From contig NZ_JAIXUB010000001.1 in the NCBI RefSeq assembly GCF_027484205.1, positions 65,528-129,527 of the forward strand: 64,000 bases of DNA, in the 5' to 3' direction. The notes under the pieces are model-generated. The model did no database searches. It saw only the letters and a list, made by a program, of their open reading frames with translations, and was not told where the DNA came from. The position numbers and the translations under genes are program-made. Below, one piece after another: positions 1 through 64,000 of the stretch. How positions within the stretch are numbered: position 1 is the first letter of the stretch; the number at the start of each line of letters is the position of its first letter. This DNA is from Flavobacterium sp. (GTDB taxonomy: Bacteria; Bacteroidota; Bacteroidia; Flavobacteriales; Flavobacteriaceae).

Positions 1-642
1 AATTTTTATCCCTACATGACTGCCAAAGAAAATTTGCAATTAGTTTGCAAAATAAAAGGGATAAACTATTCAAAAGTTCAAGAAAAACTTGAAGTTGTTG
101 GATTAATCGACAGACAAGACAGTAAGTTTAGAACCTTTTCATTAGGAATGAAACAGCGTTTAGCGATTGCATCGGCATTGTTGAATGATCCTGAAATTCT
201 AATTCTTGATGAACCAACAAATGGTCTTGACCCACAAGGAATTCATCAAATTAGAGATATTATTCGATTGATTGCCTCACAAGGAACAACAATTCTTTTA
301 GCATCGCATTTACTTGATGAAGTAGAAAAAGTATGTACTCATGTTTTAGTTTTAAGAAAAGGCGAAATTCTTTATACTGGAACTGTTGCAGGTATGTCAA
401 GCTCAAATGGAATGATTGAATTACAATCAAGTGACATAAACGCCTTGAAACTTGCTTTACAAAGTTATCCAAATATTGATGAGATAAAAGAGGAAGAAGG
501 GAAAATAATTATTACTTCAAAATCGAATATTCAACCAAACGAATTGAATAAATTTCTTGCGGAAAATAATATTTATTTAACCCATCTAGTAAAAAGAAAT
601 CATTCGCTTGAAGAGCAATTTTTACAATTAACGGGTAAATAA
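1..642 (+). CDS. ABC transporter ATP-binding protein, 5'-truncated by window edge
   Basis: Signature FSLGMKQRL and Walker B ILILDEPTNGLD; frame is open from base 1. Confidence 0.9.
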   Translation, partial: NFYPYMTAKENLQLVCKIKGINYSKVQEKLEVVGLIDRQDSKFRTFSLGMKQRLAIASALLNDPEILILDEPTNGLDPQGIHQIRDIIRLIASQGTTILLASHLLDEVEKVCTHVLVLRKGEILYTGTVAGMSSSNGMIELQSSDINALKLALQSYPNIDEIKEEEGKIIITSKSNIQPNELNKFLAENNIYLTHLVKRNHSLEEQFLQLTGK

Positions 643-683
643 TTCTAGAAAACATCTTCAAAAATCTCAAAAAACCAAACAAA

Positions 684-1520
684 ATGAAACGATTACTCTC
701 TATAGAACTACAAAAAATTTGGAAAAATAAAGCAAGTCGAGTTTTAACAATTGCTTATTTTGCTCTTCTTTCTTCATTAGCATTAATTGCATCAATCAAA
801 TTTGATATTGGACCACTACATTTTGATATTGCTGAAATGGGAATATTTAATTTTCCATACATATGGCATTTTAACAGCTATTTTGCAAGTTGGTTTAAGT
901 TGTTTCTGGCAGTAATTATTGTTTCTATGATGGCAAACGAATACAGTTACGGAACTTTAAAGCAAAACTTAATTGATGGTATGAGTAAAAAAGAATTTAT
1001 AATGTCAAAATTCTTTACCGTAATTTTATTTGCATTAACATCTACTTTGTTTGTTTTTTTAATGAGCTTAATTCTTGGATATTCTTTTTCTTCATTTAAT
1101 GAAGTAGCTATTGTTTTCTCTGAATTAGATTATTTAATAGCATTCTTTGTTGAATTATTAGGTTTCTTTACAATATGTTTATTTTTAGGAGTTTTAATCA
1201 AAAAATCTGCTTTTGCTCTTGGCTTTCTATTAGTTTGGAAAATATTTGAAGGTATTTGTTATTTAGTAATGAAATGGTTATTTTTTGATACTTGGGAGAA
1301 AGCATATGAAGCATTGGGCTATTTCCCATTACAATCAATTTCAAATTTACTTCCTGATCCATGGAGAAGGCTATCAATTCTTAAAAGTGCTGGAAACCAA
1401 GCAGGTTTTGATATGAGTTATGATTACTCAATTCATTACTCCTCAATTGCAATAGTTTTAGCATGGACAGCAATTTTTGTTTTCTTATCACATTATATTA
1501 TAAAAAAACGAGATTTGTAG
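684..1520 (+). CDS. ABC-2 type transporter permease
   Basis: Multiple hydrophobic segments, EYSYGTLKQNLIDG motif, directly follows the ATPase. Confidence 0.85.
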   Translation: MKRLLSIELQKIWKNKASRVLTIAYFALLSSLALIASIKFDIGPLHFDIAEMGIFNFPYIWHFNSYFASWFKLFLAVIIVSMMANEYSYGTLKQNLIDGMSKKEFIMSKFFTVILFALTSTLFVFLMSLILGYSFSSFNEVAIVFSELDYLIAFFVELLGFFTICLFLGVLIKKSAFALGFLLVWKIFEGICYLVMKWLFFDTWEKAYEALGYFPLQSISNLLPDPWRRLSILKSAGNQAGFDMSYDYSIHYSSIAIVLAWTAIFVFLSHYIIKKRDL

Positions 1521-1528
1521 TATCTTTG
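1521..1528 (+). promoter_or_regulatory. Bacteroidota -7 promoter element TATCTTTG
   Basis: Matches TAnnTTTG, immediately upstream of the CDS at 1537. Confidence 0.55.
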
Positions 1529-1536
1529 CAGATGCT

Positions 1537-3840
1537 ATGATGTCTTTAAAAACATATTTTTATACCATATTATTTTTTCTTTTTTGCGCTAAAACAATTG
1601 CGCAAAATATAGTTGTAGACGATACTTATACAGCACAACAACTTGTTGAGAATGTGCTTGTAAACAGTCCTTGTGCAACCGTTTCAAACTTTTCTGTATC
1701 TGGAGATACTTTCAGTACTGGTCAAAATAGTTATGGATATTTCGATTATTCTGGAACGGATTTTCCTTTTGCAAACGGAATTGTTTTAAGTACTTCAAGA
1801 GCTTCAAGAACTGCTGGACCAAATGATAATTTAATAGATGAAGGTTCGACTGCTTGGATTGGTGACAGTGATTTAGAACAAGCACTATCAATTACAGGTA
1901 CAGTAAATGCAACAGCTTTAGAATTTGATTTTACACCACTAACAAGTCAAATTAGTTTTGATTATATTTTTGCCTCAGAAGAATATCAAGGAACTGCTCC
2001 ATGTAGATATTCCGATGGTTTTGCATTTCTTTTAAAAGTTGCAGGAAGCACTGATGATTATCAAAATTTAGCGCTAATTCCAGGCACATCTACACCTGTA
2101 AAAGTAACTTCTGTTCATCCCGATATTTCGGGCGGAAGTGGTTGTAGTGCTCAAAATGAAGAATATTTTGGGAGTTATAACGGCACAATTCATCCGATAA
2201 ATTTTAATGGTCAAACAGTAGTAATGACTGCTAAAGCAGATGTAATTCCGGGAACAACATATCATATAAAACTAGTCATTGCTGACGAAGAAAATATTCG
2301 TTATGATTCGGCTATTTTTCTTGGTGGAGGAAGTTTTGATGTTGGAACTGATTTAGGCGAAGACCGATTAGAAGCTACAAATAACCCTGTTTGCGATGGC
2401 GAAAGTATCGTTTTAGATGCAACCGAAAGTGGTTTAAACACATATCAATGGTATAAAGACGGAACATCTTTATCAGGAGAAACAAATCCAACTTATACTG
2501 TAACATCTGAAGGATTTTATGAAGTTGAAGTCTCCATAAATGCTACCACTTGTGTTGCAAAAGGTGAGATTTTTATAGAATATGTAAACTTACCAATATT
2601 AAATAATCAAACTTTAATTCAATGTGATGAAGATACTGATGGAGTTACAACTTACAATTTAACTACTTTAAATTCTTTAATAACTGGAGGCGATTCACAA
2701 CTTACAAACGTTACTTTTTATGAAAGTTTAGCAAATGCTCAAGCAGGCACAAATCCTATTTCAAATCCAACTAATTATCAAAACACTTCAGTAAATCAAT
2801 TATTTGCAACTGCACAAAATCAATTTGGATGCATCGGTTTTGCCACAATTGATTTACAAATAGCATCCAACTCGCTACCAACAATAGCACCTATTTTTAC
2901 TTGTGACGTCATCGGAAATCAAGATGGAATTACTGATCTTGATTTAACTTCAATGATAGGAACATCATTATCAAGCAGTTTACCATCAGGATTGACCTTA
3001 GTTTACTATGCGACAGAAAACAATGCTATCACAAATACAAATCCATTAAATTTAACTTTCACCAATACAATTCCAAATCAGCAAACGATTTATGTAAAAA
3101 TTCTTGATGGAGTTAATTGTTATGGAATTCTACCTATAGAATTGAATGTAAATACTTTCAATCCTCCAAATTTTAATGATGAAACAATTTATTTATGTAA
3201 TGGCTCATCTCAAACACTTTCTGTTGCATCTGGATTTTCAAGTTATAATTGGTCAAATGGTGAAACAGATAATTCAATTACAGTAAATACCTCAGGAACT
3301 TATTCAGTTATAGTAACCGATATTAATGGATGTGAAAAAACGAAACGATTTGAAATTATTTTATCAAGTAGTGCAACTATAACTTCTGTAGATGTAAATG
3401 ATTTTTCAGGAAATAACAATTCCATTGAAATTATTGTTTCAGGAAATGGAGATTATGAATATTCAATTGATGGAACAATTTTTCAAGAAAGTCCATTTTT
3501 TTCAAACCTTGAACCCAATGAATATACCATTTATATAAATGATATCAATGGTTGTCCTCAAGTTACACAATCTGTCTATGTATTAGATTATCCTCACTTC
3601 TTTACTCCAAATGAAGATGGAATCAATGATATTTGGAGAATAAAAAGGATTCAATTTTTAGAAAATTCTACAATTTCAATTTTTGATAGATTTGGAAAAC
3701 TCATAACCTCTTACTCTGAAAATTATGTAGGATGGAACGGTAAACTAAATGGTTTTGATTTACCTTCGACAGACTATTGGTTTGTAATCACTTTAAATAA
3801 CGGTAGAACAATTAAAGGAAATTTTTCATTAGTGAGATAA
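1537..3840 (+). CDS. T9SS type-B sorting domain protein (choice-of-anchor L-like N-terminus, gliding-motility-associated C-terminal domain)
   Basis: Signal peptide; C-terminus FTPNEDGINDIW...FDRFGK...WNGK...STDYWF...KGNFSLVR. Confidence 0.85.
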   Translation: MMSLKTYFYTILFFLFCAKTIAQNIVVDDTYTAQQLVENVLVNSPCATVSNFSVSGDTFSTGQNSYGYFDYSGTDFPFANGIVLSTSRASRTAGPNDNLIDEGSTAWIGDSDLEQALSITGTVNATALEFDFTPLTSQISFDYIFASEEYQGTAPCRYSDGFAFLLKVAGSTDDYQNLALIPGTSTPVKVTSVHPDISGGSGCSAQNEEYFGSYNGTIHPINFNGQTVVMTAKADVIPGTTYHIKLVIADEENIRYDSAIFLGGGSFDVGTDLGEDRLEATNNPVCDGESIVLDATESGLNTYQWYKDGTSLSGETNPTYTVTSEGFYEVEVSINATTCVAKGEIFIEYVNLPILNNQTLIQCDEDTDGVTTYNLTTLNSLITGGDSQLTNVTFYESLANAQAGTNPISNPTNYQNTSVNQLFATAQNQFGCIGFATIDLQIASNSLPTIAPIFTCDVIGNQDGITDLDLTSMIGTSLSSSLPSGLTLVYYATENNAITNTNPLNLTFTNTIPNQQTIYVKILDGVNCYGILPIELNVNTFNPPNFNDETIYLCNGSSQTLSVASGFSSYNWSNGETDNSITVNTSGTYSVIVTDINGCEKTKRFEIILSSSATITSVDVNDFSGNNNSIEIIVSGNGDYEYSIDGTIFQESPFFSNLEPNEYTIYINDINGCPQVTQSVYVLDYPHFFTPNEDGINDIWRIKRIQFLENSTISIFDRFGKLITSYSENYVGWNGKLNGFDLPSTDYWFVITLNNGRTIKGNFSLVR

Positions 3841-3869
3841 AATTAAGTATTTTTTACTAATTTTATAAA

Positions 3870-6800
3870 ATGAAAAAGAAAATTTACTTATTATTTACAA
3901 TTGTCTTACTATCAATAAATTGCTACAGTCAATTTAGTAAAACGCATTATATTCCACCATTATCTGGTGCATCAAATGTTCCTGTTGAGGAACAATATCT
4001 CTATATTTCTTGTCCAAGTATTACACCGATAAACTTTGTTATAAAACAACTTGGAGGTACAAATATCAATGGAACAGTTTCAAGAGATAATCCCTATGTT
4101 TTTAATGTTGGAATTGGTTCATCTAATAATTTACATGTTGACCAAAGTGAAGTTAATACCATTCTTACAGATAAAGGTTACATTATTGAAGCCGAAGACG
4201 TTATTTATGTTACAGCTAGAGTAATTGCTGGCGACGGAAATCAAGCTGGAGAAGTTGTTTCAAAAGGATTAGCAGCATTAGGTACACAATTTAGAATTGG
4301 AGGTTTTACAAACATGATGATTCCATCAATCAACATCAATAATTATACATTTATATCAATTCTTGCTACAGAAAATAATACAGAAGTTTCCTTTAGTGAT
4401 ATTGAACTTGGAGCAGTTTTAGTAAACGATGCTGGATCAGGAAGTACTCCTGGAAATGTTTTTTTAAATGCTGGAGAAAGTTATGTTTTAGCTGTTCAAG
4501 GCCCAAATTCTGTAAACAGAGATGCTTTGATTGGAGCGCTTGTAAGTTCTGACAAACCAATTGCTGTAAATTGTGGATCATACGGAGGTACCAATGGTGA
4601 AATGCAAAATCAAGATTTAGGTTTTGACCAAATAGTATCAGCTGAAAGAACGGGAACTGAATATATTTTTATAAAAAATGATGGATTAGATAATGTTGAA
4701 AGAGTTTTATTAATTGCTCATGAAGATAATACCGATATTTTTTTAAATGGCAATACTGGAACACCAGATTACACACTACAAGCAAGTCAATATATTTTAT
4801 TAAACGGAACTCAATATGGTCCAAATGGTAATTTATATGTCAATACTTCTAAAAATATATTTGCTTATCAGAGTGTTGGTGATGGTCCTACTTCAATTCA
4901 AGCTAATCAAGAGTTGTTTTTTGTTCCACCATTAAGTTGTCAAACACCAAAAGTTATTGACAATATTCCATTGATTGAAGAAATTGGAACTAGAATTTTT
5001 ACAGGACGTGTAACCATTACAACAGAAACTGGTTCAGCACTAAATTTTGTTTTAAACGGAACGTCATACACTCTTGCAACTTTACCTGCAACTATATCTG
5101 TTGTTGGTCCTACTTCTGTTTTAGGAAATGCAAATTATGAATGTTACACAATCACAGGTTTTACTGGAAATGTTTCTGTTTATTCAACAGGTCAACTTTA
5201 TTTAGCCGCATACGGAAGTAATGGAAATGCTACTTTTGGTGGATATTATTCTGGATTTACATTTAAACCCGAAATCACTTTCCAACCTATAGATTTAACT
5301 CAAAACAATTGTATTCCAAACGTATCTTTAGAAGTTAGTACCTTAAATGGCTTTGATTTTTTCCAATGGTATTTTAATGACTCGCCAATTGCAGGAGCAA
5401 ATTCAAGTACGTACTCGCCTACTCTTCCTGGATATTATCATGTATCTGCAACAATTACTTCATGTGGAATTCCTGAACTAATTTCAGACAAAATACCCGT
5501 TAGTGATTGCCCAACAGATATGGATAATGATAATGTAAACGACAACATTGATCAAGATTTAGATAATGATGGAATTGCAAATTGTACAGAATCACTAGGA
5601 AATTCAGCGGTTAATTTATCAAATAATTCCTTTGGTTCAGTTACTGTGGGTTCATATTCAAATTTATTCTCAGGAACAATTACAACTACAGGAGATACTC
5701 CAACAGCAACACCATTTGTAGGAAATACCGATGGAAGTTTTGTTGCATCAGTTCCAAAAGGGGAAGAAAATTCTGTTACTTACCAAATGAATTTTGTCCA
5801 ACCAATTAGCTTATTATTAGATTATCCTTCAACAGCTTCCGCAGGAGATTTATTAAATTCTAATTTAAGTTTTGTTCTTTCAGTTCCTGTAAATAAAACA
5901 ATTACAGTATTAAATCCATCAAATCAATTATTAATTGACACTAACTATGATGGCATTTATGAAAGTGATGTAACCTCATTCTCATCATTTGAAATCCGAT
6001 TTAGATATGACGGAGCTTTACCACTTGCCGCTGGAGCTGGAACTTTTAAATTTTACACACACGAAGTAACTAGCTTAAAATTCAAACAAATCAATCTTGT
6101 AGATAGAGGAAGTGATCGAAAAGCTACTTTTAAATTAACAGCAACATGTGTATCTAAAGATTCGGATAACGATGGTATTCCTGATAAATTTGATTTGGAT
6201 TCAGAAAATGACTCCATTTCAGATTTCATTGAAGCACAAGGTTCTACATTATTAAGTTTATCAAACACTGACGCAAATGGCGATGGAATTGATGATATTT
6301 TTGGAACTGGATTAACTCCTGCAAATAACGATACTGACACGATACCAAATTATTTAGATTTAGACAGTGACAATGATGGAATTTTTGATATTATTGAATC
6401 TGGAAGTCCAGGAAATGCAACAAATACAAATGGAGATACTGTTGGCCCAAATTTTGGCACCAATGGCTTAGATAATACTCTTGAAACATCAGCAGATAGT
6501 GGTGTTTTAAATTATTCTGTTTTAGATATTGATACTGATGGCATTTTAAATTACATCGATTCTGATAGTGATAATGATAATTGTAATGATATCATAGAAG
6601 CAGGATATTCTGATGCAAATGGTGACGGAATTGTTGGTGACGAAAATCCAGCTACATTCAATACAGGAACAACTTTAGTTGGAACAGTTATTTCTTCAAC
6701 AGGATATGGAATCCCAAATGCAAATTACATAACTTCTGCTCGAATAATAATTAATACACAACCACAAGATGCTGTAGCTTGCGAATTACAATCAACTACA

Positions 6801-8963
6801 TTTACAATTAATACAAATCCTGTAAATAGCTATCAATGGCAACTTTCTACAGATTCAGGAACAACTTGGACAAACATTATTGATAATGCTACTTATTCAG
6901 GAAGTACTACAATTACTTTAACTGTTTCAAACGTAACACCTGCAATGGTTGGCTATAAATACAGAGTATTTTTAAATAAAAACGGAAATACTTGCGGATT
7001 ATATTCTGCGGCTGCAACATTAACAACTTACGCATTGCCAGTTATAACATCACCTGTAACATTAGTTCAATGTGATAATGATACTGATGGTGTTTCAACT
7101 TTTAATCTAACAGAAAAAAATACATTCATTTCTGCAAATTCAGCAGTAGAAACTTTTACCTATTTTACAACATTTGCTGGTGCAGATAACAATACTTCTT
7201 CTTTACAAATCACTACTCCATTTGCTTACACAACAACAAATTCAAGTGTTTATGTAAGGGTTGTAAATGCAAATGGATGTTATCGCGTTGCCCAATTAAA
7301 CTTGGTAGTATCAGCCACACAGTTACCATCAACATTCATAAGAAATTTTTACACTTGCGATGATTATATCGATGCAACAAATGATGATTATGATGGAATT
7401 TCATTGTTTGATTTTAGCAGCGTAACTACTGATATTCAAGCTATTTTACCAACTACAGCATCATATACTATAAATTATTATAGAAACGAAGCTGATGCTT
7501 TGTCAGAAACAAATGCAATTCCGAGTAGTTTGACTTCAAATTACAGAAATATTGGTTATCCTGGTATTCAAAATATTTGGGTTCGTGTAGATAGTGATGT
7601 CGACAATGCTTGTTTTGGACTTGGACCTTATGTTGTTCTAACTGTTGAAGCGTTGCCTGTTGCAAATTCAGTGAATGCAACAAATATCATTAGAACTTGT
7701 GATGATAACCATGATGGTATTTTCAATTTTGATACTTCAAATTTAGAAGCAACTATTTTAAATGGACAAACAAATGTAACTGTTACTTACTTTGACGAAT
7801 TAGGTAATCCAATTATTCCATTACCTAATCCACTTTTTGTAAATACTACTAAAACAATAACAGCTCGAGTAACTAACAACTCAACACAAGCTTCAAATGG
7901 ACCATGTTTTGATGAAGTGACAATACAATATATTGTTGACGATTTACCAGAAGCTTTTGCCATTTCAAACACATTAACAACAGTATGTGATGATGAAATT
8001 GATCCAATAGACCAAAATGGTTTATATGATTTTGATACTTCAACTTTTGAAACGACTATTCTAAATGGTCAAACAGGAATGGTGGTTAAATATTTTGATT
8101 CAAGCGGAAATCCATTACCAAGTCCTTTACCAAATCCATTTACTACTGGTACTCAAAATGTAACTGTATTGGTTGAAAACACAATAAACACAAGTTGTTC
8201 AGCTACCCTTGTAATTCCATTTATTGTTAATCCTACACCAAAAATTAGTTTAACTGATAATGAATTAGTTTGTACAAATCTTCCAACATTTCTTGTAACT
8301 GTAAACGCAGGAATTTTAGATGGAACTCCAAGTTCTTCATACAATTATCAATGGTATTTGGATGGAACACTAATTCCCGGAGCAACTTCATATAATTTAG
8401 ATGTAAACACTGGTGGAATATACACTGTTGATGTTACCAATAGTTTTGGATGTACAAAAACAAGAACAATAGATGTTTATGCTTCTGATATTGCCACAAT
8501 TCAAGATATTAATATTATTGATTTATCAGATGTTAACACTGTTGAAGTTATTGTAACTGGAACTGGAGATTATGTTTATAGCATTGATGATTCAATGTTC
8601 CAAGAATCAAACTTTTTCACTAATATTCCAATGGGTATTCATACTATATTCATCAAAGATTTATTAGGATGTGGAACGGTAATTAAGGAGATTTCTGTTC
8701 TTGGCGTTCCTCAATATTTTACTCCAAATGGTGATGGCTATAATGACACTTGGAATGTAAAAGGTGCAAATTCTGAATTTTATTCCAACTCCATAATTTA
8801 TATTTTCGATAGATTTGGAAAACTAATAAAACAAATATCACCAATTGGTCCAGGTTGGGATGGAACGTATAATGGAAACTTAGCGCCGTCAGATGATTAT
8901 TGGTACAACATTTCATTTGATGATGGAAGAAGCGCGAAAGGACATTTTAGTTTGAAACGATAA
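3870..8963 (+). CDS. Large T9SS type-B sorting domain surface protein (IgGFc-binding-like N-terminus, DxDxDG Ca-binding repeats, adhesin-like repeats)
   Basis: Signal peptide; repeated DxDNDG motifs; C-terminus FTPNGDGYNDTW...DDYWY...KGHFSLKR. Confidence 0.85.
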   Translation: MKKKIYLLFTIVLLSINCYSQFSKTHYIPPLSGASNVPVEEQYLYISCPSITPINFVIKQLGGTNINGTVSRDNPYVFNVGIGSSNNLHVDQSEVNTILTDKGYIIEAEDVIYVTARVIAGDGNQAGEVVSKGLAALGTQFRIGGFTNMMIPSININNYTFISILATENNTEVSFSDIELGAVLVNDAGSGSTPGNVFLNAGESYVLAVQGPNSVNRDALIGALVSSDKPIAVNCGSYGGTNGEMQNQDLGFDQIVSAERTGTEYIFIKNDGLDNVERVLLIAHEDNTDIFLNGNTGTPDYTLQASQYILLNGTQYGPNGNLYVNTSKNIFAYQSVGDGPTSIQANQELFFVPPLSCQTPKVIDNIPLIEEIGTRIFTGRVTITTETGSALNFVLNGTSYTLATLPATISVVGPTSVLGNANYECYTITGFTGNVSVYSTGQLYLAAYGSNGNATFGGYYSGFTFKPEITFQPIDLTQNNCIPNVSLEVSTLNGFDFFQWYFNDSPIAGANSSTYSPTLPGYYHVSATITSCGIPELISDKIPVSDCPTDMDNDNVNDNIDQDLDNDGIANCTESLGNSAVNLSNNSFGSVTVGSYSNLFSGTITTTGDTPTATPFVGNTDGSFVASVPKGEENSVTYQMNFVQPISLLLDYPSTASAGDLLNSNLSFVLSVPVNKTITVLNPSNQLLIDTNYDGIYESDVTSFSSFEIRFRYDGALPLAAGAGTFKFYTHEVTSLKFKQINLVDRGSDRKATFKLTATCVSKDSDNDGIPDKFDLDSENDSISDFIEAQGSTLLSLSNTDANGDGIDDIFGTGLTPANNDTDTIPNYLDLDSDNDGIFDIIESGSPGNATNTNGDTVGPNFGTNGLDNTLETSADSGVLNYSVLDIDTDGILNYIDSDSDNDNCNDIIEAGYSDANGDGIVGDENPATFNTGTTLVGTVISSTGYGIPNANYITSARIIINTQPQDAVACELQSTTFTINTNPVNSYQWQLSTDSGTTWTNIIDNATYSGSTTITLTVSNVTPAMVGYKYRVFLNKNGNTCGLYSAAATLTTYALPVITSPVTLVQCDNDTDGVSTFNLTEKNTFISANSAVETFTYFTTFAGADNNTSSLQITTPFAYTTTNSSVYVRVVNANGCYRVAQLNLVVSATQLPSTFIRNFYTCDDYIDATNDDYDGISLFDFSSVTTDIQAILPTTASYTINYYRNEADALSETNAIPSSLTSNYRNIGYPGIQNIWVRVDSDVDNACFGLGPYVVLTVEALPVANSVNATNIIRTCDDNHDGIFNFDTSNLEATILNGQTNVTVTYFDELGNPIIPLPNPLFVNTTKTITARVTNNSTQASNGPCFDEVTIQYIVDDLPEAFAISNTLTTVCDDEIDPIDQNGLYDFDTSTFETTILNGQTGMVVKYFDSSGNPLPSPLPNPFTTGTQNVTVLVENTINTSCSATLVIPFIVNPTPKISLTDNELVCTNLPTFLVTVNAGILDGTPSSSYNYQWYLDGTLIPGATSYNLDVNTGGIYTVDVTNSFGCTKTRTIDVYASDIATIQDINIIDLSDVNTVEVIVTGTGDYVYSIDDSMFQESNFFTNIPMGIHTIFIKDLLGCGTVIKEISVLGVPQYFTPNGDGYNDTWNVKGANSEFYSNSIIYIFDRFGKLIKQISPIGPGWDGTYNGNLAPSDDYWYNISFDDGRSAKGHFSLKR

Positions 8964-8987
8964 AAAACATTAAAAGTAAATCATAAA

Positions 8988-9015
8988 AAAACCATCAGCT
9001 TTCACTGATGGTTTT
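8988..9015. terminator. Bidirectional intrinsic terminator
   Basis: AAAACCATCAG/CTGATGGTTTT stem between convergent genes. Confidence 0.75.
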
Positions 9016-9037
9016 ACTTTATATAGATTTTGACAAA

Positions 9038-10834
9038 TTAGATTTTATTTCTTTTTCTATCATTTTCTGTTAAATAAATTTTTCTTAAACGAATAGTTTT
9101 TGGGGTTACCTCAACATACTCATCTTTTTGAATATATTCTAAAGCTTCTTCCAATGAAAAGATAATTGGTGGAATAATTCTAGCTTTCTCATCATTTCCT
9201 GATGAACGAACGTTAGATTGTTTTTTAGCTTTAGTTACATTAATACACATATCATCGCTACGAGAATTTTCACCAATAACTTGACCTTCGTAAATTTCAT
9301 CATTTGGATTAACGAAGAATTTACCACGATCTTGTAATTTATCAATAGAATAAGGAATTGCTTTTCCATTTTCCATAGAAATTAATGAACCATTATTTCT
9401 TCCTGGAATTTCACCTTTAAAAGGTTCATATCCAATGTAACGATGCGACATAATAGCTTCACCAGCAGTTGCAGTAAGTAATTGATTACGTAATCCAATA
9501 ATTCCACGTGATGGAATGTTGAATTTTACAATCATACGTTCTCCTTTTCCTTCCATTGATAACATTTCTCCTTTACGGATAGATACAAATTCAACAGCTC
9601 TACCTGATAAAGATTCTGGCAAATCGATTGTTAATTCTTCAATTGGCTCACATTTTTTACCATCAATTTCTTTGATAATAACCTGTGGTTGACCAATTTG
9701 TAATTCATATCCTTCTCTTCTCATTGTTTCAATAAGAACAGACAAGTGAAGAACTCCACGACCAAAAACCATAAATTTATCAGCAGAATCAGTTTCACCC
9801 ATTCTCATCGCTAGGTTTTTTTCTAACTCTTTGGTCAATCTTTCTCTAATATGACGAGAAGTTACAAATTTTCCTTCTTTACCAAAGAAAGGCGAATCGT
9901 TAATAGTGAACAACATACTCATTGTAGGCTCGTCAATTGCGATAGTTTGCAATGCTTCTGGATTTTCAAAATCAGCGATAGTGTCACCAATTTCAAAACC
10001 TTCAACACCAACAATTGCACAAATATCACCAGCTATAACTTCTGATACTTTTTTACGACCTAAACCTTCAAAAGTGTGTAGTTCTTTAATTCTAGATTTT
10101 ATTATTGAACCATCTCTTTTTACTAAAGAAATTGGCATACCTTCTTTTAAGACACCTCTTTCTAATCTACCAATCGCAATACGACCAGTAAATGAAGAGA
10201 AATCTAACGATGTAATTAACATTTGAGGAGTTCCTTCAGAAACTTTTGGAGCAGGAACATTTGCAACAACCATGTCAAGTAATGGTTCGATATTATCTGT
10301 TACATTTTCCCAATGATCTGACATCCAATTGTTTTTTGCAGAACCATAAACAGTTGGAAAATCCAATTGCCATTCTTCAGCACCTAATTCAAACATCAAA
10401 TCAAAAACTTTTTCATGAACTTCTTCAGGAGTACAATTTTCTTTATCCACTTTATTGATAACAACACAAGGTTTTAAACCTAAGTCAATTGCTTTTTGAA
10501 GAACAAAACGAGTTTGAGGCATTGGACCTTCAAAAGCATCAACCAAAAGGCAAACTCCATCAGCCATATTCAATACACGCTCTACTTCTCCACCAAAATC
10601 GGCGTGACCTGGAGTATCAATAATATTGATTTTTGTTCCTTTATATGAAACAGAAACGTTTTTTGAAGTAATTGTAATACCTCTTTCACGTTCCAAATCG
10701 TTGTTGTCAAGAATTAAATCACCTGTATTTTCATTATCACGAAAAAGTTGACAGTGATACATAATTTTGTCAACCAAAGTAGTCTTACCGTGGTCAACGT
10801 GAGCAATAATTGCAATGTTTCTAATAGATTCCAT
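9038..10834 (-). CDS. typA: Translational GTPase TypA/BipA
   Basis: IRNIAIIAHVDHGKTTLVD, ERERGITI, DTPGHADFGGEVER, C-terminal EYVEVTPKTIRLRK. Confidence 0.97.
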   Translation of the reverse strand: MESIRNIAIIAHVDHGKTTLVDKIMYHCQLFRDNENTGDLILDNNDLERERGITITSKNVSVSYKGTKINIIDTPGHADFGGEVERVLNMADGVCLLVDAFEGPMPQTRFVLQKAIDLGLKPCVVINKVDKENCTPEEVHEKVFDLMFELGAEEWQLDFPTVYGSAKNNWMSDHWENVTDNIEPLLDMVVANVPAPKVSEGTPQMLITSLDFSSFTGRIAIGRLERGVLKEGMPISLVKRDGSIIKSRIKELHTFEGLGRKKVSEVIAGDICAIVGVEGFEIGDTIADFENPEALQTIAIDEPTMSMLFTINDSPFFGKEGKFVTSRHIRERLTKELEKNLAMRMGETDSADKFMVFGRGVLHLSVLIETMRREGYELQIGQPQVIIKEIDGKKCEPIEELTIDLPESLSGRAVEFVSIRKGEMLSMEGKGERMIVKFNIPSRGIIGLRNQLLTATAGEAIMSHRYIGYEPFKGEIPGRNNGSLISMENGKAIPYSIDKLQDRGKFFVNPNDEIYEGQVIGENSRSDDMCINVTKAKKQSNVRSSGNDEKARIIPPIIFSLEEALEYIQKDEYVEVTPKTIRLRKIYLTENDRKRNKI

Positions 10835-10996
10835 CTGATTTTTTTAGGAGGTGCAAAGGTACACTTTATTTTGATTAAAAAAACCTTAATATAAATACTT
10901 TACCATTTAATAACTTATAACCAATAAATTAGTAAAAATTTTGATTTTTTTTCATAAAAAAAATTGTATTAGATAATAATTTTTTATTTTTGAGTA

Positions 10997-12709
10997 ATGA
11001 AAAATAAATCGAATAATATAATTCTAACTTATTTTCTGGTCTCAACTCTTTTGGTTTTTTTAAGCCAATATATTTACCTAAATTATTATGAGCCAAATCA
11101 TAATTGGAAATTAAACTCTTTAATTTTAATTTCATTCGCTTTAATTTCATCTTTACTGCTAAAGTATCTTCTTGAAAAAAACATTAAAAATTACAATTCT
11201 AACTTAAATCAACTGATTCATACAAATGACGAATTATACAAGTCAAATGAACGATTCGATATTGTTGCAAAAGCAACAAGCGATACCATATGGGATTGGA
11301 ATGTAAAAACAGGAGAATTTACATTTAACAAAGGAATTCAGGGTATCTTTGGCTACAAAAAAGAAGAAGTTGGTGATACTATAGATTGGTGGTTTAGCAA
11401 AATACATCATGAAGATAGTTTAAAAGTGTCTGTCAACGTTCATTCCTATGTTGAACAAAAAATTGAAAAATGGGATGACAATTATCGATTTCTTTGTGCA
11501 GATGGAACTTATAAATATATTTTTGATAGAGGTTTTTTAGTAACAGATTCAGAAGGAAATGTTACTAGAATTATTGGAGCAATGCAAGACATCACAAAAC
11601 TAAAAAAAGAAGAGGAACGTCTTAAACTTTTAGAAACTGTAATTACTCAAACTAAAGATGCAGTAATAATTACCGAAGCAAATGAAAATTCACGTGGAAT
11701 TCCAAGAATACTATATGTCAACCCTGCTTTTACAAGAATTACTGGATATAAATCTAAAGAAGTAATAGGTAAAACTCCAAATGTGTTTATGAATAAAAAT
11801 TCATTGAAGAATGATTTTAGAAAAGTATCACAAGCATTAAAGAAAAAAGAAGAATTTAATTTTGAATCTTTAAACATCAATAAAAACAAAGATGAATATT
11901 GGGCTAACATTACTATGATTCCAATAACAAATAAAGATGAAGAGCACTCACATTGGATATCAATTCAAAGAGATATTTCAGATGAAAAACAAAGAGAAAA
12001 AGAAAGAGAGCAATTAATTAGTGAATTAACTCAAAACAATAAAGATTTAAAACAATTCTCTTACATAACCTCTCATAATCTAAGAGCACCATTATCAAAT
12101 TTAACCGGATTATTGAATCTAATTGAAGATATTCCAATAGAAAATGACGAGTTAAAAGAAATAATCAATGGCTTTTCTAAATCAACAGCACTTTTAAATG
12201 AGACTATAAACGATTTAGTAAAAGTAATAATCATAAAAGATAGCCATTCTATTGAAAAAGAAGAAATCATTATAAAAGATGTTTTTGAAAATGTCTTTAA
12301 CCAATTAAGTTTCTTGATAAGTATTAAAAAACCTATCATCAAAATGAATTTTGAAAAAGCGGAAACTTTAACAATCAACAAATCTTATTTCGAGAGTATT
12401 CTATTAAATTTAATGACCAATTCATTAAAATACAGTGATGATAATAGAAAATTAAAAATTAGTATTTCTTCAAAAATCATAGGAGGAAATACTATAATAC
12501 ATTTCAAAGACAACGGAATCGGAATTGATTTAGTTCGAAATAAAGACAAAATTTTTGGTTTGTATCAAAGATTCCATGATTATGCAGACAGCAAAGGACT
12601 TGGACTGTATTTAGTTAAGTCACAAGTTGAATCAATGAATGGATCTATAAGTGTTGAAAGTGAAGTTGGCGTTGGTACAAGTTTCAAAATAATTTTTAAA
12701 AATATTTAA
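10997..12709 (+). CDS. PAS-domain sensor histidine kinase
   Basis: Two N-terminal TM segments, two PAS/PAC domains, H-box SHNLRAPLSNL, G-boxes DNGIG and GLGLYLV. Confidence 0.9.
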   Translation: MKNKSNNIILTYFLVSTLLVFLSQYIYLNYYEPNHNWKLNSLILISFALISSLLLKYLLEKNIKNYNSNLNQLIHTNDELYKSNERFDIVAKATSDTIWDWNVKTGEFTFNKGIQGIFGYKKEEVGDTIDWWFSKIHHEDSLKVSVNVHSYVEQKIEKWDDNYRFLCADGTYKYIFDRGFLVTDSEGNVTRIIGAMQDITKLKKEEERLKLLETVITQTKDAVIITEANENSRGIPRILYVNPAFTRITGYKSKEVIGKTPNVFMNKNSLKNDFRKVSQALKKKEEFNFESLNINKNKDEYWANITMIPITNKDEEHSHWISIQRDISDEKQREKEREQLISELTQNNKDLKQFSYITSHNLRAPLSNLTGLLNLIEDIPIENDELKEIINGFSKSTALLNETINDLVKVIIIKDSHSIEKEEIIIKDVFENVFNQLSFLISIKKPIIKMNFEKAETLTINKSYFESILLNLMTNSLKYSDDNRKLKISISSKIIGGNTIIHFKDNGIGIDLVRNKDKIFGLYQRFHDYADSKGLGLYLVKSQVESMNGSISVESEVGVGTSFKIIFKNI

Positions 12710-12711
12710 AC

Positions 12712-13113
12712 ATGTTGAGTAAAATTTTATGTGTAGATGACGACCCCATAACACTTATGTTATGCAAAAAAGTCATATCTAAAGCTGAGTTTTCAAATGA
12801 AATTGACACTGCACCCAACGGAGAAAAGGCATTACTTTACTTAGAAAACATTATCGAAGAAAAAAATGATGACACGCAATTTCCTGAATTAATTTTTTTA
12901 GATTTAAATATGCCAGTTATGAATGGCTGGGAATTTTTAGATATATTCTCTACAGATAAATACTCGAAAGTTTTTAAAAATACTAAAGTTATAGTTTTAT
13001 CTTCAACAATAGATCCAAAAGATATAGAAAAATCAAAGTCGTACCCAATGGTTATAAACTTTTTATCAAAACCAATTACTCTTGAAATATTAAAATCAAT
13101 TGAAATTAAATAA
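12712..13113 (+). CDS. Single-domain response regulator (receiver only)
   Basis: VDDD, FLDLNMPVMNGWEFL, KP; adjacent to the kinase. Confidence 0.9.
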   Translation: MLSKILCVDDDPITLMLCKKVISKAEFSNEIDTAPNGEKALLYLENIIEEKNDDTQFPELIFLDLNMPVMNGWEFLDIFSTDKYSKVFKNTKVIVLSSTIDPKDIEKSKSYPMVINFLSKPITLEILKSIEIK

Positions 13114-13144
13114 AAAAAGCTTCCAAAAATTGGAAGCTTTTTTT
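13112..13144. terminator. Bidirectional intrinsic terminator
   Basis: AAAGCTTCCAA/TTGGAAGCTTT stem with A and T tails. Confidence 0.75.
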
Positions 13145-13163
13145 ATTGATAAACTAAATCAAA

Positions 13164-13415
13164 TTACAATTTTGCAACATGCTTAGTTAATTTTGATTTT
13201 AAGTTTGATGCTTTATTATCGTGAATGATATTTTTCTTAGCTAATTTATCAATCATTGAAATAACACCTGCTAATTTTGAAGCTGCGTCAGATTTATCAG
13301 TACTTAATCTTAATGCTTTAATTGCATTACGAGTAGTTTTGTGCTGATATCTGTTTAACACTCTTTTCTTTTCGTTGCTTCTAATTCTTTTTAAAGCTGA
13401 CTTATGATTTGCCAT
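13164..13415 (-). CDS. rpsT: 30S ribosomal protein S20
   Basis: MANHKSALKRIR...IIHDNKASNLKSKL. Confidence 0.97.
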   Translation of the reverse strand: MANHKSALKRIRSNEKKRVLNRYQHKTTRNAIKALRLSTDKSDAASKLAGVISMIDKLAKKNIIHDNKASNLKSKLTKHVAKL

Positions 13416-13562
13416 TTTTTCTTAATTTAATTGTAATTATTAATAAACTTAGTTAAAAAAGAAAAACCTCCCACAATTAAAAATCACTTTGGTTTTAACT
13501 AATAAAACAAAAATCTGAGACACTAAACTCTTGTTCTATAAAACTAATTTACAACTAATTTG

Positions 13563-13634
13563 TAGCCCGTAGGGGAATCGAACCCCTCTTACCAGGATGA
13601 AAACCTGGCGTCCTAACCGATAGACGAACGGGCC
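13563..13634 (-). tRNA. tRNA-Glu(TTC)
   Basis: Reverse complement GGCCCGTTCGTCTATCGGTTAGGACGCCAGGTTTTCATCCTGGTAAGAGGGGTTCGATTCCCCTACGGGCTA forms a cloverleaf with anticodon TTC. Confidence 0.97.
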
Positions 13635-13678
13635 ATTATTTATACACCGTTATTTATTTTCAATAAAAACTGAACTTG

Positions 13679-13750
13679 TAGCCCGTAGGGGAATCGAACC
13701 CCTCTTACCAGGATGAAAACCTGGCGTCCTAACCGATAGACGAACGGGCC
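13679..13750 (-). tRNA. tRNA-Glu(TTC), identical second copy
   Basis: Same 72-nt sequence as 13563-13634. Confidence 0.97.
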
Positions 13751-13833
13751 ATTACATTATTTTGTAATGCGAGTGCAAAAATACAACTATTTTTAATTCA
13801 CGCAATAGTAGTATGCACTTTTTTTATTTTTTT

Positions 13834-15312
13834 TTAATATGCTTTTGCAAATAGCACTCTACCAGATGATTTCGCTCCAGAAAAAACACATTTTCCTTCA
13901 ACTTCTTCTCTATCTAACGGAATACATCTAATAGTTGCTTTAGTTAAATCTTTTATTTTTTCTTCTGTTTCAGGAGTTCCATCCCAATGTGCTGAAATAA
14001 AGCCGCCTTTATTTTCTAAAACTTCTTTAAACTCTTCAAAAGACTCAACCTCAGTAATATGCTCTGTTCTGTAATCAATAGCTTTTTGGAATAATTCCTT
14101 TTGAATTGTTTCTAATAAATCATTAATATACGACACAATTCCTTCCTTAGCAACTACTTCTTTACTCAATGCATCTCTTCTTGCTACTTCAAAAGTTCCG
14201 TTTTCCAAATCTTTTGGTCCAACAGCGATTCGAACTGGTACACCTTTTAATTCCCATTCTGCAAACTTGAATCCTGGTTTTTGTGTTGTTCTATCATCAA
14301 ATTTTACTGAAACTCTTATTTTTTTAAATTGAGCAACCAAATCATTTACTACTGATGTAATCTTTTCTAATTCTTCATCTGTTTTAAAAATTGGAACAAT
14401 TACTACTTGTATTGGAGCTAAATTTGGTGGTAAAACTAATCCATTGTCATCAGAATGCGTCATCACCAAAGCACCCATTAATCGTGTAGAAACTCCCCAA
14501 GAAGTTCCCCAAACATATTCTTGTTTACCTTCTTGATTAGCAAATTTTACATCAAAAGCTTTTGCAAAATTTTGTCCTAAAAAATGCGAAGTTCCTGCTT
14601 GTAGTGCTTTTCCATCTTGCATTAATGCCTCAATACAGTAAGTTTCTTCTGCTCCTGCAAAACGTTCTGTTTCCGTTTTTAATCCTTTAATTACAGGAAT
14701 TGCCATAAAATTTTCTGCAAAATCAGCATAAACATTCATCATTTTTTCTGATTCTGTAATGGCTTCTGCTTTTGTAGCATGTGCAGTATGTCCTTCTTGC
14801 CATAAAAACTCAGCTGTTCTTAAAAACAAACGTGTTCTCATTTCCCATCGAACAACATTTGCCCATTGATTAATTAAAAGTGGTAAATCTCTGTATGATT
14901 GAACCCAACCTTTATATGTTGACCAAATAATGGCTTCACTGGTAGGACGAACAATTAACTCTTCCTCAAGTTTAGCATTAGGATCAACCATTAATTTACC
15001 TGGACGAGTTTCATCATTTTTCAATCGATAATGCGTTACAATAGCACATTCCTTAGCAAAACCTTCTGCGTTTTTTTCTTCTGCTTCAAACATACTTTTG
15101 GGCACAAAAAGGGGAAAATAAGCATTACTATGACCTGTTTCCTTAAACATTCTGTCTAATTCTGCTTGCATTTTTTCCCAAATTGCATAACCATAGGGTT
15201 TGATAACCATACAACCTCTAACACCTGAGTTTTCAGCTAAATCAGCTTTTACCACAAGTTCGTTATACCATTTTGAATAGTCTTCTGCTCTTTTTGTTAA
15301 GTTCTTGCTCAT
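13834..15312 (-). CDS. proS: Prolyl-tRNA synthetase (archaeal/eukaryotic type)
   Basis: [54 protein letters not shown]-terminal FAKAY. Confidence 0.97.
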
Positions 15313-15412
15313 AATGAATAGTTTGGCATAAAAATTGTTTTGATAATTTTAACTAAATAGTTCGGCAAAACTAACTATTTTTGTATTGACCAACAATAAA
15401 AATGCTATAGAT

Positions 15413-16444
15413 ATGAAAACAAATTATTTTACTTTGAAAAATGCATCCAAATTTTCTTTATTTGGATTGGTTGCACTTATTGTAACTTCCTGTGGTTCTT
15501 ACAATAACAAATCTTATTATGATAACGATGGTATTTATGGAGAAAATCCTACACCTACAGCCAAAGTTGAAAATGATAAAACTGAGAACAATAAGTATAA
15601 AGAATATTTTAGTTCCTTAAATCAAGAAAATCAAGAAGTTTTTACAGATGTAGAAAACTATTCTTCTCAATCTAATGATAGTATAGCAAATAGAACTTAT
15701 GCAAATAACGGAACAAGTTATTCTTCATGGGGTTCAAATGCTTCAGATAATGTTACAATCAATGTTTACGACAATAGTTGGGGTTGGAATAACTGGAATT
15801 ATGGTTGGGGTTGGAATGGTTGGTACGGAAATAATTGGGGTTGGAATAATTGGGGTTGGAACAATTGGGGTTGGAATGGCTGGTATGGAAATAATTGGGG
15901 CTGGAATTCATGGTATGGTCCATCTTGGGGTTGGAATAACTGGAATTATGGTTGGGGTTGGAACGGATACTACGGAAATTATTATGGAAACAACTACGCT
16001 TATGGTGGAGGAAGAAGAAATTCAAACTACAGCTATGAAGGTTACAACAATTATTCAAACAGACAATCAATAAATAGAACAAGAAATAGTTCTACAACAT
16101 ACAGTGGCATAAGAAATACTTCAAACACTATTAGACCTATTAGAAATAATTCTATCAGAACAACTAACGAAAATAGCACTGTTAGACCAATTAGAAATAA
16201 CACTACAAGAAACGAATCTACAACAACTCCTGTAAGAACAAACACTAACAATGGTGGTGTAAGAAACAATTCTCAAAGTACACCTATAAGAAATGTTGCA
16301 CCATCTTCAGCACCAACAAGAAACAACTCTTCAACTCCTACTAGAAGTTACAATTCTTCGTCATCTGGCGGAAGTTATGGCGGTGGAAGTTACGGTGGTT
16401 CATCTGGTGGCGGCGGAAGATCATCTGGTGGCGGAAGACGTTAA
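15413..16444 (+). CDS. Low-complexity lipoprotein with Trp/Gly/Asn repeats and an Arg/Asn/Thr/Ser-rich tail
   Basis: Lipobox IVTSC; start chosen at MKTNYF; repeated WGWNNW blocks. Confidence 0.75.
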   Translation: MKTNYFTLKNASKFSLFGLVALIVTSCGSYNNKSYYDNDGIYGENPTPTAKVENDKTENNKYKEYFSSLNQENQEVFTDVENYSSQSNDSIANRTYANNGTSYSSWGSNASDNVTINVYDNSWGWNNWNYGWGWNGWYGNNWGWNNWGWNNWGWNGWYGNNWGWNSWYGPSWGWNNWNYGWGWNGYYGNYYGNNYAYGGGRRNSNYSYEGYNNYSNRQSINRTRNSSTTYSGIRNTSNTIRPIRNNSIRTTNENSTVRPIRNNTTRNESTTTPVRTNTNNGGVRNNSQSTPIRNVAPSSAPTRNNSSTPTRSYNSSSSGGSYGGGSYGGSSGGGGRSSGGGRR

Positions 16445-16548
16445 TTATTTGTTCTAAAAAAATTATATGAAATTGCCATTATTAACTAGTTTACAATGAT
16501 TAAAATAGCGATTTCATATTTTACTGCTAAAAAATAAAATTTAAAAAT

Positions 16549-18054
16549 ATGAAAAAGATATTTGGACTCTTCATGGCTTCTTTTGCCATGACGACTATAC
16601 AAGCACAAGATATTAACGACGCTATGCGTTATGCTCAAGACAACCAAACAGGAACTGCAAGATTCAGTGCTATGAGTGGTGCATTTGGTGCACTTGGTGG
16701 TGACTTTTCTTCCATAAGTGTTAATCCTGCTGGTTCATCGGTATTTGCTAACAACCAAGTTGGTGCAACTTTAGGGGTTTTCAGTACTAAAAATAATTCA
16801 AACTATTTTGGAACAAATTCTTCTGAAAATGACTCTAAATTTGATTTAAGTCAAGCTGGTGGAGTTTATATTTTTGAAAATGAAGACCATAAAAGCGATT
16901 GGAAAAAATTTGCTTTAGCTTTGAACTATGAAAACACAAAAAATTTAGATAACACTATTTATTCTGCTGGAATAAACCCTACAAATTCATTAGCAAATTA
17001 TTTTTTGAGCTACGCTAATGGTGTTCCTTTAAGTATTGCTGATGGTACAGATTACTATTTTGGCAATATGTTCTTTAACGAACAACAAGCTTATTTAGGT
17101 TATCAATCTTATATGATTAATTCTACTGATGATACTAACCCAAATAATACTGCTTATACTTCAAACGTTCCTGTAGCAAATTATTTTCAAGAAAGTTTAA
17201 TTGAATCAAGAGGTTACAACGGAAAATTATCTTTCAACGCTTCAACAGTTTATAAAGATAAATTAATGATTGGTATAAACTTAAACTCTCATTTTACAGA
17301 TTATAGACAATCATCAACTTTTTATGAAGAAAATGATTATAATAACACCACAACAACAGATGTAATCAACAGAGTTCGTTTTAATAATGAGTTGTATACT
17401 TATGGAAACGGATTTTCATTTCAAGTAGGTACAATATACAAAGCTACTAAAGAGTTTAGACTTGGTTTAGCGTATCAATCGCCTACTTGGTACCGATTGA
17501 ATGACGAGTTAACTCAAAACATTAGTTCAGTTAGAGGAAATGTAGATGGCGAATTACCGGCTCAAATTGTTGACCCACAATTAACAATGGTTTATGATGC
17601 TTATCGTCTTCAAACTCCAGGAAAATGGACCGGAAGTTTAGCTTATGTTTTTGGGAAAAGAGGTTTAATCAGTTTTGATTATACTTTGAAAGATTACAGT
17701 AACACTAAATTCCAACCAAAAACTGACTTTACAGCTACAAATAACTTAATGTCAAATGTGTTAACAGCTACTAATGAATTTAGAATTGGAGCTGAATATA
17801 AAATAGAAAAATTCAGTTTGCGTGGTGGTTATCGCTTTGAAGAAAGTCCATACAAAAACGGAAAAACTATTGGCGATTTAACTGGATATTCAACAGGAAT
17901 TGGGTACAACTTTGGTGAGTTTAAAATAGATTTAGCGTATGCTTTTTCACAACGTGATTATCAACAACGTTTTTTCTCTCAAGGTTTGACTGATGCTGCA
18001 AATGTTAAAGCAAAAAACAATAATATCAATGTAACTGTGTTATTTGAATTATAA
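16549..18054 (+). CDS. Outer-membrane beta-barrel, FadL/OmpP1-like
   Basis: Signal peptide, GTARFSAMSGAFGALGGDFS...NPAG N-terminal motif, amphipathic C-terminal strand. Confidence 0.75.
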   Translation: MKKIFGLFMASFAMTTIQAQDINDAMRYAQDNQTGTARFSAMSGAFGALGGDFSSISVNPAGSSVFANNQVGATLGVFSTKNNSNYFGTNSSENDSKFDLSQAGGVYIFENEDHKSDWKKFALALNYENTKNLDNTIYSAGINPTNSLANYFLSYANGVPLSIADGTDYYFGNMFFNEQQAYLGYQSYMINSTDDTNPNNTAYTSNVPVANYFQESLIESRGYNGKLSFNASTVYKDKLMIGINLNSHFTDYRQSSTFYEENDYNNTTTTDVINRVRFNNELYTYGNGFSFQVGTIYKATKEFRLGLAYQSPTWYRLNDELTQNISSVRGNVDGELPAQIVDPQLTMVYDAYRLQTPGKWTGSLAYVFGKRGLISFDYTLKDYSNTKFQPKTDFTATNNLMSNVLTATNEFRIGAEYKIEKFSLRGGYRFEESPYKNGKTIGDLTGYSTGIGYNFGEFKIDLAYAFSQRDYQQRFFSQGLTDAANVKAKNNNINVTVLFEL

Positions 18055-18073
18055 ATTTTTTGATTATTACTTT

Positions 18074-18103
18074 AAACCATTCGTTTTTCGGATGGTTTTT
18101 TTT
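18074..18103 (+). terminator. Intrinsic terminator
   Basis: AAACCATTCG/CGGATGGTTT stem followed by a T-run. Confidence 0.65.
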
Positions 18104-18291
18104 GTGAAAAACAATTTTATTTTAGCCCTGATTGAGCTGATATCCTCTTGCGTAACGAAAGTGAAGCAAGAGATAAAAGCGAAAGCAGGAATATGGTTTG
18201 CCAAAAAAGCCCTAAAGTTTCGCTCCTTAAATTAATTATCGTAATTTTGCACCCGATTCCGAAACTATGGAACAGACAATTAAAAAAAGGT

Positions 18292-19593
18292 ATGAGAACC
18301 AAATCGTTAAAGAAAAATAAAATCAATGTAATTACGCTTGGATGTTCTAAAAACACTTACGATAGTGAGGTTTTGATGGGACAATTGAAAGCCAGTGGCA
18401 AAGATGTTGTACACGAACAAGAAGGAAATATTGTTGTAATTAATACTTGCGGATTTATTGATAATGCAAAAGCCGAATCAGTAAATACAATTTTAGAATA
18501 TGCTGATAAAAAAGAACGCGGAATTGTCGATAAAGTTTTCGTAACCGGATGTTTATCTGAAAGATATCGTCCCGATTTAGAAAAGGAAATTCCAAATGTT
18601 GATCAATATTTTGGCACAACAGAATTACCTCTACTTTTGAAAGCTCTTGGTGCCGATTATAAACATGAATTGCTTGGAGAACGAATTACTACAACTCCAA
18701 AAAATTATGCCTATTTAAAAATTGCCGAAGGTTGTGACCGACCATGTAGTTTTTGTGCTATTCCAATTATGCGTGGAAAACACGTTTCGCAATCTATTGA
18801 AAAATTAGTTCGTGAAGCAGAAGGATTGGCAAAAAATGGTGTTAAAGAATTGATTCTTATTGCACAAGATTTAACTTACTACGGATTGGATTTGTACAAA
18901 AAACGTAATCTTGCCGAATTACTTGAAAATCTTGTAAAGGTTGAAGGAATTGAATGGATTAGATTGCATTATGCTTTCCCAACGGGTTTTCCAATGGATG
19001 TTTTAGAATTGATGAAACGCGAACCGAAAATTTGCAATTATATTGATATTCCGTTGCAACATATTTCAGATAACATTTTGAAATCTATGAAACGTGGTAC
19101 AACGAAAGAAAAAACTACTAAATTACTGAAAGATTTTCGTGAAGCTGTTCCTGGAATGACCATTAGAACGACTTTAATTGTGGGTTATCCTGGTGAAACA
19201 CAAGAAGATTTTGAAATTATGAGAGATTGGGTTCAAGAAATGAAGTTTGAACGTTTAGGATGTTTTACCTATTCTCACGAAGAAAATACTACGGCTTTTG
19301 CATTAGTTGATGATGTTCCTGAGGAAGTGAAAAAAGCTCGTGCACAAGAAATTATGGATTTACAATCGCAAATCTCATGGGATTTGAATCAAGAGAAAAT
19401 TGGCCAAACTTTTAAATGTATTATTGACAGAAAAGAAGGTCAATATTTTGTGGGTAGAACTGAATTTGATAGTCCAGATGTAGATAATGAAGTACTAATT
19501 GACGCTTCAAAATTCTATGTAAAAACAGGCGATTTTGTTATGGCAAAAATTACCGACGCAACAGAATATGATTTATATGCTGAACCGGTTTAA
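18292..19593 (+). CDS. rimO: Ribosomal protein S12 methylthiotransferase RimO
   Basis: TLGCSKN, NTCGFI, GCL, CDRPCSFC, TRAM tail GRTEFDSPDVD; start placed downstream of TAATTTTG at 18242-18249 rather than at 18148. Confidence 0.93.
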   Translation: MRTKSLKKNKINVITLGCSKNTYDSEVLMGQLKASGKDVVHEQEGNIVVINTCGFIDNAKAESVNTILEYADKKERGIVDKVFVTGCLSERYRPDLEKEIPNVDQYFGTTELPLLLKALGADYKHELLGERITTTPKNYAYLKIAEGCDRPCSFCAIPIMRGKHVSQSIEKLVREAEGLAKNGVKELILIAQDLTYYGLDLYKKRNLAELLENLVKVEGIEWIRLHYAFPTGFPMDVLELMKREPKICNYIDIPLQHISDNILKSMKRGTTKEKTTKLLKDFREAVPGMTIRTTLIVGYPGETQEDFEIMRDWVQEMKFERLGCFTYSHEENTTAFALVDDVPEEVKKARAQEIMDLQSQISWDLNQEKIGQTFKCIIDRKEGQYFVGRTEFDSPDVDNEVLIDASKFYVKTGDFVMAKITDATEYDLYAEPV

Positions 19594-19599
19594 TATTTT

Positions 19600-19649
19600 T
19601 GTCACACTGAGTATTTCGACAAAGCTCAATACAAACCAAGGTCGAAGTG
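19600..19649 (+). repeat. REP-like repeat TGTCACACTGAG...GTCGAAGTG with a nested inverted partial copy
   Basis: TGTCACACTGAG + TATTTCGACAAAGCTCAATACAAACCAAG + GTCGAAGTG; related copies at 20305, 22400, 22500, 58270, 58929. Confidence 0.7.
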
Positions 19650-19668
19650 CTTCAAAATAATAACATAA

Positions 19669-19701
19669 AAAAACTCCTAAACATTACATTTAGGAGTTTT
19701 T
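19669..19701. terminator. Bidirectional intrinsic terminator
   Basis: AAAAACTCCTAAA/TTTAGGAGTTTTT stem between convergent genes. Confidence 0.75.
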
Positions 19702-19724
19702 CGTTTTTAACCAACCTTTATTAA

Positions 19725-20138
19725 TTATGATTTTGCTACTACAGTACCTTTAAAAGTCAACACTTTTGGAGTTTCTTCAACGTTTGTTGTAACTGTAACT
19801 GTTTTTGTAAATGAGCCTAAAGCTGCTGCATTGTAAATTGCTTTTACGAATCCTGATTTTCCTGGAGCAATTGGCTCTTTAGAATAATCTGAAGTAGTAC
19901 ATCCACATGCAGGTTTTACATTAGTAATTATAACCGATTTATCACTTGTATTTTTAAATTCAAACTCAATTGTTCTTGGTGTTCCTTGTGGAATTTGACC
20001 AACTTCAATCGCTTCTGCTTTCCAAATCACTGCTGATGGTGGCGTTACTTTTTCAATTGGATTTTTGTGTGTTGGAACCACTGAAAATGACATTAATCCT
20101 AAAGTCATTGCTAATAAAGAAATTTTAATTGCTTTCAT
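19725..20138 (-). CDS. DUF1573 domain secreted protein
   Basis: Signal peptide; FEFKNT...ITNVKPACGCT...IAPGKSG...F.KTVTVTTN. Confidence 0.85.
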   Translation of the reverse strand: MKAIKISLLAMTLGLMSFSVVPTHKNPIEKVTPPSAVIWKAEAIEVGQIPQGTPRTIEFEFKNTSDKSVIITNVKPACGCTTSDYSKEPIAPGKSGFVKAIYNAAALGSFTKTVTVTTNVEETPKVLTFKGTVVAKS

Positions 20139-20188
20139 ATTTTTATGTTTTTTTAAATGTTAATCTGATTTACTGTTTTTCAACAATT

Positions 20189-20255
20189 CAAAAGTAGTAC
20201 AATACAATCTATGCCGTTGTTAAGCGATTTCAAATGTTTGTTAACGACTTGTTAA
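20189..20255 (-). promoter_or_regulatory. Promoter of the DUF1573 gene: -7 TACTTTTG plus three TTGTTAA direct repeats
   Basis: CAAAAGTA at 20189-20196 on +; TTGTTAA starts at 20217, 20238 and 20249. Confidence 0.55.
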
Positions 20256-20304
20256 GCACATAAAATGTGGTTATTTTTTAGTAATATTACGTTCTGAAAG
20301 ATGG

Positions 20305-20348
20305 CACTTCACTTTGATAAACTCAGTGCAAGCTAGCTCAGTGTAACA
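20305..20348 (-). repeat. REP-like repeat, nested form
   Basis: Reverse complement TGTTACACTGAGCTAGCTTGCACTGAGTTTATCAAAGTGAAGTG. Confidence 0.6.
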
Positions 20349-20397
20349 AAGATGGAAGATGGAAGATGGAAGAACATAGAACATAGAATATATAAAA

Positions 20398-21651
20398 TTG
20401 AAAACTAAAAACCTCAACATAATAATCGTATTAGGACTTGTAGCAACCATAGGAATATTGATTGCGCAATTGCTTTGGACAAAAGAAGCTTTTAATCTTG
20501 AGGAAAAGAAATTTTCTCAAAAGGTTCATATTGCTTTGCTTGAAGTAGTTAAAAAATTATATCAAGGAACAACAAGTGAATTGCCTTCTCACAATCCTGT
20601 AAATAAAATGGCTACCGATTATTATGTAATTAATGTAGAAAACGATTTTCAACCCGATATTCTAGAATTTTATTTGAAAGAAGAATTCGCAAAATCAAAC
20701 ATCAATACCGATTTTGAATTTGCAATGTACAATTGCCAAAGTGACGAAATGGTCTATGGAAAATACGTCGATATTTTAGACAATAAAACCTCAAAAAACA
20801 ATATTGATTTCCCTAAACATGAAAATTTAGTCTATTATTTTGCCATTCGTTTTCCCAATGAAACAAGTTATTTATTGAGTTCGTTACGCTTTTGGTTCAT
20901 TCTATCATTTGCATTGATTATCATTCTTTTAGTGTATGTTTATTCGATTTACACCATCATTCAGCAAAAAAAATATTCTGAGTTGCAACGTGATTTTATT
21001 AACAACATGACACATGAATTCAAAACGCCACTATCCTCTATCCTACTCGCTTCAAGTTTTTTAAACAAGCAAGAAGTGATTAAAAAAGATGACAAACTTG
21101 AAAAATATACTGAAATTATCATCAATCAAAGTAAGAAATTAAACAGTCATATTGAACAAATTCTGAACATCGCAAAATCAGATAGTGCTCCAATGCAAAT
21201 GGATAAAAAAGAAATTTTTATTCTTCCTATAATAAAAGATGTTATTGAAAACATGCGATTGAAACACGAAAGTTTAGAAGTAAATATCAACGCTGACAAA
21301 GATTTTTCTATTGATGCTGATGCGTTTCATTTTACCAATATCATCTACAATCTTTTAGACAATTCTATTAAATATTGCGATGGAAATCCAAAAATCAACA
21401 TCACGATTACAGAAGAAAATAAAAAATTAAAATTAGATTTTAGTGATAATGGAATTGGAGTTTCAAACAAAAATATTAACTTTATATTTGATAAATTTTA
21501 TAGAATTCCAGGAATAAAAAGTAATGAAACCAATGGATTTGGACTTGGATTATATTATGTAAAAAAGATTTGCACCCAACATAATTGGAAGATTTTTGCA
21601 ACTAACAACAAGGAAAAAGGAATCACCATTACTATAGAAATTCCAAAGTAA
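20398..21651 (+). CDS. Membrane sensor histidine kinase
   Basis: Two TM segments, NMTHEFKTPLSSI H-box, DNGIG and GFGLGLYYV. Confidence 0.9.
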   Translation: MKTKNLNIIIVLGLVATIGILIAQLLWTKEAFNLEEKKFSQKVHIALLEVVKKLYQGTTSELPSHNPVNKMATDYYVINVENDFQPDILEFYLKEEFAKSNINTDFEFAMYNCQSDEMVYGKYVDILDNKTSKNNIDFPKHENLVYYFAIRFPNETSYLLSSLRFWFILSFALIIILLVYVYSIYTIIQQKKYSELQRDFINNMTHEFKTPLSSILLASSFLNKQEVIKKDDKLEKYTEIIINQSKKLNSHIEQILNIAKSDSAPMQMDKKEIFILPIIKDVIENMRLKHESLEVNINADKDFSIDADAFHFTNIIYNLLDNSIKYCDGNPKINITITEENKKLKLDFSDNGIGVSNKNINFIFDKFYRIPGIKSNETNGFGLGLYYVKKICTQHNWKIFATNNKEKGITITIEIPK

Positions 21652-21700
21652 TAAGTAAACAATACAGCATTCATGAGATGCTTAAAAAAGGTAGTACAAA

Positions 21701-22387
21701 ATGACTAAATTTAAAATTCTTTACGCCGAAGACGATGAAACCCTTGCGTTTCTTACTAAAGACAATTTAGAAAATTACTACGATGTAACACATTGTACTG
21801 ATGGAGAAATATGTTTTGAAACGTTCAAGAAAAATGAATTTGATTTGTGTATTTTTGATATTATGATGCCTAAAATGGATGGTTTTGATCTTGCCGAAAA
21901 AGTAAGACAACACAACGCAGATATTCCTATTATCTTTCTATCGGCTAAAACCTTAAAAGAAGATCGAATCAAAGGTTTGCGTCTTGGAGCTGACGATTAT
22001 CTAGTAAAACCCTTTAGTATTGAAGAGTTATTACTTAAAATTGAAATCTTTTTAAAACGTTCGCAGAAGAAAATCACACCAACAGAAAACCCAATTTACA
22101 CTGTTGGAAAATACCAATTTGACCACAAAAACTACTTGGTTTTTACAGATACTGAAAAAGTAAGTTTAACACAACGTGAAGCCGAACTTTTAAAACTGTT
22201 TTTAGACAACAAAAACAAAGTTCTAAAAAGAGAAGAAATTCTAAAATCACTTTGGGGAAATGACGATTATTTTATGGGAAGAAGTTTAGATGTGTTCATC
22301 TCAAGATTGCGAAAAATTTTAACCAATGAAGAAGGAATTACTATTGAAAACCTTCACGGAATTGGGTTTAAATTCAACATGAAATAA
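21701..22387 (+). CDS. OmpR/PhoB-family response regulator
   Basis: Receiver DIMMPKMDG; winged helix LTQREAELL...RSLDVFISRLRK...HGIGFKF. Confidence 0.92.
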   Translation: MTKFKILYAEDDETLAFLTKDNLENYYDVTHCTDGEICFETFKKNEFDLCIFDIMMPKMDGFDLAEKVRQHNADIPIIFLSAKTLKEDRIKGLRLGADDYLVKPFSIEELLLKIEIFLKRSQKKITPTENPIYTVGKYQFDHKNYLVFTDTEKVSLTQREAELLKLFLDNKNKVLKREEILKSLWGNDDYFMGRSLDVFISRLRKILTNEEGITIENLHGIGFKFNMK

Positions 22388-22399
22388 CGTAATTAAAAG

Positions 22400-22423
22400 G
22401 TCTTCGACAAGCTCATGCTGACA
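22400..22423 (-). repeat. REP-like repeat copy
   Basis: Reverse complement TGTCAGCATGAGCTTGTCGAAGAC. Confidence 0.65.
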
Positions 22424-22499
22424 TTTTTTTTTATTATTTGAAGTTTGATTTTAAAAAATAAAAGTTGTTTTTTTTCAACAGACACAATTTATTACATAT

Positions 22500-22523
22500 T
22501 GTCACACTGAGCTTGTAGAAGTG
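22500..22523 (+). repeat. REP-like repeat copy
   Basis: TGTCACACTGAGCTTGTAGAAGTG, inverted relative to the copy at 22400. Confidence 0.7.
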
Positions 22524-22530
22524 GTTTAAA

Positions 22531-23721
22531 TTAATCCTTCAAAACTCTATTGATTTTTACGAAACTTCTAGCATAATAATCTTCTTTTGTTGACGAAATC
22601 ATTACACCTTGACTTGTTGAAGAATGAATAAACTTAATTTCATCATCAAGCACTTCAGTCACCATTCCTACGTGGCTAATGCGTCCTTTTCCGAAAGTAG
22701 CAAAAAATATTAAATCACCTTTTTGTGCTTGTGATCTTTCTACACGTTGTCCATAATTTCCCATTTCGTGCGATGTTCTTGGCAACGACATATCCAGATT
22801 TTTAAAAGTAAAAAGCATAAAACCTGAACAATCAAAACCACCAGGTGAAGTTCCGCCACGTCTGTATCTTGTACCAATATGTTCTGACGCTTTTGCAATT
22901 AACAATTCGGCTTTTGATAGATTTTCTGCTGAAAGTGGTTTGGCTAATTCAACTTCTTTTTGAACTTCCACTACTTCCGCTTTATTTTCAATTGTTTCGC
23001 CTGTACCCTTTTTTATAATTAAAAATTGGTCAATTTTCAAACCATTTGCCACACTTGGATTCAATCGAGTAATCTCTTCAATAGAAACACCCGTTTGTCT
23101 TGAAATTCCATACAAAGTTTCTTTTGGCAATACTTTATGAACTATATCTACATTAGAAACCATAGGTTCGGCAGAAGCTACATTAATCGTTTCTACAACC
23201 TTATTTTCCTCTTTAAGTACTTTTTCAGGAACCGTTGCTTCCTCCATATTAGGCAATTGCAACTTCATTCCGGTTTTTAAATTACTTGTTTTCAATTCTG
23301 GATTTAACTCACAGAGCGTTTCCATTGTTACACCATATTTTTTTGAAATGCTGTATAAAGTTTCTTTTGCTTTTACAGCATGAGTTGCTTTCGAATTACC
23401 TTGAATCTGTGCTGAAACTTCAGTATTTTTCAGATTATCATTTTTATCAGCATTTGCTTTTTTATCAGCAACCTCTTTCTTTGTAGGCTTTTCTTGTTCC
23501 TTGAATTTCTTGTTTGGAATTTTAACCTCAGCATTCAAACCTAAAACGGCTCCTTTCAACTTAGGATTCAAACCATATATTTCCGATTGAGTAACGTCGT
23601 ATTTTTTAGCAATAGAGTAAATCGATTCGCCTGATTTCACCTTATGTTTAATAACTTTTTGAGCAAAAGTTGGAACAGAAAAAAACAGAAAGAACAGTAT
23701 AAAGAGTTTGAAAAATTTCAT
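22531..23721 (-). CDS. Peptidoglycan endopeptidase with 3 LysM domains and an NlpC/P60 domain
   Basis: Three HxVxxxETLYSISKKY-type LysM repeats; GFDCSGF and ISHVG catalytic motifs; start at MKFFKL. Confidence 0.9.
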   Translation of the reverse strand: MKFFKLFILFFLFFSVPTFAQKVIKHKVKSGESIYSIAKKYDVTQSEIYGLNPKLKGAVLGLNAEVKIPNKKFKEQEKPTKKEVADKKANADKNDNLKNTEVSAQIQGNSKATHAVKAKETLYSISKKYGVTMETLCELNPELKTSNLKTGMKLQLPNMEEATVPEKVLKEENKVVETINVASAEPMVSNVDIVHKVLPKETLYGISRQTGVSIEEITRLNPSVANGLKIDQFLIIKKGTGETIENKAEVVEVQKEVELAKPLSAENLSKAELLIAKASEHIGTRYRRGGTSPGGFDCSGFMLFTFKNLDMSLPRTSHEMGNYGQRVERSQAQKGDLIFFATFGKGRISHVGMVTEVLDDEIKFIHSSTSQGVMISSTKEDYYARSFVKINRVLKD

Positions 23722-23897
23722 GAGTTGTATATAATTCACAGCACCAGAAAGTACCATTAAAAGTTTTGCAATTTACAAATAAATGTGCATTTCGTCGGTA
23801 TTTTTTAACTTAAATTTAAAAAAACAATAGTTTCATTACTACAAATACAACATAATAAAGAAATAAATGGATTTAAAAATTTGCAACATTTTTTTCG

Positions 23898-23905
23898 TAT
23901 ATTTG
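23898..23905 (+). promoter_or_regulatory. Candidate array-head (Pc-like) promoter -7 element TATATTTG
   Basis: Exact TAnnTTTG facing the cassette array; nearest upstream TTTG is only 14 nt away, shorter than the usual spacing. Confidence 0.5.
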
Positions 23906-23918
23906 AATACTACACGCT

Positions 23919-23990
23919 GTTATGTAGCGCAAATATTACCTTATTTGGGTGTATTACCGCTATAACGTAGCGACTATATAAGTTAGTGAC
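23919..23990 (+). other. Array left boundary, candidate attI-like site (imperfect hairpin followed by G|TTAGTGAC)
   Basis: GTTAGTGACAATTG (from 23982) is complementary to the first cassette's end CAACTGTCACTAAA; hairpin at 23919-23966. Confidence 0.55.
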
Positions 23991-24034
23991 AATTGTAAAA
24001 AAAACGGAACGAATTCAATAACTTAATTTAACAA

Positions 24035-24556
24035 ATGAAAGAATTTATAATAGAAAACTGGGATAAAATAGTTTCGGGAATTTTAAGTATTTATGCTACA
24101 ATTTTATCTACTTATACATTTATAAAACAAAAAGACAAACTGAAAGTTGAATTTTCTTTAGGTTATATGCATGTCAAACAGAAGAATTATATGTATAGAC
24201 TAGCATCAATTAACATAATAAATTTGTCGCAAAATCCACTAAAAATTAAAGGCGCAAAATTTCATGACATTAAAGGGAAAATAGTTGATATTTCTGGTGT
24301 TCCTGAAGAAATCACAAAAAATGTGTTGCGTTCAGAAATGGATTTTGAAAATAAAGTTTTTGTTGATGTAAATCAAGAAATGAGCAAATTTGACAAGAAA
24401 ACTCAAATAAATCCCTATGATGATAGATATTTATACTACGATTATATTTCATTGAAAAAGTATATGGACGATAACAAAGTTATCTATTTTACTGTAACTC
24501 ATAACAATGGAAAAAAGAAGATAAAAATTACTAATAAAAAGATATTTGACATGTAA
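24035..24556 (+). CDS. Cassette: hypothetical protein with an N-terminal TM anchor
   Basis: Single ORF between boundary 23982 and site 1. Confidence 0.7.
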   Translation: MKEFIIENWDKIVSGILSIYATILSTYTFIKQKDKLKVEFSLGYMHVKQKNYMYRLASINIINLSQNPLKIKGAKFHDIKGKIVDISGVPEEITKNVLRSEMDFENKVFVDVNQEMSKFDKKTQINPYDDRYLYYDYISLKKYMDDNKVIYFTVTHNNGKKKIKITNKKIFDM

Positions 24557-24564
24557 ACAACTGT

Positions 24565-24699
24565 CACTAAAAACGGTTTAAAAAAATGGTGTGGCTCGGG
24601 ATTTTTCAGAAATGGTAATTGTTGAATCAAAGTTTTATTTACATTTGTAATTGGCAGTGAATGAAGTACGCAACTTCTTGTAGCCGCAAAACGTTAGGC
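24565..24699 (+). repeat. attC-like site 1 (family A)
   Basis: R'' CACTAAA ... GCAACTTCTTGTAGCCGC AAAAC GTTAGGC; TACATTTG at 24640. Confidence 0.85.
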
Positions 24700-24721
24700 T
24701 CAACTATTACAACTAATACTT

Positions 24722-25405
24722 ATGGAAGGAAAAAAGCTAATAAGAACATTATTATCATTAAGCATATTATTCATTCTGATTACGATTGGTTTTTATTTAT
24801 ACCAATTTGGTAGTTTAAGACTTTCAGAAAATAACGAAGATTGGTCTAACTTTTCAAACTATTTTAATGGAATTTTGACACCAATATTAACCTTGTTAAA
24901 TTTACTCATGTTTGCTTACCTAAGTTTTAAATTAGTACAAATTGAGGATGATAGAAATCACTGGACATTACAAGAATTAGCAAGACCATATGCAAATTTA
25001 ATAACTGAAAACACTTCTGGAAGTGTCGAAATTACGGTTCATAATGTTGGACTTGGGCCAATGATATTAACCGATTTCAGAATTTTCAAAGATCCTGAAA
25101 AAACATACAGGAACTTTTACTATTTAATTAATGACATCGCTGATTATGAAAATATAGGTCCAGAAATTCAACCAAAAATTGATTCTTTTGAAGTCAACTC
25201 TGAAAGTGGTGCAATTGCGAAAGACAAATCGCATTGTTTATTGAAAGTTTATTTTTTAGAGGATAGTCAACAAAACATGCAATTTTTAGATTTAATACGT
25301 ATTCATTTGAATGATTATACTCTATCCATAACTTATAGTGATATGTATGGTAGAGAAATAGAATGTATGCGCGAAAAGTTAAATTTTAAACCTTGGAACA
25401 ACTAG
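24722..25405 (+). CDS. Cassette: hypothetical membrane protein (two N-terminal TMs, WSNFSNYFNG motif)
   Basis: ORF fills the interval between sites 1 and 2. Confidence 0.7.
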   Translation: MEGKKLIRTLLSLSILFILITIGFYLYQFGSLRLSENNEDWSNFSNYFNGILTPILTLLNLLMFAYLSFKLVQIEDDRNHWTLQELARPYANLITENTSGSVEITVHNVGLGPMILTDFRIFKDPEKTYRNFYYLINDIADYENIGPEIQPKIDSFEVNSESGAIAKDKSHCLLKVYFLEDSQQNMQFLDLIRIHLNDYTLSITYSDMYGREIECMREKLNFKPWNN

Positions 25406-25409
25406 CAGC

Positions 25410-25542
25410 GCCTAATAGACGTTTCTCGAAATTGCGAATTTTGTGGTAAGTTCACGTTTACGTTTCGCAAGAATTTTTATCTTTAACAGAAAATAATTCG
25501 TTCCGAAGTTCGCAACTGACGAGAAGCGGCAGAACGTTGTGC
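25410..25542 (+). repeat. attC-like site 2 (family B)
   Basis: GCCTAAT A GACGTTTCTCGAAATTGCG ... CGCAACTGACGAGAAGCGGC AGAAC GTTGTGC. Confidence 0.88.
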
Positions 25543-25581
25543 GTCATTTTAACCGAACAAAACCGTAGAAAAAAATAAACA

Positions 25582-26034
25582 ATGTGTGATTTTACCAAAG
25601 GCATTAAATTATGTAGTTGTGAAAACGAAACTATAAAATTTCGTGAACAAGAGTTCTATAAAATGTTAGAAGGCGAACTTGTTAAAATTCCCAATAAAAA
25701 GAATGAAAATGTCCCCATAATTTTTATTTGGAGATTATTCAAATTGAAATCTAAAAATAATAATTACGAAATTGGAAGGTATATGCTTCCTGTAAACGAT
25801 ATTGGAAATGGATTAGATGCTGAATGGATTGCTTTAAATTTAAATTCAGAAAATTGTTTTGATTTTGATTACACTCCTGATGAGGGTGATAATTTATTCA
25901 TTCAGACCAACGAAATTGCTTCAGCATATATTTCATTCATTTTTAGGAATGGTCAATGGAAAATTGACCATTACAGCCCTTTTTCGTGGGATATTAGACA
26001 TGTTAAAGATGGACAAATTAAGGAAACTTTATAA
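25582..26034 (+). CDS. Cassette block gene 1: hypothetical protein
   Basis: 150 aa ORF; similar to the next ORF. Confidence 0.7.
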   Translation: MCDFTKGIKLCSCENETIKFREQEFYKMLEGELVKIPNKKNENVPIIFIWRLFKLKSKNNNYEIGRYMLPVNDIGNGLDAEWIALNLNSENCFDFDYTPDEGDNLFIQTNEIASAYISFIFRNGQWKIDHYSPFSWDIRHVKDGQIKETL

Positions 26035-26043
26035 AAAGTAATA

Positions 26044-26556
26044 ATGTTTGAAATAATAGATATAAATTTCGTTGAAGCAGATATACTTGAAAAAGAAATA
26101 ATTTCTTTTCACATTCCTCATTCAAAGATGCTTAATGAAGACCACAAATATTTTAAAAAAAGAATTGTTTGGACTTTAATAGAATGGAAAGACACTGAAG
26201 ATTATCCATATAAAGAAATTGAAGAAGACGAGAAAAACGGAATTCGTTATCATGAAATACCTGAACAAATAGTAAGTGAAATTAATGGAATTACAAGTGA
26301 ATCTATTAAAGATAAAATTAACGTGAATGATTGTTTTGCTTTTAATTACAACCCAAGAGAATTCGATAAATTGATATTGAGAAGTGATTACGAGTTTCAA
26401 GAGATTAAAGCAATTAGACAGCCTTACAATAGAATATTCAAATATATTGCTCTGACTTACAAAAACGGAGTTTGGGAGATTGATGAGAAAGTGGAAAAAA
26501 GAGTTTTTAAGAAAAGTAGAACAGGAATAGTAAAAATAATGTTAGAAAATGAATAA
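26044..26556 (+). CDS. Cassette block gene 2: hypothetical protein, distant paralogue of 25582-26034
   Basis: Shared motifs W.L..K, NG......N...CF.F.Y.P.E.D.L, YI.....NG.W.ID. Confidence 0.7.
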   Translation: MFEIIDINFVEADILEKEIISFHIPHSKMLNEDHKYFKKRIVWTLIEWKDTEDYPYKEIEEDEKNGIRYHEIPEQIVSEINGITSESIKDKINVNDCFAFNYNPREFDKLILRSDYEFQEIKAIRQPYNRIFKYIALTYKNGVWEIDEKVEKRVFKKSRTGIVKIMLENE

Positions 26557-27076
26557 TGAAAAAAACAGAAAAATGAATGAAAATATAAGATATAGAATAT
26601 ATAAAACCAGTATAAATATTTTCTTTATTTCAATTTATAGTAATTCAAAAGTTTATGAAATCAAAAGTGGTAAAAGTTCAATTTTACCGGGAATAAAATA
26701 TTCAATAATAACAATTTTATTTGGATGGTGGGGATTTGGATTTCCTTGGAAAAAAATTCAAGAGTTAAAAAATTCATTAACGGCATTACATATAAATTTC
26801 TCTGGTGGAGAAGACTATACCAAGGTAATAACTGAAATGGATTACGAAGAAAAAACAGTTTGGGTTTATAACAATCTAAAACATGAACTTTTTGAAAAAA
26901 CTAATATTGAAACTATTGACATTATTATTGATTTACAAACTAATTCAAAATTGACTCTTGAAGGAAATATAATTTTTATAATTGAAAGTTTAAAAAAGTT
27001 GAACATTGTAAACTTAAGAAATTCAGATATAGAAGAAATTATTAATAAAATAAAGCAGTTTGATTATAGAAATTAA
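26549..27076 (+). CDS. Cassette block gene 3: hypothetical membrane protein
   Basis: TM segment ITILFGWWGFGFPW; overlaps the previous stop codon. Confidence 0.65.
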   Translation: MNNEKNRKMNENIRYRIYKTSINIFFISIYSNSKVYEIKSGKSSILPGIKYSIITILFGWWGFGFPWKKIQELKNSLTALHINFSGGEDYTKVITEMDYEEKTVWVYNNLKHELFEKTNIETIDIIIDLQTNSKLTLEGNIIFIIESLKKLNIVNLRNSDIEEIINKIKQFDYRN

Positions 27077-27295
27077 ATGAAAAATGAAATGAAAAAATTA
27101 AATATAATTTTAATTGTATTCTTAAGCTTAACTTCTTTAATATTTGCAGTATTAAATAACTCTAACGCATAAGATTTAAAAACAACTGAAGTAGAACTAA
27201 ATTCAGCAAGAGATTCTTTATCAATGTATCAAGGGAATTATAACAAATTGAATGTACAATATAAAATTTTGGAAAAATCACTTGAAGAAAAATAA
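27077..27295 (+). pseudogene. Small TM/coiled-coil ORF with an in-frame stop
   Basis: MKNEMKKLNIILIVFLSLTSLIFAVLNNSNA*DLKTT...LEEK*; internal TAA at 27170-27172. Confidence 0.55.
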
Positions 27296-27303
27296 AACCG
27301 AAC

Positions 27304-27437
27304 GGCTAACTGCAGTTACAAGAAATTGCTAGGCTTGATTTTTGTCAGAATTCGTTATGCAGAATCAAAGTTTTGGTTATATCTGTAATTGACAGTGAAT
27401 GAAGTACGCAACTTCTTGTAGCTGCGAAACGTTAGCA
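27304..27437 (+). repeat. attC-like site 3 (family A)
   Basis: GGCTAAC T GCAGTTACAAGAAATTGC ... GCAACTTCTTGTAGCTGC GAAAC GTTAGCA. Confidence 0.9.
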
Positions 27438-27445
27438 GATATAGC

Positions 27446-27841
27446 ATGAAAAAAGAACATCAAAACATATTAGAATTAATTCCTAAAGATAAAGGTGATT
27501 ATAAAACTGCTCAAAATCTAAAAAAACACAATATTTCGAAATTAAAATCAATTATACCAAAATTATTGGAATGGATTCAAGATATGAATTGGCCAATTTC
27601 AGTAATAGTTGCTGAATATTTAGTCGATAATTTTAGTGAAATAGAAAACGAAATATATCCAATACTAAATACTAACGATGACATTTGGAAATGGAATGTA
27701 ATAAATATTTTTAAGGATTTAATTGGAGATGAAAAAAGCATTGAATTAATAAAAAGAATAGCTGAAAATCCAACAGAAATGGAAAAACTTGAAGAATTAG
27801 ATTTACTATGCAAAGAAGTTATTGAAAAACGAAAATGGTAA
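27446..27841 (+). CDS. Cassette: DUF5071-like protein
   Basis: LIPKDKGD and LLEWIQDMNWPIS motifs, recognised from memory of the family. Confidence 0.65.
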   Translation: MKKEHQNILELIPKDKGDYKTAQNLKKHNISKLKSIIPKLLEWIQDMNWPISVIVAEYLVDNFSEIENEIYPILNTNDDIWKWNVINIFKDLIGDEKSIELIKRIAENPTEMEKLEELDLLCKEVIEKRKW

Positions 27842-27851
27842 AAACTACATC

Positions 27852-27986
27852 TGCTAACAGCAGTTACAAGAAATTGCTATGCATGGGATTTATCAGAATT
27901 GGAAATTGTTGAATCAGAGTTTTGTCTATATTTGTAATTGTCAGTGAGTGAAGTACGCAACTTCTTGTAGCGGCGAAACGTTAGCA
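27852..27986 (+). repeat. attC-like site 4 (family A)
   Basis: TGCTAAC A GCAGTTACAAGAAATTGC ... GCAACTTCTTGTAGCGGC GAAAC GTTAGCA; TATATTTG at 27927. Confidence 0.9.
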
Positions 27987-28007
27987 TCAATTTTAAATTT
28001 ACGATGT

Positions 28008-28298
28008 ATGTCATTTTTGAAAAATATATTTGGGAAAAAATCTAATGAAGAAGGTACTTTAACTCAAATTAGATTTACAAAAGATAACATTAAAAATTTC
28101 CCGAAATACGAAGCACTGTTGATTGATGGAAAAATAAAGTTTGATTCTTCTGGAAGGCTTCGTTATCTGCATGGAGCACCCGTTGGAGATATGTTATTAA
28201 TAAGAATGAATAAGGATGGTAAAGCTGTCTACAAAGAGTCTGCTAAAGAATGGTTTGATCCAGAAAGTCAAAAAGCAAAAGACTTTTTTTGGAAGTAA
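28008..28298 (+). CDS. Cassette: hypothetical protein (start MSFLKNIFGKK)
   Basis: The ORF-track start 27948 lies inside site 4; the ATG at 28008 is the plausible start. Confidence 0.65.
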   Translation: MSFLKNIFGKKSNEEGTLTQIRFTKDNIKNFPKYEALLIDGKIKFDSSGRLRYLHGAPVGDMLLIRMNKDGKAVYKESAKEWFDPESQKAKDFFWK

Positions 28299-28305
28299 AA
28301 ACTGC

Positions 28306-28444
28306 TGCTAACATTGGTTTTCATCAATGGCAAGGCTTGGGATTTATTTGTCATTGGAAAGGTTTTTAATTTAAAGTTTTGTTAATACTTGTAAAGGCTT
28401 GGGCTTGGTTCGTCACCACTTCTTGAAGCCGCGAAACTTTAGCC
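28306..28444 (+). repeat. attC-like site 5 (family A; R' core mutated to TTT)
   Basis: TGCTAAC ... CCACTTCTTGAAGCCGC GAAAC TTTAGCC. Confidence 0.8.
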
Positions 28445-28479
28445 GTCAGTTTGACAGAACGCAAAAAAATCTAAACAGA

Positions 28480-28893
28480 ATGAAAAAAATAATTAGTTTA
28501 ATATATTTTTCAATTTTAATGAATAGCTGTGCTTGGCTTGATGAAAGTGAACATCAAAAAATTATTGGACAATATGAAATTGGCTGGAACGACCTAGAAT
28601 CTAATCGAGCAATTACGAAAAAAATCGAAAATTCTGAAAGTAATTATCAAGAAATTGTTGGATGTTATGTTTTTGCAGTCGGTCATAATGAAAATTTCAT
28701 AATAGCAAAACAACACCAAAATTTTAATTCGAAAACTAATTATTACTTAATAGATATTAAAAAAAATGAAAAAGATTACTCAAAAGGTGTTTTCGGACCT
28801 TTAAACGAAACCGAATTTGAAAAAATGAAAACAAAATTTAATATTAAAAACTTAAAATTTGACTTAAAATTTGCTGATGAACCATATAATTAA
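28480..28893 (+). CDS. Cassette: lipoprotein (DUF3997-like)
   Basis: Lipobox LMNSC; VGHNENFIIAKQH and YYLIDIK motifs; start corrected out of site 5. Confidence 0.6.
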   Translation: MKKIISLIYFSILMNSCAWLDESEHQKIIGQYEIGWNDLESNRAITKKIENSESNYQEIVGCYVFAVGHNENFIIAKQHQNFNSKTNYYLIDIKKNEKDYSKGVFGPLNETEFEKMKTKFNIKNLKFDLKFADEPYN

Positions 28894-28956
28894 ATCAAAC
28901 AAAAAATCGAAAAGAAAAAATCGAAAAGAAAAACTCATAAAAGAAAAAAAACGAAC

Positions 28957-28975
28957 GGCTAACAGCAGTTTACAA
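28957..28975 (+). repeat. attC-like site 6, collapsed (R'' and start of left arm only)
   Basis: GGCTAAC AGCAGTTTACAA, then AT-rich sequence and the ATG at 28993; no loop, right arm or R'. Confidence 0.6.
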
Positions 28976-28992
28976 ACATTTTTTACATCGTT

Positions 28993-29343
28993 ATGAAAGA
29001 ACTTTATCCTGAATTAATAGACTATATTTTCCAACATTGTTGGAAATATTACTCTGAAATAGAGAAAGAAGCAATCGACCATCATATTGGAGCTGTGAAG
29101 TTTGATAAATTTGCTTTTCAAAGTCAGAAACTTGATGATGCAAAAACCAGATTTTCAACAGAAAATCCAGAAGCTTTAAAATTATTGGAGAATGGTTACT
29201 CAGAATTTATTAAAACTACAGCGACTAGAATTTTTAATGAGCACGAAAACGAATTGGAATTGAATTTTTGTCCTGGATGTGGAAAAATAGCCAGAACTCC
29301 AAAAGCCAAACAGTGTAGGTTTTGCAGAAATGATTGGCACTAA
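28993..29343 (+). CDS. Cassette: hypothetical protein with a C-terminal zinc ribbon
   Basis: CPGCGKIARTPKAKQCRFC. Confidence 0.7.
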   Translation: MKELYPELIDYIFQHCWKYYSEIEKEAIDHHIGAVKFDKFAFQSQKLDDAKTRFSTENPEALKLLENGYSEFIKTTATRIFNEHENELELNFCPGCGKIARTPKAKQCRFCRNDWH

Positions 29344-29351
29344 AAAACGGC

Positions 29352-29483
29352 AGCTAACAGCGGTTTCTCTCAATTGCGAATTTTGTAGTAAATTCACGTT
29401 TACGTTTCGCAAGAATTTTTATCTTTAACAGAAAAAAATCAGTTCCGAAGCTCACAATCTCTCCAAGCGCCGAAACGTTAGCA
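29352..29483 (+). repeat. attC-like site 7 (family B)
   Basis: AGCTAAC ... GAAAC GTTAGCA; loop shared with sites 2, 12, 13, 14. Confidence 0.87.
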
Positions 29484-29522
29484 GAAAGCGTCTCCAAAAA
29501 TCACGTAACTAAATATGAAAAG

Positions 29523-29837
29523 ATGTTTAAATTAAAAAAAATAACAATTTTACAAATTGAAAAATTTTTAACAATTATATTTTTCTTGATTTTTGTAATC
29601 TTAACAAGAAACACATTAATTGAATCTTACAATAGAATAGAAGATTTGAATACTGAAAAAACTATCAGAATTGTAAATGATAAATCTCAGAATGAAAATT
29701 TGGTTAATTTTACAAAAAAAGACAAAGCTAATTTCTCAAATCATTTGGATGTTTTAATTTTACTCATAATTGGTTTTTTTATTATGTTTTACAAGGTTCA
29801 GAAAAAAATAAATGTAGAAAAAAATAAAATTGAATAA
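29523..29837 (+). CDS. Cassette: small two-TM protein
   Basis: Two hydrophobic segments. Confidence 0.6.
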   Translation: MFKLKKITILQIEKFLTIIFFLIFVILTRNTLIESYNRIEDLNTEKTIRIVNDKSQNENLVNFTKKDKANFSNHLDVLILLIIGFFIMFYKVQKKINVEKNKIE

Positions 29838-29911
29838 TCGGTTTTTAAAAGTTAAAACTAATTGCAAAATAATTGCAAAACAAAAACAGAATTACTAAAA
29901 AAAACGGCTTC

Positions 29912-30050
29912 TACTAACAGCCATTTGCACCAATGACGAGGCATGGGATTTATCAGAAATTGGAAAGGTCTTTAATTAAAAGTTTTGGTTACATTTGTGA
30001 AGGCTTGGTCTTGGTTTATCGCCACTTCATGAAGCCGCGAAACGTTAGCG
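29912..30050 (+). repeat. attC-like site 8 (family A)
   Basis: TACTAAC ... CCACTTCATGAAGCCGC GAAAC GTTAGCG; TACATTTG at 29990. Confidence 0.87.
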
Positions 30051-30087
30051 GTAATTTTAAAAAACGCACGTGAATAAAATACGAAAC

Positions 30088-30528
30088 ATGAAATATCAAA
30101 TCAAAACCGATTATAAAAGACTTGGACTTCATGATTCTCATCTATCTGAAATCAAAATAGAAAATGATAAAATTTTTATAAATTTAGATTGGGGATTTTT
30201 AGAAAATTATTCCGAAGATAAAACTATAGAAGCAATTATATTTGATAAGGCTAAACTTAATTTAGATAATATTTACAATCAATCATTTAAAAAGTATGAT
30301 GAAATTGGTTTTGTAGATATTGAGAAACCTGATAATTTTGAATTAGATGAATGGCTTGTAATGGAAAATAAATATCAATTCAATGACAACAAACATATTT
30401 TTACATTAAGTATAACAAACTATTCTTTGTACTTACAATGGACAATAGTTTGTATAAATGCAGAATTAAATTGGGACAAGTTCATTTTACATAAGAATTG
30501 GCTAACAGGAGAACAGTCGTTGGGATAA
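30088..30528 (+). CDS. Cassette: hypothetical protein
   Basis: ATG at 30088 (GTG at 30070 possible); LHDS N-terminal motif. Confidence 0.65.
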   Translation: MKYQIKTDYKRLGLHDSHLSEIKIENDKIFINLDWGFLENYSEDKTIEAIIFDKAKLNLDNIYNQSFKKYDEIGFVDIEKPDNFELDEWLVMENKYQFNDNKHIFTLSITNYSLYLQWTIVCINAELNWDKFILHKNWLTGEQSLG

Positions 30529-30536
30529 AACACTAT

Positions 30537-30699
30537 CGCTAACACAGGTTTTATGCTATTGCTGCGCTTGGGCTTTTTTGGACGCTTGGTCTCTTATCTT
30601 TTTTCTTTTTCATCACGTTTTATTTCCAAAAGTTTTCGGTATATTTGTTATCGGCTGTGATAAAAGCAGCAACTGTCGCAAAGCGGCATTACGTTGGTG
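30537..30699 (+). repeat. attC-like site 9 (family C)
   Basis: CGCTAAC A CAGGTTTTATGCTATTGCTG ... CAGCAAC ... GTTGGTG; TATATTTG at 30640. Confidence 0.85.
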
Positions 30700-30745
30700 G
30701 CAAGACTACATCAACAGACAAAAAAATCAATAAATAAAGAAAAAA

Positions 30746-31834
30746 ATGAACTTTTTAAAAAATATATTTGGCAAAGAAAACACCAAAATAAATTCAAATA
30801 ATGACTTTTGGAATTGGTTTCTACAAAATGAAAAGACTTTTTTCAATGTTGTAAAAAACAACAATAATATACATAAAAACTTTTTTGATAAAATTTCTCC
30901 CAAATTGGCGGATTTAAGAGAAGGATATTTTTTTGTGTCTGGAATGTTTAATGACGAAACCGCTGAACTCGTTTTGACAGCAGATGGCAACGTTAAGAAT
31001 ATTAACTTTGTAGAGGAACTTGTAAATGCTGCACCAAAAATTGAAGGATGGAAAATAACTGCTCACAAAGAACCAATGGATATTGAAAATATAGAAATTA
31101 AAATGGGAAACTATATTTTTAATAGTGAAAATATTTTCTTTTACTCAAACGATTTTAAAGAATATCCAGATGAAATTGATATTTCTGTAATTCACAATGA
31201 ATTGAATGATATAAACAAAGAACAAGTTGGTAATGGTACTTATATTTTTCTAGATAATTATTTGGGGGAAATTGATTTTATTAATAACATTGATAATTTA
31301 TCAATAATAGGAAAACAAGAAAGTCAAAAAGAGCTAATTCCTATATCTAAATTAAAAGATTTTCTAAATTGGCGTAGAAAAGAATTTATTGAAAAATATG
31401 AAGGTGTTCGATATAATACAGAAGATGATGAATATTCAATAATGGAAGCCGAATTGGAAAGTGGAAATAAATTATTAGCTGTAATTAATACAACATTGTT
31501 AAATTGGGATAGAAAAGCATCACATCCTTGGATTTGTATCTTAACAATGAAGTTTGATGGAAAAGATACAAATGGAATGCCAAATGACAATGATTATAAA
31601 TTACTTAATGAAATTGAAGAAGAAATTTTACAAAACCTAATTGATAAAGATGGCTATTTGTATATCGGAAGACAGACTGCTAACAGTGAACGTGACATTT
31701 ATTTTTCTTGCAATGATTTTAGAAAACCGTCAAAAGTTTTTGATGAAATTCAAAGAAAATATCACAACAATTTTGAAATAGATTTTGAAATATTTAAAGA
31801 CAAATATTGGCAAGCATACGAAAGATTTACATAA
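30746..31834 (+). CDS. Cassette: DUF695-domain protein
   Basis: FWNWF, ELVLTADG, APKIEGW, LDNYLGE; C-terminal GMPNDND...YIGRQT...ERDIYF...DKYW. Confidence 0.7.
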   Translation: MNFLKNIFGKENTKINSNNDFWNWFLQNEKTFFNVVKNNNNIHKNFFDKISPKLADLREGYFFVSGMFNDETAELVLTADGNVKNINFVEELVNAAPKIEGWKITAHKEPMDIENIEIKMGNYIFNSENIFFYSNDFKEYPDEIDISVIHNELNDINKEQVGNGTYIFLDNYLGEIDFINNIDNLSIIGKQESQKELIPISKLKDFLNWRRKEFIEKYEGVRYNTEDDEYSIMEAELESGNKLLAVINTTLLNWDRKASHPWICILTMKFDGKDTNGMPNDNDYKLLNEIEEEILQNLIDKDGYLYIGRQTANSERDIYFSCNDFRKPSKVFDEIQRKYHNNFEIDFEIFKDKYWQAYERFT

Positions 31835-31843
31835 AAGCCCAGC

Positions 31844-31871
31844 CACCAACATGCAGTTTGGCAAACAGTTT
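31844..31871 (+). repeat. attC-like site 10, collapsed (R'' joined directly to the next cassette start)
   Basis: CACCAAC ATGCAGT TTGGCAAACAGTTT; TTGGCAAA is complementary to the next cassette's end TTTGCCAAC at 32510. Confidence 0.65.
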
Positions 31872-31905
31872 ATAAAAACTACTAAAAATAAAAAATATAT
31901 TAATT

Positions 31906-32028
31906 ATGAGTGATAAAGAAAAACCAGAAAAACCTACAAATCAATCAGAAAAACCAACTGATGGAGGTTCAACATTTATAACTTTGAATGATGAAACACC
32001 AAGCCGAAATACAACAAACAAAGACTAA
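31906..32028 (+). CDS. Cassette: 40-aa hydrophilic peptide, missed by the ORF track
   Basis: MSDKEKPEKPTNQSEKPTDGGSTFITLNDETPSRNTTNKD*, preceded by an A-rich leader. Confidence 0.4.
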   Translation: MSDKEKPEKPTNQSEKPTDGGSTFITLNDETPSRNTTNKD

Positions 32029-32484
32029 CCAAAATAGCAAAGTTTTAAAAGCTTTATTATAAGAAGTGGAAATTATAGTCAAATGTTTACCGTTTATCTC
32101 AATTGATTTTTGGTAAGTAAATAGAATATTAATTCTTGACTTTTCTTCTGTTTCTGAAGTTATTTTATCGAAGTTGTCTGGCGCAATTCCATTAAACCTT
32201 AAATCTAAAGGAGTAATGGCTTTTCTTGTATGGAATACGATGATGCCTCCGAATAATACTATTGAATAAAGTATGTAGCTTTTTAACGTATAAAACTTAC
32301 CTTCTATAATGTCAGAAACAGAATATCCGAAAACGGCTAATATTAAAGTTAATAAATAAAAAAGTCTATTTCTTGTTTCTCGTATAGAGTCATTGATGTG
32401 AATAAGCAAATCTTTTGCTTCACTTAATTGAATACTAAATAATTCGTTTTTTGTTTTCATATTTGTAAAATTAAACATTTTCAC
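31969..32484 (-). CDS. Cassette: three-TM membrane protein in reverse orientation
   Basis: Only substantial minus-strand ORF in the array; probable ATG at 32460 (MKTKNE). Confidence 0.7.
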   Translation of the reverse strand: MKMFNFTNMKTKNELFSIQLSEAKDLLIHINDSIRETRNRLFYLLTLILAVFGYSVSDIIEGKFYTLKSYILYSIVLFGGIIVFHTRKAITPLDLRFNGIAPDNFDKITSETEEKSRINILFTYQKSIEINGKHLTIISTSYNKAFKTLLFWLVFVCCISAWCFIIQSYKC

Positions 32485-32511
32485 TTAATTCAGTGGAAAA
32501 TAAAACCGATT

Positions 32512-32676
32512 TGCCAACACAGGTTTTATGCTATTGCTGCGCTTGGGCTTTTTTAAAGGTTTGGTCTCTTATCTTTTTTCTTTTTTTAAAACGTTTTTTC
32601 TTTCAAAGTTTTCGGTATATTTGCTTTGGTCTTTGACAAAAATCAGCAACAGACATAAAGCCTGGGAACGTTAGCT
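32512..32676 (+). repeat. attC-like site 11 (family C)
   Basis: TGCCAAC A CAGGTTTTATGCTATTGCTG ... CAGCAACAGACATAAAGCCTG GGAAC GTTAGCT; TATATTTG at 32616. Confidence 0.9.
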
Positions 32677-32700
32677 GCCATTTTCATAACACTCGATTTT

Positions 32701-33279
32701 ATGAGAAACTATATCTTTATTTTAACTCTAATTGTCTTATTTGGATGTTCAACTCCAAAGCAGCTTAATGATTACTATAGTGAAGATAAAAACATAAATC
32801 TTTATACTTTTGTAGGCAAGAAAATATCTGTAACAGAATTTGATCCAAACGCAGAAGAAAAAGGAGAAACTATTGTTGACAAAGTGACTGGTGAAAATCA
32901 AGTTAGAAAGTCGCACATAATGGATTTAGGATTTCGATGTAAATATTCAGTCCTGAAAAACGTCTTCAATAAATTAGAAAACGACACTATTGATTTTGTT
33001 GCTTATGATCATTACGGAAATCCCAGGTTTTCGGAATATAAAACTGTATTACTTTACATTTCAAAAAGCACAAAAGGAAATTATTATTTTCATCAAAAAT
33101 ATCAGTTCGACTACTTGGAAAAAACTTCTGATGGAAAGTTTTATGGATACACATATGACAGAAAAGAAAAAAGAAAAAGAATCACATTTAAAAACAAAAA
33201 AATTGCCAGTATAGAAGATTTATTTGTTAAGAAAAAAGAAGAAGTATTCAAATCGCTATTTAAAAAAAACGGCAACTAA
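32701..33279 (+). CDS. Cassette: lipoprotein
   Basis: Lipobox LFGC; its stop TAA lies inside R'' of site 12. Confidence 0.7.
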   Translation: MRNYIFILTLIVLFGCSTPKQLNDYYSEDKNINLYTFVGKKISVTEFDPNAEEKGETIVDKVTGENQVRKSHIMDLGFRCKYSVLKNVFNKLENDTIDFVAYDHYGNPRFSEYKTVLLYISKSTKGNYYFHQKYQFDYLEKTSDGKFYGYTYDRKEKRKRITFKNKKIASIEDLFVKKKEEVFKSLFKKNGN

Positions 33280-33405
33280 CAGCCGTTTCTCGTAATTGCG
33301 AATTTTGTAGTAAATTCACGTTTACGTTTCGCAAGAAATTTTATCTTTAACAGAAAACAATTAGTTCCGAAGTTCGCAACCTCACCAAGCGCTGGAACGT
33401 TAGCC
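33274..33405 (+). repeat. attC-like site 12 (family B)
   Basis: AACTAAC A GCCGTTTCTCGTAATTGCG ... GGAAC GTTAGCC. Confidence 0.88.
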
Positions 33406-33431
33406 ATTATTTTACCTAAACGACACGAAAA

Positions 33432-33893
33432 ATGAAAAAATCGACCAAAATTTTCTTGACAATACTTCTAACTTTAATAATTGGAATTTTTATTCATCCA
33501 CAGAAAGTAATTTATGAGGCAAATATTGAAGGAAAAGTAGTTGACGAAAACAATAAGCCTGTTATCAATGCAATAGTTTACAGAATTGAAAAAGAATATT
33601 ATACAAATGAGGAAATTGGATCTAATGAATCAAGAGATTTAAGAACAGAAAGTGTAAAAACAGATGATAGTGGAAACTTCAAGTTTTATGAAAAATCAAG
33701 AATCGATTGGTTTCATACTCCATTAGATTTACCAATTGGCTACTGTTATGCAGAATTCGAAATTGAGAAAAATGGATTTGAATTTTACAAAACAAAGTTT
33801 GGTGAATTTGAACAATACAGAATTGAAAATTGTTACGCTTGTGAAAAAGTATTATTTAAGCCAATTATTACTTTAAAAGTAAAAACTAAATAG
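33432..33893 (+). CDS. Cassette: carboxypeptidase-regulatory-like (transthyretin fold) secreted protein
   Basis: IEGKVVDENNKPVINA...KTDDSGNFKF...IEKNGF. Confidence 0.65.
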   Translation: MKKSTKIFLTILLTLIIGIFIHPQKVIYEANIEGKVVDENNKPVINAIVYRIEKEYYTNEEIGSNESRDLRTESVKTDDSGNFKFYEKSRIDWFHTPLDLPIGYCYAEFEIEKNGFEFYKTKFGEFEQYRIENCYACEKVLFKPIITLKVKTK

Positions 33894-33923
33894 AAATTTA
33901 AAACAGCACTAAAAAAAAATAAC

Positions 33924-34051
33924 GGCTAACAAGTGTTTGTAGCAATTGCGAATTTTGTGGTAAGTTCACATTTACGTTTCACAAGAATTTTTATCTTTAA
34001 CGGAAATTCGTTCCGAGGTTCTCAACTGCGTTAAGCGGCGGAACATTAGAC
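33924..34051 (+). repeat. attC-like site 13 (family B; R' core ATT)
   Basis: GGCTAAC ... GCGGC GGAAC ATTAGAC. Confidence 0.85.
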
Positions 34052-34078
34052 ACAATTTTATCGCAGAAAACTAAAAAA

Positions 34079-34729
34079 ATGAGAAATCTAATAATTACAT
34101 TTTATTTATTAATAAGTGCAATAACATATTCACAAAACGCAGAAAACAATTTTCCAAGTATTGTTGAACAGAAAACAGCTTATTTTCATAAAGACAACTT
34201 AAAACCATTTACTGGAAATCTTATATTTAAAGATGATGAAACAAATTTAATAATTAAATCAAAGATTATAAATGGTTTTGAAACTCTTTCTGAAGTATAT
34301 AATCAAAAAAATGAACTTGTTCGATTATTAGAAAATGGAATTGATGCTGAAATACAAAAAACAACAACACATAAATCTAAATTTTTACCTAAAGATAAAT
34401 TTACTGACACATTAAATATTGAGCATAAAACTGTTATTATTAGCTATATAAATAACAATAAAACCAAAGAGAAAATAAAATTTAATGGTATTGTTTCATT
34501 TAACAATACTAAACTATACTATAAAAATGGAATAATCTTTAAGATAGTAAATTTTTATGATGAAGATTTTAAAAGAATAAAAGAAAGCTATGAAATATTT
34601 TATACTGAACTTGGAAATATAGAATTTGCTGGTGAAGAGAAAATATTTAATGGAAACTACAAAAAATGGAATGAAGAAGGAAAAGTAATAGAAAGTGGAG
34701 TATACAAACAAGGGAAAAAAGTAAAATAA
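34079..34729 (+). CDS. Cassette: secreted protein with a C-terminal MORN-variant/YwqK-like repeat
   Basis: Signal peptide; FNGNYKKWNEEGKVIESGVYKQGKKV. Confidence 0.6.
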   Translation: MRNLIITFYLLISAITYSQNAENNFPSIVEQKTAYFHKDNLKPFTGNLIFKDDETNLIIKSKIINGFETLSEVYNQKNELVRLLENGIDAEIQKTTTHKSKFLPKDKFTDTLNIEHKTVIISYINNNKTKEKIKFNGIVSFNNTKLYYKNGIIFKIVNFYDEDFKRIKESYEIFYTELGNIEFAGEEKIFNGNYKKWNEEGKVIESGVYKQGKKVK

Positions 34730-34737
34730 AAAACTGC

Positions 34738-34870
34738 GTATAACAGCTGTTTGGCAAGATTGTTAATTTTGTAGTAAATTCAAGTTTACTTATCGCAAGA
34801 AATTTTATCTTTAACATAAAATAATCAGTTCCGAAGTTCGCAACTAACGAGAAGCGGCGGAACATTAGCA
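34738..34870 (+). repeat. attC-like site 14 (family B; R' core ATT)
   Basis: GTATAAC ... CGCAACTAACGAGAAGCGGC GGAAC ATTAGCA. Confidence 0.87.
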
Positions 34871-34908
34871 GTCATTCTGCGAGAAAATCTGAAAATCAAG
34901 AATTCATT

Positions 34909-35409
34909 ATGAAAGAACAAATATTACTTTTAATTTCATTCTCTATATTTTTCCTTTCTTGTAATAAAACAGAAGATAAAACTTCTGAATTTTTAAAAAA
35001 ATATGATAAAATCAGACTTATCTCTTATAACAAACACAGAGATGTTTTCAGACCAAAATATGAATTAAAAATAGAAAAAGACACCATTCAAATACCAAAC
35101 ATAAAGGTTATTGATAATATTGTCTTAGACAAATACTTTTCACAAAAAATAGCAGAAGTTTTACTTTCGACAGAAAAAGAATGTATAGTGGCTGATTGTT
35201 ACAATCCAAGACATCTAATCTTATTTTATAAACAGAATAAAATTGTTGACTTTTATGAGTTCTGTGCTGAATGTGGTGGAAGTAGACAATCAAAAAATAT
35301 TAATTTTCCAGAACTTTGCACAGAAAAAGGAGACAGAATTATTGAAGTTTTTAAAGACCTGAAATTGAAAAATGACGGCGAAGAAACTGAAAATTACAAA
35401 TATTTCTAA
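34909..35409 (+). CDS. Cassette: lipoprotein with a Cys cluster
   Basis: Lipobox FLSC; ADCYNPRHLILFY...EFCAEC. Confidence 0.7.
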   Translation: MKEQILLLISFSIFFLSCNKTEDKTSEFLKKYDKIRLISYNKHRDVFRPKYELKIEKDTIQIPNIKVIDNIVLDKYFSQKIAEVLLSTEKECIVADCYNPRHLILFYKQNKIVDFYEFCAECGGSRQSKNINFPELCTEKGDRIIEVFKDLKLKNDGEETENYKYF

Positions 35410-35419
35410 TAAGAACGAC

Positions 35420-35556
35420 TGCTAACAGCGGTTGCAAAAAATGGCGTTGCTCGGGATTGATTTGAATTGAGAAAGATTTTTAATTAAATTTTCGGTATAT
35501 TTGTGAGGGCTTGGTCTTGGCTTATCTCCACTTCTTGTAGCCGACGAACGTTTTCT
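35420..35556 (+). repeat. attC-like site 15 (family A)
   Basis: TGCTAAC ... CCACTTCTTGTAGCCG ... GAAC GTTTTCT; TATATTTG at 35496. Confidence 0.87.
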
Positions 35557-35564
35557 GCTATTTT

Positions 35565-36344
35565 ATGAAAAGTGAAGAATCAAAGGAAATTTTAACAAGT
35601 GTAGCTAAATCTCTATTTAGTACTATTCCTTATGCTGGCACTGCATTAACAGAATTAGTGTTTGATTATAATGGAAGGTTAAAACAAAACAGATTAAATA
35701 AATTTATTGAAATTCTTGCTGAAAGCTTCACAAAAAATTCTGATATAAATTTAAACAATATAAAAACAGAACATTTTAATGACTTATTTGAAGCTGTTAT
35801 AAAAAGAGTAGTTAGCACAAAATCAGAATCAAAATTGAGAAGATTTAAAGACATTTTGATTAACGAATTAATAAATCCAACCGAATCAGATACTGTTGAC
35901 ATTTATCTTGATTTAATTAACAATTTATCAGATAACGAAATTTTAATTCTAAACCATCATCGCCACTTTGACAAATCTTATATTAAAGAAATTGCCCGTC
36001 GTGATGAATTAAGGGAAGAACTCAATAAAGCTTTAGAAAACAAAAAACGTGAATCAAATATTATGGATATATCCTCATCCTCGCATAACAATGAGACAAT
36101 TAGAGCAATTGAGACAGAAATTCGTATGATAGAGGAAAAACATAATAAATTAAAAGAATTTCGTTCGCCTGCTTTTTACAATTTGGATGAGAATAAATAT
36201 TTTTTCTATATCCAAAGATTATATTCTCAAGGTTTATTAATTGACATTGGTATTGGCAGAATTGGAACAGAGCCATTTTACATTATGAGTATAACAGAAT
36301 TTGGAATTAATTTTCTAAAGTTTCTTAAAGACTTTAAAGATTAA
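35565..36344 (+). CDS. Cassette: cytoplasmic protein resembling Abi-alpha/DUF4393-like proteins, with a coiled-coil insert
   Basis: IPYAGTALTELV...NRL; YLDLINNLSDNEILIL; QRLYSQGLL...ITEFGINFL winged-helix-like tail; family call by eye only. Confidence 0.45.
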   Translation: MKSEESKEILTSVAKSLFSTIPYAGTALTELVFDYNGRLKQNRLNKFIEILAESFTKNSDINLNNIKTEHFNDLFEAVIKRVVSTKSESKLRRFKDILINELINPTESDTVDIYLDLINNLSDNEILILNHHRHFDKSYIKEIARRDELREELNKALENKKRESNIMDISSSSHNNETIRAIETEIRMIEEKHNKLKEFRSPAFYNLDENKYFFYIQRLYSQGLLIDIGIGRIGTEPFYIMSITEFGINFLKFLKDFKD

Positions 36345-36351
36345 AAAATAC

Positions 36352-36506
36352 AGATAACACAAGTTTTATGCTATTGCTTCGCTTAAGCTTTATTTAGAAA
36401 GTTTGGTGATAATTTTTTTTAATCACGCTTTCTCTCTCAATTTTTCGGTATATTTGTTAAAACAAGTCTTAAAACACAACAGACGTCAAGCCAAAAAACG
36501 TTCTGT
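36352..36506 (+). repeat. attC-like site 16 (family C)
   Basis: AGATAAC A CAAGTTTTATGCTATTGC ... AAAAC GTTCTGT; TATATTTG at 36449. Confidence 0.82.
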
Positions 36507-36527
36507 GATGTTTCAAAAAATATATCT

Positions 36528-38330
36528 ATGAAAATAAGCATCTTAATAATATCCCTTTTTATTTTTGGACAAACTTTTGGCCAAAATAAACAATTGAAAG
36601 ACAGAATTAATCAAGTAGAAAACAACTTAATTCCCTATGTGCCTGTAAAAGGTTTTAATGGTTGGAATATTATTGACAGAATGAAGTATTACAAAGTTCC
36701 AGGATTAAGTATTGCTGTAATAAAAGATTACAAAATTGACTGGGCTAAAGGATATGGATTAGCAGACACAATTCAAAAAACAAAGGTTACAACCGAAACG
36801 ATGTTTTCAGCAGGTTCAATCAGTAAATTTTTAATGGCAGTTACAGCTCTTAAATTAGTTGAAGAGGGAAAAATTGGCTTGGATAGCCCAATTAATGATT
36901 ATCTCACTTCTTGGAAAATTACCGAGAATGACTATACCAAAAAAACGCCTGTTACTCTAAGAATGTTGTTAAGCCATTCGGCAGGTACTTCTCAAACTTC
37001 CTATTTTGGTTTTACACCAACAGAACCACTACCAACGATTGTAGATGTGTTGAATGGTGCGAAAATTTCACAAACAAGAGCTGTAGTTGTAAATAGTGAA
37101 CCCAACAAAGAATTTCGATATTCTGGTGGAGGTAGTATGATTGCGCAAATGGTTTTGATGGACGTTAGCAAAAAGAGTTTTGGTAATTTAACACAACAAG
37201 TACTATTTGACAAAATTGGAATGACCAACTCAACATTTGAACAACCAGTTCCAGAAAAATTTTCTAAACAATGTTCTTGGGCTTATTCGCAAGCCTCATG
37301 GTTTAAAGGAATGCCTTATGTCTATCCACAACAAGCAGCAGCAGGTCTTTACTCAACTCCAACTGACTTGGCTAAATTTTTCATAGATGTTCAAAACTCA
37401 TTCAATGGAAAAGGCAAAGTTTTGAGTGAAGAAATGACAAAAAAAATGCTAACATCGCAAGTAAATGTTTCTGATGGTGGCTATAAAGAACAAATGGCAA
37501 TTGGACCATTTCTAATTCAACGTACAGACAACAAAGACCCAAATGGAGTTTACTTTGAATTTACTGGTGTTAATGCAGGTTTCTTGGCTTATGGAATAGC
37601 GAGTGTACAAGGAGGAAATGGAGTTATTGTAATGCTTAATTCTGGTGACAATCAAAACGGAATTGGAAAAGAAATTAGAAGAGCCGTAGCCAAAGTGTAT
37701 AATTGGACTAACTTTTTACCCGATGAAATTCAACCAATCAATCTGCCTGAAGATGAATTAAACAAAATGGCTGGACGATATAGAATGGCTACAGACGAAG
37801 TACTTTATTTAAGAAAAGAAAAAAACTATCTAGTAGAGAATATAAACAATGGAAATGAAATTTACTGCTTCCCAATCTCAAAAGATAGCATTGTATTTAC
37901 GGATTACAACATCAAGGGCTTCTTTAAAAGAAATGAAAATGGAGAAATAATCGGGCTTCAAAATATTTATCAAGAAAAGCCAATGCCAAAAATGAAAGAC
38001 AATGAATTTTCGCCAAGTGAATATTTAAATATGCAGCAATATGATGAAGCCAAAAAAGCATTTGCAGCAATGAAAATGAATGAAGGACAAATTACATACT
38101 TAGCCTATGACTTGATGAATAAAAAGCCATTAAACCCATTTGCCGTAAAAACCATTTTAGATTTAGCAACAGAGCAACATCCGAATTCTTCAATGGTTTA
38201 CAGTCGTTGGGGTGACTATTATTTAAAACTAAATGACAAACAAAATGCATTAAAGAGCTATCAAAAAGCCATAGATCTTGACCCAAACGACCAACAAACA
38301 AAAGATATTTTGGAAACCTTAAAAAAATAA
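36528..38330 (+). CDS. Cassette: secreted serine hydrolase (beta-lactamase/PBP-like family) with a C-terminal TPR
   Basis: VPGLSIAVI, SxxK = SISK, LLSHSAG, FRYSGGG, YPQQAAAGLYSTPTDLAKF; TPR YQKAIDLDPND. Confidence 0.85.
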   Translation: MKISILIISLFIFGQTFGQNKQLKDRINQVENNLIPYVPVKGFNGWNIIDRMKYYKVPGLSIAVIKDYKIDWAKGYGLADTIQKTKVTTETMFSAGSISKFLMAVTALKLVEEGKIGLDSPINDYLTSWKITENDYTKKTPVTLRMLLSHSAGTSQTSYFGFTPTEPLPTIVDVLNGAKISQTRAVVVNSEPNKEFRYSGGGSMIAQMVLMDVSKKSFGNLTQQVLFDKIGMTNSTFEQPVPEKFSKQCSWAYSQASWFKGMPYVYPQQAAAGLYSTPTDLAKFFIDVQNSFNGKGKVLSEEMTKKMLTSQVNVSDGGYKEQMAIGPFLIQRTDNKDPNGVYFEFTGVNAGFLAYGIASVQGGNGVIVMLNSGDNQNGIGKEIRRAVAKVYNWTNFLPDEIQPINLPEDELNKMAGRYRMATDEVLYLRKEKNYLVENINNGNEIYCFPISKDSIVFTDYNIKGFFKRNENGEIIGLQNIYQEKPMPKMKDNEFSPSEYLNMQQYDEAKKAFAAMKMNEGQITYLAYDLMNKKPLNPFAVKTILDLATEQHPNSSMVYSRWGDYYLKLNDKQNALKSYQKAIDLDPNDQQTKDILETLKK

Positions 38331-38442
38331 ACAACTGAATTTATAAAGAAAAGAAAAATGTCATTTAAAATGATTCGTCAATTGCATGAAAAATCAATCA
38401 TTCCTACTGATGTTTCGATACAAACTTATTAAAAGACACAAT

Positions 38443-38567
38443 CGCTAATAGTGTGCAAAACTTCATTACTTAGTTTTCGTTAAGTAGTGCGATTTGTTAC
38501 TATTTTCGTTTTGAGTTAATCCAAAATCTCTGTTGCCAAGATTTAACGAGTTTTCCGAACGAATTAT
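38443..38567 (+). repeat. attC-like site 17, heavily degenerate
   Basis: CGCTAAT...GTGCAAAACTTC versus GAGTTTTCC GAAC GAATTAT; GTT core absent. Confidence 0.35.
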
Positions 38568-38640
38568 TTTTATAACTATATAGATTTCGAAAACTTACAT
38601 AAAAAAGAAAATTTTAAATTAATAAAGTTTTTCGTTAAAA

Positions 38641-39336
38641 ATGAGAAAAATAAATTTATACTTAATAATACTTGTTTCAATTTTTCTAACAAACAAGTCG
38701 TTTTCACAATCTATAATTAATGACAAAGATGGTTTTGTAAATGTCCGAAAAGAGGCTAATAAAGACAGTCAATTAATTGATACCTTAAAAAATGGTCACA
38801 TAATATATGATTTAGAACGAGAAGGAAATTGGGTAAATATCGATTATTTTAAAAATAACGAATCTTTAAGCGGTTATATTTACAACGATAGGTTTAAACG
38901 AATCGAGAAATTTAAAGAAATTAAGAGAAAAACAATCAGTGCTAATGAGGTAGTTTTAGGCAATGATAGTATTGAAATTAGAGTAACTGAGGCAAAATTT
39001 GAACCTAAAAAACACAAATTCACTTATTCGAAGGAAAATAAAAAGGTAATTACTCTCATTGATAAAAAGCAGTATTACGGAACTGATGGCGAAGTACCAA
39101 AAACACAATATGAAGAAATTAAAATGAAGATTAAAGATAAAGTAATTATACTTCCAAAAAGTGCGACAGAAAATTTATATGAACCGAGTATAAATAAAAT
39201 TACTGTTCATTATGACGAAATTAATAAAACAATCTACATAGATTCAATTAATAGCGATGGTGCTGGCGGTTATGTTGTGGTTTGGAAAATAAAAAAAGAA
39301 AAATTTGAAGACAGATATATATTTTATGGTTTTTAA
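38641..39336 (+). CDS. Cassette: secreted bacterial SH3-domain protein
   Basis: Signal peptide; DKDGFVNVRKE...GNWVNI...GYI; NSDGAGGY.VVW. Confidence 0.7.
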   Translation: MRKINLYLIILVSIFLTNKSFSQSIINDKDGFVNVRKEANKDSQLIDTLKNGHIIYDLEREGNWVNIDYFKNNESLSGYIYNDRFKRIEKFKEIKRKTISANEVVLGNDSIEIRVTEAKFEPKKHKFTYSKENKKVITLIDKKQYYGTDGEVPKTQYEEIKMKIKDKVIILPKSATENLYEPSINKITVHYDEINKTIYIDSINSDGAGGYVVVWKIKKEKFEDRYIFYGF

Positions 39337-39348
39337 TTTAACAAAAAA

Positions 39349-39514
39349 AGCTAACCCTAACTCCAGTTTTTAATTCTGTTTATGCTTACGCTTGCCATTT
39401 TGTTATTCGCGAAAAGTACTCAGATATTTTCAATTTAATCTTTCAAATTAATTCAGTAAATTTGTTTTGCTAGTGATTGCACCAACATCAGGCGTAAGCC
39501 GAAACACGTTAGTC
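39349..39514 (+). repeat. attC-like site 18 (divergent family)
   Basis: AGCTAAC/CCCTAAC; GCTTACGCTTG/CAGGCGTAAGC inverted repeat; TAAATTTG at 39457; GTTAGTC. Confidence 0.6.
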
Positions 39515-39541
39515 GCTTTACTAAAAACTTGAATAAAAAAC

Positions 39542-40099
39542 ATGAGCGAATTACAAACAAAGTATCAAAATGCAATAAAGTTTGCTGCAAAAAAGCATGC
39601 TGATAAAAATCAATTAATCCCGGGAACAAACTTATCTTACGTAGTTCATTTAAGCAATGTTGCAATGGAAATTTTAATTGCTTCTCAAAAAACAGAAACG
39701 TTTGATACAGAATTTGCAATTCAAGTCGCTTTACTCCACGACATATTGGAAGATACAGAAACTACTTTTGATGAACTTGTAAATGAATTTGGAGAAGAAA
39801 TTGCAAAAGCAATTTTATCTTTAACAAAGAACTCTAATATTCCAAAAGAAAAAAGAATGGACGATAGTCTAAATCGTATTAAAGAATTGAAGAAAGAAGT
39901 TTGGGCAGTAAAATTGGCAGACAGAATTACAAACTTACAAGTTCCACCAGAACATTGGAGTATTGAAAAGATTACAGAATATCAAAAACAAGCTGTTCAA
40001 ATACATAATTCCTTAAAAGGCGGAAATGAGTACTTAGAAAACAGACTTAGTAAAAAAATATTAGATTACTTAAAATATTGCGTAACAACTACAGAATAA
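39542..40099 (+). CDS. Cassette: HD-domain small alarmone hydrolase-like protein (RelA/SpoT HD, Mesh1-like)
   Basis: AAKKHADKNQ...YVVHLSNVA, ALLHDILEDT, VKLADRITNL. Confidence 0.85.
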   Translation: MSELQTKYQNAIKFAAKKHADKNQLIPGTNLSYVVHLSNVAMEILIASQKTETFDTEFAIQVALLHDILEDTETTFDELVNEFGEEIAKAILSLTKNSNIPKEKRMDDSLNRIKELKKEVWAVKLADRITNLQVPPEHWSIEKITEYQKQAVQIHNSLKGGNEYLENRLSKKILDYLKYCVTTTE

Positions 40100-40153
40100 T
40101 TACTGATACGAACATCGATTTCAATAATTTACAACAAAAGATAATTTTAAAAT

Positions 40154-40735
40154 TTGAATATGAGAACCAATTCGAAAGTTAAAAAAGATGAAAAGAGCAA
40201 TTTAAAAAAACATAAAAAAATCATCAATTTATCAGTAATAACAGGATTCCTTTTTTTATTGATTTGGATTTTCTTTTTTTATCAAAAGACATTTATAGAT
40301 ATTAAAATTGTATTAGCATTACTTTTCATTCCGAGTTTAATTGTAACAATACTTTTCTATAAAAAATTTGTGCCAATAAGTTTAGAAAACACTCTCCTGA
40401 ATATTTTATCATACATACTCGTCTATTTTCTTATTACTATTCCAATTGGTAATTTTGTAGTAATTTTATTTTTTTCGATAAACACTTTTCTAGCTTCTGA
40501 TCATATTGAAAAAGTAAACTTGAAAATCGAAAATGTGAATGTCACAAAAATCCGAAAACGAACACTTAACAAAAATAACTACTATTCCCATTTTGATGTT
40601 ACCTATAATGGCGTTTTAAAAAGATTTAAAACGGGAGATACACCAATTGATGAACTTGAAAACAAAACTGTAGAGTTCAAGTTAGCCAAAGGTTTTTTTG
40701 GATATTATATAATTAAAGGACGCAAAATTCAATAA
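40154..40735 (+). CDS. Cassette block: three-TM membrane protein
   Basis: Hydrophobic segments; C-terminal KGFFGYYII. Confidence 0.65.
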   Translation: MNMRTNSKVKKDEKSNLKKHKKIINLSVITGFLFLLIWIFFFYQKTFIDIKIVLALLFIPSLIVTILFYKKFVPISLENTLLNILSYILVYFLITIPIGNFVVILFFSINTFLASDHIEKVNLKIENVNVTKIRKRTLNKNNYYSHFDVTYNGVLKRFKTGDTPIDELENKTVEFKLAKGFFGYYIIKGRKIQ

Positions 40736-40737
40736 TA

Positions 40738-41424
40738 ATGATACTACTTACAGAAAAACAAGCCAATGATTTAATCACGTTTGTAGAAGATAAATTAACT
40801 ACAAAATCGTGCAATCACAAATTAACTTTTGCAATGCAATGGGCAAAAAAAAATAAAATTGACTTAGAAGATTTTGAAGATTTGATGTTGGAACAAGGTT
40901 GCGGTTGTGATTGCGAAGTGGTTTTGAACTTACCAAATGAAGGCGATTTAGAGTTGGAAGAAGAAAAAGAAAAAAACGATGATAACATAAACCCATTCAA
41001 AATCCCAGCTATTTTTGTTGAAGACTTATCGAAATTGTACGACAAAGCACTTTTTACAAGTGATGATTTAGATTATAATATCCACACAAGTCCAAATGAA
41101 ATTTTAATTCCAGCACCATACGGATATAAACCTAAAAAAAAAATGCCCAGAAGCGACTGGTTTTTCATTAGTTCAATAAGTGAAATGCCTAATGGTTTAG
41201 GTTTTGTAAAGCAAATTGAACCCATTTCAGCAATTGAATTTTCAAAAAAAATAAGAAACTCAAATATTGAATGTTTAAAAGACTTTTCGCCAAGAGCGGC
41301 ATCTTATTATTTTTCAAGAATCGAATTGCAACAAATTGGTAATGGAATGTGGTGCCATTTTTTAGAAAGAACAGGAATTGGAGGATTTAGTGTAGATTTA
41401 AAAATTAACAAAGCAGTAAGATGA
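40738..41424 (+). CDS. Cassette block: DUF2695-domain protein
   Basis: CNHKLTFAMQW...LEQGCGCDCEVVLN. Confidence 0.7.
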   Translation: MILLTEKQANDLITFVEDKLTTKSCNHKLTFAMQWAKKNKIDLEDFEDLMLEQGCGCDCEVVLNLPNEGDLELEEEKEKNDDNINPFKIPAIFVEDLSKLYDKALFTSDDLDYNIHTSPNEILIPAPYGYKPKKKMPRSDWFFISSISEMPNGLGFVKQIEPISAIEFSKKIRNSNIECLKDFSPRAASYYFSRIELQQIGNGMWCHFLERTGIGGFSVDLKINKAVR

Positions 41425-41434
41425 TAAAAACTTA

Positions 41435-41566
41435 CACTAAAAGCGGTTTGATAAAATGGCAAATTTTATGGTAAATACAAGTTTATATTTTACAAGAAAT
41501 TTTATCTTTATCAGAAAATAATTAGTTCCGAGGTTTTCAATCTTGTTAAACGCCAGAACATTACTA
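41435..41566 (+). repeat. attC-like site 19 (family B; cores AAA/ATT)
   Basis: CACTAAA ... family-B loop ... AGAAC ATTACTA. Confidence 0.78.
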
Positions 41567-41660
41567 GCAATTGACTAGCAGGATGGAGAATTCAATAACT
41601 TAATGCAGAAAAGATATTTTTTATCTTTATTGAATTGTGGAAAAAAACAAAATTTAAAAT

Positions 41661-42152
41661 ATGTTAATACCAATTATTTTCTTTTCAACTTTTTTTATAT
41701 TAATATTATTTTTTATAAACTCAATAAATAAAAACAGAGAAAATCAATATAAATTCTTAATTGAAAGTTTAAAAACTGAGACAGAACTTTATATTGAGCA
41801 GACCAAAATCGCAACTATGACAATGGGGCGAAATAATCGAGATTTTTTATTTAATCGTTGCGATTTATATTTGACTAAAAACGCTATGATAATTTTAGGT
41901 TTTACTAAAAATAGTTTTCTAAAACAACTCTCTTTACCAATTATTTTAACAACAGAACTTAGCGAACTTTCAAATAGGTTTCCATTTGCATATGTAAAAA
42001 AAGTAAATAAGATAAGCTTTGAGAATAATATTGTGAAGATTAATTTTGGAGAAAAAGGAATTACTAAAACAGAAGTTACACTGAAATTTAACTCACTGAG
42101 CGAAATTGAAAAAACAAAAATTAAAGAATTAGTTGAAAAAAACTGCTGGTAA
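41661..42152 (+). CDS. Cassette: hypothetical protein with an N-terminal TM
   Basis: Its stop TAA lies inside R'' of site 20. Confidence 0.7.
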   Translation: MLIPIIFFSTFFILILFFINSINKNRENQYKFLIESLKTETELYIEQTKIATMTMGRNNRDFLFNRCDLYLTKNAMIILGFTKNSFLKQLSLPIILTTELSELSNRFPFAYVKKVNKISFENNIVKINFGEKGITKTEVTLKFNSLSEIEKTKIKELVEKNCW

Positions 42153-42277
42153 CAACAGTTTGGTAAAATGGAGAATTTTGTGGTAAATACAAGTTTATAT
42201 TTTACAAGAAATTTTATCTTTATCGAAAATAATTAGTCCCGAGGTTTGTAACCTTGTTTAGTACCATAACGTTAGCA
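42147..42277 (+). repeat. attC-like site 20 (family B)
   Basis: TGGTAAC ... ATAAC GTTAGCA. Confidence 0.8.
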
Positions 42278-42284
42278 AACATTT

Positions 42285-43124
42285 ATGAAAAACAGTATCT
42301 TTTTCTTCATATGTTCATTATTCTCACAATTTGCACATTGCCAGGAAATGAGCATGGAGGATGAATTATATGTATTTCACTCTCCTTCAACTGGTAAAGT
42401 TGGCTATATGAATAATCATGATGAAATTATTATTCCTGCACAATATTCATCAGCTAGCTCTAAATTTAATATGTATGTTGTAACTCTTGGTAAAATAAAT
42501 TCAGGAGAAGAAAAATATGCTCTTTATGATAGTCGTGGTAATTTCATTTTAGGATTTGAAAATAATTATGAATTTATTAGTTTGTCAGATTATGAGGAAA
42601 GTCTTATTCAAGTTCAGAAAAATGGCAAATATGGTTACGTAAATAAAGAAAATGAGATTAAAATTCCAATCATATATGACGAGGTATTACAATTAGGGAA
42701 TGGATTGATAACGGCTCACAAGAATGGCAAATATGGTTTTATTGATTTTTCAGGCAATATAATTATTGAATTTCAATATGAGGATGTATTCATCTTTGGA
42801 GAGATACAAAGTGACAATCACAAATACTGCCAAATTTCAATAAATGGAAAGTATGGGTTTATTAACGAAAATGGACAAAATGTAATTCCATGTATCTATG
42901 ATTCAGTAACTCAATTTCACAAAGATATTTCAGAAGTAACTATTAATGAAAAACATGGAGTTATAAATACAAGTGGAGAGATTTTAATCCCAATATTGTA
43001 CGACCATTTAAAAGAAGATTACGAAACAAGTCAATTTGTAGCAACTATCAATTCAAAACCAAAGTATGAATTTATATACGACAGAACAGGGATTTTTATA
43101 AAGAGAAGAAAAGTTTCTAACTAA
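42285..43124 (+). CDS. Cassette: secreted WG-repeat protein
   Basis: Repeated KNGKYG(Y/F)I..G..IIP..YD units. Confidence 0.85.
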   Translation: MKNSIFFFICSLFSQFAHCQEMSMEDELYVFHSPSTGKVGYMNNHDEIIIPAQYSSASSKFNMYVVTLGKINSGEEKYALYDSRGNFILGFENNYEFISLSDYEESLIQVQKNGKYGYVNKENEIKIPIIYDEVLQLGNGLITAHKNGKYGFIDFSGNIIIEFQYEDVFIFGEIQSDNHKYCQISINGKYGFINENGQNVIPCIYDSVTQFHKDISEVTINEKHGVINTSGEILIPILYDHLKEDYETSQFVATINSKPKYEFIYDRTGIFIKRRKVSN

Positions 43125-43132
43125 AAAACTTT

Positions 43133-43265
43133 TACCAACAGCAGTTTCTCTCAATTGAGAATTTTGTAATAAATTCACGTTTACGTTTCGTAAGAAATTT
43201 TATCTTTGATATAAAATAATTGGTTCTAAGATATGCAACTGAAAAGAAGTGACGGAACGTTAGCA
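43133..43265 (+). repeat. attC-like site 21 (family B)
   Basis: TACCAAC ... TATCTTTG at 43201 ... GGAAC GTTAGCA. Confidence 0.85.
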
Positions 43266-43290
43266 TAATTTTTTTATATCAACAACATAG

Positions 43291-44007
43291 ATGAATATTA
43301 TTAGAGAGATAAAACATTTTTTTCAAAGACGAAAAGCACTTAATGAAATTTATGATGATCTTAATAACTTAGATGAAGTTCATTTAGACAAAAGAATAGA
43401 AATTTTCAATGAAATTGTAACTCCAAAGTTAGCAGAAATAGGGTTAGTCAATTGGAATGGTAAATACATTTGGTTTAGTAATTTTAACGAAGAGGGAATT
43501 AAACACGTAGTGGAATATAATGTGTTTAAGTATTTTGGTGGATCTTTTTCGTATGGAAACTGTTATAACTTCATACCAACTATTTCTGGACGTAAATTAA
43601 TTTATCACAAGACCGACAAGTCAACTAAAATCATTTATTACAAAAAGTCTGAAGGTTGGCAAAAAAGTGATGATGAACATTCTCCTATAAACATAGATAA
43701 GGTAAGTACTGTAAACGAAGAAAAATTTCGTAAAAGTTTAAATGAAGTTTTAGATAGAAATATTTCAAAATTTCAAAAATGGTTTCAACAGAATGAATCT
43801 ATCGAACAAAATATTCAAAATTTAATAAAAGATATTGAACAAGAAAAAAAAGAATTTATTCGTAGAATTATATCCTTTGATTACATTCTATGCTTTTTGT
43901 ACACTCGGAAAGGTGATGTCGATGCCGCCAAAAAACATTTTAATCAACACATAAAAAGAAATTTAAGTAGTCCAACAGAAATAGAACTTTTAAAAGAGAA
44001 AATATAA
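43291..44007 (+). CDS. Cassette: hypothetical cytoplasmic protein
   Basis: 238 aa ORF between sites 21 and 22. Confidence 0.7.
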   Translation: MNIIREIKHFFQRRKALNEIYDDLNNLDEVHLDKRIEIFNEIVTPKLAEIGLVNWNGKYIWFSNFNEEGIKHVVEYNVFKYFGGSFSYGNCYNFIPTISGRKLIYHKTDKSTKIIYYKKSEGWQKSDDEHSPINIDKVSTVNEEKFRKSLNEVLDRNISKFQKWFQQNESIEQNIQNLIKDIEQEKKEFIRRIISFDYILCFLYTRKGDVDAAKKHFNQHIKRNLSSPTEIELLKEKI

Positions 44008-44021
44008 ATTATGCAAGCTTC

Positions 44022-44158
44022 TGCTTACAACACCTTCAAGAAATGTCCATACAAGGGATTTATCAGAAATTGGAAAGTTTTAATTTAAAGTTTTAGTTAT
44101 ATTTGTAAGGGCTTGGTTTTGGTTCATATCCACTTCTGGTAGCGGCAAAACGTTAGCA
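44022..44158 (+). repeat. attC-like site 22 (family A; R'' core TAC)
   Basis: TGCTTAC ... TATATTTG at 44098 ... CCACTTCTGGTAGCGGC AAAAC GTTAGCA. Confidence 0.82.
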
Positions 44159-44168
44159 ACTTTTTAAA

Positions 44169-45350
44169 ATGATAACAAAAAGAAAATTACTATTTACTTT
44201 ACTTTTAACGTTTGCAACATTCTATGCAAATGCACAACAAGTAATTTTTGGAACTAATAATTTTATTGAATATCAAGTAGGAACACTTCCGTTAGTTATT
44301 TCAGTTCCTCATGGCGGTAACTTAAATCCAAGCGCTATACCAAATAGAACTTGTAACAACCCTGTTTATGCAACAGACGAATTTACCATTGAAACTGCGT
44401 TAGAAATCAAAAACAAACTTTTTGAATTAACAGGTTGCTATCCTCATTTAATTATTTCTCACTTGAATCGTAGTAAACTTGACCCTAATCGTAATTTAGC
44501 AGACGGTGCATGTGGTAACTCTGAAGCAGAAACAGCGTGGAATGAATTTCATGGTTTTATAACTAATGCACGAAACACGACAAATCTACAAAATGACTAT
44601 AAAACTTTTTTCGTGGATTTACATGGTCATGGCAATCCAATTCAAAGAATTGAATTAGGATATTTACTTTACGATTCTGAACTAGGATTATCTGACAGTA
44701 CCTTGAATACAGAACAATATTTAAACTACAGTTCTATTAAAAATCTAGTTCTAAACAATGTAAACAATTATACACATGCGGAACTTTTGAGAGGACCTTA
44801 TTCTTTAGGTACATTTTTAGCAAATAATAATTTCCCATCAGTTCCTAGTCAAAGCATTCCGTTTCCTGGAACAACTTCAAATTATTTTAGTGGTGGATAT
44901 ATTACTGCAAATCATACTTGTTATAACATTGGAGCTCCAATAAATGGACTTCAAATGGAATTAAATTACAACAATATTAGAAACACAGCAGCAAATAGGA
45001 CGGCATTTGCTCTTGCATTTACTCAAAGTATGGTATCCTATTTTAGTACACATTTTAATGTCTCACTGATTGGTTGTAGCACACTTTCAACTATTAATAA
45101 TGAATTAGAAAAAAAAATAATTATATACCCAAATCCGTTAGTTAGAGGAGATAGTATTCATTTTAATTTCTCAGAAGATATTGAATATGAATACCAAATT
45201 TTAAATACATTAGGGCAGATAGTAGTTGCTGGACAGTTGAAGCACAATCAGTCTATAGATTCAAGTAAATTATCTCCAGGCGTTTTTTTAATAAAACTAT
45301 CCAATAAAAACAATAATGATATAAATGTGCTTAAAATTATTGTTCAATAA
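44169..45350 (+). CDS. Cassette: N-formylglutamate amidohydrolase-like enzyme with a T9SS type-A C-terminal domain
   Basis: PLVISVPHGG, SKLDPNR, VDLHGHG, GGYIT, LQMEL; CTD IYPNP...ILNTLGQ...LSPGVFLIKL. Confidence 0.75.
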   Translation: MITKRKLLFTLLLTFATFYANAQQVIFGTNNFIEYQVGTLPLVISVPHGGNLNPSAIPNRTCNNPVYATDEFTIETALEIKNKLFELTGCYPHLIISHLNRSKLDPNRNLADGACGNSEAETAWNEFHGFITNARNTTNLQNDYKTFFVDLHGHGNPIQRIELGYLLYDSELGLSDSTLNTEQYLNYSSIKNLVLNNVNNYTHAELLRGPYSLGTFLANNNFPSVPSQSIPFPGTTSNYFSGGYITANHTCYNIGAPINGLQMELNYNNIRNTAANRTAFALAFTQSMVSYFSTHFNVSLIGCSTLSTINNELEKKIIIYPNPLVRGDSIHFNFSEDIEYEYQILNTLGQIVVAGQLKHNQSIDSSKLSPGVFLIKLSNKNNNDINVLKIIVQ

Positions 45351-45357
45351 AAACAAC

Positions 45358-45518
45358 TGCCAATACTGGTTTTATTGACTATTACAAAGCTTGCACTTGC
45401 TGTTTTGTTTTAATGGAATAATCTGGTTGATACATTTATATCTTTCAAAGAAAATTCGTGGGTTTGTTTTGATCAGTCATTGCAGCAGCAACTGGTGAAA
45501 AGCAATAGAACGTTGACA
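45358..45518 (+). repeat. attC-like site 23 (family C-like), right end of the array
   Basis: TGCCAAT ... GCAGCAAC ... AGAAC GTTGACA; no further cassette follows. Confidence 0.72.
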
Positions 45519-45562
45519 GAAAAACCTGAATTACCAAAAAAAGGTCAAGTGTAAAACCTCAC

Positions 45563-45597
45563 AAAAAAACCCGTTTTGCATTACAAAACGGGTTTTT
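45563..45597. terminator. Bidirectional intrinsic terminator closing the array and the carboxylase operon
   Basis: AAAAACCCGTTTTG/CAAAACGGGTTTTT. Confidence 0.8.
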
Positions 45598-45618
45598 CAT
45601 TTCATGAAAAAAAGATAA

Positions 45619-47160
45619 TTACAACGGAATATTTCCGTGTTTGCGTTTTGGTGTATCAACCACTTTATTTTCGAGCATACTGAACGCTTTTAGTAGTTTT
45701 CTACGTGTATCTTTTGGTAAAATAACCTCATCAATAAAACCACGTTGCGCTGCTGTATATGGATTTGCAAACAACTCCGCATATTCTGCTTCTTTTTCTG
45801 CTAATTTTTCTGTTGGATTTTGGGCTTCACTAATTTCTTTTTTGAAGATAATTTCAGATGCACCTTTTGCTCCCATCACAGCAATTTCGGCACATGGCCA
45901 TGCAAAATTCATATCGGCACCAATGTGTTTCGAATTCATTACATCATACGCGCCACCATAAGCTTTACGAGTAATCACTGTAACTCTTGGAACTGTGGCT
46001 TCACTGAAAGCATATAATAATTTTGCGCCATGAACGATAATTCCGTTCCATTCTTGATCCGTTCCAGGTAAGAATCCAGGAACATCTTCTAAAACCAACA
46101 ATGGAATATTGAAACAATCGCAAAAACGAACAAATCGCGCACCCTTAATTGAAGATTTCACATCCAAACATCCTGCTAAAAACTTAGGATTATTAGCTAC
46201 AATTCCGATGCTTCTTCCTCCTAATCTTGCAAAACCTACAATAATATTTTCGGCAAAATCCTTATGAATTTCGAAAAACGAATCCTCATCAATAATGTTG
46301 TCAATAACATCGTGCATGTCGTAAGGTTTGTTCGCATTATCTGGAATAATAGTATCCAGTTTCTCCCGAACTTCATCGTTAGTTACATAGGGCAACTTAG
46401 GTGTTGTTTCTCTGTTATTTTGAGGCAAATAGCTCAATAATTTTTTAATATCTTCAAGACATTCAATTCCGTTAGGCGAAGTGATATGTGCCACACCAGA
46501 TTTAGTAGAATGTGTACTCGCTCCACCTAATTCTTCCGAAGTAACTTCTTCGTTTGTAACCGTTTTCACCACATTTGGTCCAGTAACAAACATATAACTA
46601 TTTCCTTCAACCATCATCGTAAAATCGGTCATAGCAGGCGAATAAACAGCGCCACCAGCACATGGTCCCATAATGGCAGAAATCTGTGGAATTACACCAC
46701 TAGATTGTACATTTCTATAAAAAATATCAGCATAACCACCAAGCGAACGAACACCTTCCTGAATTCTAGCTCCACCAGAATCGTTTAACCCAATCATTGG
46801 CGCACCACTTTTTAGAGCCATGTCCATTACTTTACATATTTTTTCAGCATGAGTTTCAGATAATGAACCTCCAAAAACGGTGAAATCTTGTGCAAAAACA
46901 TATACAATTCTTCCGTTAATTGTTCCATAACCTGTCACAACACCATCGCCATAAACAATTTCTTTTTCCATACCAAAATCGGTAGTTCGGTGTGTTACCA
47001 ACATTCCGATTTCTTCAAAAGAACCTTCGTCCATAAGATATTCCACACGTTCACGAGCCGTTAATTTCTTTTTGGCATGATGCGACGCAATTCTTTTTTC
47101 ACCTCCACCTAATTTGGCTAAAGCTATTTTATCGTTTAATATTTTAATTTTATCTTCCAT
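45619..47160 (-). CDS. pccB: Acyl-CoA (propionyl-CoA) carboxylase carboxyltransferase subunit
   Basis: [39 protein letters not shown]. Confidence 0.88.
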
Positions 47161-47174
47161 TTATTTTTATTTTT

Positions 47175-47317
47175 AACCACATAGAAACATAGATTCATAG
47201 TTTCATTTTGTGTTGAGACGCTTCGCTTTATATAGCTATCATAGTTCCTATGAAAATCGAAGATTTTTCTATTTTATCTTTAAAAAAATCTAAAATTATC
47301 TATGATTCTATGTGGTT
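47175..47317. repeat. MITE/REP-like element with 18-bp terminal inverted repeats
   Basis: AACCACATAGAAACATAG (47175) / CTATGATTCTATGTGGTT (47300), 1 mismatch, 8-nt internal period. Confidence 0.65.
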
Positions 47318-47348
47318 TAAATTATTTTATTGTATTAATGTAAAATCG

Positions 47349-48806
47349 CTAATTGCTAATTATTGGTAATCTTAAAACTTGTTTGTCAGCAATATACTGT
47401 TTCAAGGCAATCATGGCTGCAATTTCAGCTTCGATGTCTAAATTAGCTTTTAGTTTTTCAGGACTATAATACGCTTTTACGAAACCTGTATCAAAATCAC
47501 CTGAGCGAAAAGCTTCATGTTCCATTACAAATTTTCCGAAAGGTAATGTAGTAGCAACACCTTCTACATGATAATTATCAATGGCTTTAATCATCAACTC
47601 GATGGATTCCTCACGAGTTTTTCCATAAGTAACCAATTTAGAAAGCATCGGATCATAATAAATTGGGACATCCATTCCTTCTTCAATTCCGTTATCTACA
47701 CGAATTCCTTCACCTTCTGGTAATTTATAAGTACTTAAATTTCCGACATTTGGTAAGAAATCATTCATTGGATCTTCGGCATAAACACGAAGTTCCATAG
47801 CATGACCTTGAATTACTAAATCTTCTTGTTTGATATCTAAAGCTTCACCACGAGCGACTTTAATTTGCAATTCAACTAAATCTAATCCTGAAACCATTTC
47901 AGTAACTGGATGTTCCACTTGCAAACGTGTATTCATTTCGAGGAAATAAAAATTATGTTTATCGTCTAATAAAAACTCAACGGTTCCTGCGCCAAGATAA
48001 TCGCAAGCACGAGCTACTTTTACAGCTGCTTCACCCATTTTTTTTCGCATTTCAGGAGTTAAAATAGACGATGGTGCTTCTTCCACTACTTTTTGATGAC
48101 GTCGTTGAATACTACATTCTCTTTCAAAAACATACAATACATTTCCGTGACTGTCAGCCATAATTTGGATTTCAATATGACGTGGTTTGGTTACATATTT
48201 TTCAATAAAAACCGAACCATCACCAAAAGCATTGGTAGCCTCAGAAATAGCGCGTTCCATTTGGGATTCAAAATCTTCTTCTTTTTCAACAACACGCATT
48301 CCTTTTCCTCCGCCACCAGCTGAAGCTTTAATCAAAATTGGAAATCCAATTTGAGTAGCAACTTTTTTTGCATCTTCAATATCAGATATTGCATCTTCTG
48401 TACCAGGAACCATTGGAATATCATAAGCTTTTACAGCATCTTTTGCAGCTAATTTACTTCCCATCATTTCAATAGCTTTGGATTTTGGCCCAATGAAAAT
48501 GATGTTATTCTTTTCACATTCTTCTGCGAAAGCGGAATTTTCACTTAAAAATCCGTAGCCTGGATGTACTGCATCAACACCAAGTTCTTTACAAACTTCA
48601 ATGATTTTATCACCACGTAAATAAGATTGGCTTGAAGCCGCTTCACCAATGCAAACTGCTTCGTCAGCATATTTTACATGAAGTGCATTTCTATCAGCAG
48701 TTGAAAATACGGCTACCGTTTTAATACCCATTTTCTTTGCTGTTTTCATTACCCTAATCGCAATTTCTCCACGATTGGCAACTAATATTTTGGTTATTTT
48801 TTTCAT
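47349..48806 (-). CDS. accC: Biotin carboxylase subunit
   Basis: ILVANRGEIA, HPGYGFLSEN, ASAGGGGKGMR, ERECSIQRRHQK, EMNTRLQVEHPVTE. Confidence 0.92.
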   Translation of the reverse strand: MKKITKILVANRGEIAIRVMKTAKKMGIKTVAVFSTADRNALHVKYADEAVCIGEAASSQSYLRGDKIIEVCKELGVDAVHPGYGFLSENSAFAEECEKNNIIFIGPKSKAIEMMGSKLAAKDAVKAYDIPMVPGTEDAISDIEDAKKVATQIGFPILIKASAGGGGKGMRVVEKEEDFESQMERAISEATNAFGDGSVFIEKYVTKPRHIEIQIMADSHGNVLYVFERECSIQRRHQKVVEEAPSSILTPEMRKKMGEAAVKVARACDYLGAGTVEFLLDDKHNFYFLEMNTRLQVEHPVTEMVSGLDLVELQIKVARGEALDIKQEDLVIQGHAMELRVYAEDPMNDFLPNVGNLSTYKLPEGEGIRVDNGIEEGMDVPIYYDPMLSKLVTYGKTREESIELMIKAIDNYHVEGVATTLPFGKFVMEHEAFRSGDFDTGFVKAYYSPEKLKANLDIEAEIAAMIALKQYIADKQVLRLPIISN

Positions 48807-48820
48807 ATATAAATTTTAAT

Positions 48821-48908
48821 TTGCCGTTAAGACATTAAGTCGCTAAGTTTTTTTTAAATAGTATGAATAAAAAAAAAAATCCTTTGTGGCTTTGCGCCTT
48901 TGTGGCAA
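48821..48908. repeat. Degenerate 27-bp inverted repeat with an 8-nt period
   Basis: TTGCCGTTAAGACATTAAGTCGCTAAG versus reverse complement TTGCCACAAAGGCGCAAAGCCACAAAG. Confidence 0.5.
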
Positions 48909-48921
48909 AATTTGTGTCTTT

Positions 48922-49407
48922 TTATTCGAATTCAATTAACAATTGTCCTTTATCTACAGCGTTCCCTTTTTCAACAGCAATAGATTTAATCACTCCATCA
49001 CGAGGTGAAAGGAAACTGTTTTCCATTTTCATGGCTTCTAAGATTAATAAAGGATCGTTTTCTTTAACGGTTTGCCCAACTTCTACGCTAATTTCAAGAA
49101 TTAAGCCAGGCATTGGCGCTTTAATAGCATTGATAACTTTAGTTCTACCACGTTCAATTCCCATACTTTTAATAAGAATATCTAAAGCGTCTTCAATAGC
49201 TACTTCATAAGTGTTATTGTTTACCTTGATGGTGTATTTTTTAGCTAAAAAATCGGCAGAAACGATTTCTGCTTTGTAAGGAATGTGATTTTTTAAAATA
49301 TGGAATTTATTATTTTCCACACTAACAGCATCAAGATTTTTTAGATCACTTTCCGATAAATCATAGGCATTGGAATGATTTACAGACAGTTTATAAGTAT
49401 TACTCAT
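48922..49407 (-). CDS. Biotin carboxyl carrier protein
   Basis: IKAPMPG, LEAMKMEN biotinylation motif. Confidence 0.92.
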   Translation of the reverse strand: MSNTYKLSVNHSNAYDLSESDLKNLDAVSVENNKFHILKNHIPYKAEIVSADFLAKKYTIKVNNNTYEVAIEDALDILIKSMGIERGRTKVINAIKAPMPGLILEISVEVGQTVKENDPLLILEAMKMENSFLSPRDGVIKSIAVEKGNAVDKGQLLIEFE

Positions 49408-49616
49408 ATTGATTAATTTTTGTTGGTAGTAAAATTAGCAAAAGAAAACGTTTTCGTGACTGATAATTATCACAAATTTGGAAATTTAGTATAGTTGAAA
49501 ATATCAAAATAAATTAAACATTTGGAATAATAAGTGAAAAACACTGAATGATAGTTGCAATAATCTATGCTAAAAACTTACCTTATATTTGTAGTAATTA
49601 GTTAAAGAAAAATATT

Positions 49617-51533
49617 TTGAAAAATACATTTAACATAGTGATTCTCTTTTTGGTAGTTTTTTATTGCCAAATTGGTTTTTCGCAAAAAAGTGAAATTGAT
49701 AGTTTAAAAAGAGTTTTGAGTGTTTCAAAAGCAGATACATCAAAAGTAAATCTATACAATCATTTAGCGGATAAATTCAAAGAATTAAATCCAGACTCAA
49801 CTGCTTTTTATGCTAATAAAGCAAAACTACTATCCTCAAAAACAGCTTATGGTTTTGGCTTAGCAAGTTCTTACATCAATAAAGGGAATTCAAACATCAT
49901 TTTAGGAAATTATAAAAATGCTAAAAGTGATTTCAAGAAGGCGCAAATTGAATTTGAAAAATTATTAAACAGTGATTCCAATAATAAAAAATATAAAAAT
50001 GGTTTAGCAAGAGCTTATGCAAGTGAAGGTGTAGTTTTTTCAGAGGAAAGTAATTATTATATGGCTTTAGAACTATATCAAAAAGCTTTAAAATTATACC
50101 AAGAAATTGGACAAAAAAACAACATCTCAAAAGCTTACAATAATATTGGAATTGTATATAAATCGAAGCAAAACAATACCAAAGCTTTAGAATATTTTAA
50201 AAAAGCACTTACTATTCAAGAGGAAATTGGAGAGCAAACTGTTCCTGTGACTTTAACTAATATTGGTGTTATTTATTTTGAAAACGGTAATCTTTCGGAA
50301 GCTATAAAATACTACACCAAAGCTGAAAAAAGTTTTAAATTAGTTGAAAATAATCGCGGTTTAGCATTGTTAAACAACTATTTAGGTGATTATCATAGAA
50401 AACTTAACGATGAATCAAAAGCAATTTCACATTATACATCAGCTTTGAATTTATATGAAGCGATGCAAAATAAATTTGGCGCTTCACTTGCTTTATACAA
50501 TTTAGGACAACTTTATTTTGAAAATAAAAAATACAGTGAAGCGATGCCATTCGCAACAAAATCTTTGAATTATGCGAAAGAAATTGGAGTTCTTGACCAA
50601 ACATTTCATTCAGAGAAACTGTTAAGTGACTTGTATGCAGCACAAAACAATCCATCACAATCCTTATTTCATTATAAAAACTATATTATTGCTCGAGATA
50701 GTATTACCAATCAAGAGAACGACAAAAAATTTGTTCAAGCCGAAATGGATTTTGAGTATCAAAAAAGAGAAGCACTTTTGTCTGAAAAAAACAAACGCCA
50801 AAATTTAATTCTGCTTTTTTCTATCATTGGTACACTACTTTTACTTGGTTTGATTTTAGTGATGTACAACAGAAGACAAATTAAAAGACGATTAACATTA
50901 CAAAAAGAAGTGGCAGAATATGAGCAAAAAGCATTGCATTTACAGATGAATCCTCATTTTGTTTTTAACTGTTTGGGATCAATTTCAAGTTTTATTGTTC
51001 AAAACGGAACCGACTCAGCACTAAAATATTTATCTAAATTTTCTAAACTAATGCGATTGACTTTAGAATACTCAAAAGGCGCATTGATTCCTATTGATAA
51101 AGAAGTTGAAAGTTTACAAAATTATTTAGAATTAGAGCAATTGCGTTTTCATAACAAATTTGAATTCTCAATAAAATCATCTGATAAAGTGGAATTTAAT
51201 ATGGGAATACCACCATTATTGATTCAGCCCTTTGTAGAAAATGCTATCTTGCATGGCGTTGTTCCAAAGGAAGGAAATGGTAAAATAGAAGTTCATTTTG
51301 ATGTTGAAAACAACCAACTCGTTTGTAAGATTAAAGATGATGGCATTGGCGTTTCAAAATCGAAAGAAATAAAGGAAAAATCGGTAACCGCACATCAATC
51401 AATGGCGTTAGAAATAACAAAAAAACGATTGGAAATTATGGAAGCAACCATTTCTAAATCGGCACAAATTGAAATTATTGAAAACAACGGAACGATTGTA
51501 ACATTGAGATTACCAATACAATACATAAAATAG
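49617..51533 (+). CDS. TPR-containing LytS-type sensor histidine kinase
   Basis: TPR repeats, TM segment, LHLQMNPHFVFNCL, QPFVENAILHG, DDGIG. Confidence 0.9.
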   Translation: MKNTFNIVILFLVVFYCQIGFSQKSEIDSLKRVLSVSKADTSKVNLYNHLADKFKELNPDSTAFYANKAKLLSSKTAYGFGLASSYINKGNSNIILGNYKNAKSDFKKAQIEFEKLLNSDSNNKKYKNGLARAYASEGVVFSEESNYYMALELYQKALKLYQEIGQKNNISKAYNNIGIVYKSKQNNTKALEYFKKALTIQEEIGEQTVPVTLTNIGVIYFENGNLSEAIKYYTKAEKSFKLVENNRGLALLNNYLGDYHRKLNDESKAISHYTSALNLYEAMQNKFGASLALYNLGQLYFENKKYSEAMPFATKSLNYAKEIGVLDQTFHSEKLLSDLYAAQNNPSQSLFHYKNYIIARDSITNQENDKKFVQAEMDFEYQKREALLSEKNKRQNLILLFSIIGTLLLLGLILVMYNRRQIKRRLTLQKEVAEYEQKALHLQMNPHFVFNCLGSISSFIVQNGTDSALKYLSKFSKLMRLTLEYSKGALIPIDKEVESLQNYLELEQLRFHNKFEFSIKSSDKVEFNMGIPPLLIQPFVENAILHGVVPKEGNGKIEVHFDVENNQLVCKIKDDGIGVSKSKEIKEKSVTAHQSMALEITKKRLEIMEATISKSAQIEIIENNGTIVTLRLPIQYIK

Positions 51534-51564
51534 TTAGCAGACTAATCACTTTTCACTAAAAAAC

Positions 51565-52317
51565 ATGATTACAGCAGTATTAATAGACGACGACAAACAT
51601 TTACGTGAAGGTTTAAAAGCACTTTTACAACGCTATACCAATGAAATAAACATTATTGGTGAAGCAGAAAGTGTAAAATCGGGTGTGGAAACATTAGAGC
51701 GTTTACAACCTCAAGTGATTTTTCTTGATATTCATTTATCTGACGGAACAGGTTTTGATATTTTAGAACAACTGAAAGGTAAAACAAAAGCACATATTGT
51801 ATTTATTACTGCTCACGAACAATACGCCTTAAAAGCATTCAAGTTTAGTGCTTTAGATTTTATTTTGAAACCTGTTGATCCTGAGGAATTACAAAATACA
51901 ATTTCAAAAATAAAAGAGGTTGTTGGAAAAAGCAACTCGTTTGAACATATTGATTTGTTGTTGGAAAACATTCGTAAGAAAGTTGATAATTTTAAAAGAA
52001 TAGCACTTTCTACAAGCGATGGCATTCATTTATTTGAAGTTTCTGATATTATTCGCTGTGAGGCAAAAGGAAATTATACAGAGTTTTTTATTAAAAATCA
52101 CAAACCAGTTTTAATTTCAAGAACATTGAAAGAATTTGAAGAAATGCTTACTGAACAAGGATTTGAAAGAATTCATCAATCGCATTTAATTAATTTATCT
52201 TATTTAAAATCGTACATAAAAAGTGATGGCGGTTATGTAATCATGGCTGATAATAGCAATATTCCATTAGCGCAAAGTAAGAGAGAACGATTGCAGGAAA
52301 TGATAAAAAATTTGTAA
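51565..52317 (+). CDS. LytTR-family response regulator
   Basis: Receiver FLDIHL; LytTR FERIHQSHLINL. Confidence 0.92.
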   Translation: MITAVLIDDDKHLREGLKALLQRYTNEINIIGEAESVKSGVETLERLQPQVIFLDIHLSDGTGFDILEQLKGKTKAHIVFITAHEQYALKAFKFSALDFILKPVDPEELQNTISKIKEVVGKSNSFEHIDLLLENIRKKVDNFKRIALSTSDGIHLFEVSDIIRCEAKGNYTEFFIKNHKPVLISRTLKEFEEMLTEQGFERIHQSHLINLSYLKSYIKSDGGYVIMADNSNIPLAQSKRERLQEMIKNL

Positions 52318-52372
52318 TAAAGTCCTTCAAACTCCCAAAGCTTTGGGACAAGATGACAAAAAATATAAAAAT

Positions 52373-55300
52373 ATGAAGACACATACTATAAAATCACGAA
52401 CTATGAGAACGCTACTAATTATTTTGCTATTTGTATCGGGTTTTGCATTTGCGCAACCATCAATTAACAATCCTACATCATTACAAGTTTGTGATGATGG
52501 TAATGATGGATTTGAAAATTTTAATTTATTTTCAAAAAATGCAGAAGTTTTAGGATCATTAAACGCATCAAATCATACCGTAAGTTATCATGAAACATTA
52601 GTTGATGCAGAAAATAATCTTAATGCATTACCATCAGTATATAGTAATATCGTAAACAATCAAATAATTTATGTCCGTGTAATAGAAAATAGTAGTCCAA
52701 CATTATATTCAACTACAACATTAACTTTAGAAGCTGTTTCTTATCCTTTAATAATTCCAATGTCAAATGTTACCGTTTGCGAAAGTTATACTTTACCTGC
52801 TTTACCATTTGGTCAAAATTATTATACACAAACTTTTGGCACAGGAACATTATTAGCAGCAGGATCACAAATAACTACAACACAAACGATTTATATTTTT
52901 GCGCAAACACTAACGATACCACCATGTACAAGTGAATCTAGTTTTACAGTAACAGTAAATTCTATTCCAACATATTCTACACCACCAAATTTAGTTCAAA
53001 ATAGTACAACAGGAACTGCTGTGTTTGATTTGGCTACTCAAAATTCTTTAATAACTACTGACGCTGATTATTCAATTTTTTATTTCGAAACTTTATTAGA
53101 TACTGAAAACACAATAAATGCAATAAATCCACTATTGTATGAAAATATTTCAAACCCGCAAACAATTTATGCAAGAGTTCAGGACAACGCAACGGGTTGT
53201 TATTCTATTACTAATTTTAATTTGATTGTAAATACAAATCCTTTTCCAATAAATAATCCAACACCATTATATGCATGTGATTCAGGATATAATAGTGGTT
53301 TTGGTTTGTTTTATTTAGTAGATGTAGGTGAAATTTTAGGTAGTTTAAATCCTAGTTTATATTCAGTTACTTATCATGAAACTTTAGCAAATTCTCAAAC
53401 TGGTGCAAATCCATTATCAACATTAGGATACGCAAATATCTATCCATTTTTTCAAACTATTTATGTTAGAGTAACTGAAAATGCTAATCCAACAAATTTT
53501 GCTACTACAACTTTAGATTTAATTGTTAATCCATCACCGATTTTAAATTCTGTACCAAATTTAACACAAGTTGATAATGACGGATATGCCTCATTTGATT
53601 TAACTACACATAACAGTTTATTAATTGCTCCTGCTAGCATTACAGATTATGGTTTTTTGTATTACCCAACAATAACTGATGCCGCTAACGGTACAAATCA
53701 AATACTTGATTTTTTTAATTATACAAATAGTACAAATCCGCAAAATATTATTGTAAAGGTTACAAATAACGTAACTGGATGTTATCAATTTAGTGGTTTT
53801 GACTTAGTAGTTCAAGCAAGTGATTTTCCAATAAATACACCTACAACACTTTCCACTTGTGGAAATGCTTCAGGATTTAGCAATTTTAATTTACATTCAA
53901 AAGACACTGAAATATTAGGTAGTTTAAATCCTAGTAATTACACAGTAACTTATTATGCAAATTCTAATGATGCCTTCAATGAGCAAAATGCACTAGCATC
54001 ACCATTTACAAATACTACAGCAAGTTATCAAACAATTTTTGTAAGAGTTGACGAAAATTCAACAGCAAGTTTTTCAACAACAACTTTACAATTATATTCA
54101 GTTCCACCGCCTTTTATTGCTACAACAGTTCCAAATTTAACTGTTACAGAAAATCCTTTTGATGGCGTTGCTACTTTTAATTTGACCACACAAAATAATT
54201 ACATCACGACAATACCAACACAAATTATTAATTTCTTCACCACTCAAACTGATGCAGAAAATCAAACTAATGCCATTTCAAATCCTAGTTCATTTACAGG
54301 AAATCACTTGCAAACCATTTGGTTTAGTCTAACAGAACCTTCAACAGGATGTTTTACCATTGAAAGTTTCACTCTAAATGTATTTGATTCATCTATAGTA
54401 GTTTATATTCCTGATAATAATTTTAAAACGAAACTTTTATCAGCAAATCCAAGCAATACAGTTGCAAAAAATTTAGCAGGAAACTACTCTATTGTTGATA
54501 CAAATTCTAATGGAGAAATTGAGTTTTCTGAAGCACTAAATATAAGTTACTTAGATGTAAATCAAAGCAATATTGCAGACATGACAGGATTAGAAGCTTT
54601 TACAAATTTAACTTATTTAGATTGTAGATTAAATCTTGTACTATCAAATTTAAATGTTTCAAGTTTAACAAATTTAACTTATTTGAATGCTTACTATGCA
54701 GGTTTGTTCACAATAACTCTAACTCCTAGTATTGTAAATTTAGATATAAGTGCTAATAATTTAACAGGAAACTTAGATCTAACATCGTTTACTAATCTAC
54801 AAACATTTAAAAGTGGTCCATATAATGGTTTAACCTCTCTAAACCTTTCTGGATTAACAAATCTTACCACAGTCGATTGTAGTAATAACAGTTTAACATC
54901 TTTAAACGTAGATGGTTGCACACAATTACAAAGTCTTAATTGTGTTTCAAATCAAATAGCTACTTTCAATGGTTCAGGACTTGTATCATTATTAAATTTT
55001 GATTGTACTTTAAACCAAATCCTTTCATTAGATGTTTCAACATCAGCTAATTTACAAACTTTAAGCTGTGGATCAAATTTATTATCAACTCTAAATTTAG
55101 GTACAAATTATTATCTATCGTATCTTGATTGTAACAACAATAATCTTTCATCATTAAATGTAGATAATTGTCCAAACCTACAAACATTATATCTTTATAC
55201 AAATCCTATTTCAAGCATAAATTTATTAAACAATATCATTTTACAAAATCTTTATGCTAGTTCTACAAATTTAACTTCAATAGATTTATCAAATAATAGT

Positions 55301-56878
55301 TTTTTAAATTACATCGATGTTTCATCAAATCCACAATTGACTTATTTGTCATTAAAAAATGGAGGAATTGAAGAAGGAATTTCTATATTTTCAAATCCTA
55401 ATCTTCAATTTGTGTGTGCCGATGATAATGAAATTGAATCCATTCAACAACAATTAAACATTGCTCTTTTAGAAAATGTTACTGTCAATTCCTATTGTTC
55501 ATTTACACCTGGAGGCGATTTCAATACTTTAACCGGAACAGCAACTTTTGATGTAAACAATAATGGTTGCGATGCTTCTGATATTCCTTTTGATTTATTA
55601 AGTTTAAATGTAAGTTTAAATGGTATTTCAACAAATTCATCTGTGATTACTAACAATTCTGGAGTTTATAGTTTATATACCAATGTAGTAGGTGAATACC
55701 AATTAACTCCAAATTTTGAAAACCCAACATTTTACAATGTTTCGCCTGTTGTTCAACTGTTTCCTGTAATTGATAATTCAACTGCTACTCAAAACTTTTG
55801 CATCACTGCAAATGGTGCTCATCCTGATTTAGAAATTATAATTGCACCTATAACTCCTGCGCGTCCTGGTTTTGATGCATTATACCAAATTGTTTATAAA
55901 AACAAAGGAAATCAAACACTTTCAGGAAGTTATACATTTAATTATGATGATGTAAAATTAGATTATATTTCAGCAACAGTTATCCCAAATACTTTTGCTA
56001 CAGGTATTTTAACTTGGAATTATACTAACTTAATGCCTTTTGAAAATAGAACTGTCTATGTGACTTTAAATGTGAATTCACCTGTAGAAATTCCTGCAGT
56101 AAACATTGGTGATATTTTTACGTTTTCATCAACAATAAATCCAATAACAGGTGATGAAACTCCAAGTGATAATACGTTTACTTATGCGCAAACAGTCGTT
56201 GGTTCTTACGATCCAAATGACATTACTTGTACTGAAGGACAAACTGTTGCACCATCAGAAATAGGTGAATATCTTCATTACATTGTTAATTTTGAAAACA
56301 CCGGAAATTATTATGCCGAAAATGTAGTGGTAAAAATTGAAATCGATGCAACTAAATATGATGTAAGTTCGTTGCAATTACTAAATACATCAAGCGAAAG
56401 CAAAAGTAAAATCACAAATAATGTAGTTGAATTTATTTTTGAAGGAATAAATTTAGCAGCAGCAAGCGGAAATCCACCTGTTGGCGGACATGGAAATGTA
56501 CTTTTCAAAATCAAGTCCAAAAACAATTTAGTTACTGGAGATATGGTTCAAAAAGCAGCTAAAATTTATTTTGATTACAATGCACCAATTGAAACCAATC
56601 TTTCACAAACAACTTATCAATCGTTGAATAATCCAATATTTGAGTTTGACGAAAGTGTAAAAGTGTATCCTAATCCAACCCAATCAATAATCAATATCAA
56701 CAGCAATTTCAATATTCAATCAATAGAATTATATGACGTTCAAGGTAGAATTTTAGAAAAAAGTTTTGAGGATAACACCGCTACAACTCTAGACATATCT
56801 GAAAGACAAAACGGAATTTATTTTGTAAAAATAAATTCTGACAAAGGAAGTAAAATTGAAAAAGTAATTAAAAATTAG
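52373..56878 (+). CDS. T9SS type-A sorted surface protein: repeated beta domains, leucine-rich repeats, DUF7619-like C-terminal domain
   Basis: Three INxPTxL..C/NL modules, LRR LxxLDCSNNSLTSLNV, GSYDPND...VNFENTG...IYFDYNAPI, CTD VYPNP; start could be 52403. Confidence 0.85.
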   Translation: MKTHTIKSRTMRTLLIILLFVSGFAFAQPSINNPTSLQVCDDGNDGFENFNLFSKNAEVLGSLNASNHTVSYHETLVDAENNLNALPSVYSNIVNNQIIYVRVIENSSPTLYSTTTLTLEAVSYPLIIPMSNVTVCESYTLPALPFGQNYYTQTFGTGTLLAAGSQITTTQTIYIFAQTLTIPPCTSESSFTVTVNSIPTYSTPPNLVQNSTTGTAVFDLATQNSLITTDADYSIFYFETLLDTENTINAINPLLYENISNPQTIYARVQDNATGCYSITNFNLIVNTNPFPINNPTPLYACDSGYNSGFGLFYLVDVGEILGSLNPSLYSVTYHETLANSQTGANPLSTLGYANIYPFFQTIYVRVTENANPTNFATTTLDLIVNPSPILNSVPNLTQVDNDGYASFDLTTHNSLLIAPASITDYGFLYYPTITDAANGTNQILDFFNYTNSTNPQNIIVKVTNNVTGCYQFSGFDLVVQASDFPINTPTTLSTCGNASGFSNFNLHSKDTEILGSLNPSNYTVTYYANSNDAFNEQNALASPFTNTTASYQTIFVRVDENSTASFSTTTLQLYSVPPPFIATTVPNLTVTENPFDGVATFNLTTQNNYITTIPTQIINFFTTQTDAENQTNAISNPSSFTGNHLQTIWFSLTEPSTGCFTIESFTLNVFDSSIVVYIPDNNFKTKLLSANPSNTVAKNLAGNYSIVDTNSNGEIEFSEALNISYLDVNQSNIADMTGLEAFTNLTYLDCRLNLVLSNLNVSSLTNLTYLNAYYAGLFTITLTPSIVNLDISANNLTGNLDLTSFTNLQTFKSGPYNGLTSLNLSGLTNLTTVDCSNNSLTSLNVDGCTQLQSLNCVSNQIATFNGSGLVSLLNFDCTLNQILSLDVSTSANLQTLSCGSNLLSTLNLGTNYYLSYLDCNNNNLSSLNVDNCPNLQTLYLYTNPISSINLLNNIILQNLYASSTNLTSIDLSNNSFLNYIDVSSNPQLTYLSLKNGGIEEGISIFSNPNLQFVCADDNEIESIQQQLNIALLENVTVNSYCSFTPGGDFNTLTGTATFDVNNNGCDASDIPFDLLSLNVSLNGISTNSSVITNNSGVYSLYTNVVGEYQLTPNFENPTFYNVSPVVQLFPVIDNSTATQNFCITANGAHPDLEIIIAPITPARPGFDALYQIVYKNKGNQTLSGSYTFNYDDVKLDYISATVIPNTFATGILTWNYTNLMPFENRTVYVTLNVNSPVEIPAVNIGDIFTFSSTINPITGDETPSDNTFTYAQTVVGSYDPNDITCTEGQTVAPSEIGEYLHYIVNFENTGNYYAENVVVKIEIDATKYDVSSLQLLNTSSESKSKITNNVVEFIFEGINLAAASGNPPVGGHGNVLFKIKSKNNLVTGDMVQKAAKIYFDYNAPIETNLSQTTYQSLNNPIFEFDESVKVYPNPTQSIININSNFNIQSIELYDVQGRILEKSFEDNTATTLDISERQNGIYFVKINSDKGSKIEKVIKN

Positions 56879-56906
56879 TAATTGAAAATAGGTTAAGTTA
56901 ATGAAG

Positions 56907-56939
56907 AAGCGTGAATCAGAAATGGTTTGCGCTTTTTTT
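56907..56939. terminator. Probable terminator between convergent genes
   Basis: AAGCGTGAATCA/TGGTTTGCGCTT stem with G-U pairs and a T-run. Confidence 0.55.
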
Positions 56940-59127
56940 ATAAAACCAAAAGTCCAAAATCTCTCAAAGTAGCTAAAGGTTTAGAATACCAAAACAATTC
57001 GAAATTTTCAAAATGAGTTTCAAAATCCAATTTTAATTGTGAAAATGTAAATTTTGAATCCTTGTAAACCGATACTTTTTCTAATGTAGTAACCAACCAA
57101 TCTGCCTTATCTTTTTCTAGTGAAATATCGAAAGTTTCGGTTTTATCATGAAACGTCAATTTTGTCATTTCCCTAGAACTTCCTTTTTTAGATTTGGTAA
57201 AAGTTTCTGAAGTTGGCTTTCCTCCTATCCAAACAATTTTTGCTGAAGGTTTAGTATTGAAATCGGTTTCTTTTTCAAGGCAAGAAACAATGTAATCAGA
57301 AGAAATTTTAGTAGTTGGAATTTTAAAATCAAACCAATCTTGTAAGTCATAATCGAAACAAATTCCGTGCATATAATTAAACAATGACTTCTTTAATCCG
57401 AAACTAAATTTATCGTGATTGATTCCGGTTTTGTCTTTGAAATTAATGTCATTATTAGCAAAAGTAATTGTGTTTTGTTCAGGAATTACACCAAATTCCT
57501 CTGGAAACATTCCAACTGGAGAATGTGCCGTCATAGCAAATTGATGCCAAAAACCAGATTGTAAAACTCCTAGTTCAAAAAGTTGGCGCACCATTTCTAA
57601 ACTATCAATCGTTTCTTGAACCGTTTGCGTTGGATAACCATACATCAAATAAGCATGAACCATGATACCGCTTTCAGTGAAATTTCTTGTTACTTGCGCT
57701 ACTTGTTCTACAGTTACACCTTTTTTAATTAATTCTAAAAGTCTATCGGAAGCAACTTCAAGACCGCCAGAAACGGCAATACAACCAGATGCTTTGAGTA
57801 AAACACACAAATCAGAAGTAAAACTTTTTTCAAAACGAATATTGGTCCACCAAGAAACTACTAACTTTCTTTTGATAATTTCTAACGCAACTTCTCGCAT
57901 CAATGCTGGTGGCGCTGCTTCATCTACAAAATGGAATCCGTTTTCACCAGTTTGAGCCATTAATTCCTCCATTCTATCGACTAGAATTTTGGCTGCAATG
58001 GGTTCGTATAACTTGATATAATCTAAAGAAATATCACAAAACGTGCATTTTCCCCAATAACATCCGTGCGCCATGGTAAGTTTATTCCATCGACCATCAC
58101 TCCAAAAACTGTGCATTGGATTGGCAATTTCAATAACCGAAATATAATTTTGAAGTTGCAAATCCGAGTAATCTGGAGTTCCAACATCGCTTTGTTTATA
58201 ATCTTGATGTGTAGAATTATTGATATAAGTTACTTCGTTATTTTGTAATTTAAAGGTTCGCTTTAAAATGACTTCGACAAGCTCAGTATGACAAATGTGG
58301 TTAAATAGTAATTCAATAGGAAGTTCGCCATCATCTAAAGTTATGAAATCGAAAAACTCGAATACACGTTTGTCTTTTAGTTCGCGAAGTTCGGTATTTG
58401 GAAAACCGCCACCCATTGCGATTTTAATATTTGGAAAATGAGTTTTGATGAATTGTGCACAACGAAAAGCACTATATAAATTCCCTGGAAATGGTACCGA
58501 AAAACAAACTAATTTTGGTTGAACTTTATCTACTCTATCATTTAGAATTTTAAGTGTAATCTTATCGATATAAGTTGGTTCATTTTGCAAATTAGAATAC
58601 AATTCATCAAATGAATTAGCACTTCTACCTAAACGTTCCGCATAGCGACTAAAACCAAAATTTTCGTCAACACATTCTACTATAAAATCTGATAAATCTT
58701 CAAGATATAAAGTCGCTAGATGCTTGGCCTTATCTTGCATTCCCATCGTTCCAAAAGCCCATTCCATATCGTCTAATTGTGAAAATCGTGAAGCTTCTGG
58801 AAGGAAATTTCCACTACAAATTTGACGTGCTAATGAAGGATTTTTTCCTTGAAGAAAAGCAATTACAGCATCGATGGTTTTTATGTAATCATCTTTTAAG
58901 GAATAAATTCGCTTTGAGTTGGAATATGCACTTAGACTGCGCTCAGTGTGACAAAAAATGTTGGTTAAACCTTTTTTAGAAAACAGTTCTAAAATCACTT
59001 CAATCCCTAAATCCATTTGGAATGCAGAAATCCCTTTAGTGTTTAGAAAACCTTTTATATAAGCCGTCGCTGGATATGGTGTATTCAGTTGGGTAAACGG
59101 TGGAGTTATAAGAAGGAGATCTTTCAA
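56938..59127 (-). CDS. B12-binding radical SAM protein
   Basis: TPPFTQLNTPYPA, HGCYWGKCTFC, FHFVDEAAPP, SGGLEVAS. Confidence 0.9.
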   Translation of the reverse strand: MKDLLLITPPFTQLNTPYPATAYIKGFLNTKGISAFQMDLGIEVILELFSKKGLTNIFCHTERSLSAYSNSKRIYSLKDDYIKTIDAVIAFLQGKNPSLARQICSGNFLPEASRFSQLDDMEWAFGTMGMQDKAKHLATLYLEDLSDFIVECVDENFGFSRYAERLGRSANSFDELYSNLQNEPTYIDKITLKILNDRVDKVQPKLVCFSVPFPGNLYSAFRCAQFIKTHFPNIKIAMGGGFPNTELRELKDKRVFEFFDFITLDDGELPIELLFNHICHTELVEVILKRTFKLQNNEVTYINNSTHQDYKQSDVGTPDYSDLQLQNYISVIEIANPMHSFWSDGRWNKLTMAHGCYWGKCTFCDISLDYIKLYEPIAAKILVDRMEELMAQTGENGFHFVDEAAPPALMREVALEIIKRKLVVSWWTNIRFEKSFTSDLCVLLKASGCIAVSGGLEVASDRLLELIKKGVTVEQVAQVTRNFTESGIMVHAYLMYGYPTQTVQETIDSLEMVRQLFELGVLQSGFWHQFAMTAHSPVGMFPEEFGVIPEQNTITFANNDINFKDKTGINHDKFSFGLKKSLFNYMHGICFDYDLQDWFDFKIPTTKISSDYIVSCLEKETDFNTKPSAKIVWIGGKPTSETFTKSKKGSSREMTKLTFHDKTETFDISLEKDKADWLVTTLEKVSVYKDSKFTFSQLKLDFETHFENFELFWYSKPLATLRDFGLLVL
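58270..58293 (-). repeat. REP-like repeat in frame inside the radical SAM CDS (CHTELVEV)
   Basis: TGTCATACTGAGCTTGTCGAAGTC. Confidence 0.7.
58929..58953 (-). repeat. REP-like repeat in frame inside the radical SAM CDS (CHTERSLS)
   Basis: TGTCACACTGAGCGCAGTCTAAGTG. Confidence 0.65.
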
Positions 59128-59242
59128 TTGGAAATAGTTTTTGCAAAAGTAAAATTAATAATTAAGGTTTTAACTATTATTTGTGAATTTGAAAATGTAT
59201 TTTCAATTTGAATTTTAAGTATTTTTACAAAAAATTTCAAAC

Positions 59243-60841
59243 ATGCCAAGCGATTGTATAACCTACCAAAATTCAGGATATTTCACTAAACTAATGATGG
59301 ATTATTTAGATGAAAAGTCAGAACTGAAGACGTTTTACAATCATTTTCCAACGATTGAAAATTTTAAAACACAAATTGAAGAGAAAAATTTCAATTTTAA
59401 TGACAACAACAATTTTAAAAGAGAAATTTTAGCCTCAGAATTAGAAAAACAATATTTAAATTTTGAAGTTTCAAAAACAACTTTAAACAATATTAAACTT
59501 TTAAACAACACAAACACTTTCACAATTACAACAGGTCATCAACTAAATTTATTTACCGGACCATTGTATTTTTTATATAAAATTGTTTCCACAATCAACC
59601 TTTGTAAACAATTAAAAAAGGAGTTTCCTGAAAATAATTTTGTACCCATTTACTGGATGGCAACTGAAGATCACGATTTTGAAGAGATTAATTACTTTAA
59701 TTATAAAGAAAAAGTTTTTAGATGGAATCGCGAGAGTTTTGGTCCTGTAGGACGATTATCTACAGAAGGTTTAGACAAAGTTTTTGATTTATTTTCTAAA
59801 GAAATAGGAACTTCAAACAATGCTAAATTTTTAAAAAATCTCTTCGAAAATGCCTATTTAAAACATTCTAATTTAGCCGATGCTACCCGATTTTTGGCTA
59901 ACGAATTATTTCAAAATGAAGGCTTGGTAATTATTGATGGTGATTCCATTGAATTGAAAAAACTTTTTATTCCTTTTGTAAAAAAAGAGCTTTTAGAACA
60001 AACCTCATTCAAAAAAGTTACAGAAATCAATGAGCTTCTGAAAGACTATTTCATCCAAGTAAATCCGCGTGAAATTAATTTATTTTACATTAAAGATAAT
60101 TTACGTGAACGAATTATTTTTGAAGACGGAATATACAAAGTGAACAACACAACCATTCAATTTTCTGAAAGTGAAATTCTATCGGAATTAGAAAATCATC
60201 CTGAAAAGTTTAGTCCAAATGTAATTTTGCGACCTTTATACCAAGAAGTAATTTTGCCCAATTTATGCTACATTGGTGGCGGTGGCGAATTAGCCTATTG
60301 GTTAGAATTAAAATCTAATTTTGAGGAAAATAATGTTACTTTTCCAATGCTGTTGCTACGAAATTCGGTTGTTTTAACAACACAAAAACAAACTGAAAAA
60401 GCAGATAAATTAGAACTATTCTGGAGTGATTTATTTTCAAAGCAAAGAGATTTAGTAGATGTAAAAACTAAAGAATTCTCGCAATTCACAATAGATTTTT
60501 CAGAACAAAAAGAACATCTAAAGAAGCAATTTGAAAAACTATACACCATTGCAAATCAAACCGATAAATCCTTTATTGGAGCTGTAAAATCTCAAGAAAT
60601 TAAACAAATAAAAGGTTTAGAGAATCTTGAAAAACGACTTTTAAAAGCTGAAAAAAGAATTCATTCAGAAAAACTTGACCGAATAGTTTCGCTACAAAAT
60701 GAATTATTCCCGAATCAAAGTTTACAAGAGCGAAAAGCAAATTTTAGTGAATTTTATTTAGAATTTGGAAATACATTAATTGAAGAATTGTTAACAGAAC
60801 TGAATCCGCTTTCACAAGAATTCAAAATCATCACTTTATAA
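59243..60841 (+). CDS. bshC: Bacillithiol biosynthesis cysteine-adding enzyme BshC
   Basis: TTGHQLNLFTGPLY, YWMATEDHDFEE, SPNVILRP, GGGGELAYW, LQERK. Confidence 0.93.
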   Translation: MPSDCITYQNSGYFTKLMMDYLDEKSELKTFYNHFPTIENFKTQIEEKNFNFNDNNNFKREILASELEKQYLNFEVSKTTLNNIKLLNNTNTFTITTGHQLNLFTGPLYFLYKIVSTINLCKQLKKEFPENNFVPIYWMATEDHDFEEINYFNYKEKVFRWNRESFGPVGRLSTEGLDKVFDLFSKEIGTSNNAKFLKNLFENAYLKHSNLADATRFLANELFQNEGLVIIDGDSIELKKLFIPFVKKELLEQTSFKKVTEINELLKDYFIQVNPREINLFYIKDNLRERIIFEDGIYKVNNTTIQFSESEILSELENHPEKFSPNVILRPLYQEVILPNLCYIGGGGELAYWLELKSNFEENNVTFPMLLLRNSVVLTTQKQTEKADKLELFWSDLFSKQRDLVDVKTKEFSQFTIDFSEQKEHLKKQFEKLYTIANQTDKSFIGAVKSQEIKQIKGLENLEKRLLKAEKRIHSEKLDRIVSLQNELFPNQSLQERKANFSEFYLEFGNTLIEELLTELNPLSQEFKIITL

Positions 60842-60922
60842 ACGATATTTTCTTGTAATTCTTCAAAAAAACACTACTTTTGCACCCGAATTGAAATAAA
60901 AAACAAATAAATTAAAATAAAA

Positions 60923-61342
60923 ATGGCTACAAATAGAACATTTACAATGATTAAGCCAGATGCTGTTGAAAACGGACACATCGGTGGAATTTTAAACATG
61001 ATTACAGAAGGTGGTTTCAAAATTGTTTCTTTAAAATTAACACAATTAACTGTTGCTGATGCTCAAGCATTTTACGCTGTTCACGCTGCAAGACCATTTT
61101 TTGGTGAGTTAGTTGAATTCATGACAAGAGGTCCAATCGTTGCTGCAATTTTAGAAAAAGAAAATGCTGTTGAAGATTTCAGAACTTTAATTGGCGCTAC
61201 AAATCCAGCTGATGCTGCAGAAGGAACTATCCGTAAAAAATATGCTACTTCAATTGGAGAAAATGCAGTTCACGGTTCTGATTCGGATGAAAATGCAGCT
61301 ATCGAAGGTGCTTTTCATTTTTCTGGAAGAGAGCAGTTCTAA
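60923..61342 (+). CDS. ndk: Nucleoside diphosphate kinase
   Basis: [23 protein letters not shown]. Confidence 0.97.
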
Positions 61343-61384
61343 TATTAAATTTTAGATATTTGATATCCAATATTTATTAAAAAT

Positions 61385-61417
61385 AAAAATCCCGTTTCTT
61401 AATTGAAACGGGATTTT
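61385..61417. terminator. Bidirectional intrinsic terminator
   Basis: AAAATCCCGTTTC/GAAACGGGATTTT. Confidence 0.8.
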
Positions 61418-61419
61418 AT

Positions 61420-61716
61420 TTATCTTAAAACTAAATCTTTTACAATTTCTTTTCGAAGTTCTTCGTTTAGCATTGCAATTATTTTCTGTTTGCCGTAACT
61501 TAATTCTTCTCTTAAAACAGCCGAAGTTAATTTGACATACAAAGTACTTCCTTTCAAAATTACTTCTTGTGTATAACTATTCACACCATTTCCCATAAGT
61601 GATTTCCAAGCTTGCTCAACATCAATTTTATCCATACCAACTTCGAGTTTATTAGCTTGAATAAACTGTTGTAAAACCTCTGAAATAGAACTTTCGTTAC
61701 TTAATCTTTTTGCCAT
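61420..61716 (-). CDS. DUF721 (DciA-like) protein
   Basis: W..LMG..V..YT......G.LYV.L.SAVLREEL. Confidence 0.75.
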   Translation of the reverse strand: MAKRLSNESSISEVLQQFIQANKLEVGMDKIDVEQAWKSLMGNGVNSYTQEVILKGSTLYVKLTSAVLREELSYGKQKIIAMLNEELRKEIVKDLVLR

Positions 61717-61724
61717 TTAAAAAA

Positions 61725-62162
61725 TTACTTTAAAGAAAATGGTTGGTACCTTTTATAATTGTATTCTAATTCATCTTCATTTTTAAGAACTAAAACAGAA
61801 TCTTGAATTTCGATTATTTTTTCTTTCCATTTACCATAACTTGTAGTATAATTTAGAAAATAACTTCCATTTTCGTTGGAAACAGAAATCGTTTCTTTCG
61901 AGTCATTAGTTCTGTATGTTCCATCAAGTTGTGGCATGACTTTTTTTCGAAAACCATTCCAAATTTTGTCAGACTTAGCTTGTGAAAGTTGAAAATAATC
62001 TATTGTTTCATTGATTTTATAATCTTTCTTCTCACCATCTTTTAAAATTACTTTTTCAATTTCCCAATATCCATTTATTTTATTGATATCATTCTCTTTA
62101 ATCTCTTGTTTACAAGACACTAAAAGTATTCCCAAAACGAGAAACAGGTATGTTTTTTTCAT
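61725..62162 (-). CDS. Lipocalin-like lipoprotein
   Basis: Lipobox LVSC; INGYWEIEKV. Confidence 0.65.
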   Translation of the reverse strand: MKKTYLFLVLGILLVSCKQEIKENDINKINGYWEIEKVILKDGEKKDYKINETIDYFQLSQAKSDKIWNGFRKKVMPQLDGTYRTNDSKETISVSNENGSYFLNYTTSYGKWKEKIIEIQDSVLVLKNEDELEYNYKRYQPFSLK

Positions 62163-62266
62163 AATTAAAATAAAACCTAAAATTACAATTAATTTCAAAG
62201 AATAAAAAAGTATTTTTGATTAAACCTTTTTATTTTTTTTAAGTCTTAATTGAAATTCTACCAATT

Positions 62267-63625
62267 ATGAAAAAATATTTTACTTCACTGTTAGTTGTAA
62301 TTTCAGTTTTAGTATCTTGCTCTAAAGATGATTCTGATACAAATGCAACTTTAGCTACGGTTACTACAAATCCAATTACATCATTTACAACAATTTCTGC
62401 TGTTTGTTCAGGAACTGTTTCAAATGATGGTGATTCAAATATAACCGCTAGAGGAATTTGCTGGAATACAAGTACAAATCCAACAATTGCAAATTCAAAA
62501 ACTATTGACGGAACTGGAACTGGAACATTTACATCAAATCTATCTGATTTAATTCCAAATACAACTTATTATATTCGAGCTTACGCAACAAATTCTGTTG
62601 GAACTGCTTATGGAAATGAATTGAGTTTTACGACAGAAGAGGCAATGTATTTTCCACCAAACGACGGAAGTACAACTTGGGAGACAAAAACAATTGAAAG
62701 TTTAGGTTGGAATCAAACTGCAGTTCAACCTTTATTAGACTACTTAGAATTAAAACATTCTAAATCATTTATTGTTTTAGTAAACGGAAGAATTGTTTTA
62801 GAAAATTATTTCAACGGACATTCAGCTACAACGCCATGGTATTGGGCAAGTGCTGGGAAAACATTAACTTCAACTGTAACCGGAATAGCTCAAGATCAAG
62901 GACTCTTAAACATCAATAATAAAGTCTCTGACTATTTAGGAACAGGTTGGACAAGTGCACCAATTTTAAAGGAAAATTTAATCACTTGCAAAAATTTACT
63001 TTCAATGAATTCTGGATTAAATGATGAATTGGGCGATGATGTTTCGCCTGCAAACCTTCAATATGTTGCAGATGCAGGAACGCGTTGGGCATATCATAAT
63101 GTATATGTAAAACTTCAAGATGCTGTGGCACAAGCAAGTGGTCAAACTTGGACAAACTATTTCAATACAAATTTGAGAGATAAAATTGGAATGACTGGTG
63201 GAAGTTGGATACAATCTGATGGTTTGAGTGTTTACTGGAGTACTTCAAGAAACATGGCTCGATTTGGATTGATGGCATTAAACGAAGGAAAATGGAATGG
63301 AACTACTATTGTAAGTAAAAACTTCATGAATCAAGCGTCAAATACATCACAAACTATTAATCAAGCATATGGTTATTTATGGTGGTTGAATGGAAAATCT
63401 AGTTATCATTTACCGCAAACACAATTTCAATTTTCTGGAACTTTGATTCCAAGCGCACCAAGTGATATGTATTGTGCATTAGGCAAAAATGATCAAAAGA
63501 TTTACGTAATACCAAGCAAAAAAATGGTTATAATAAGAATGGGAGAAGTTGCTGACGGAGTAAATTTTGCCTTATCGGATTTTGATGAAACGCTTTGGAG
63601 TAAAATTAGTGATTTATATGAATAA
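62267..63625 (+). CDS. Lipoprotein serine hydrolase (beta-lactamase class C-like) with an N-terminal FnIII-like domain
   Basis: Lipobox LVSC; YYIRAYATNSVGTAYG; SAGK; YGYLWWLN. Confidence 0.8.
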   Translation: MKKYFTSLLVVISVLVSCSKDDSDTNATLATVTTNPITSFTTISAVCSGTVSNDGDSNITARGICWNTSTNPTIANSKTIDGTGTGTFTSNLSDLIPNTTYYIRAYATNSVGTAYGNELSFTTEEAMYFPPNDGSTTWETKTIESLGWNQTAVQPLLDYLELKHSKSFIVLVNGRIVLENYFNGHSATTPWYWASAGKTLTSTVTGIAQDQGLLNINNKVSDYLGTGWTSAPILKENLITCKNLLSMNSGLNDELGDDVSPANLQYVADAGTRWAYHNVYVKLQDAVAQASGQTWTNYFNTNLRDKIGMTGGSWIQSDGLSVYWSTSRNMARFGLMALNEGKWNGTTIVSKNFMNQASNTSQTINQAYGYLWWLNGKSSYHLPQTQFQFSGTLIPSAPSDMYCALGKNDQKIYVIPSKKMVIIRMGEVADGVNFALSDFDETLWSKISDLYE

Positions 63626-63626
63626 T

Positions 63627-63815
63627 TTACTTCGCTCTTGAATTTAAAAATTTATTAATCGTAAAAAGTAATAATCCAAAAGTAATGAGTTGAAAAGCCA
63701 TTGCTAAATCAGGTAACTTACTTTCAATTAACTTCGCCAAAAGTCCTAAACAAACACAAATGATTAATAGGATTTTTGGCGAAACTGTTTTAAAAAATAC
63801 AATAACCTTATTCAT
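63627..63815 (-). CDS. Small two-TM hypothetical protein
   Basis: 62 aa hydrophobic ORF directly downstream of ftsY. Confidence 0.5.
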   Translation of the reverse strand: MNKVIVFFKTVSPKILLIICVCLGLLAKLIESKLPDLAMAFQLITFGLLLFTINKFLNSRAK

Positions 63816-63819
63816 AATT

Positions 63820-64000
63820 CTATTTAAAAAAACTATCTACAAATTCGTATTTATTAAACACCTGTAAATCTTCAATTCCTTCACCTACACCAATATATTT
63901 GACAGGTATTTGAAATTGATCAGAAATTCCAATAACAACGCCTCCTTTTGCAGTTCCATCTAATTTTGTTACAGCCAAACAAGAAACTTCTGTTGCAGCA
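63820..64000 (-). CDS. ftsY: Signal recognition particle receptor FtsY, 3' end
   Basis: Manual translation ...VTKLDGTAKGGVVIGISDQFQIPVKYIGVGEGIEDLQVFNKYEFVDSFFK*. Confidence 0.95.
   Translation of the reverse strand, partial: AATEVSCLAVTKLDGTAKGGVVIGISDQFQIPVKYIGVGEGIEDLQVFNKYEFVDSFFK

Follow-up and report, generated by a model that had tools for sequence, protein, structure and literature searches.

In an integron platform (for example, attI1 with the Pc promoter in class 1 integrons, or the platform of Vibrio cholerae), the attI site is placed just in front of the first cassette; it terminates in the G|TT of a core of the GTTAG type that is common to the cassette sites (the bar marks the crossover), and it has a left half-site unlike attC. 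The platform also has an outward promoter, and its joint is the place at which cassettes change between close relatives. In a complete integron, attI adjoins intI, and classical integron cassettes do not carry a promoter of their own. CALINs (2016; PMC4889954) are co-oriented attC arrays with no integrase within reach, and they are defined without a conserved head. Hardly any integrons are recorded for Bacteroidetes in large IntegronFinder surveys (PMC9024848), and among the papers searched, no description was found of arrays or heads of the kind considered here in Flavobacteriia.

The DNA analysed here, a stretch of 64,000 nucleotides (the window; approx. 30% G+C) from a freshwater Flavobacterium, contains a cassette array on its + strand (23983-45512, approx. 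21.5 kb) with about 20 attC-like sites when counted by eye (16 via an attC nhmmer profile) and approx. 27 co-oriented small ORFs (24035-45350), the majority of which have no Pfam family. The array is located between a LysM/NlpC-P60 gene on the left (22531-23757, - strand) and a carboxyltransferase gene on the right (45619-47160, - strand), the terminator of which forms the right flank. It falls within the definition of a CALIN: it comprises two or more attC sites, all of the same orientation, and an integron-integrase was not found nearby. However, CALINs are defined without a head, whereas a conserved leader module marks the start of the array here and in many genomes. This module, the array head (23868-23982, + strand; approx. 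115 nt, with its left edge between 23852 and about 23888), combines a -7 box and a long hairpin with a TATAnAnAAG box, and its right edge abuts the first cassette.

The elements that separate the cassettes are approx. 130-150 nt long and are built as ...GCTAAC-A-(arm)...(arm)-AAAAC-G|TTAGC... Compared with CALINs, the sites here are characterised by two arms of approx. 20 bp, a loop of approx. 70 nt and a 1-nt vs. a 5-nt spacer beside the core GCTAAC/GTTAGC. In about half of the cassettes, the 3' inverse core is the exact complement of the first bases of its own cassette, which is the logic of integron cassettes. The arms are Watson-Crick paired at 81% of positions, and the top-strand mismatches are more often A.C than G.T (160 vs. 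110, p = 0.003); this excess suggests that, as in integron attC, it is the bottom strand that folds. Some sites of the array have decayed: at 28438, the crossover core is mutated to AAACT|TTAGCC, and the inverse cores CGGCTAAC and CCACCAAC accompany truncated sites (28955-28992 and 31835-31968). One ORF within the array, at 31969-32484, is on the opposite strand. The string GGCTTGGGCTTTTTTGG, which occurs in some of the sites (30529-30745 and 32485-32700), is also found in the LysM-carboxyltransferase gap of two other loci that have no array there (L013 and L014), beside an ORF that we take, by eye from its translation, to be superoxide-dismutase-like. The site family is not restricted to this locus. 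A degenerate pattern derived from two window sites matched at least 120 metagenome contigs, of which about 2 would be expected by chance according to our estimate, and the same family is present in nine "viral" contigs (IMG/VR). The near-absence of reported integrons in Bacteroidetes contrasts with at least 120 contigs matched by a single site pattern.

Housekeeping promoters of Bacteroidota, as studied in Bacteroides and Flavobacterium, carry a TTTG element at -33 and a TAnnTTTG element at -7. The putative promoter box of the head, TATATTTG (23898-23905, + strand), matches this -7 consensus and faces the cassettes. The preliminary description had placed a promoter here, and the box is kept at the same position in other heads: in homologous columns of 14 aligned heads, the box reads TATATTTG in eight and TACATTTG in one, so that 9/14 fit TAnnTTTG. 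The motif alone is not beyond chance, because the window contains it 135 times, with 122.75 occurrences expected. No RNA run was found to contain the sequence. A TTTG 14 nt upstream of the box (23880-23883, + strand) might serve as the -33 element; the spacing is also 14 nt in the heads of L089 and L040 and 15 nt in that of L124, and 14 nt is an atypical spacing, shorter than that of the consensus. The TAnnTTTG box, often as TTTTCGGTATATTTG, is also found inside the loops of 10 of the 20 attC-like sites, in the same orientation as the next cassette, at -52 to -55 relative to the crossovers located at 24693, 27980, 30044, 30693, 32670, 35550, 36500, 39508 and 44152, and at -59 from that at 43259. 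Because the same box recurs in half of the sites, downstream cassettes probably express themselves from their own loop boxes. In this respect the cassettes seem to carry their own promoter, unlike classical integron cassettes.

The layout of the head is constant. Between the promoter box and a long imperfect hairpin lie 9-15 bases, mostly A-rich, and the hairpin is followed by the sequence (C/T)TATAnAnAAG immediately 5' of |TTAG. In the window, this junction box reads ACTATATAAG (23973-23982, + strand); it makes up the left half of the first recombination site, is specific to heads and is unlike the attC left half GCCGCAAAACG. The window's head scores 65.5 bits with nhmmer (E 6.9e-18) and 78.4 bits with the covariance model R1 over 23898-23996. 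The motifs listed in the preliminary description (TATATTTG at 23898-23905, a hairpin at 23919-23966, GTAGCGACTATATAA at 23967-23981 and G23982|TTAGTGAC) are all present. Two smaller ones are not borne out when other heads are compared: neither the dyad CGACT/AGTTA nor the direct repeat GTAGCGAC/TTAGTGAC is kept elsewhere, and GTAGCG forms the hairpin's outer 3' arm, which co-varies with its partner.

Cassette 1 (23983-24693, + strand) comprises a leader, an ORF (24035-24556; 173 aa, no Pfam family) and an attC-like site (about 24557-24693). Its first bases, TTAGTGACAATTGT (23983-23996), match the reverse complement of 24557-24570 (TTAGTGACAGTTGT) at 13 of 14 positions. Homologues of the cassette-1 protein are 77-79% identical, and the only one with a readable context (P0003, 79%) is encoded by an internal cassette of the metagenome contig L204. 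There the cassette begins with the same TTAGTGACAATTG, placed after the ...GACGGCACG of a normal attC; the left side of the joint is ...GCGACGGCACG of an ordinary attC-like site in L204 and ...GACTATATAAG of the head in the window. The complementarity and the occurrence of the same cassette behind an ordinary attC confirm, at the level of sequence, that G23982|T23983 is a true site-specific recombination joint, exactly where the crossover had been called previously. Pairwise identity to the left and right of the joint was not discriminating in DNA this rich in A+T. As a separate observation, the leader of cassette 1 contains GAATTCAATAACTTAAT (24011-24027, + strand), an exact 17-mer that recurs at 41588-41604 in the 5' leader of an unrelated cassette beginning at 41561; in L044, a similar string is found close to an attC-like site.

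As at an attI, the head lies directly before the first cassette, and the crossover is the G|TT of a GTTRRRY-like core (G23982|TTAGTGA). The preliminary description had seen no long attC-type stem before this crossover. Indeed, no attC-type element precedes it: the attC nhmmer profile that recovers the 16 array sites finds none in the head, and with filters off, what heads have in common with the profile is limited to the 14 nt right of the crossover (TTAGCnnnnATTTT). The head resembles an integron attC in these 14 nt and in having a hairpin near a G|TT crossover. However, an attC is a palindrome that ends in an inverse core and a core, whereas the head has no inverse core to pair with the crossover core, and its crossover is 10-12 nt outside the hairpin rather than inside the stem.

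Homologous heads are present at 15 loci, i.e., the window and 14 others, which belong to four Flavobacterium species (F. aquatile L007, F. taihuense L033, F. aquariorum L035 and F. petrolei L040) and ten metagenome contigs (L089, L100, L112, L124, L149, L157, L162, L164, L165 and L204). In the longer contigs, heads were sought upstream of the first recognisable attC through the complement of its inverse core, and they were recovered by an nhmmer profile and then by R1. The four genomes had been retrieved solely for their LysM gene, and L204 solely via the protein homologue of cassette 1. In L204, the R1 head at 3668-3771 coincides with the exact start of an array of 11 attC sites, in agreement with an independent prediction. 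Each locus has a single head, and it is located left of the cassettes wherever cassettes are recognisable (no recognisable attC follows the head of L040). On their far side, the heads adjoin mutually unrelated genes (LysM, dGTPase, ParB-methylase, HTH, amino-acid permease and tRNA-Ser). Thus, the proposal that the segment is an array head is upheld by a homologous module at the left end of the cassettes in other loci. The DNA upstream of two of these heads has features of its own. In F. aquatile, approximately nine tandem 22-bp units (GGGTTGTCAGATAACAAGTTTG-like) lie between LysM and the head (about 9270-9470 of L007); after them comes a Cro/C1-type HTH gene whose end is just short of the head. 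In L204, a tRNA-like gene, presumably tRNA-Ser, and three tandem repeats of approx. 125 nt lie directly upstream of the head (3075-3600), and the cassettes of this array include AbiH, HNH, Imm33-like and DUF2971 genes.

The hairpin (23915-23972, + strand) is built from an outer stem (CGCT 23915-23918 with AGCG 23969-23972), a second stem (GTTAT 23919-23923 with ATAAC 23962-23966), an inner stem (AGCG 23926-23929 with CGCT 23958-23961) and a central stem within 23930-23957. With arms CGCT-GTTAT-GT-AGCG ... CGCT-ATAAC-GT-AGCG, it is longer than the 48 nt first described. When the 48-nt hairpin GTTATGTAGCG...CGCTATAAC was folded as DNA, it reached -5.0 kcal/mol on the + strand and -6.0 on the - strand (z = -1.42 and -1.90), and 17 and 8 of 200 shuffles, respectively, were equally stable; alone, it is therefore not significant. 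Its significance comes instead from conservation across loci, where the imperfect hairpin is 55-65 nt long and shows compensatory changes. RNAalifold predicts the inner stem from 13 heads, with compensatory changes in 5 of 6 pairs. In the covariance-model alignment of 14 heads, 70% of the cells pair, compared with 57% in column shuffles and 34-41% with slid partners, and the covariation score is 0.42 vs. 0.22, a value reached by none of 500 shuffles, although these figures are somewhat favoured by an alignment fitted to the structure. At least six homologues (L149, L112, L164, L089, L165 and L157) fold alone as one long hairpin, with z values down to -6.8. All four outer half-arms are mutually complementary in at least five heads (in the window, CGCT/AGCG occurs twice), and because of this, such heads could possibly form either one long hairpin or three small ones.

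What had been described as a hairpin is thus a conserved structure, whereas its closure by GTT...AAC is peculiar to the window, since other heads have unrelated letters at that position or, as in L149, AAC...GTT. No copies of the hairpin were found elsewhere in the window. Rfam 15 gave no match in the window at the gathering score, and at E values up to 5 within 23760-24760, only three chance snoRNA hits appeared elsewhere in that stretch. An intrinsic terminator is ruled out, as the hairpin is followed by ACTATATAAGTTAGTGAC without a T run. One head departs from the family: in that of F. aquariorum (L035, 7416-7511), a deletion has removed 12 nt from the central hairpin's 3' arm relative to F. 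taihuense. Given this loss, the hairpin may be dispensable, or the L035 head may be decaying.

Comparison with relatives defines the boundaries of the head and its turnover. Positions 23758-23851 are core chromosomal flank, namely the DNA upstream of the LysM/NlpC-P60 gene, which is oriented divergently. In L004, the closest species among the genomes of the collection (LysM 76% identical), the site is empty: the LysM and carboxyltransferase genes are 273 bp apart, and similarity to the window extends from 23760 to about 23867 (81% over 108 nt) and then ends. The empty site shows that head and array come and go together. Among Flavobacterium species, the LysM-carboxyltransferase gap varies and mostly contains unrelated genes; in F. 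aquatile (L007), the same locus has a three-site array with a head. A closer relative, represented by contigs from three other studies, is at least 99% identical over 23654-23851 and diverges exactly after 23851. Beyond this point, a 17-mer of its sequence recurs in the L089 head, namely in its left part, and judged by this 17-mer, the relative is the carrier of a different, homologous (L089-like) head allele at the same place. The window's own head was found, by its 31-mers, in one study only and always with the same cassette 1, and no strain variation at the head was seen in this source population.

Turnover at the joint itself is visible in the sister species F. taihuense (L033) and F. aquariorum (L035). 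They are 94% identical through flank and head, diverge directly after ...CTAG|TTA and continue with different cassettes. As the two arrays have no cassette in common, insertion at the head is indistinguishable here from replacement of the whole array. The preliminary description expected conservation to reach G23982 and to stop there. This is the case for L033/L035, in which it stops at G|TTA. In the window, by contrast, divergence from the nearest relative begins as early as 23851|23852.

The search for a recombinase was negative at every level. None was detected in the window (Pfam on the ORFs except the giant 3870-8963 and 52343-56878 and a few small ones), in the 10 kb beyond either window end, or beside any of the 15 heads (Pfam on head neighbours and tblastn with IntI1). 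IntI1, used as a probe only, had no tblastn match in 121 array contigs either (about 2.2 Mb of loci searched). No recombinase was found among the recurrent ORF families of these 121 contigs, among the genes common upstream of arrays, or in the nine "viral" contigs with the same sites, and neither array end has a transposase or integrase. In a complete integron attI adjoins intI, whereas no intI adjoins the head and none was found in 84 kb. Since no recombinase was found at the window or at the heads, "attI" is used here only as an analogy of position and behaviour and not of membership. Accordingly, the earlier view of the segment as an attI analogue stands for position, joint and turnover in L033/L035, whereas it lacks a candidate recombinase in the window, within 10 kb on either side and beside the heads.

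The head shares with the integron platform its place directly before the first cassette, an end in G|TT of a GTTAG-type core common to the cassette sites, a left half-site unlike attC, an outward (putative) promoter and a joint at which cassettes change between close relatives. It differs in its conserved 55-65-nt hairpin and in being followed by cassettes with promoter boxes of their own; to our knowledge, attI sites have no such hairpin. Neither L/DR1/DR2-type repeats nor conserved direct core repeats were seen in the head alignment. Considering that cassette content changes exactly at the head joint between L033 and L035, the segment is probably the fixed front end of an integron-like array, i.e., an attI/Pc-like anchor for a recombinase acting in trans, with an outward promoter. 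In such a system, a recombinase encoded elsewhere in the genome would cut the G|TT of the head in the same way as that of the attC-like sites, and the exchange of cassettes at this point would make the head the anchor site of the array. The putative TATATTTG promoter would transcribe into cassette 1, as Pc does. The hairpin would most likely serve to place the recombinase, or an accessory factor, on DNA that has folded, much as the arms would in the attC-like sites, and a role as a stem-loop at the 5' terminus of the transcript is nearly as likely. A broader proposal, put forward tentatively and somewhat improbable at present, is that Flavobacteriia own a widespread cassette system with long-looped, promoter-bearing attC-like sites, a hairpin head as docking or entry point, and a non-linked recombinase acting in trans that is perhaps not IntI.

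The role of the hairpin is the point on which a different reading comes closest. If transcription started a few bases after TATATTTG, the hairpin could act in RNA as a leader stem-loop that stabilises the message or binds a regulator, and TATAnAnAAG|TTAG alone would be the recombination site. This is quite possible, if a little short of an even chance. In its favour, the hairpin starts 9-15 nt past the -7 box, and the sense strand gives the more stable fold in 9-10 of 13 heads, with more G.T than A.C mismatches (21 vs. 13), which is opposite to the bias of the attC arms (A.C 160 vs. G.T 110, p = 0.003). However, the strand bias of the heads is not significant (p = 0.23), there is no Rfam match, and by hand count in nine heads, the hairpin is held at a tighter distance from the crossover (10-12 nt) than from the promoter (9-15 nt). 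On balance, we lean slightly towards a DNA-level role in recombination, with the RNA leader almost as likely. It is decidedly less probable, and on the whole unlikely, that head and array together form a larger island, mobile or replaceable and moved or swapped as one piece, with the head as its left terminus and the hairpin as an end-recognition structure rather than a cassette insertion site. Heads do adjoin unrelated genes, the site is empty in the closest species (L004), and the relative with at least 99% identity has a different head allele from 23852 onwards. Such an island should nonetheless be reconciled with the lack of a transposase or integrase at the array ends, with a right end that stops in a normal attC R' and shows no structure matching the head, and with the break between L033 and L035, which falls at the internal G|TT and not at the outer edge of the head.

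Two further explanations deny the head any identity of its own. The first cassette might have entered ordinary intergenic DNA at a secondary GTT site (an "attG"-type off-target), next to which promoter and hairpin would be incidental. Integron integrases are reported to be able to insert cassettes outside att sites (bioRxiv 10.1101/2022.09.11.507474), and CALINs may arise in such a way (PMC8618304). The head family largely refutes this scenario for the present locus and leaves it very improbable, because homology over the 115 nt to the left of the joint extends across 15 chromosomal contexts that are unrelated, and the empty site of L004 lacks these nucleotides. The segment could also be a truncated attC or, as the preliminary description allowed, a gene-less mini-cassette bounded by GTT (23919) and AAC (23966). 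GTTAT...ATAAC is indeed present in the window, and there is a faint likeness between GTAGCGnC...G|TTAG and the 3' end of some attC sites. The attC profile, however, has no match to the left of the crossover in any of the heads, and the mini-cassette falls because GTT...AAC is not conserved in other heads. Both forms are refuted at the sensitivity used and are hardly credible.

The attI/Pc-like anchor, as the preferred reading, has practical consequences. Through a conserved head, the start of these arrays becomes recognisable, a promoter is likely and the entry joint is defined, and the arrays can be searched for in genomes. The missing recombinase thereby becomes a concrete question, namely, which gene co-occurs with heads, and the head can be used to test if an attI-like site works without a linked integrase. 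Defence-type genes (AbiH, HNH and methyltransferases) are found among the cassettes of the arrays, which may serve as a defence and accessory gene store of freshwater Flavobacteria.

Other features of the window can be mentioned briefly. Genes of the type IX secretion/gliding type are present, as is a Flavo-1 RNA (18120-18196), which is located just upstream of a radical-SAM/TRAM ORF (18148-19593) and overlaps its listed start. Two tRNA genes with identical scores form a tandem pair (13563-13634 and 13679-13750). One cassette (36528-38330) encodes a protein of 600 aa with a serine beta-lactamase-family domain (PF00144) and TPR repeats, and a second PF00144 protein is encoded outside the array at 62267-63625.

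Follow-up and report, generated by a model that had tools for sequence, protein, structure and literature searches.

The 64,000-nt stretch of a Flavobacterium chromosome analysed here (the window) carries a 21.5-kb array of 22 cassette units between a LysM-NlpC/P60 gene and pccB. We estimate a probability of about 0.85 that this block is an integrase-less chromosomal cassette array of a Bacteroidota-specific integron analogue. The system operates in the manner of an integron, yet the integrase feature by which integrons are defined is missing. It is apparently an undescribed integron-like system, widespread in Bacteroidota, with its own recombinase and its own kind of site; no description of it was found in the searchable open-access literature.

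The cassette array in the window

A LysM + NlpC/P60 peptidoglycan endopeptidase gene (22531-23757, minus strand; Pfam LysM 3e-31, NLPC_P60 1e-26) forms the left flank, and a pccB-like carboxyltransferase gene (45619-47160, minus strand; Pfam Carboxyl_trans 3e-201) the right flank. Pfam thus confirms the housekeeping flanks named in an earlier, sequence-only reading. About 27 ORFs in the ORF listing, 100-600 aa long, fall within 24035-45350, a single one of them being on the minus strand. The roughly 23 sites of that reading are 23 punctuation points in the intergenic sequences, namely 20 complete sites (128-165 nt), two truncated left ends and one attI-like boundary at 23982. A covariance model derived mainly from sites of other genomes found 17 sites in the window at E<=0.011, on the plus strand only and confined to 24567-44156; its best match in the remaining 42 kb of the window reached only E=0.08. 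An end-anchored pattern gave 4 matches in the window versus 0 in 100 shuffles. Rfam gave no match to the sites. The array was present in four metagenomes, whose contigs all have a single arrangement.

All units except cassette 11 are on the plus strand, and fractions below are matches between the two ends of a unit. Cassette 1 (23983-24693) consists of a 173-aa ORF (24035-24556) and a site at 24565-24699 (R1 model E=3e-11); its start TTAGTGACA pairs with its own end TGTCACTAA at 11/12 positions. Cassette 2 (24694-25536; 8/12) has a 227-aa ORF (24722-25405) and a site at 25410-25542 (R1 model E=2e-21). Pfam searches were without a match for both ORFs and for the three ORFs (25582-26034, 26044-26556, 26549-27076) of unit 3 (25537-27431), which has a site at 27304-27437 and non-cognate ends (5/12) and is probably a multi-gene or fused cassette. 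Cassette 4 (27432-27980; 10/12, E=5e-14) pairs a DUF5071 ORF (27446-27841) with a site at 27852-27986, and cassette 5 (27981-28438; 10/12, E=2e-8) an ORF ending at 28298 with a site at 28306-28444. In cassette 6 (28439-28980; 10/12) an ORF ending at 28893 (DUF3997, weak) is followed by a truncated site, R''-L'' only, at 28956-28980. Cassette 7 (28981-29477) contains a 116-aa ORF (28993-29343) and a site at 29352-29483; a homologue with 67% identity occurs as a cassette, among different neighbours, in a further Flavobacterium array (L016). Cassette 8 (29478-30044; 9/12) has an ORF at 29523-29837 and a site at 29912-30050 that matches the covariance model. Cassette 9 (30045-30693; 9/12, E=0.008) has its ORF at 30070-30528 and its site at 30537-30699, while cassette 10 (30694-31866; 9/12) joins a DUF695 ORF (30746-31834) to the other truncated site (31842-31866).

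The ORF of cassette 11 (31867-32670) lies on the opposite strand (31969-32484) and its site at 32512-32676; TTGGCAAA (31857-31864) pairs with TTTGCCAA directly before the C of its own R'' at 32518. Cassette 12 (32671-33399; 10/12, E=5e-24) has its ORF at 32701-33279 and its site at 33274-33405. Three cassettes with covariance-model sites follow: cassette 13 (33400-34045; 11/12), ORF 33432-33893 and site 33924-34051; cassette 14 (34046-34864; 9/12), ORF 34079-34729 and site 34738-34870; and cassette 15 (34865-35550; 11/12), ORF 34909-35409 and site 35420-35556. Cassette 16 (35551-36500; 8/12) has its ORF at 35565-36344 and its site at 36352-36506. Unit 17 (36501-39508), with non-cognate ends (4/12) and a site at 39355-39514, encodes a protein with a serine beta-lactamase-family domain and TPR (36528-38330) and an SH3_3 protein (38641-39336), with a 61-nt hairpin between the two ORFs at 38440-38500. 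Unit 18 (39509-41560; 5/12) contains ORFs at 39542-40099 (HD_4), 40154-40735 and 40738-41424 (DUF2695) and a site at 41435-41566. This site matches the covariance model, as do those of cassette 19 (41561-42271; 8/12; ORF 41661-42152, site 42147-42277), cassette 20 (42272-43259; ORF 42285-43124 with WG repeats, site 43133-43265) and cassette 21 (43260-44152; ORF 43291-44007, site 44025-44158). Cassette 22 (44153-45512) ends the array with an ORF at 44169-45350 encoding a T9SS C-terminal sorting domain and the last site at 45358-45518.

Site anatomy and cassette-end complementarity

Every complete site has the nnnnAAC...GTTnnnn ends described from the sequence alone, and the fuller form nnnTAAC-N4-GTT...AGC-N4-RAAC|GTTAGC belongs to an anatomy common to all site families in the window. 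Next to an R box (nnnTAAC/GTTAnnn) comes an unpaired spacer, which is asymmetric (4/8 nt) and without extrahelical bases. Inward of the spacer lies an L helix of 7 bp, one of whose pairs is a conserved T.G (or A.C), then a small internal loop and a second helix of 6-7 bp. The centre of about 75 nt is unpaired across the two arms and differs between families, and within a genome the site families are highly similar in sequence. The description of the sites as palindromic holds for the basal 19-20 bp or so, to which pairing is confined, and fails over the full length, where folding energies are no better than those of shuffles (z mostly -2 to +1). Over 105 sites the two helices covary strongly, with 93.5% of cells paired versus 31-48% when slid, and with 233 double-change cells versus 24-79; the observed value was reached in 0/500 shuffles. 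The G.T versus A.C counts favour neither strand as the folding strand.

Cassette starts were compared with the R'' flank of their own site. Cognate pairs match at 8.15/12 positions and non-cognate pairs at 5.43 (permutation p<5e-5), which bears out the cassette-array organisation first proposed. Using variable positions only, the values are 3.6 for cognate pairs and 1.9 for both non-cognate and within-site partners. Ends are non-cognate in 4/20 units of the window. A cassette start pairs with its own site's left end and not with that of the neighbouring site, a pattern best read as the mark of units that were circularised and then cut at G|TT, which would imply circular intermediates.

In the Flavobacterium families the site centre contains a promoter-like box, TAnnTTTG, aimed at the next cassette. 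It is found on the plus strand in 11/20 sites and on the minus strand in 0/20 (shuffle p about 5e-4, the copies being related and not independent events). These boxes may have promoter activity.

The attI-like region and the linked recombinase

The attI-like region is headed by TATATTTG (23898-23905, plus strand), which fits the -7 promoter box of Bacteroidetes (TAnnTTTG) and is directed into the array. An equivalent box lies directly past the recombinase stop codon in five relatives (L110, L071, L032, L124, L129), and we regard TATATTTG as a candidate array promoter. Two palindromes follow, CGCTG-ttatg-TAGCG (23915-23929), with an equivalent first palindrome in L110, L053, L124 and L129, and CGCTA-taacg-TAGCG (23958-23972), whose arms are identical to those of F. 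terrigena L124 (CGCTA-N5-TAGCG, twice). Arm sequences vary between genomes and agree within one genome. The crossover region ACTATATAAG|TTAGTGACA (23973-23991, plus strand), past G23982 of which the array begins, fits the consensus ATATA(A)AC(A/T)AG|TTAG found about 100 nt past the recombinase stop in relatives.

In those relatives the array starts about 100 nt downstream of a gene for a tyrosine recombinase of about 347 aa, usually co-oriented with it. The recombinase adjoins arrays in nine pattern-selected loci, with fragments in seven more. Three unbiased look-ups took the recombinase as their starting point, and in all three an attI-like site comes after it. P0099 and P0070 have co-oriented cassettes, with R1 sites, downstream of the recombinase only; the P0109 contig ends right after the attI-like site. 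The 10 kb upstream of the recombinase/attI-like anchor contain no sites, and the arrays are strictly polar.

The absence of an integrase beside the array, claimed at the outset, extends to the whole window: tblastn found no tyrosine recombinase encoded within the 64 kb. The LysM + NlpC/P60 gene is the conserved neighbour of the locus. Its orthologues in L128-L130, which are 75-81% identical, adjoin the recombinase gene, while the window has the attI-like site alone at that place. Because these three relatives carry the gene at the orthologous position, the recombinase gene has been lost from the window and the attI-like site kept. The label CALIN, applied earlier, is only loosely apt, since the array keeps its attI-like site.

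With NCBIfam the recombinase matches XerA/'integron integrase' best (192-233 bits). Against TIGR02249 it scores 187-214 bits, short of the 265-bit cut-off, and leaves model positions 179-254 unmatched; its score is higher with the integron-integrase model than with XerC or XerD models. Foldseek places IntI4 (2a3v) first and XerA next, and the best sequence matches are the XerA structures 4a8e and 5hxy and NCBIfam NF040815. Comparison with the PDB structure shows that IntI4 residues 180-241 are only about 20 residues in the recombinase. The catalytic R, K, H, R, H, Y are conserved, and there is an extra N-terminal alpha/beta domain of about 60 aa, predicted as beta-beta-alpha-beta-beta-alpha. 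Judged by these matches, its closest relatives are IntI and archaeal XerA, and the IntI-specific additional domain is absent. IntI needs this domain to read folded attC sites, and for the Bacteroidota recombinase double-stranded recombination may be an alternative to a folded substrate.

Distribution, alternatives and comparison with known systems

The end pattern places the site type in at least 119 genome stretches, and its most frequent length there is 128 nt. Some 114 of the stretches are from Bacteroidota, across five orders, which agrees with the proposal of a Bacteroidota-specific platform with deviant sites. The two patterns that the first reading named as refuting it were not seen: the repeats are not scattered in the window or in the loci looked up from the recombinase, and cassette content is not the same even in near-identical strains, which part at G|TT. 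L126 and L127 share 99.8% identity along 11,140 nt before parting at ...AAACAAGTTATG; L124/L125 and L128/L129 are likewise identical through the recombinase and attI-like site, then split exactly at G|TT. L126 and L127 have one cassette in common, at different array positions. A plasmid-borne copy of the recombinase with an array is found in Chryseobacterium. IS110-family elements and group II introns invade arrays by insertion in sites; both are known parasites of attC.

Could housekeeping XerC/XerD move the genes, as in Acinetobacter pdif modules, with the linked recombinase a mere Xer paralogue? The recombinase is annotated XerD in sources and scores well on XerC, XerD and XerA models, but the integron-integrase model scores above XerC and XerD. 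The sites are structured elements of 128-165 nt and not 28-bp dif-like, one follows each cassette in direct orientation, and downstream of the recombinase gene there is a dedicated attI-like site. We consider this explanation very improbable. More improbable again is a classical integron remnant whose ordinary attC sites are the product and substrate of a canonical IntI from another part of the genome. The RYYYAAC...GTTRRRY ends, R/L boxes and end complementarity are attC-like, and a window without a recombinase leaves room for a distant intI. However, every linked recombinase belongs to the family of about 347 aa lacking the IntI additional domain, and the spacer and missing extrahelical bases are not those of attC. 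In addition, published IntegronFinder surveys found integrons nearly absent from Bacteroidetes, and none turned up in Elizabethkingia or Chryseobacterium in two studies.

The least probable of the three is a self-spreading REP/MITE-like or regulatory (terminator/RNA) intergenic element whose neighbouring genes never moved as units. Such an element would fit the high similarity of site families within a genome, a conserved structure that could serve an RNA, the promoter-like boxes inside sites, and the many pattern matches in other genomes that are single sites within their own 8-kb block. It is contradicted by complementarity that is cognate to the cassette and not the site, polar arrays anchored at the recombinase and attI-like site with a site-free upstream 10 kb, strain pairs split exactly at G|TT, a cassette at different array positions, and the Rfam result.

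For the integron analogue that we favour, the array-linked recombinase would be the catalyst, integrating cassette circles, each made up of one or a few ORFs and a single site of 128-165 nt, into the attI-like site, two palindromes and then ATATAAAC(A/T)AG|TTAG. The G|TT junction would be the crossover point in this site and likewise at the right end of each cassette site. Cassette sites would be recognised at least partly by shape, possibly as a single-stranded folded substrate. The window has undergone deletion of the recombinase gene together with its promoter, and retains the attI-like site and 22 units, so further rearrangement of the array is unlikely without a recombinase supplied in trans.

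As in integrons such as the Vibrio cholerae superintegron (VCR sites of about 125 nt), a tyrosine recombinase gene adjoins an attI-like site, and from there runs a long polar array whose co-oriented ORFs are mostly single and mostly of unknown function, with an imperfect inverted-repeat site after each. Shared too are AAC...GTT cores with R and L boxes and G|TT crossover, complementary cassette ends as circular cassettes would give, a few site families per genome, each highly similar in sequence, strain-to-strain cassette differences, chromosomal and plasmid copies, IS110-family elements and group II introns in sites, and IntI4 as the recombinase's top structural match. Unlike IntI, the Bacteroidota recombinase lacks the additional domain, has an extra N-terminal domain and is usually co-oriented with the array, not divergent. 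The attI-like site has twin palindromes with arms varying between genomes. The sites differ from attC in their asymmetric 4/8-nt spacer, the absence of extrahelical bases, a conserved T.G/A.C pair and a centre of about 75 nt that is unpaired across the two arms. Site length (about 128 nt) and architecture are conserved phylum-wide, and about half of the sites in the window's Flavobacterium families contain a promoter-like box.

The core-binding and catalytic domains are as in XerA and XerC-XerD, which also lack the IntI insertion, but the N-terminal extension is missing from XerA, whose alignments begin at residue ~76. Whereas Xer resolves chromosome dimers at a single 28-bp dif, here there is an attI-like site, an array of structured 128-nt sites and cassette turnover. 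Acinetobacter pdif modules are similar in that small gene modules lie between tyrosine-recombinase sites in varied contexts. The pdif sites are short, dif-like and of alternating orientation, with no dedicated recombinase or attI, whereas the Bacteroidota sites are long, structured, directly repeated and tied to a dedicated recombinase.

The cassette array and its sites

The array occupies positions 23982-45518 of a window with a G+C content of about 30%, and its flanks consist of ordinary Flavobacterium genes. To the left are genes for a FadL-like porin, a MiaB-like radical-SAM enzyme, a DUF1573 protein, a two-component pair and a LysM-NlpC/P60 endopeptidase, and to the right are the pccB-like, biotin carboxylase and BCCP genes. 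Homologues of the LysM protein carry Flavobacterium as the source name. A Flavo-1 RNA was located upstream of the MiaB-like gene (18120-18196, + strand), and two tandem tRNA genes with the same Rfam score (57.8 bits each) lie on the - strand at 13563-13634 and 13679-13750. An intergenic inverted-repeat element of about 145-157 nt is found just beyond each side of the interval from LysM to pccB (22390-22533 and 47168-47324). Both elements end in GTGGTTTAAATTA and show no kinship with the cassette sites.

About 27 ORFs lie within 23982-45518, all of them on the + strand except one. This sole opposing ORF (31969-32484, - strand) is situated between a truncated and a complete site. Related elements were evident in the intergenic stretches of the array, and their boundaries were defined using a right-hand AAC[GA]TT motif plus a left-hand nnnTAAC-N4-GTT motif. 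Complete sites, 128-165 nt long, numbered 20; two further sites are truncated to their left ends (28956-28980 and 31842-31866), and the boundary at 23982 is of another kind. The totals are in agreement with the sequence-only reading, which had counted about 23 sites of 128-166 bp. An end-anchored pattern matched four times in the window and 0 times in 100 shuffles. A covariance model composed mostly of sites from other genomes then identified 17 sites at E<=0.011, without exception on the + strand and between 24567 and 44156, while the best match in the other 42 kb of the window had E=0.08. The repeats are therefore confined to the array block, and the scattering that was to count against a cassette array was not seen in the window. 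A scan for nnnnAAC...GTTnnnn with 7/7 complementary flanks was non-discriminating, with 40 matches across the whole window, because the outer R' bases are part of the next cassette. A generic inverted-repeat finder missed the sites in the window, and an Rfam search of the array gave no match; Rfam is without an attC family.

One plan is common to all site families in the window. The left arm (boxes R'' and L'') reads nnnTAAC, four bases, GTTnnnn, and the right arm (L' and R') reads nnnnAGC, four bases, RAAC, GTTAGC. In the folded site the outermost element is the R box. Inside it come a spacer without pairing, 4 nt long in the left arm and 8 nt in the right, and a 7-bp L helix that invariably has T facing G at its second pair (A.C when the other strand is read). 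A 4/4-5-nt internal loop then separates this helix from a further one of 4-7 bp, and neither helix is interrupted by single-base bulges. The site centre, about 75-100 nt, differs among three or four sequence families (A, B/B', C). MFE folding of whole sites gave energies no better than shuffled sequence, which limits the palindromic character to the basal ~20 bp. The initial description of the sites as palindromic thus holds for this basal part but not for the site as a whole.

The helices were examined in an alignment of 97 sites from other genomes and eight family-A sites from the window. In the two helices outside the imposed pattern 93.5% of cells were paired, compared with 31-48% when the partner was slid by 1-3 columns. 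Cells changed on both sides numbered 233 (24-79 in the slid controls), the covariation score was 0.32 (0.03-0.08 in the slid controls), and 0/500 shuffles reached the observed values. Compensatory pairs include GTTTGGC/GCCAAGC versus GTTTTGC/GCAAAGC in the first set of examples, and TGGCGG/CCGCCA versus GCGGGG/CCCCGC versus TTGCGAA/TTCGCAA in the second. Because the two helices covary, the alignment argues for sites that would be recognised as a folded strand or cruciform, not as a fixed sequence. Counts of G.T and A.C pairs in the sites did not decide which strand folds. In a site version common outside Flavobacterium (alignment columns 28-101; for example L078, 4935-5062) the centre consists of 3-4 tandem units of about 18 nt with a consensus of about TTTGTGCTAAATTGAACA, which could be a putative protein-binding array.

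Crossover in integrons takes place between G and TT of the right core, so that the start of a cassette is complementary to the left core of its own site and not to that of its neighbour. The first 14 nt after G|TT were therefore set against the 14 nt that precede the C of the next AAC, taken as reverse complement, and 12 positions were scored. Cognate ends matched at 8.15/12 positions and non-cognate ends at 5.43 (permutation p<5e-5). When only the variable positions 5-10 were counted, the score was 3.6 for cognate ends and 1.9 both for non-cognate ends and for the two ends of one site. Complementarity that follows the cognate ends is a specific signature of units that would once have been circular and opened at G|TT. 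Non-cognate ends were seen in four units. Three of these contain two or three ORFs each and so may represent fused or multi-gene cassettes.

Most window cassettes had no match in Pfam. The matches obtained were DUF5071, DUF3997, DUF695, DUF2695, HD_4, SH3_3, WG-repeat and a T9SS sorting domain. One cassette protein of 600 aa (36528-38330) combines a serine beta-lactamase-family domain (PF00144, E=6e-48) with C-terminal TPR repeats, and is a candidate beta-lactamase, esterase or peptidase. Unit 17 contains a 61-nt hairpin between its two ORFs (38440-38500; AATCGC...GCGATT with an inner TTACTTAG/TTAAGTAG stem), which could be a short degenerate cassette site or a terminator.

Related sites and an array-linked recombinase in Bacteroidota

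The pattern CTAACNNNNGTT-N95-125-AGCNNNNRAACGTTAG was scanned over 185,579 species genomes, and at least 119 stretches matched. About 114 of the 119 stretches listed are from Bacteroidota. Among the matches listed, the Flavobacteriales are represented by many Flavobacterium species, Chryseobacterium, Kaistella, Riemerella, Empedobacter, Epilithonimonas and Aequorivita, the Sphingobacteriales by Pedobacter and Daejeonella, the Chitinophagales by Chitinophaga, Lacibacter, Hydrotalea and Saprospiraceae, the Cytophagales by Algoriphagus and Microscillaceae, and the Bacteroidales by Paludibacter. The modal site length is exactly 128 nt (69/129 among the matches listed). Matches in Mycobacterium (L010), Leptolyngbya (L011) and Spirochaetales (L059) lack the helices and look like chance. 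Genuine-looking sites were also found on two short non-Bacteroidota contigs, one of 795 bp from Pseudidiomarina fusca (L021) and one of 1765 bp from a Gammaproteobacteria MAG (L041). These are of the same type as the Empedobacter and Flavobacterium sites, and contamination or mis-binning is a more likely source than transfer.

ORFs of at least 180 aa from the 119 listed stretches were clustered. The largest cluster was a tyrosine recombinase, encoded directly upstream of the arrays at 9 loci and usually co-oriented with them; C-terminal fragments of it were found at 7 further loci. One locus at first placed in this cluster (L015) encodes an Arm-DNA-bind_5 integrase of another family and was left out. 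The family is very large, with >8000 candidates, and the best 120 of these are all >=79% identical. Source annotations call the homologues 'XerD' or 'site-specific tyrosine recombinase/integron integrase'. No tyrosine recombinase was found within the 64-kb window, in line with the sequence-only reading, which described the array as having no integrase beside it.

The recombinase has about 75 extra residues followed by Phage_int_SAM_4 and Phage_integrase domains, and the catalytic R, K, H-x-x-R, H and Y are conserved. Its best NCBIfam score was with NF040815 (XerA, 'site-specific tyrosine recombinase/integron integrase'; 192-233 bits) and the next with TIGR02249 (integron integrase; 187-214 bits, cut-off 265). 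Both scores exceed those for XerC and XerD. The match to TIGR02249 is in two stretches, with model positions ~179-254 unmatched. The nearest PDB sequences are XerA (4a8e and 5hxy). In IntI4 (2a3v) the additional domain, through which extrahelical bases of attC are contacted, spans residues 180-241; the recombinase has only ~20 residues in their place. The N-terminal ~60 aa are conserved (W38, S39, W45), and an AlphaFold model (pLDDT 80) predicts a beta-beta-alpha-beta-beta-alpha arrangement for the N-terminus. Foldseek placed IntI4 first for this model and XerA next.

About 100 nt after the recombinase stop codon the same attI-like layout was present at every locus. A TAnnTTTG box is followed by two copies of a short palindrome and then by ATATA(A)AC(A/T)AG|TTAG, with the conserved core ...ATATAAAC(A/T)AG|TTAG and the crossover at G|TT. 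The palindrome arms vary between genomes and agree within a genome (GTATGA/TCATAC, GTCTGA/TCAGAC, TAGTGA/TCACTA, CGCTA/TAGCG). The window holds this layout at 23898-23991 (23915-23991 without the TAnnTTTG box), and its arms, CGCTA/TAGCG, are those of F. terrigena. TAnnTTTG is reportedly the -7 box of Bacteroidetes promoters (Bayley et al. 2000; Chen et al. 2007). It occurs in 11/20 window sites on the + strand and in none on the - strand (shuffle p about 5e-4, the site copies being related to one another). Its presence in these sites and at the head of every attI-like region suggests a putative array promoter along with site-borne promoters that would drive the next cassette.

Full-length homologues of the recombinase, with 66% identity and including the N-terminal domain, are encoded on two Chryseobacterium plasmids. 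On NZ_CP041688.1 (L131) an attI-like site comes after the recombinase gene, and five sites were recognised in the array behind it. These plasmid copies suggest that the system is also able to travel. Some sites have been invaded in turn. An IS110-family transposase element and a group II intron (ltrA), each reversed, lie in the unpaired spacer between R'' and L'' on this plasmid (16248-17625 and 18709-20698), and an IS110 element in the F. terrigena stretch (L124, 13403-14760) lies between L' and R', in the right-hand spacer of a site.

Arrays of relatives hold restriction-modification and other defence-like genes (N6_N4_Mtase+ResIII, EcoRI methylase, GmrSD, HNH, DUF2326). These are located in L125 (9438-13892), L127 (13734-15985), L126 (13643-17706) and L130 (368-3526), and GIY-YIG, HNH/CTD11, MC6/MC7 and a Type ISP-like enzyme are found there as well. 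Many arrays also have cassettes for Crp/Fnr-type cNMP-binding regulators of ~190 aa (L004, L042, L049, L063, L067, L095), and the Chryseobacterium plasmid L131 carries two (13359-13919 and 20897-21469).

Cassette turnover in relatives and recombinase loss

Activity was checked by two tests independent of how the loci had been found, one proceeding from the recombinase and the other from the LysM gene. For the first, three recombinase homologues were looked up irrespective of sites. F. terrigena (L124) and a metagenome stretch (L125) encode an identical recombinase protein and have upstream genes in common; their DNA is identical as far as ...GTATATACAAGTT and then unrelated. The strain pair L126/L127 is 99.8% identical over 11,140 nt and splits at ...AAACAAGTTATG. 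L126 and L127 have one cassette start in common, which occupies a different array position in each. At these loci the genes downstream of the recombinase are co-oriented and the sites between them matched the covariance model, while the model scan found no sites in the 10 kb upstream of the recombinase. The third homologue (P0109) is at a contig end, and its contig includes the attI-like site and stops before any cassette. A homologue of window cassette 28993-29343 is a cassette with other neighbours in another Flavobacterium array.

The second test yielded three relatives (L128-L130) with LysM proteins 75-81% identical and the same left-hand synteny. In all three the recombinase directly adjoins the LysM gene and is followed by the attI-like site and cassettes. 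Identical cassette content, which would have argued against mobility, was not seen between near-identical strains, and L128 and L129 again diverge at the crossover. In the arrays of relatives, then, cassettes are discrete units with strain-variable content and a G|TT breakpoint, next to identical recombinases.

Beyond the LysM start codon the window and L128-L130 are homologous for ~67 nt, and from there the window passes straight into the attI-like region. Neither the recombinase gene nor its promoter is present at the window locus, and a search of 23758-23900 found no recombinase remnant. Recombinase losses do happen, as L128 holds an internally deleted copy beside a complete one. The deleted copy has its start codon joined to its last ~15 codons, together with its own attI-like site and one 277-aa cassette; after these the flank is repeated, ahead of the intact recombinase. 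The segment between the LysM and recombinase genes of L128 (4131-5641) is a tandem duplication of the head of the locus. Metagenome contigs from four runs that hold the window array showed the reference arrangement only, as a recombinase-less array would predict. The 'joints' reported in metagenome contigs were assembly effects of the repeated sites. A look through RNA runs found none that covers the region.

Relationship to integrons

In the prevailing view integrons are essentially a proteobacterial feature, with the additional domain of IntI as their defining trait. Published surveys of Bacteroidetes list only In0 elements (2016) and one complete integron, in Salinibacter ruber (2022) (PMC9024848), and IntegronFinder-based studies of Elizabethkingia and Chryseobacterium reported no integrons. 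A search of the openly searchable full-text literature, subscription literature being outside its scope, found no description of the system.

We judge it somewhat better than even, at a probability of about 0.6, that the Bacteroidota own an unrecognised integron lineage. Genes would be captured by an IntI/XerA-like recombinase that reads the cassette sites without the IntI additional domain, possibly via its new N-terminal domain, and sites could bring a promoter for the next cassette. The lineage would occupy chromosomes and plasmids in at least five orders, including genera with fish and poultry pathogens, would carry defence, regulatory and hydrolase genes, and would be invisible to the standard integron definition. 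If so, a phylum-wide analogue lacking the additional domain would widen the known range of cassette-based gene capture and offer a natural experiment on the recognition of structured sites by a Xer-like enzyme. It would also represent a very large unexplored cassette pool (restriction-modification/defence-like genes, Crp/Fnr regulators, a beta-lactamase-family protein) and explain many assembly breaks in Flavobacterium genomes. Current integron surveys require the additional domain, so the elements described here would not count as complete integrons.

Dimer resolution by a Xer/dif system relies on one dif-like site of 28 bp, made up of two ~11-bp arms and a spacer of 6-8 bp; the window sites are 128-165 nt long, structured, and present as 20 in tandem, which does not fit. 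A CALIN is defined as at least two attC sites without a nearby integrase. The window has 20 sites and no recombinase; however, these sites are not classical attC, and the window array keeps an attI-like site, something not required of a CALIN. Judged by sequence comparison, the system is functionally an integron, with a recombinase, an insertion site, an array of cassettes with structured sites, and turnover at G|TT. The attI-like insertion site has a G|TT crossover exactly where strain pairs diverge. The sites are attC-like imperfect inverted repeats (R''-L''...L'-R') with AAC/GTT cores, in which structure is conserved over sequence. Discrete mobile cassettes that differ between strains are known from relatives, the window array itself being one arrangement, and the adjoining recombinase is likewise found at the orthologous locus of L128-L130 and not in the window. 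The IS110 and group II intron insertions in the sites described here closely parallel the parasites of classical attC sites, namely the IS1111-attC group and the group IIC-attC introns. The formal definition requires an integrase that is a tyrosine recombinase with the IntI-specific additional domain around patch III (IntegronFinder; Messier & Roy 2001), and reviews likewise define IntI by this domain (PMC9668308; PMC8138268). The array-linked recombinases, with their split TIGR02249 match and scores below 265, do not have it. Classical attC sites have extrahelical bases and a near-symmetric 5/6-nt spacer in the folded bottom strand, whereas the sites described here have neither (4/8 nt). The system thus falls outside the integron class on the IntI additional domain, the extrahelical bases and the near-symmetric spacer.

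Follow-up and report, generated by a model that had tools for sequence, protein, structure and literature searches.

A chromosomal cassette array of probable integron type in a Flavobacterium-like genome

Layout of the array

The window, the whole stretch of 64,000 nucleotides analysed here, carries on a Flavobacterium-type chromosome a cassette array of 21.5 kb (23982..45512, plus strand) with about 23 cassettes. The basic unit consists of a gene and, behind it, a recombination site of about 120 nt; 26 of the 27 ORFs lie on the plus strand and one on the minus strand, while the sites, 20 full and two truncated over the whole array, occupy a single strand with fixed polarity throughout. Most cassettes contain small ORFs of unknown function, accompanied by toxin-antitoxin and defence-like genes, and the array of this organism is found in one stable form in the assembled contigs of four metagenomes. 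A preliminary description had given the span as 23982-44158, of which the start holds and the end does not, since the last site ends at 45512, one cassette further; this extra unit (44152-45364) is a cassette encoding a T9SS-tail protein, and its ends pair.

At the head of the array (23898-23981), a promoter-like box precedes an attI-like platform. The box, TATATTTG, fits the Bacteroidetes -7 consensus TAnnTTTG and is, as read from the sequence, a candidate array promoter; in relatives it is placed after the recombinase stop codon. The platform has a conserved core (ACCTTATTTGGGTGTATTA) between a pair of palindromic units of 15 nt each (23915-23929 and 23958-23972), with ACTATATAA lying 3′ of them, directly before the first GTT. 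The platform, too, can form a hairpin, the stem of which covaries; its architecture is homologous to the ~100-nt region between recombinase stop and first cassette in 18 other loci, and it is nearly identical to the platform of locus L109. Neither a recombinase gene nor a remnant of one was found in the whole 64-kb window, including upstream of the platform, and this "orphan platform" layout, platform and cassettes without recombinase, was found again in 12 other loci.

The features are listed below; all 20 full sites were detected by nhmmer, and "own-end match" counts the matches between the start of a cassette and the reverse complement of its own end.

23898..23905, plus: TATATTTG box heading the platform site, candidate promoter
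23915..23981, plus: attI-like platform
24557..24693, plus: site 1, 15-nt R'' arm through G of GTT; cassette 23983-24693; 95 bits; own-end match 14/18
25402..25536, plus: site 2; cassette 24694-25536; own-end match 11/18
27296..27431, plus: site 3; ends the 1.8-kb multi-ORF unit 25537-27431, the start of which does not pair here
27844..27980, plus: site 4; DUF5071 cassette; own-end match 14/18
28298..28438, plus: site 5; junction TTT, not GTT; own-end match 14/18
28949..28990, plus: truncated site; R'' arm (AAAACGAACGGCTAAC) and beginning of L'' kept, remainder and start of the next cassette deleted; the arm has kept its pairing with the 28438 start (12/18)
29344..29477, plus: site 6
29904..30044, plus: site 7; own-end match 13/18
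30529..30693, plus: site 8, long variant (151 nt from C to G); own-end match 13/18
31836..31870, plus: truncated site; R'' arm (AAAGCCCAGCCACCAAC) and a few more bases left; pairs with the 30693 start (12/18)
32504..32670, plus: site 9, 3′ of the sole minus-strand ORF (31969-32484)
33266..33399, plus: site 10; own-end match 14/18
33916..34045, plus: site 11; junction ATT; cassette 33400-34045; own-end match 14/18
34730..34864, plus: site 12; junction ATT; own-end match 12/18
35412..35550, plus: site 13; own-end match 13/18
36344..36500, plus: site 14; cassette 35551-36500
39347..39508, plus: site 15, divergent (41 bits); closes the two-ORF unit 36501-39508, which has unpaired ends and is apparently rearranged or fused
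41427..41560, plus: site 16; junction ATT; closes a 3-ORF unit with unpaired ends
42139..42271, plus: site 17; own-end match 11/18
43125..43259, plus: site 18; WG-repeat protein cassette; own-end match 12/18
44014..44152, plus: site 19
45350..45512, plus: site 20, the last; cassette 44153-45512, T9SS-sorted protein; own-end match 10/18, rank 1 on positions 6-18

Complementarity of cassette ends

It had been proposed that the two ends of each cassette are complementary to one another, and the 12 start/end pairs listed in support of this are all present in the sequence where they had been placed. In the 20 window cassettes delimited by a GTT junction on the 5′ side and by R''(AAC) on the 3′ side, the start matched the reverse complement of its own end at 11.65 of 18 positions, compared with 8.83 for all non-own pairs and 8.95, which equals background, for the physically adjacent end within the same array site. 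Own-end pairing clearly exceeded shuffled pairings, as none of 100,000 permutations reached the observed total (z about 8.4-8.5); the same test on the variable positions 6-15 alone gave z=9.2, and for 13 starts the own end ranked first of 20 (positions 4-18). Three of the 20 units are without own-end pairing (25536-27310, 36500-38449/39361 and 39508-41441), and a search of the whole window found no partner for the 25536 start. These units hold 2-4 ORFs apiece and look like fused cassettes with lost internal sites, the unit that ends at site 3 probably being a fusion of this kind.

Other Flavobacterium genomes provided a replication of the pairing, with 252 unique, independent cassettes at 81 loci. 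Own-pair identity was 81-94% at positions 4-9 and 12-15, 65% at position 10, 1% at position 11 and at background (15-22%) from position 16 onward, while random and array-neighbour pairs gave 26-70% (z about 45 for own pairing). In these cassettes the complementarity is exactly 15 bp long, with an invariant non-pair at position 11.

Structure of the recombination site

As it stands in the array, a site is a chimera, derived up to the G of GTT from the upstream cassette and, for TT and the next 12 nt, from the downstream one. Joining the two ends of one cassette, as in an excised circle, yields a long imperfect hairpin, which comprises an R stem of 15 bp (an nGCTAAC/GTTAGCn core plus 8 further bp, position 11 being the invariant non-pair), an internal loop with unequal sides (A opposite GGAAC) adjoining the crossover, an L stem of 21 bp with two more conserved non-Watson-Crick positions, and a terminal region of ~75 nt. 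Both stems covary among 276 reconstituted sites: R-stem pairs 6/148 to 12/142 occur as 2-4 pair types and are 67-94% Watson-Crick, and L-stem pairs 18/132 to 32/118 covary likewise. The non-pairs are themselves conserved, namely 5/149 C.A (92%), 21/129 T.G (92%) and 30/120 A.C (97%), and bulged extrahelical bases are absent from these structures. Site length is highly uniform (median 120 nt, interquartile range 120-121, n=384).

Predicted folding favours the reconstituted site over the array form by 5.9 kcal/mol, and makes the bottom strand stabler than the top in 223 of the 276 sites (p=8e-32), a bias that concerns predicted energies only, because conserved mismatches occur on both strands (two on the top, one on the bottom, plus wobbles). 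Most sites also contain a strand-specific, promoter-like TAnnTTT(G/A) motif, for which the Bacteroidetes -33 element is mostly missing, with a TTG at the correct distance in 50 of 318 motifs.

Mobility of the cassettes

Homologous cassettes in different genomes have different neighbours, and their homology stops at most 1-4 nt from the downstream GTT. The window cassette 33399-34045 shares 90.8% identity with a copy in an array of F. luminosum, and the cassette 35551-36500 is 73% (nucleotide) and 75% (amino acid) identical to a homologue in another array (L015). In four metagenome contigs, recombinase and platform are 99.8-100% identical over 1,200 nt, up to ...ATAAACAAGTT, and past the GTT the contigs are unrelated (26-39% identity); therefore a single insertion point is followed by four different first cassettes. 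In locus L121, one of the sites has at its R'' AA|C an insertion with a group II intron reverse transcriptase encoded on the opposite strand, and group IIC-attC introns behave likewise at classical attC sites (PMC3001079).

The earlier proposal that the units were inserted singly by site-specific recombination, and not by duplication of a repeat, is thus supported along four independent lines, by own-end pairing in the window and in the 252 cassettes, by homologues with differing neighbours and homology ending near GTT, by the four first cassettes at one platform, and by the cassette proteins of the window, which are not paralogues of one another, together with its interleaved sites of at least three sequence subfamilies. 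Placement of the crossover at G|TT was borne out in part: it lies within C.G.T.T, and since GTT and the preceding C are invariant, the data do not pin it to the step between G and TT.

Recombinase of related arrays

In relatives, the arrays are preceded on the same strand by the gene of a dedicated tyrosine recombinase and, after this gene, by the attI-like platform. The recombinase is the most recurrent non-cassette protein near arrays (11 loci, always upstream and co-directional), a reverse search starting from the protein again revealed platform and sites downstream, and no other recombinase family recurs across about 815 kb of array-bearing loci. The protein, which has the Pfam domains Phage_integrase and Phage_int_SAM_4, scores 208-228 bits against the NCBIfam XerA model NF040815 (cutoff 220) and 190-202 bits against the integron-integrase model TIGR02249 (cutoff 265), the latter alignment being split at model positions ~180-254. 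Where VchIntIA has 62 aa it has 20, the IntI-specific insertion (I2 helix) is absent from its AF2 model, XerA is its best Foldseek match (PDB 5hxy and 4a8e), and its N-terminus carries an extra beta-rich domain of about 60 aa. Hence it is a member of the Xer/IntI branch without the IntI-specific insertion. The I2 helix is held to be the innovation that enabled integrases to recombine single-stranded hairpins (PMC7790495), and its absence from this recombinase counts against single-strand hairpin recombination here.

Nature of the system

We consider it likely that the region is an integron-type chromosomal cassette array in a Flavobacterium-like genome, operating as follows. The recombinase would excise cassettes as circles and insert them at the platform, cutting inside C.G.T.T; it would recognise a folded single strand, probably the bottom one, through shape and not sequence, and the conserved mismatches may take the role that extrahelical bases have in classical attC. 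A recombinase gene at another place in the genome could serve the array of the window in trans, or the array may now be frozen, and the TAnnTTT(G/A) motif may act as a promoter for the following cassette. The suggestion that these units form an integron agrees with their behaviour, strict membership being contradicted by a recombinase that lacks the IntI-defining domain and has no representative in the window. Because the enzyme beside such arrays in relatives is not a canonical integron integrase, the system looks like an apparently undescribed variant of the integron system, and no description of one was found in the searchable literature.

The same cassette system might instead recombine as double-stranded DNA, in the style of Xer/dif and pdif modules, or as a cruciform, with the hairpin used for example in termination or protein binding. 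Such a mode, which we judge unlikely, would suit the palindromic junction AACGTT and also the recombinase, which is nearest to XerA, itself an enzyme of double-stranded DNA, and has no I2 helix, the element associated with recombination of single strands. In duplex form, however, the sequences on either side of the crossover do not make up an inverted repeat, and the R-arm/spacer/L-arm core (GCTAAC-AGCC-GTTTGGC) arises only on the folded strand. The arm sequences are free to vary while complementarity is kept, the hallmark of structural recognition; the site is targeted by the group II intron in the manner of a stem-loop; and termination in the array cannot be the role of the 15-bp R stem, which forms only once the cassette is circular. 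Less probable still is an ordinary integron remnant (CALIN) with classical attC sites, a canonical IntI with I2 elsewhere in the genome and the Xer-like recombinase as a bystander. Against it stands the enzyme abutting the platform, which is the I2-less recombinase in 11 of 11 loci found through their sites, in the same position and orientation, and likewise in the loci found through the protein, with no other recurrent family in the 815 kb; the sites also lack bulged extrahelical bases, and IntegronFinder surveys of complete genomes reported almost no integrons in Bacteroidetes (PMC9024848). What a remnant would explain is the classical appearance of the R-box consensus, the two-simple-site layout, the GTT junction and the cassette content, and that the 64-kb window has no recombinase whatever.

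That the repeats are REP/MITE-like or regulatory intergenic elements, spread by duplication or transposition between ordinary chromosomal genes, is scarcely credible. They are indeed intergenic, ~140 nt long, capable of forming hairpins and furnished with a promoter-like motif, and the array is stable across four metagenomes; yet duplication predicts that a start matches the neighbouring site, and the opposite is seen, the match being with its own far end, so that the own-versus-neighbour test effectively refutes the duplication reading. Gene and site travel jointly between genomes, the sites keep one strand and polarity, and arrays start at a conserved platform beside the recombinase with a varying first cassette.

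Comparison with known systems

In the superintegron of Vibrio cholerae, a sedentary chromosomal integron, the VCR attC sites are ~120-130 nt long. The present arrays resemble sedentary chromosomal integrons in being long and same-stranded, with small ORFs of mostly unknown function and, behind every ORF, an imperfect-palindrome site that is homogeneous and about 120 nt long, in their RYYYAAC/GTTRRRY-type R box, in toxin-antitoxin and defence-like cassettes, and in the apparent entry of new cassettes at a platform beside the recombinase; in both the crossover is at GTT, so the first bases past the junction belong to the next cassette. They differ in a recombinase without the IntI-specific domain, an R stem of 15 bp with a fixed mismatch instead of 7 bp, an asymmetric spacer (1 vs 5 nt) without bulged extrahelical bases, a hairpin-forming platform with a covarying stem, the strand-specific promoter-like motif in most sites, and the frequency of platform-bearing arrays that have no recombinase.

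"Inverted-integrase" integrons, known from Treponema denticola, Chlorobi, Planctomycetes and others, share the recombinase gene immediately upstream of the array on the strand of the cassettes, whereas their integrases have the additional IntI domain, missing here, and are recognised by IntegronFinder. XerA, XerC and XerD provide the best sequence and fold matches of the recombinase, aligning contiguously without the IntI insertion; unlike it, these chromosome-dimer resolvases act at one duplex dif site of 28 bp in each replicon and not at arrays of hairpin sites, and the present enzyme has in addition its ~60-aa N-terminal domain and a fixed place heading cassette arrays. Operationally, the window, whose 64 kb contain 20 sites but no recombinase, resembles a CALIN (cluster of attC sites lacking an integron integrase), from which it is distinguished by keeping at its head an attI-like platform and a promoter-like box, neither of which is required of CALINs by definition.

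Organization of the array and pairing of cassette ends

The window is AT-rich (about 30% G+C) and carries typical Flavobacteriia genes, those for T9SS-sorted proteins among them, with SusD-era neighbours in relatives, and its sequence is known from four freshwater metagenomes only. Outside the array, a Flavo-1 RNA motif (Rfam RF01705, 49.9 bits) at 18120-18196 immediately precedes a MiaB-like radical-SAM/TRAM gene (18148-19593) and overlaps its start, and two tandem tRNA-Glu(TTC) genes (both 57.8 bits, starts 116 nt apart) occupy 13562-13750 on the reverse strand, beside prolyl-tRNA synthetase. Between the two genes flanking the array there are 27 ORFs, 26 of them on the forward strand, separated by repeats of about 140 nt; 21 AAC/GTT junctions and 23 ends of the R'' type, the site arm that closes a cassette with (C/T)TAAC, were located in the window.

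Flanks of the array and truncated sites
22531-23757, reverse strand, LysM/NlpC-P60 gene, left flank
28949-28990, forward strand, site visibly truncated in the sequence
31836-31870, forward strand, site visibly truncated in the sequence
45619-47160, reverse strand, acyl-CoA carboxyltransferase gene, right flank

The preliminary description had proposed that each cassette start is complementary to the end of the same cassette and not to the neighbouring site, and all 12 start/end pairs that it quoted are present in the sequence as written. Over the 20 units with two ends, a start pairs with its own end at 11.65 of 18 positions, compared to 8.83 for all other ends and 8.95 for the end that shares the array site with the start, some 120 nt upstream of it, and none of 100,000 shuffled pairings reaches the observed total (z = 8.4, or z = 9.2 on variable positions 6-15 only), which bears out the proposal on both counts. 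As for the crossover placed between G and TT, the downstream bases do pair with their own R'', while the exact cut is resolved only to the invariant C-G-T-T; variants with A or T for G at position 1 pair with neither their own nor the neighbouring R'', and covariation at this position does not locate the crossover. The array had also been closed at 44158, which has to be corrected, as one more cassette lies beyond and the array reaches 45512.

Own-end pairing is absent in three units (25536-27310, 36500-38449/39361, and 39508-41441), which are best read as fused cassettes that have lost their internal sites, because each has two to four ORFs; for the start at 25536 there is no partner end anywhere in the window. 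The cassette proteins of the window are not paralogous, and an Rfam search of the array matched no family, the attC covariance model of IntegronFinder not being part of Rfam.

The product of the cassette at 36528-38330 is a secreted protein of 600 aa that combines a serine beta-lactamase/esterase fold (PF00144) with C-terminal TPR repeats and has distant relatives in four arrays elsewhere (L055, L102, L110, and L113). This fold family takes in esterases and penicillin-binding proteins, and therefore no resistance function is implied.

Own-end complementarity in other genomes

A pattern derived from one site subfamily, run on contigs of one genome per species, returned 117 stretches, nearly all from Flavobacterium and some from Cloacibacterium, Chryseobacterium, Epilithonimonas, and Mariniflexile. 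A profile built from 20 window sites located 397 sites in 119 loci, with a maximum of 12 sites per 8 kb, and site orientation is uniform within every array.

The boundaries of the cassettes are plain in a replication set of 252 unique cassettes independent of the window. Own-end identity at positions 4-15 amounts to 94, 90, 87, 87, 91, 90, 65, 1, 89, 81, 86, and 81%, compared to 26-70% for random and array-neighbour pairs (z = 45 for own pairs), and from position 16 on it falls to the random level of 15-22%, thus the complementarity extends over exactly 15 bp. Within it, a fixed non-pair occupies position 11, where the cassette start has A in 248 of the 252, facing C (213) or G (30) in the top strand, which corresponds to T.G or T.C on the bottom strand.

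Anatomy and predicted folding of the site

Variation among the sites preserves their structure. For 276 reconstituted sites, each consisting of a cassette end joined to its own start, the alignment yielded the following parts, numbered by profile column.

Parts of the reconstituted site
Columns 1-15 / 139-153: R stem, 15 bp, with a fixed non-pair at 5/149 (C.A, 92%)
Columns 16 vs 134-138: internal loop, one base (A) against GGAAC
Columns 17-37 / 113-133: L stem, 21 bp, with a fixed T.G at 21/129 (92%) and a fixed A.C at 30/120 (97%)
Between the L-stem arms: terminal region, about 75 nt

Both stems covary, with two to four Watson-Crick pair types at variable positions and 67-94% Watson-Crick pairing. 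The consensus reads nGCTAAC...GTTAGCn, and among 411 mapped sites (T/C)AAC is found at R'' in 362 and NNCGTT at R' in 365. In terms of simple sites, one strand gives GCTAAC-AGCC-GTTTGGC and the other GCCAAGC-GGCGGAAC-GTTAGC. Measured over 384 sites, a median of 120 nt (interquartile range 120-121) separates the C of AAC from the G of GTT. This layout is that of the classical attC (1L-2L / 2R-1R), with a 4-vs-8-nt spacer asymmetry and without bulged bases: the L stem keeps a single register (i+j=150) over its 21 positions, and no conserved bulge was found in it among the 276 reconstituted sites. Folding predictions with DNA parameters make the reconstituted form 5.9 kcal/mol more stable than the array form, and the bottom strand more stable than the top (-26.6 vs -23.8 kcal/mol, a difference of 2.8; 223 of 276 sites, p = 8e-32).

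A promoter-like motif within the sites

In 297 of 384 sites, the cassette strand has the motif TAnnTTT(G/A), which is close to the Bacteroidetes -7 promoter box, at 45-54 nt before the junction G; the other strand has it in only 24 sites, where 51 would be expected by chance.

Examples of the motif in the window
27927-27934, forward strand
29990-29997, forward strand
33342-33349, forward strand

Since the motif is strand-specific and the same box also follows the recombinase stop codon, the sequence suggests that each site may bring a predicted promoter for the next cassette. The -33 TTG is mostly missing at these motifs, and RNA-seq contigs of F. psychrophilum cover an array and give no 5′ ends for starts inside sites.

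The platform and arrays without a recombinase

About 100 nt from the recombinase stop codon to the first GTT form a conserved platform, present in 18 loci and in the window.

Elements of the platform, in order from the recombinase stop
TAnnTTTG box, first after the stop
Hairpin or pair of palindromic units, differing in sequence between loci with pairing kept
Conserved core, ..CTACC.AAA.TTGG.TG.ATA..
ATATA(A/T)AC.A, directly before GTT

The window platform (23898-23981) is almost identical to that of another locus, L109, and lacks the recombinase gene; no recombinase or remnant of one was found in the 64 kb. Such orphan platforms with an array and no recombinase occur in 12 other loci (L011, L023, L025, L061, L065, L077, L080, L089, L095, L100, L101, and L104), downstream of housekeeping genes such as dihydrolipoyl dehydrogenase and IMP dehydrogenase, and their frequency is roughly that of platforms with a recombinase. 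The 21.5-kb block of orphan genes in the window is explained as an array that has an intact platform and no recombinase. The four freshwater metagenomes, compared at the nucleotide level only with a related recombinase gene, contained no match of at least 80% identity at the right depth.

The associated recombinase

The arrays are associated with a dedicated tyrosine recombinase of 345-352 aa, the only protein family recurring outside cassettes in about 815 kb of array-bearing loci. It is found in 11 loci, where its gene always heads the array at the upstream end and has the orientation of the cassettes. A reverse search from the protein led to three homologues on long contigs and to several metagenome loci, each with the same platform and downstream sites. 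Decayed genes also stand beside arrays, namely one frameshifted copy and two C-terminal remnants (L004:852-1891, L028:4436-4537, and L119:1-145).

The protein comprises Phage_int_SAM_4 and Phage_integrase domains, and its highest score is with the XerA model NF040815 (208-228 bits, cutoff 220), while the integron-integrase model TIGR02249 gives 190-202 bits against a cutoff of 265, the match being split in two with model positions ~180-254 left out. Here 20 residues stand against 62 in VchIntIA, and the alignment to XerA is contiguous. An AlphaFold model (pLDDT 78) predicts with confidence an extra beta-rich N-terminal domain (residues 1-56) and a catalytic domain without insertion; Foldseek ranks XerA first and VchIntIA next, neither Pfam nor the whole-chain Foldseek search identified the N-terminal domain. 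The family is large, with thousands of relatives, and is variously named 'XerD', 'tyrosine-type recombinase/integrase', and 'site-specific tyrosine recombinase/integron integrase' depending on the source.

Evidence for cassette movement

Nine homologous cassette pairs are shared between different genomes with different neighbours, and in these the homology spans the cassette's own site and ends at, or within 1-4 nt of, the downstream GTT. The window cassette 33399-34045 is 90.8% identical to a cassette of F. luminosum. Turnover of the first cassette at the platform is seen in four metagenome contigs from different samples (L128-L131), which are 99.8-100% identical over 1,200 nt up to ...ATAAACAAGTT and unrelated from the first base after ATAAACAAGTT, so that one platform is followed by four different first cassettes, all with A at position 11 of their starts. 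Many metagenome contigs break about 200 nt past the recombinase gene, a pattern that a variable or repetitive array in the population would be expected to produce.

Circle junctions and excision products were sought in public data, and the Logan contigs of the four freshwater metagenomes show one stable array at even depth. Their sole skip joint (28429>29943, one contig, run X1), which bypasses 1,513 nt or two cassettes, is uninformative on excision because it lies in the homologous part of two similar sites, away from GTT; an assembly path or a variant arisen by homologous recombination may account for it. In F. psychrophilum DSM 3660, a 608-nt unit at a contig end (L064:5273-5899) runs from a normal GTT junction to a second copy of the same 20-mer, GTTATGGCACAGCGCCGAA; the inverted repeat at its end (GAGCCCCCGCT...AGCGGGGGCTC) is GC-rich and does not resemble the family site. 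One RNA-seq contig links the end of this unit to its start, and the unit could be a tandem copy, another kind of cassette, or a circle. The joint, which goes back 608 nt, was considered as a circle junction and left out of the evidence, since the 20-nt direct repeat already present in the reference contig explains it and the unit ends in a different inverted repeat.

Cassettes beside the recombinase in L123 (11201-18426) encode a 999-aa NACHT NTPase, a 736-aa AAA_13 ATPase, and an MNT/HepT toxin-antitoxin pair. Defence-like and addiction-like cassettes are known from large chromosomal integrons, and the content of L123 resembles theirs in both respects. In F. daejeonense (JRLG01000023.1), L121:14245-16169 is a group II intron with a reverse transcriptase (RVT_1 and GIIM) and a 5′ GTGTG, on the strand opposite to the cassettes, and a second intron reverse transcriptase lies further along the same array. 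The first intron sits between a cassette body and its site, between AA and C of R'', a placement mirroring that of group IIC-attC introns, which insert at classical attC sites (PMC3001079).

A possible mechanism and its significance

In the mechanism that we envisage, cassettes would be excised as circles by a recombinase that would recognise a folded single strand, probably the bottom one, and the window array would be serviced in trans. What speaks most strongly for a folded substrate is that a core site with two arms is present in the hairpin alone, and that these arms vary freely in sequence if pairing is kept. The strongest argument against it is the missing I2 helix, the IntI-specific insertion regarded as the step from double- to single-strand recombination in integrases (PMC7790495). 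We hold it tentatively, with somewhat less than even confidence, that Flavobacterium and related genera possess a widespread, unrecognised integron-type system, in which a recombinase that never acquired or has lost the I2 helix still recombines folded single-stranded hairpins, fixed mismatches act as shape cues replacing extrahelical bases, the platform is a hairpin, and most cassette sites have their own promoter.

If this is true, tyrosine recombinases came to recombine single-strand hairpins, or continue to do so, in the absence of the structural innovation now held necessary for it, and surveys that recognise integrons by the IntI domain would overlook the cassette arrays of an entire phylum. 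The cassette logic can be demonstrated from sequence alone, by own-end pairing, the GTT junction, and a platform with a changing first cassette, and this integron-like logic is found in a phylum in which genome surveys recorded almost no integrons, beside a recombinase without the IntI-defining domain. The system is thus a natural test of the I2-helix requirement for hairpin recombination, and it is likely a blind spot of current integron finders. It also holds a large unexplored pool of Flavobacterium cassettes, the fish pathogen F. psychrophilum included, with defence-like and toxin-antitoxin genes among them.

Comparison with integrons, CALINs, and Xer/dif

Integrons are the model for bacterial gene stockpiling and shuffling, and they are defined by an integrase with one special domain, to which its ability to recombine folded single strands is ascribed. 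Their attC site is an imperfect palindrome, R''-L''...L'-R', with conserved RYYYAAC and GTTRRRY and an otherwise free sequence, and the Flavobacterium sites have this architecture. The folded bottom strand of classical attC, which is the strand recombined, carries extrahelical (bulged) L-box bases, whereas the Flavobacterium sites have fixed mismatches or wobbles at 21/129, 30/120, and 5/149 (R stem). The junction is of the integron type, the bases after the crossover pairing with their own R'' at a resolution limited to C-G-T-T. The integron attI adjoins the integrase and is the entry point of new cassettes, and the platform corresponds to it, although its hairpin architecture differs from classical attI.

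In Xer/dif dimer resolution, a recombinase of about 300 aa that has no additional domains acts on one duplex dif site; here, in contrast, there are arrays of hairpin sites, and the recombinase has an extra N-terminal domain and is fixed at array heads. The window, with 20 sites and no recombinase in 64 kb, would be a CALIN (at least two attC sites, no integrase nearby) only if its sites count as attC. IntegronFinder requires the additional IntI-specific domain (I2 helix around patch III), which is also required for activity (PMC9668308); the recombinase of the relatives lacks this insertion, and the window lacks any recombinase. IntegronFinder surveys of Bacteroidetes recorded hardly any integrons, the finds being limited to In0 elements and a single complete integron in Salinibacter (PMC9024848), and our literature search, which was incomplete in coverage and is no proof of novelty, found no description of native Flavobacterium cassette arrays. 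Under a strict definition, the system falls outside integrons by the integrase-defining domain and the extrahelical bases, and within them by site architecture, junction, and platform; in its behaviour, it is a sedentary chromosomal integron.

Follow-up and report, generated by a model that had tools for sequence, protein, structure and literature searches.

At their centre, half of the full-length attC sites in a Flavobacterium-like cassette array carry what we take, with a probability of roughly 60%, to be a -7 promoter box of the primary sigma factor (sigma-ABfr) reading into the next cassette. The array lies in the window, that is, the whole 64-kb stretch of chromosome analysed here. Comparison with related loci further supports a candidate sigma-A -7 box of this kind, placed in the unpaired loop, for about a third of the attC families of Bacteroidota.

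The array covers about 21 kb (positions 23982-45512) between a LysM/NlpC-P60 hydrolase on the left and a carboxyltransferase on the right, and it is a true cassette array of the integron type, sedentary and with about 22 cassettes. All its ORFs are co-oriented, with start codons located 14-53 nt past each crossover (101 nt in one case). We identified 20 full-length attC sites of 128-166 nt (table 1), sites 6, 10, and 17 being remnants. Their outer parts form a covarying stem around a largely unpaired centre of about 70-100 nt: compensatory changes occur in 14 of 14 stem pairs, and 86% of stem cells are paired, a share that drops to 52% after shuffling and to 29-43% if the partners are slid. 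Across these 20 sites, the R'' box (RYYYAAC type) is mostly (G/A)CTAAC and the R' box (G↓TTRRRY type, the arrow marking the crossover) mostly AACGTTAGC; the same boxes are present in 299 sites of related loci. Strand choice at attC sites is set by extrahelical bases and an unpaired central spacer; the folds display an asymmetric internal loop, with GAAAC on the R' side. A covariance model recovered 18 sites in the window, on the + strand only, and 406 sites in 100 Bacteroidota loci. The 7 nt that follow the GTT of R' match the reverse complement of the R'' of the next site at a mean of 5.0 of 7 positions (3.2 of 7 over all pairs; permutation p < 5e-5), including the attI-like head, whose tail GTTAGTGACA agrees with the reverse-complemented R'' of site 1 at 7/7 positions. 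Covariation in the hairpins, together with the match between the sequence past a crossover and the following site, marks the array as one of integron type, and the recombination sites recognized in a preliminary description of this DNA are indeed attC sites.

That description also spoke of an integron, and a complete one was not recovered: there is no integrase gene within the 64-kb window, and tblastn with the recombinases adjoining related arrays gave no match. The array is thus of the CALIN type. In two related loci (L013 and L091), recombinases encoded 5' of the arrays score 208-218 bits on TIGR02249, under the cut-off of 265, with two matching stretches and the middle of the profile unmatched; the L013 recombinase passes NF040815 ("tyrosine recombinase/integron integrase"). 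A TATA(T/A)A..↓GTTA core comes after IntI-like recombinase genes in L013, L070, and L071, and the same core is found at the array head here.

Table 1. Array head and full-length attC sites in the window, with the box or related element of each and the position of the crossover G (in attC sites, that of R').
Feature	Family	Positions	Strand	Element	Element positions	R' G	Remarks
Array head		23898-23982	+	exact TATATTTG	23898-23905	23982	candidate array promoter, 77 nt 5' of the attI-like crossover ACTATATAA↓GTTAGTGAC
attC site 1	A	24565-24699	+	exact box TACATTTG	24640-24647	24693	
attC site 2	B	25410-25542	+	one-mismatch TATCTTTA	25478-25485	25536	
attC site 3	A	27304-27437	+	one-mismatch TATATCTG	27378-27385	27431	
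attC site 4	A	27852-27986	+	exact box TATATTTG	27927-27934	27980	box centrally unpaired in bottom-strand fold
attC site 5	C	28306-28444	+	degenerate (AATACTTG)		28438 (G to T)	
attC site 7	B	29352-29483	+	TATCTTTA	29420-29427	29477	
attC site 8	C	29912-30050	+	exact box TACATTTG	29990-29997	30044	
attC site 9	D	30537-30699	+	exact box TATATTTG	30640-30647	30693	163 nt
attC site 11	D	32512-32676	+	exact box TATATTTG	32616-32623	32670	box unpaired in fold
attC site 12	B	33274-33405	+	TATCTTTA	33342-33349	33399	
attC site 13	B	33924-34051	+	TATCTTTA	33992-33999	34045 (A)	R' = ATT
attC site 14	B	34738-34870	+	TATCTTTA	34806-34813	34864	R' = ATT; exact TAATTTTG at 34764 (5' half)
attC site 15	C	35420-35556	+	exact box TATATTTG	35496-35503	35550	
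attC site 16	D	36352-36506	+	exact box TATATTTG	36449-36456	36500	weak covariance-model hit
attC site 18	own family	39349-39514	+	exact box TAAATTTG	39457-39464	39508	found by eye, missed by covariance model
attC site 19	B	41435-41566	+	TATCTTTA	41503-41510	41560	R' = ATT
attC site 20	B	42147-42277	+	TATCTTTA	42215-42222	42271	
attC site 21	B	43133-43265	+	exact box TATCTTTG	43201-43208	43259	
attC site 22	C	44025-44158	+	exact box TATATTTG	44098-44105	44152	
attC site 23 (terminal)		45358-45518	+	none at usual place		45512	array end

The ten exact TAnnTTTG boxes previously reported are all present, each ending 44-51 nt before the G of R'. Searching the window with the pattern TANNTTTG-N41-48-ACGTT returned exactly 10 matches, on the + strand only, compared with 0.89 +/- 0.91 (maximum 5) in dinucleotide-preserving shuffles. 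Because the motif as such is not enriched (135 copies in the window vs. 123 expected), the signal is a positional one. The claim that nearly every site carries the box was an overstatement: of the 20 full-length sites, 10 have an exact box, 8 a one-mismatch version, 1 (site 5) a degenerate one and 1 (site 23) none at that place, which puts the consensus in half of the sites here and in about 30% elsewhere. As about two thirds of the sites elsewhere and half of those here are without the consensus, the box is not a general property of these attC sites. The exact box is central and unpaired in every site where the canonical stem folds; it is located on the coding strand, 5' of the crossover (G↓TT of R'), and therefore points at the next cassette, as had been proposed. 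Its fixed place across families was likewise recovered, although the loops are not all as unrelated as had been assumed: families A, C, and D have in common a 21-nt module AAGTTTTnGGTATATTTGT around the motif, inherited by descent, and cannot count as independent at this position.

The -7 element of the Bacteroidota primary sigma factor spans -12 to -5, with six nearly invariant positions and two free positions without G (PMC6847099, PMC9723704). All ten exact boxes in the window fit TAHHTTTG, so that the proposed identity with this element holds as a sequence match; the eight one-mismatch sites, including the seven with TATCTTTA, do not fit it. The host does make use of the motif: 10 of 25 flanking genes carry it in the sense direction, no more than 150 nt from their called start, in agreement with the earlier observation that it precedes housekeeping genes. 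The remark that no -33 TTTG recurs at a consistent spacing also holds, neither TTTG nor TTG being so placed in the aligned sites, but this carries little weight because, across the genome of F. johnsoniae, a -33 element is weak or lacking (PMC6847099). A T-tract precedes the exact boxes in the window at about -19 to -14, and the sites from other genomes are T-rich over the same interval and A-rich at -23 to -21; with one representative per cluster, T amounts to 53-68% at -19 to -16 and A to 44-53% at -23 to -21. AT-rich signals 5' of the box, at around -18 and -28, belong to sigma-ABfr promoters. In composition, the tracts of the attC sites agree with the AT-rich signal reported near -18 in F. 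johnsoniae (PMC6847099). The leaders predicted from the boxes (57-94 nt here; median 84 nt across box-bearing sites) are longer than those typical of Flavobacterium, which are short (median 24 nt, average 33 nt; PMC9723704, PMC6847099).

For comparison, we mapped 299 homologous sites in about 100 Bacteroidota loci. In this set, collected with an nhmmer profile whose source alignment contained sites with the box, the exact box is found on the coding (top) strand of 89 sites (22.7 +/- 4.3 in composition-matched shuffles) and on the other strand of 4 (17.1 +/- 3.7 in shuffles). The subset obtained with a motif-blind pattern (n = 91) shows the same bias, with 18 boxes on the top strand and 2 on the bottom strand, and 15.6% of the TTTG occurrences on the top strand vs. 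1.6% of those on the bottom strand have TAnn before them. Of 96 sequence clusters, which are not fully independent, 34 have the box on the coding strand and 4 on the opposite one. At least 10-15 unrelated flanking loop contexts hold the box, at distances from the crossover that are mostly 46-51 nt, but also 55, 61-64, 71-82, and 92-93 nt. Diversity within clusters amounts to 0.022 for the six constrained positions, compared with 0.042 for nn and 0.102 for the flanking sequence, i.e., the box is about four to five times better conserved than its surroundings, in a test made mildly circular by the use of clusters mostly with a box. Finally, a co-oriented ORF comes directly after 79 of 86 box-bearing sites and starts at a median of 36 nt past the crossover; this gap is too short for a promoter of the ORF's own. 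The window sequence was present in no RNA run searched. Metatranscriptome contigs with homologous sites span these sites end to end and, as assembled contigs, carry no 5'-end information.

From this anatomy we infer promoter activity, transcription start sites and an effect of the boxes on expression. RNA polymerase would start about 5 nt past the box, i.e., about 39-46 nt before the crossover G, and the transcript would cover the 3' arm of the site and then the ORF of the next cassette. Because the crossover lies 3' of the box, the promoter would belong to the upstream cassette and move with it, driving whichever cassette is downstream; in an excised circle, it would drive the ORF of its own cassette. 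A transcript started inside the loop would leave out the 5' arm, and thus no attC hairpin would form in the RNA.

The preliminary description regarded the elements of seven family-B sites (TATCTTTA) and of site 3 (TATATCTG) as near matches to the -7 element. Both are present as described, TATCTTTA lying 46-51 nt before the R' G. Across genomes, however, the family-B element reads TATCTT[A/T/C/G][G/A], which is not a -7 pattern, since TC is fixed at the positions that are free in the -7 element and -6 is variable. Judging from this conservation, TATCTTTA is a distinct conserved element, and a role as a weak or regulated promoter appears doubtful.

Could the box be a conserved part of the recombination site, binding the recombinase or a host factor or shaping the single-stranded DNA fold, and resemble a promoter by accident? 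Its almost fixed distance to R' (44-51 nt in most sites) would be compatible with such a role, as would the conservation, in the same place, of a family-B element that is not a canonical -7, and the ability of an upstream CAAA to pair with TTTG in several families, forming a small central hairpin (sites 1 and 18). We nevertheless hold this to be quite unlikely, because the box lies in the unpaired centre, outside the covarying stem, at 46 to 93 nt from the crossover depending on the family, and because about a third of the sites have neither element and the recombination signature persists in B-type sites that lack the exact box. Moreover, a symmetric hairpin tip would explain neither the ratio of 89 top-strand to 4 bottom-strand boxes nor the one-strand preference for TAnn, and the attC-like matches from Gemmatimonadota and Latescibacterota among the loci have no box.

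The box may also be without function, a piece inherited from a few successful attC families of AT-rich genomes and copied during cassette genesis, as for the species-specific VCR-type repeats of Vibrio arrays. The module common to families A, C, and D, the many sites in other genomes that are near-identical copies of the same families, and the overall frequency of the motif (135 copies in 64 kb) would all be expected in that case. Such an origin is unlikely, though, given the excess over shuffles on the coding strand together with the depletion on the antisense strand, the variety of unrelated contexts and positions, and a conservation above that of the flanks in which nn vary more than the six constrained positions. 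Lastly, the boxes could be real promoters selected for another role: expression, after excision, of the gene of the same cassette from the circle, transcription of the 3' arm into a short non-coding RNA, or modulation of the folding, and thereby the recombination, of the bottom strand. Indeed, in a circle the box would read over G↓TT into its own ORF, the predicted leaders are unusually long, and the recombinogenic bottom strand would be the transcription template. Excised circles are, however, transient and non-replicating, and with a co-oriented ORF next to nearly all box-bearing sites read-through would be the simplest outcome; we hold these other roles to be quite unlikely.

In the usual view of integrons, cassettes are promoterless, their distance from Pc sets their expression, and large arrays are mostly a silent "memory". 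If attC loops hold working promoters, Bacteroidota arrays would be expressed throughout, and the expression of a gene would be set by the cassette that precedes it. The Bacteroidota sigma factor ignores foreign promoters; an incoming cassette would meet a host-type promoter in the preceding attC site. Integrons were thought to be nearly absent in Flavobacterium (PMC9024848), in which the present finding shows attC arrays to be common. A broader scenario, to which we would give slightly less than even odds, is that Bacteroidota arrays, including those of Flavobacterium, have turned a spare attC loop into a portable, host-specific promoter. Each cassette would then supply the promoter of the cassette downstream, and an array would be a series of separate transcription units, with their strengths redistributed at each recombination. 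This would be a phylum-level alternative to the Pc gradient, served by recombinases of a family missed by current integron finders. A strand-specific TAHHTTTG in the loop is a simple sequence marker for the hypothesis of attC-loop promoters.

In classical integrons (classes 1-3 and the V. cholerae superintegron), promoterless co-oriented cassettes located between attC hairpins are driven from Pc. The array described here resembles them in its co-oriented cassettes, attC hairpins and attI-like head with a consensus box 77 nt upstream (23898), but differs in having putative promoter boxes inside the recombination sites, such that expression would not track the distance to the head, and in the absence from the window of an integrase gene and hence of a Pc within intI. 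The VCR/VXR attC sites of sedentary chromosomal integrons are long (about 120-130 nt) and form conserved families within a clade, and the sites studied here are likewise long and fall into conserved, clade-shared families. To our knowledge, VCR loops have not been credited with any promoter function; in contrast to VCRs, the loop families here differ and yet appear to converge on the host -7 box. The difference from classical integrons was nonetheless overdrawn in the preliminary description, as Vibrio arrays are known to contain internal promoters (PMC2945992, PMC11014356). Promoters borne by cassettes, and "promoter cassettes" without a gene, have been described (cmlA, qacE, qnrVC1, TA cassettes; Blanco et al. 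2024, PMC11014356; Tansirichaiya et al. 2019, PMC6557892), and one transcription start site was mapped inside an attC site (cassette F2). Like the boxes proposed here, they are intra-array and free cassettes from Pc, but they are sporadic and reside in 5' UTRs or make up whole ORF-less cassettes, whereas the attC-loop box is recurrent and built-in. Group IIC-attC introns bear outward promoters (Leon and Roy 2010, PMC3001079), similarly placed at attC and reading into the downstream cassette; there, the promoter is brought in by a mobile intron (about 2 kb) that has inserted and is not part of the attC sequence, and there is no intron here. In the literature, we found no earlier account of attC sites that systematically contain a promoter box. 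In Vibrio sp. DAT722, a hybrid promoter bridges an attC junction (Michael and Labbate 2010, PMC2945992): as proposed here, one element (the -35) is contributed by the upstream cassette, on its attC side, is repeated in several attC sites and serves to transcribe the downstream cassette. However, the -10 of that promoter lies in the downstream cassette and is unique, so that only one junction is active, whereas in the array presented here the whole putative core element lies in the loop, 5' of the crossover, and is found again and again across sites and genomes.

The window is a chromosome segment of low GC content (approximately 30%) from a freshwater sample, and 93-99% of it is present in each of four DNA runs. 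Between a hydrolase and a carboxyltransferase gene lie about 26 co-oriented plus-strand ORFs, and the spaces between them are filled by repeated elements of 128-166 nt. Each element opens with (G/A)CTAAC, which resembles R'', and closes with AAC-G|TTAGC, which resembles R'. The array comprises 20 full-length sites, three remnants (sites 6, 10, and 17), and an attI-like head with its G at 23982. These elements are real integron-type attC sites. The 7 nt following the GTT of R' match the reverse complement of the R'' of the next downstream site and not that of their own site (mean 5.0/7 vs. 3.2/7 over all pairs; permutation p < 5e-5), and at the head junction, ACTATATAA|GTTAGTGACA, the agreement with site 1 is 7/7. 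This pattern is the product expected when circular cassettes recombine with the array at G|TT. By using a motif-blind pattern drawn from the two site ends alone (CTAACAGC-N95-125-GRAACGTTAG), we identified 119 matching loci in species-representative genomes, mostly from Flavobacterium, other Flavobacteriales, and other Bacteroidota. When 98 sites were aligned, 14 of 14 stem pairs displayed compensatory changes, with 86% of stem cells paired, as compared with 52% in shuffles and 29-43% when partners were slid; the covariance model built from this alignment matched 18 sites in the window, on the plus strand only, and 406 sites in 100 Bacteroidota loci.

Among the remnants, site 6 keeps R''/L'' alone and is joined to the next ORF, site 10 resembles an attC collapsed to R'', 5 nt, and R' (GCCACCAAC ATGCA GTTTGGCAAA) and opens the cassette that contains the single ORF of 110 aa or more running in reverse within the array, and site 17 is doubtful. 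The crossover base is mutated in four sites (28438, 34045, 34864, and 41560; TTT or ATT in place of GTT), which suggests that these junctions no longer recombine. For the majority of the cassette proteins, Pfam gives either no family or DUFs alone, a common situation in chromosomal cassettes. The product of the largest cassette is a 600-aa serine hydrolase that has the beta-lactamase/transpeptidase fold (PF00144, 1e-48 range) and ends in a TPR; other cassettes code for an HD-domain protein, WG repeats, a protein sorted by the T9SS, DUF5071, DUF695, and DUF2695. An Rfam scan of the window returned two tRNAs and a Flavo-1 RNA only, with no match within the array; the tRNA genes lie in tandem, have the same Rfam score, and probably represent a duplicated tRNA.

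The ORF adjoining the array on the left was rejected as an integrase candidate, being a LysM/NlpC-P60 hydrolase. A Pfam scan identified no tyrosine recombinase among the flanking ORFs, and the recombinases linked to arrays in related loci, used as tblastn queries, gave no match in the window. By present terminology, the array counts as a CALIN, and its head looks intact. In related loci of other genomes (L-numbers), the array is preceded by an XerC/D-like tyrosine recombinase that is co-oriented with the cassettes; a broken copy is found in L025. The recombinase scores 208-218 bits against the integron-integrase model TIGR02249 (cut-off 265), matching in two stretches with the profile middle unmatched, and such sub-cut-off matches may explain why arrays of this kind get reported as integrase-less. 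An attI-like core, TATA(T/A)A..|GTTA, is conserved before the first cassette both in the window, which has no integrase, and in recombinase-bearing loci; it lies downstream of the recombinase in L070 and L071, and an exact TATATTTG stands upstream of it in L013.

Features of the window and of related loci (L-numbers) in other genomes
Feature	Location	Strand	Remark
LysM/NlpC-P60 hydrolase gene, 408-aa ORF	22531-23757	minus	left neighbor of array
Carboxyltransferase gene	45619-47160	minus	right neighbor of array
attI-like core	23930-23990		window
attI-like core	L013:~2860-2890		related locus
Remnant site 6	28957-28992		
Remnant site 10	31842-31866		
Reverse-oriented ORF	31969-32484	minus	cassette opened by site 10
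Largest cassette	36528-38330		
Site 17	38440-38460		
Tandem tRNA genes	13563-13634; 13679-13750	minus	
Flavo-1 RNA	18120-18196		Rfam RF01705, 49.9 bits
XerC/D-like tyrosine recombinase	L013:1737-2780; L071:3950-4987		related loci
XerC/D-like tyrosine recombinase	L070:4350-5477; L091:6691-7971	minus	related loci
Metatranscriptome comparison sites	L091:925-1057; L033:2228-2362		

A search for TANNTTTG-N41-48-ACGTT returned exactly 10 matches in the window, all on the plus strand (0.89 +/- 0.91 in shuffles), and their coordinates are those of the ten exact TAnnTTTG boxes, the -7 element of the Bacteroidota primary sigma factor, reported in the preliminary description. These boxes end 44-51 nt before the crossover G and all fit TAHHTTTG (TATATTTG in six cases, TACATTTG in two, TAAATTTG and TATCTTTG in one each). 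The near matches of that description, seven TATCTTTA and one TATATCTG, were also found in place. Its claim of a promoter in nearly every site goes too far because about a third of the sites have neither the box nor the family-B element discussed below; site 5 has a degenerate box and the last site (23) none. In bottom-strand folds of sites 3, 4, and 11, which form the canonical stem, the box lies within a large central region outside the stem; it is wholly unpaired in sites 4 and 11, and in site 3 a small local hairpin takes up three of its bases. A 21-nt module surrounding the box is common to families A, C, and D, so that the window offers about three independent contexts, namely A/C/D, site 18, and site 21 (family B).

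We then considered 299 full-length sites from related loci and the window, in which R'' and R' had been mapped. An exact box occurs between the end boxes on the top strand in 89 sites and on the bottom strand (CAAAnnTA on the coding strand) in only 4, as compared with 22.7 +/- 4.3 and 17.1 +/- 3.7, respectively, expected from dinucleotide-preserving shuffles, so that the antisense box is depleted. The same asymmetry is seen in sequence clusters (34/96 top vs. 4/96 bottom), in the motif-blind subset (18/91 vs. 2/91), and in the proportion of TTTG preceded by TAnn (15.6% vs. 1.6%). Box positions peak at 46-51 nt before the crossover; other loop families, with clearly unrelated flanks, have it at 55, 61-64, 71-82, and 92-93 nt. 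Diversity within clusters rises from 0.022 at the six constrained positions through 0.042 at the two free ones to 0.102 in the flanks, a mildly circular comparison since the clusters used mostly carry the box. Upstream of the box are a T-tract (-19 to -14) and a patch rich in A (-23 to -21), and a co-oriented ORF, starting at a median of 36 nt past the crossover, follows 79 of 86 box-bearing sites. The box is present in half of the window sites and in about 30% of sites elsewhere; cultured strains with box-bearing arrays include Flavobacterium buctense JCM 30750 (L063, 13 sites), Flavobacterium sp. J49 (L103), F. terrisoli PT-3 (L106), and F. turcicum F-339 (L108). These data indicate that the unpaired loop of box-bearing sites carries a strand-specific, position-biased, and selectively conserved sigma-A -7 box. 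The preliminary description is confirmed for the boxes themselves; its interpretation finds partial support, but not for nearly every site, nor for family B.

Family B, with 8 of the 20 window sites, is part of a very widespread class to which another 112 sites belong, grouped into 21 clusters. Where other sites have the exact box, this class has the core TATCTT[A>T>C>G][G>A], preceded by a conserved TTCACGAAnAAA; copies in the window are at 25478, 29420, 33342, 33992, 34806, 41503, and 42215. The near match TATCTTTA had been taken as a promoter box, a reading not supported by cross-genome conservation, which is unlike that of a -7 box: the "free" positions read TC throughout, and -6 varies. 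A T at -6 usually goes with an A at -5, so that the class stays one mismatch off the consensus and mostly avoids the perfect one. Any exact top-strand TAnnTTTG is found in only 9/45 sites of the family-B cluster C00, and TATCTTTG stands at the family-B position in window site 21 and one site of L108. We found no conserved local hairpin that accounts for TATCTTTA in family B. The element may be a weak or regulated promoter, the site of another factor, or something else.

The exact boxes agree in all sequence features with the -7 box of Flavobacterium, which spans -12 to -5 (PMC9723704) and has six nearly invariant positions with virtually no G between them, the start lying 4-5 nt downstream (PMC6847099). 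No -33 element was found at a consistent spacing in the attC sites, an absence that weighs little because this element is hardly visible in Flavobacterium, where AT-rich signals stand out more clearly, at -18 and -28 (PMC6847099). Leaders predicted from the attC boxes (57-94 nt in the window; median 84 nt across genomes) are longer than the typical 24-33 nt (PMC9723704, PMC6847099), yet within the known range. Among the flanking genes of the window, 10/25 have a sense box within 150 nt of their called start. The Flavo-1 RNA lies just upstream of a MiaB-like radical-SAM gene and overlaps its mechanically called start; the box at 18242, previously assigned to a housekeeping gene, falls downstream of both this RNA and the first in-frame ATG (18193).

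On these sequence grounds we consider it somewhat probable (roughly 0.6) that the attC-loop box acts as a promoter, with transcription starting in the loop and reading through into the ORF of the next cassette. The start would lie about 5 nt past the box, and the transcript would run through L'-R' and the short 5' end of the cassette into the next ORF. Because the crossover is 3' of the box, such a promoter would belong to the upstream cassette and serve whichever cassette lies downstream, and in an excised circle it would serve its own ORF. RNA begun in the loop would lack the 5' arm, so that the attC hairpin could not form. The shortage of antisense boxes is consistent with selection against transcripts that run back into the upstream cassette. 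A search of RNA runs did not find the window in any of them; homologous A-type and B-type sites are present in metatranscriptomes as assembled contigs, which span whole sites and end at the borders of the repeated module instead of at the predicted starts, such contigs being uninformative on starts either way. These attC sequences occur in many freshwater, wastewater, and soil assemblies (RNA runs X14-X21 and X36-X46), at depths up to about 220 in one run.

The preliminary description had set this expression logic apart from that of classical integrons, a contrast weakened by the intra-array promoters already known. These include cassette-borne promoters (reviewed in PMC8876359), promoter cassettes, one with a transcription start inside an attC site (PMC11014356), a hybrid promoter across an attC junction in Vibrio sp. 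DAT722 (PMC2945992), and the outward promoters of IIC-attC introns (PMC3001079). Our literature search found no account of promoter boxes built into attC sites, nor of Flavobacterium attC arrays, and a complete host-type core box recurrently built into the attC loop appears to be an undescribed feature. Compared with known integron arrays, the present one is likewise of integron type but differs in that the recombination sites themselves bear the predicted promoter box.
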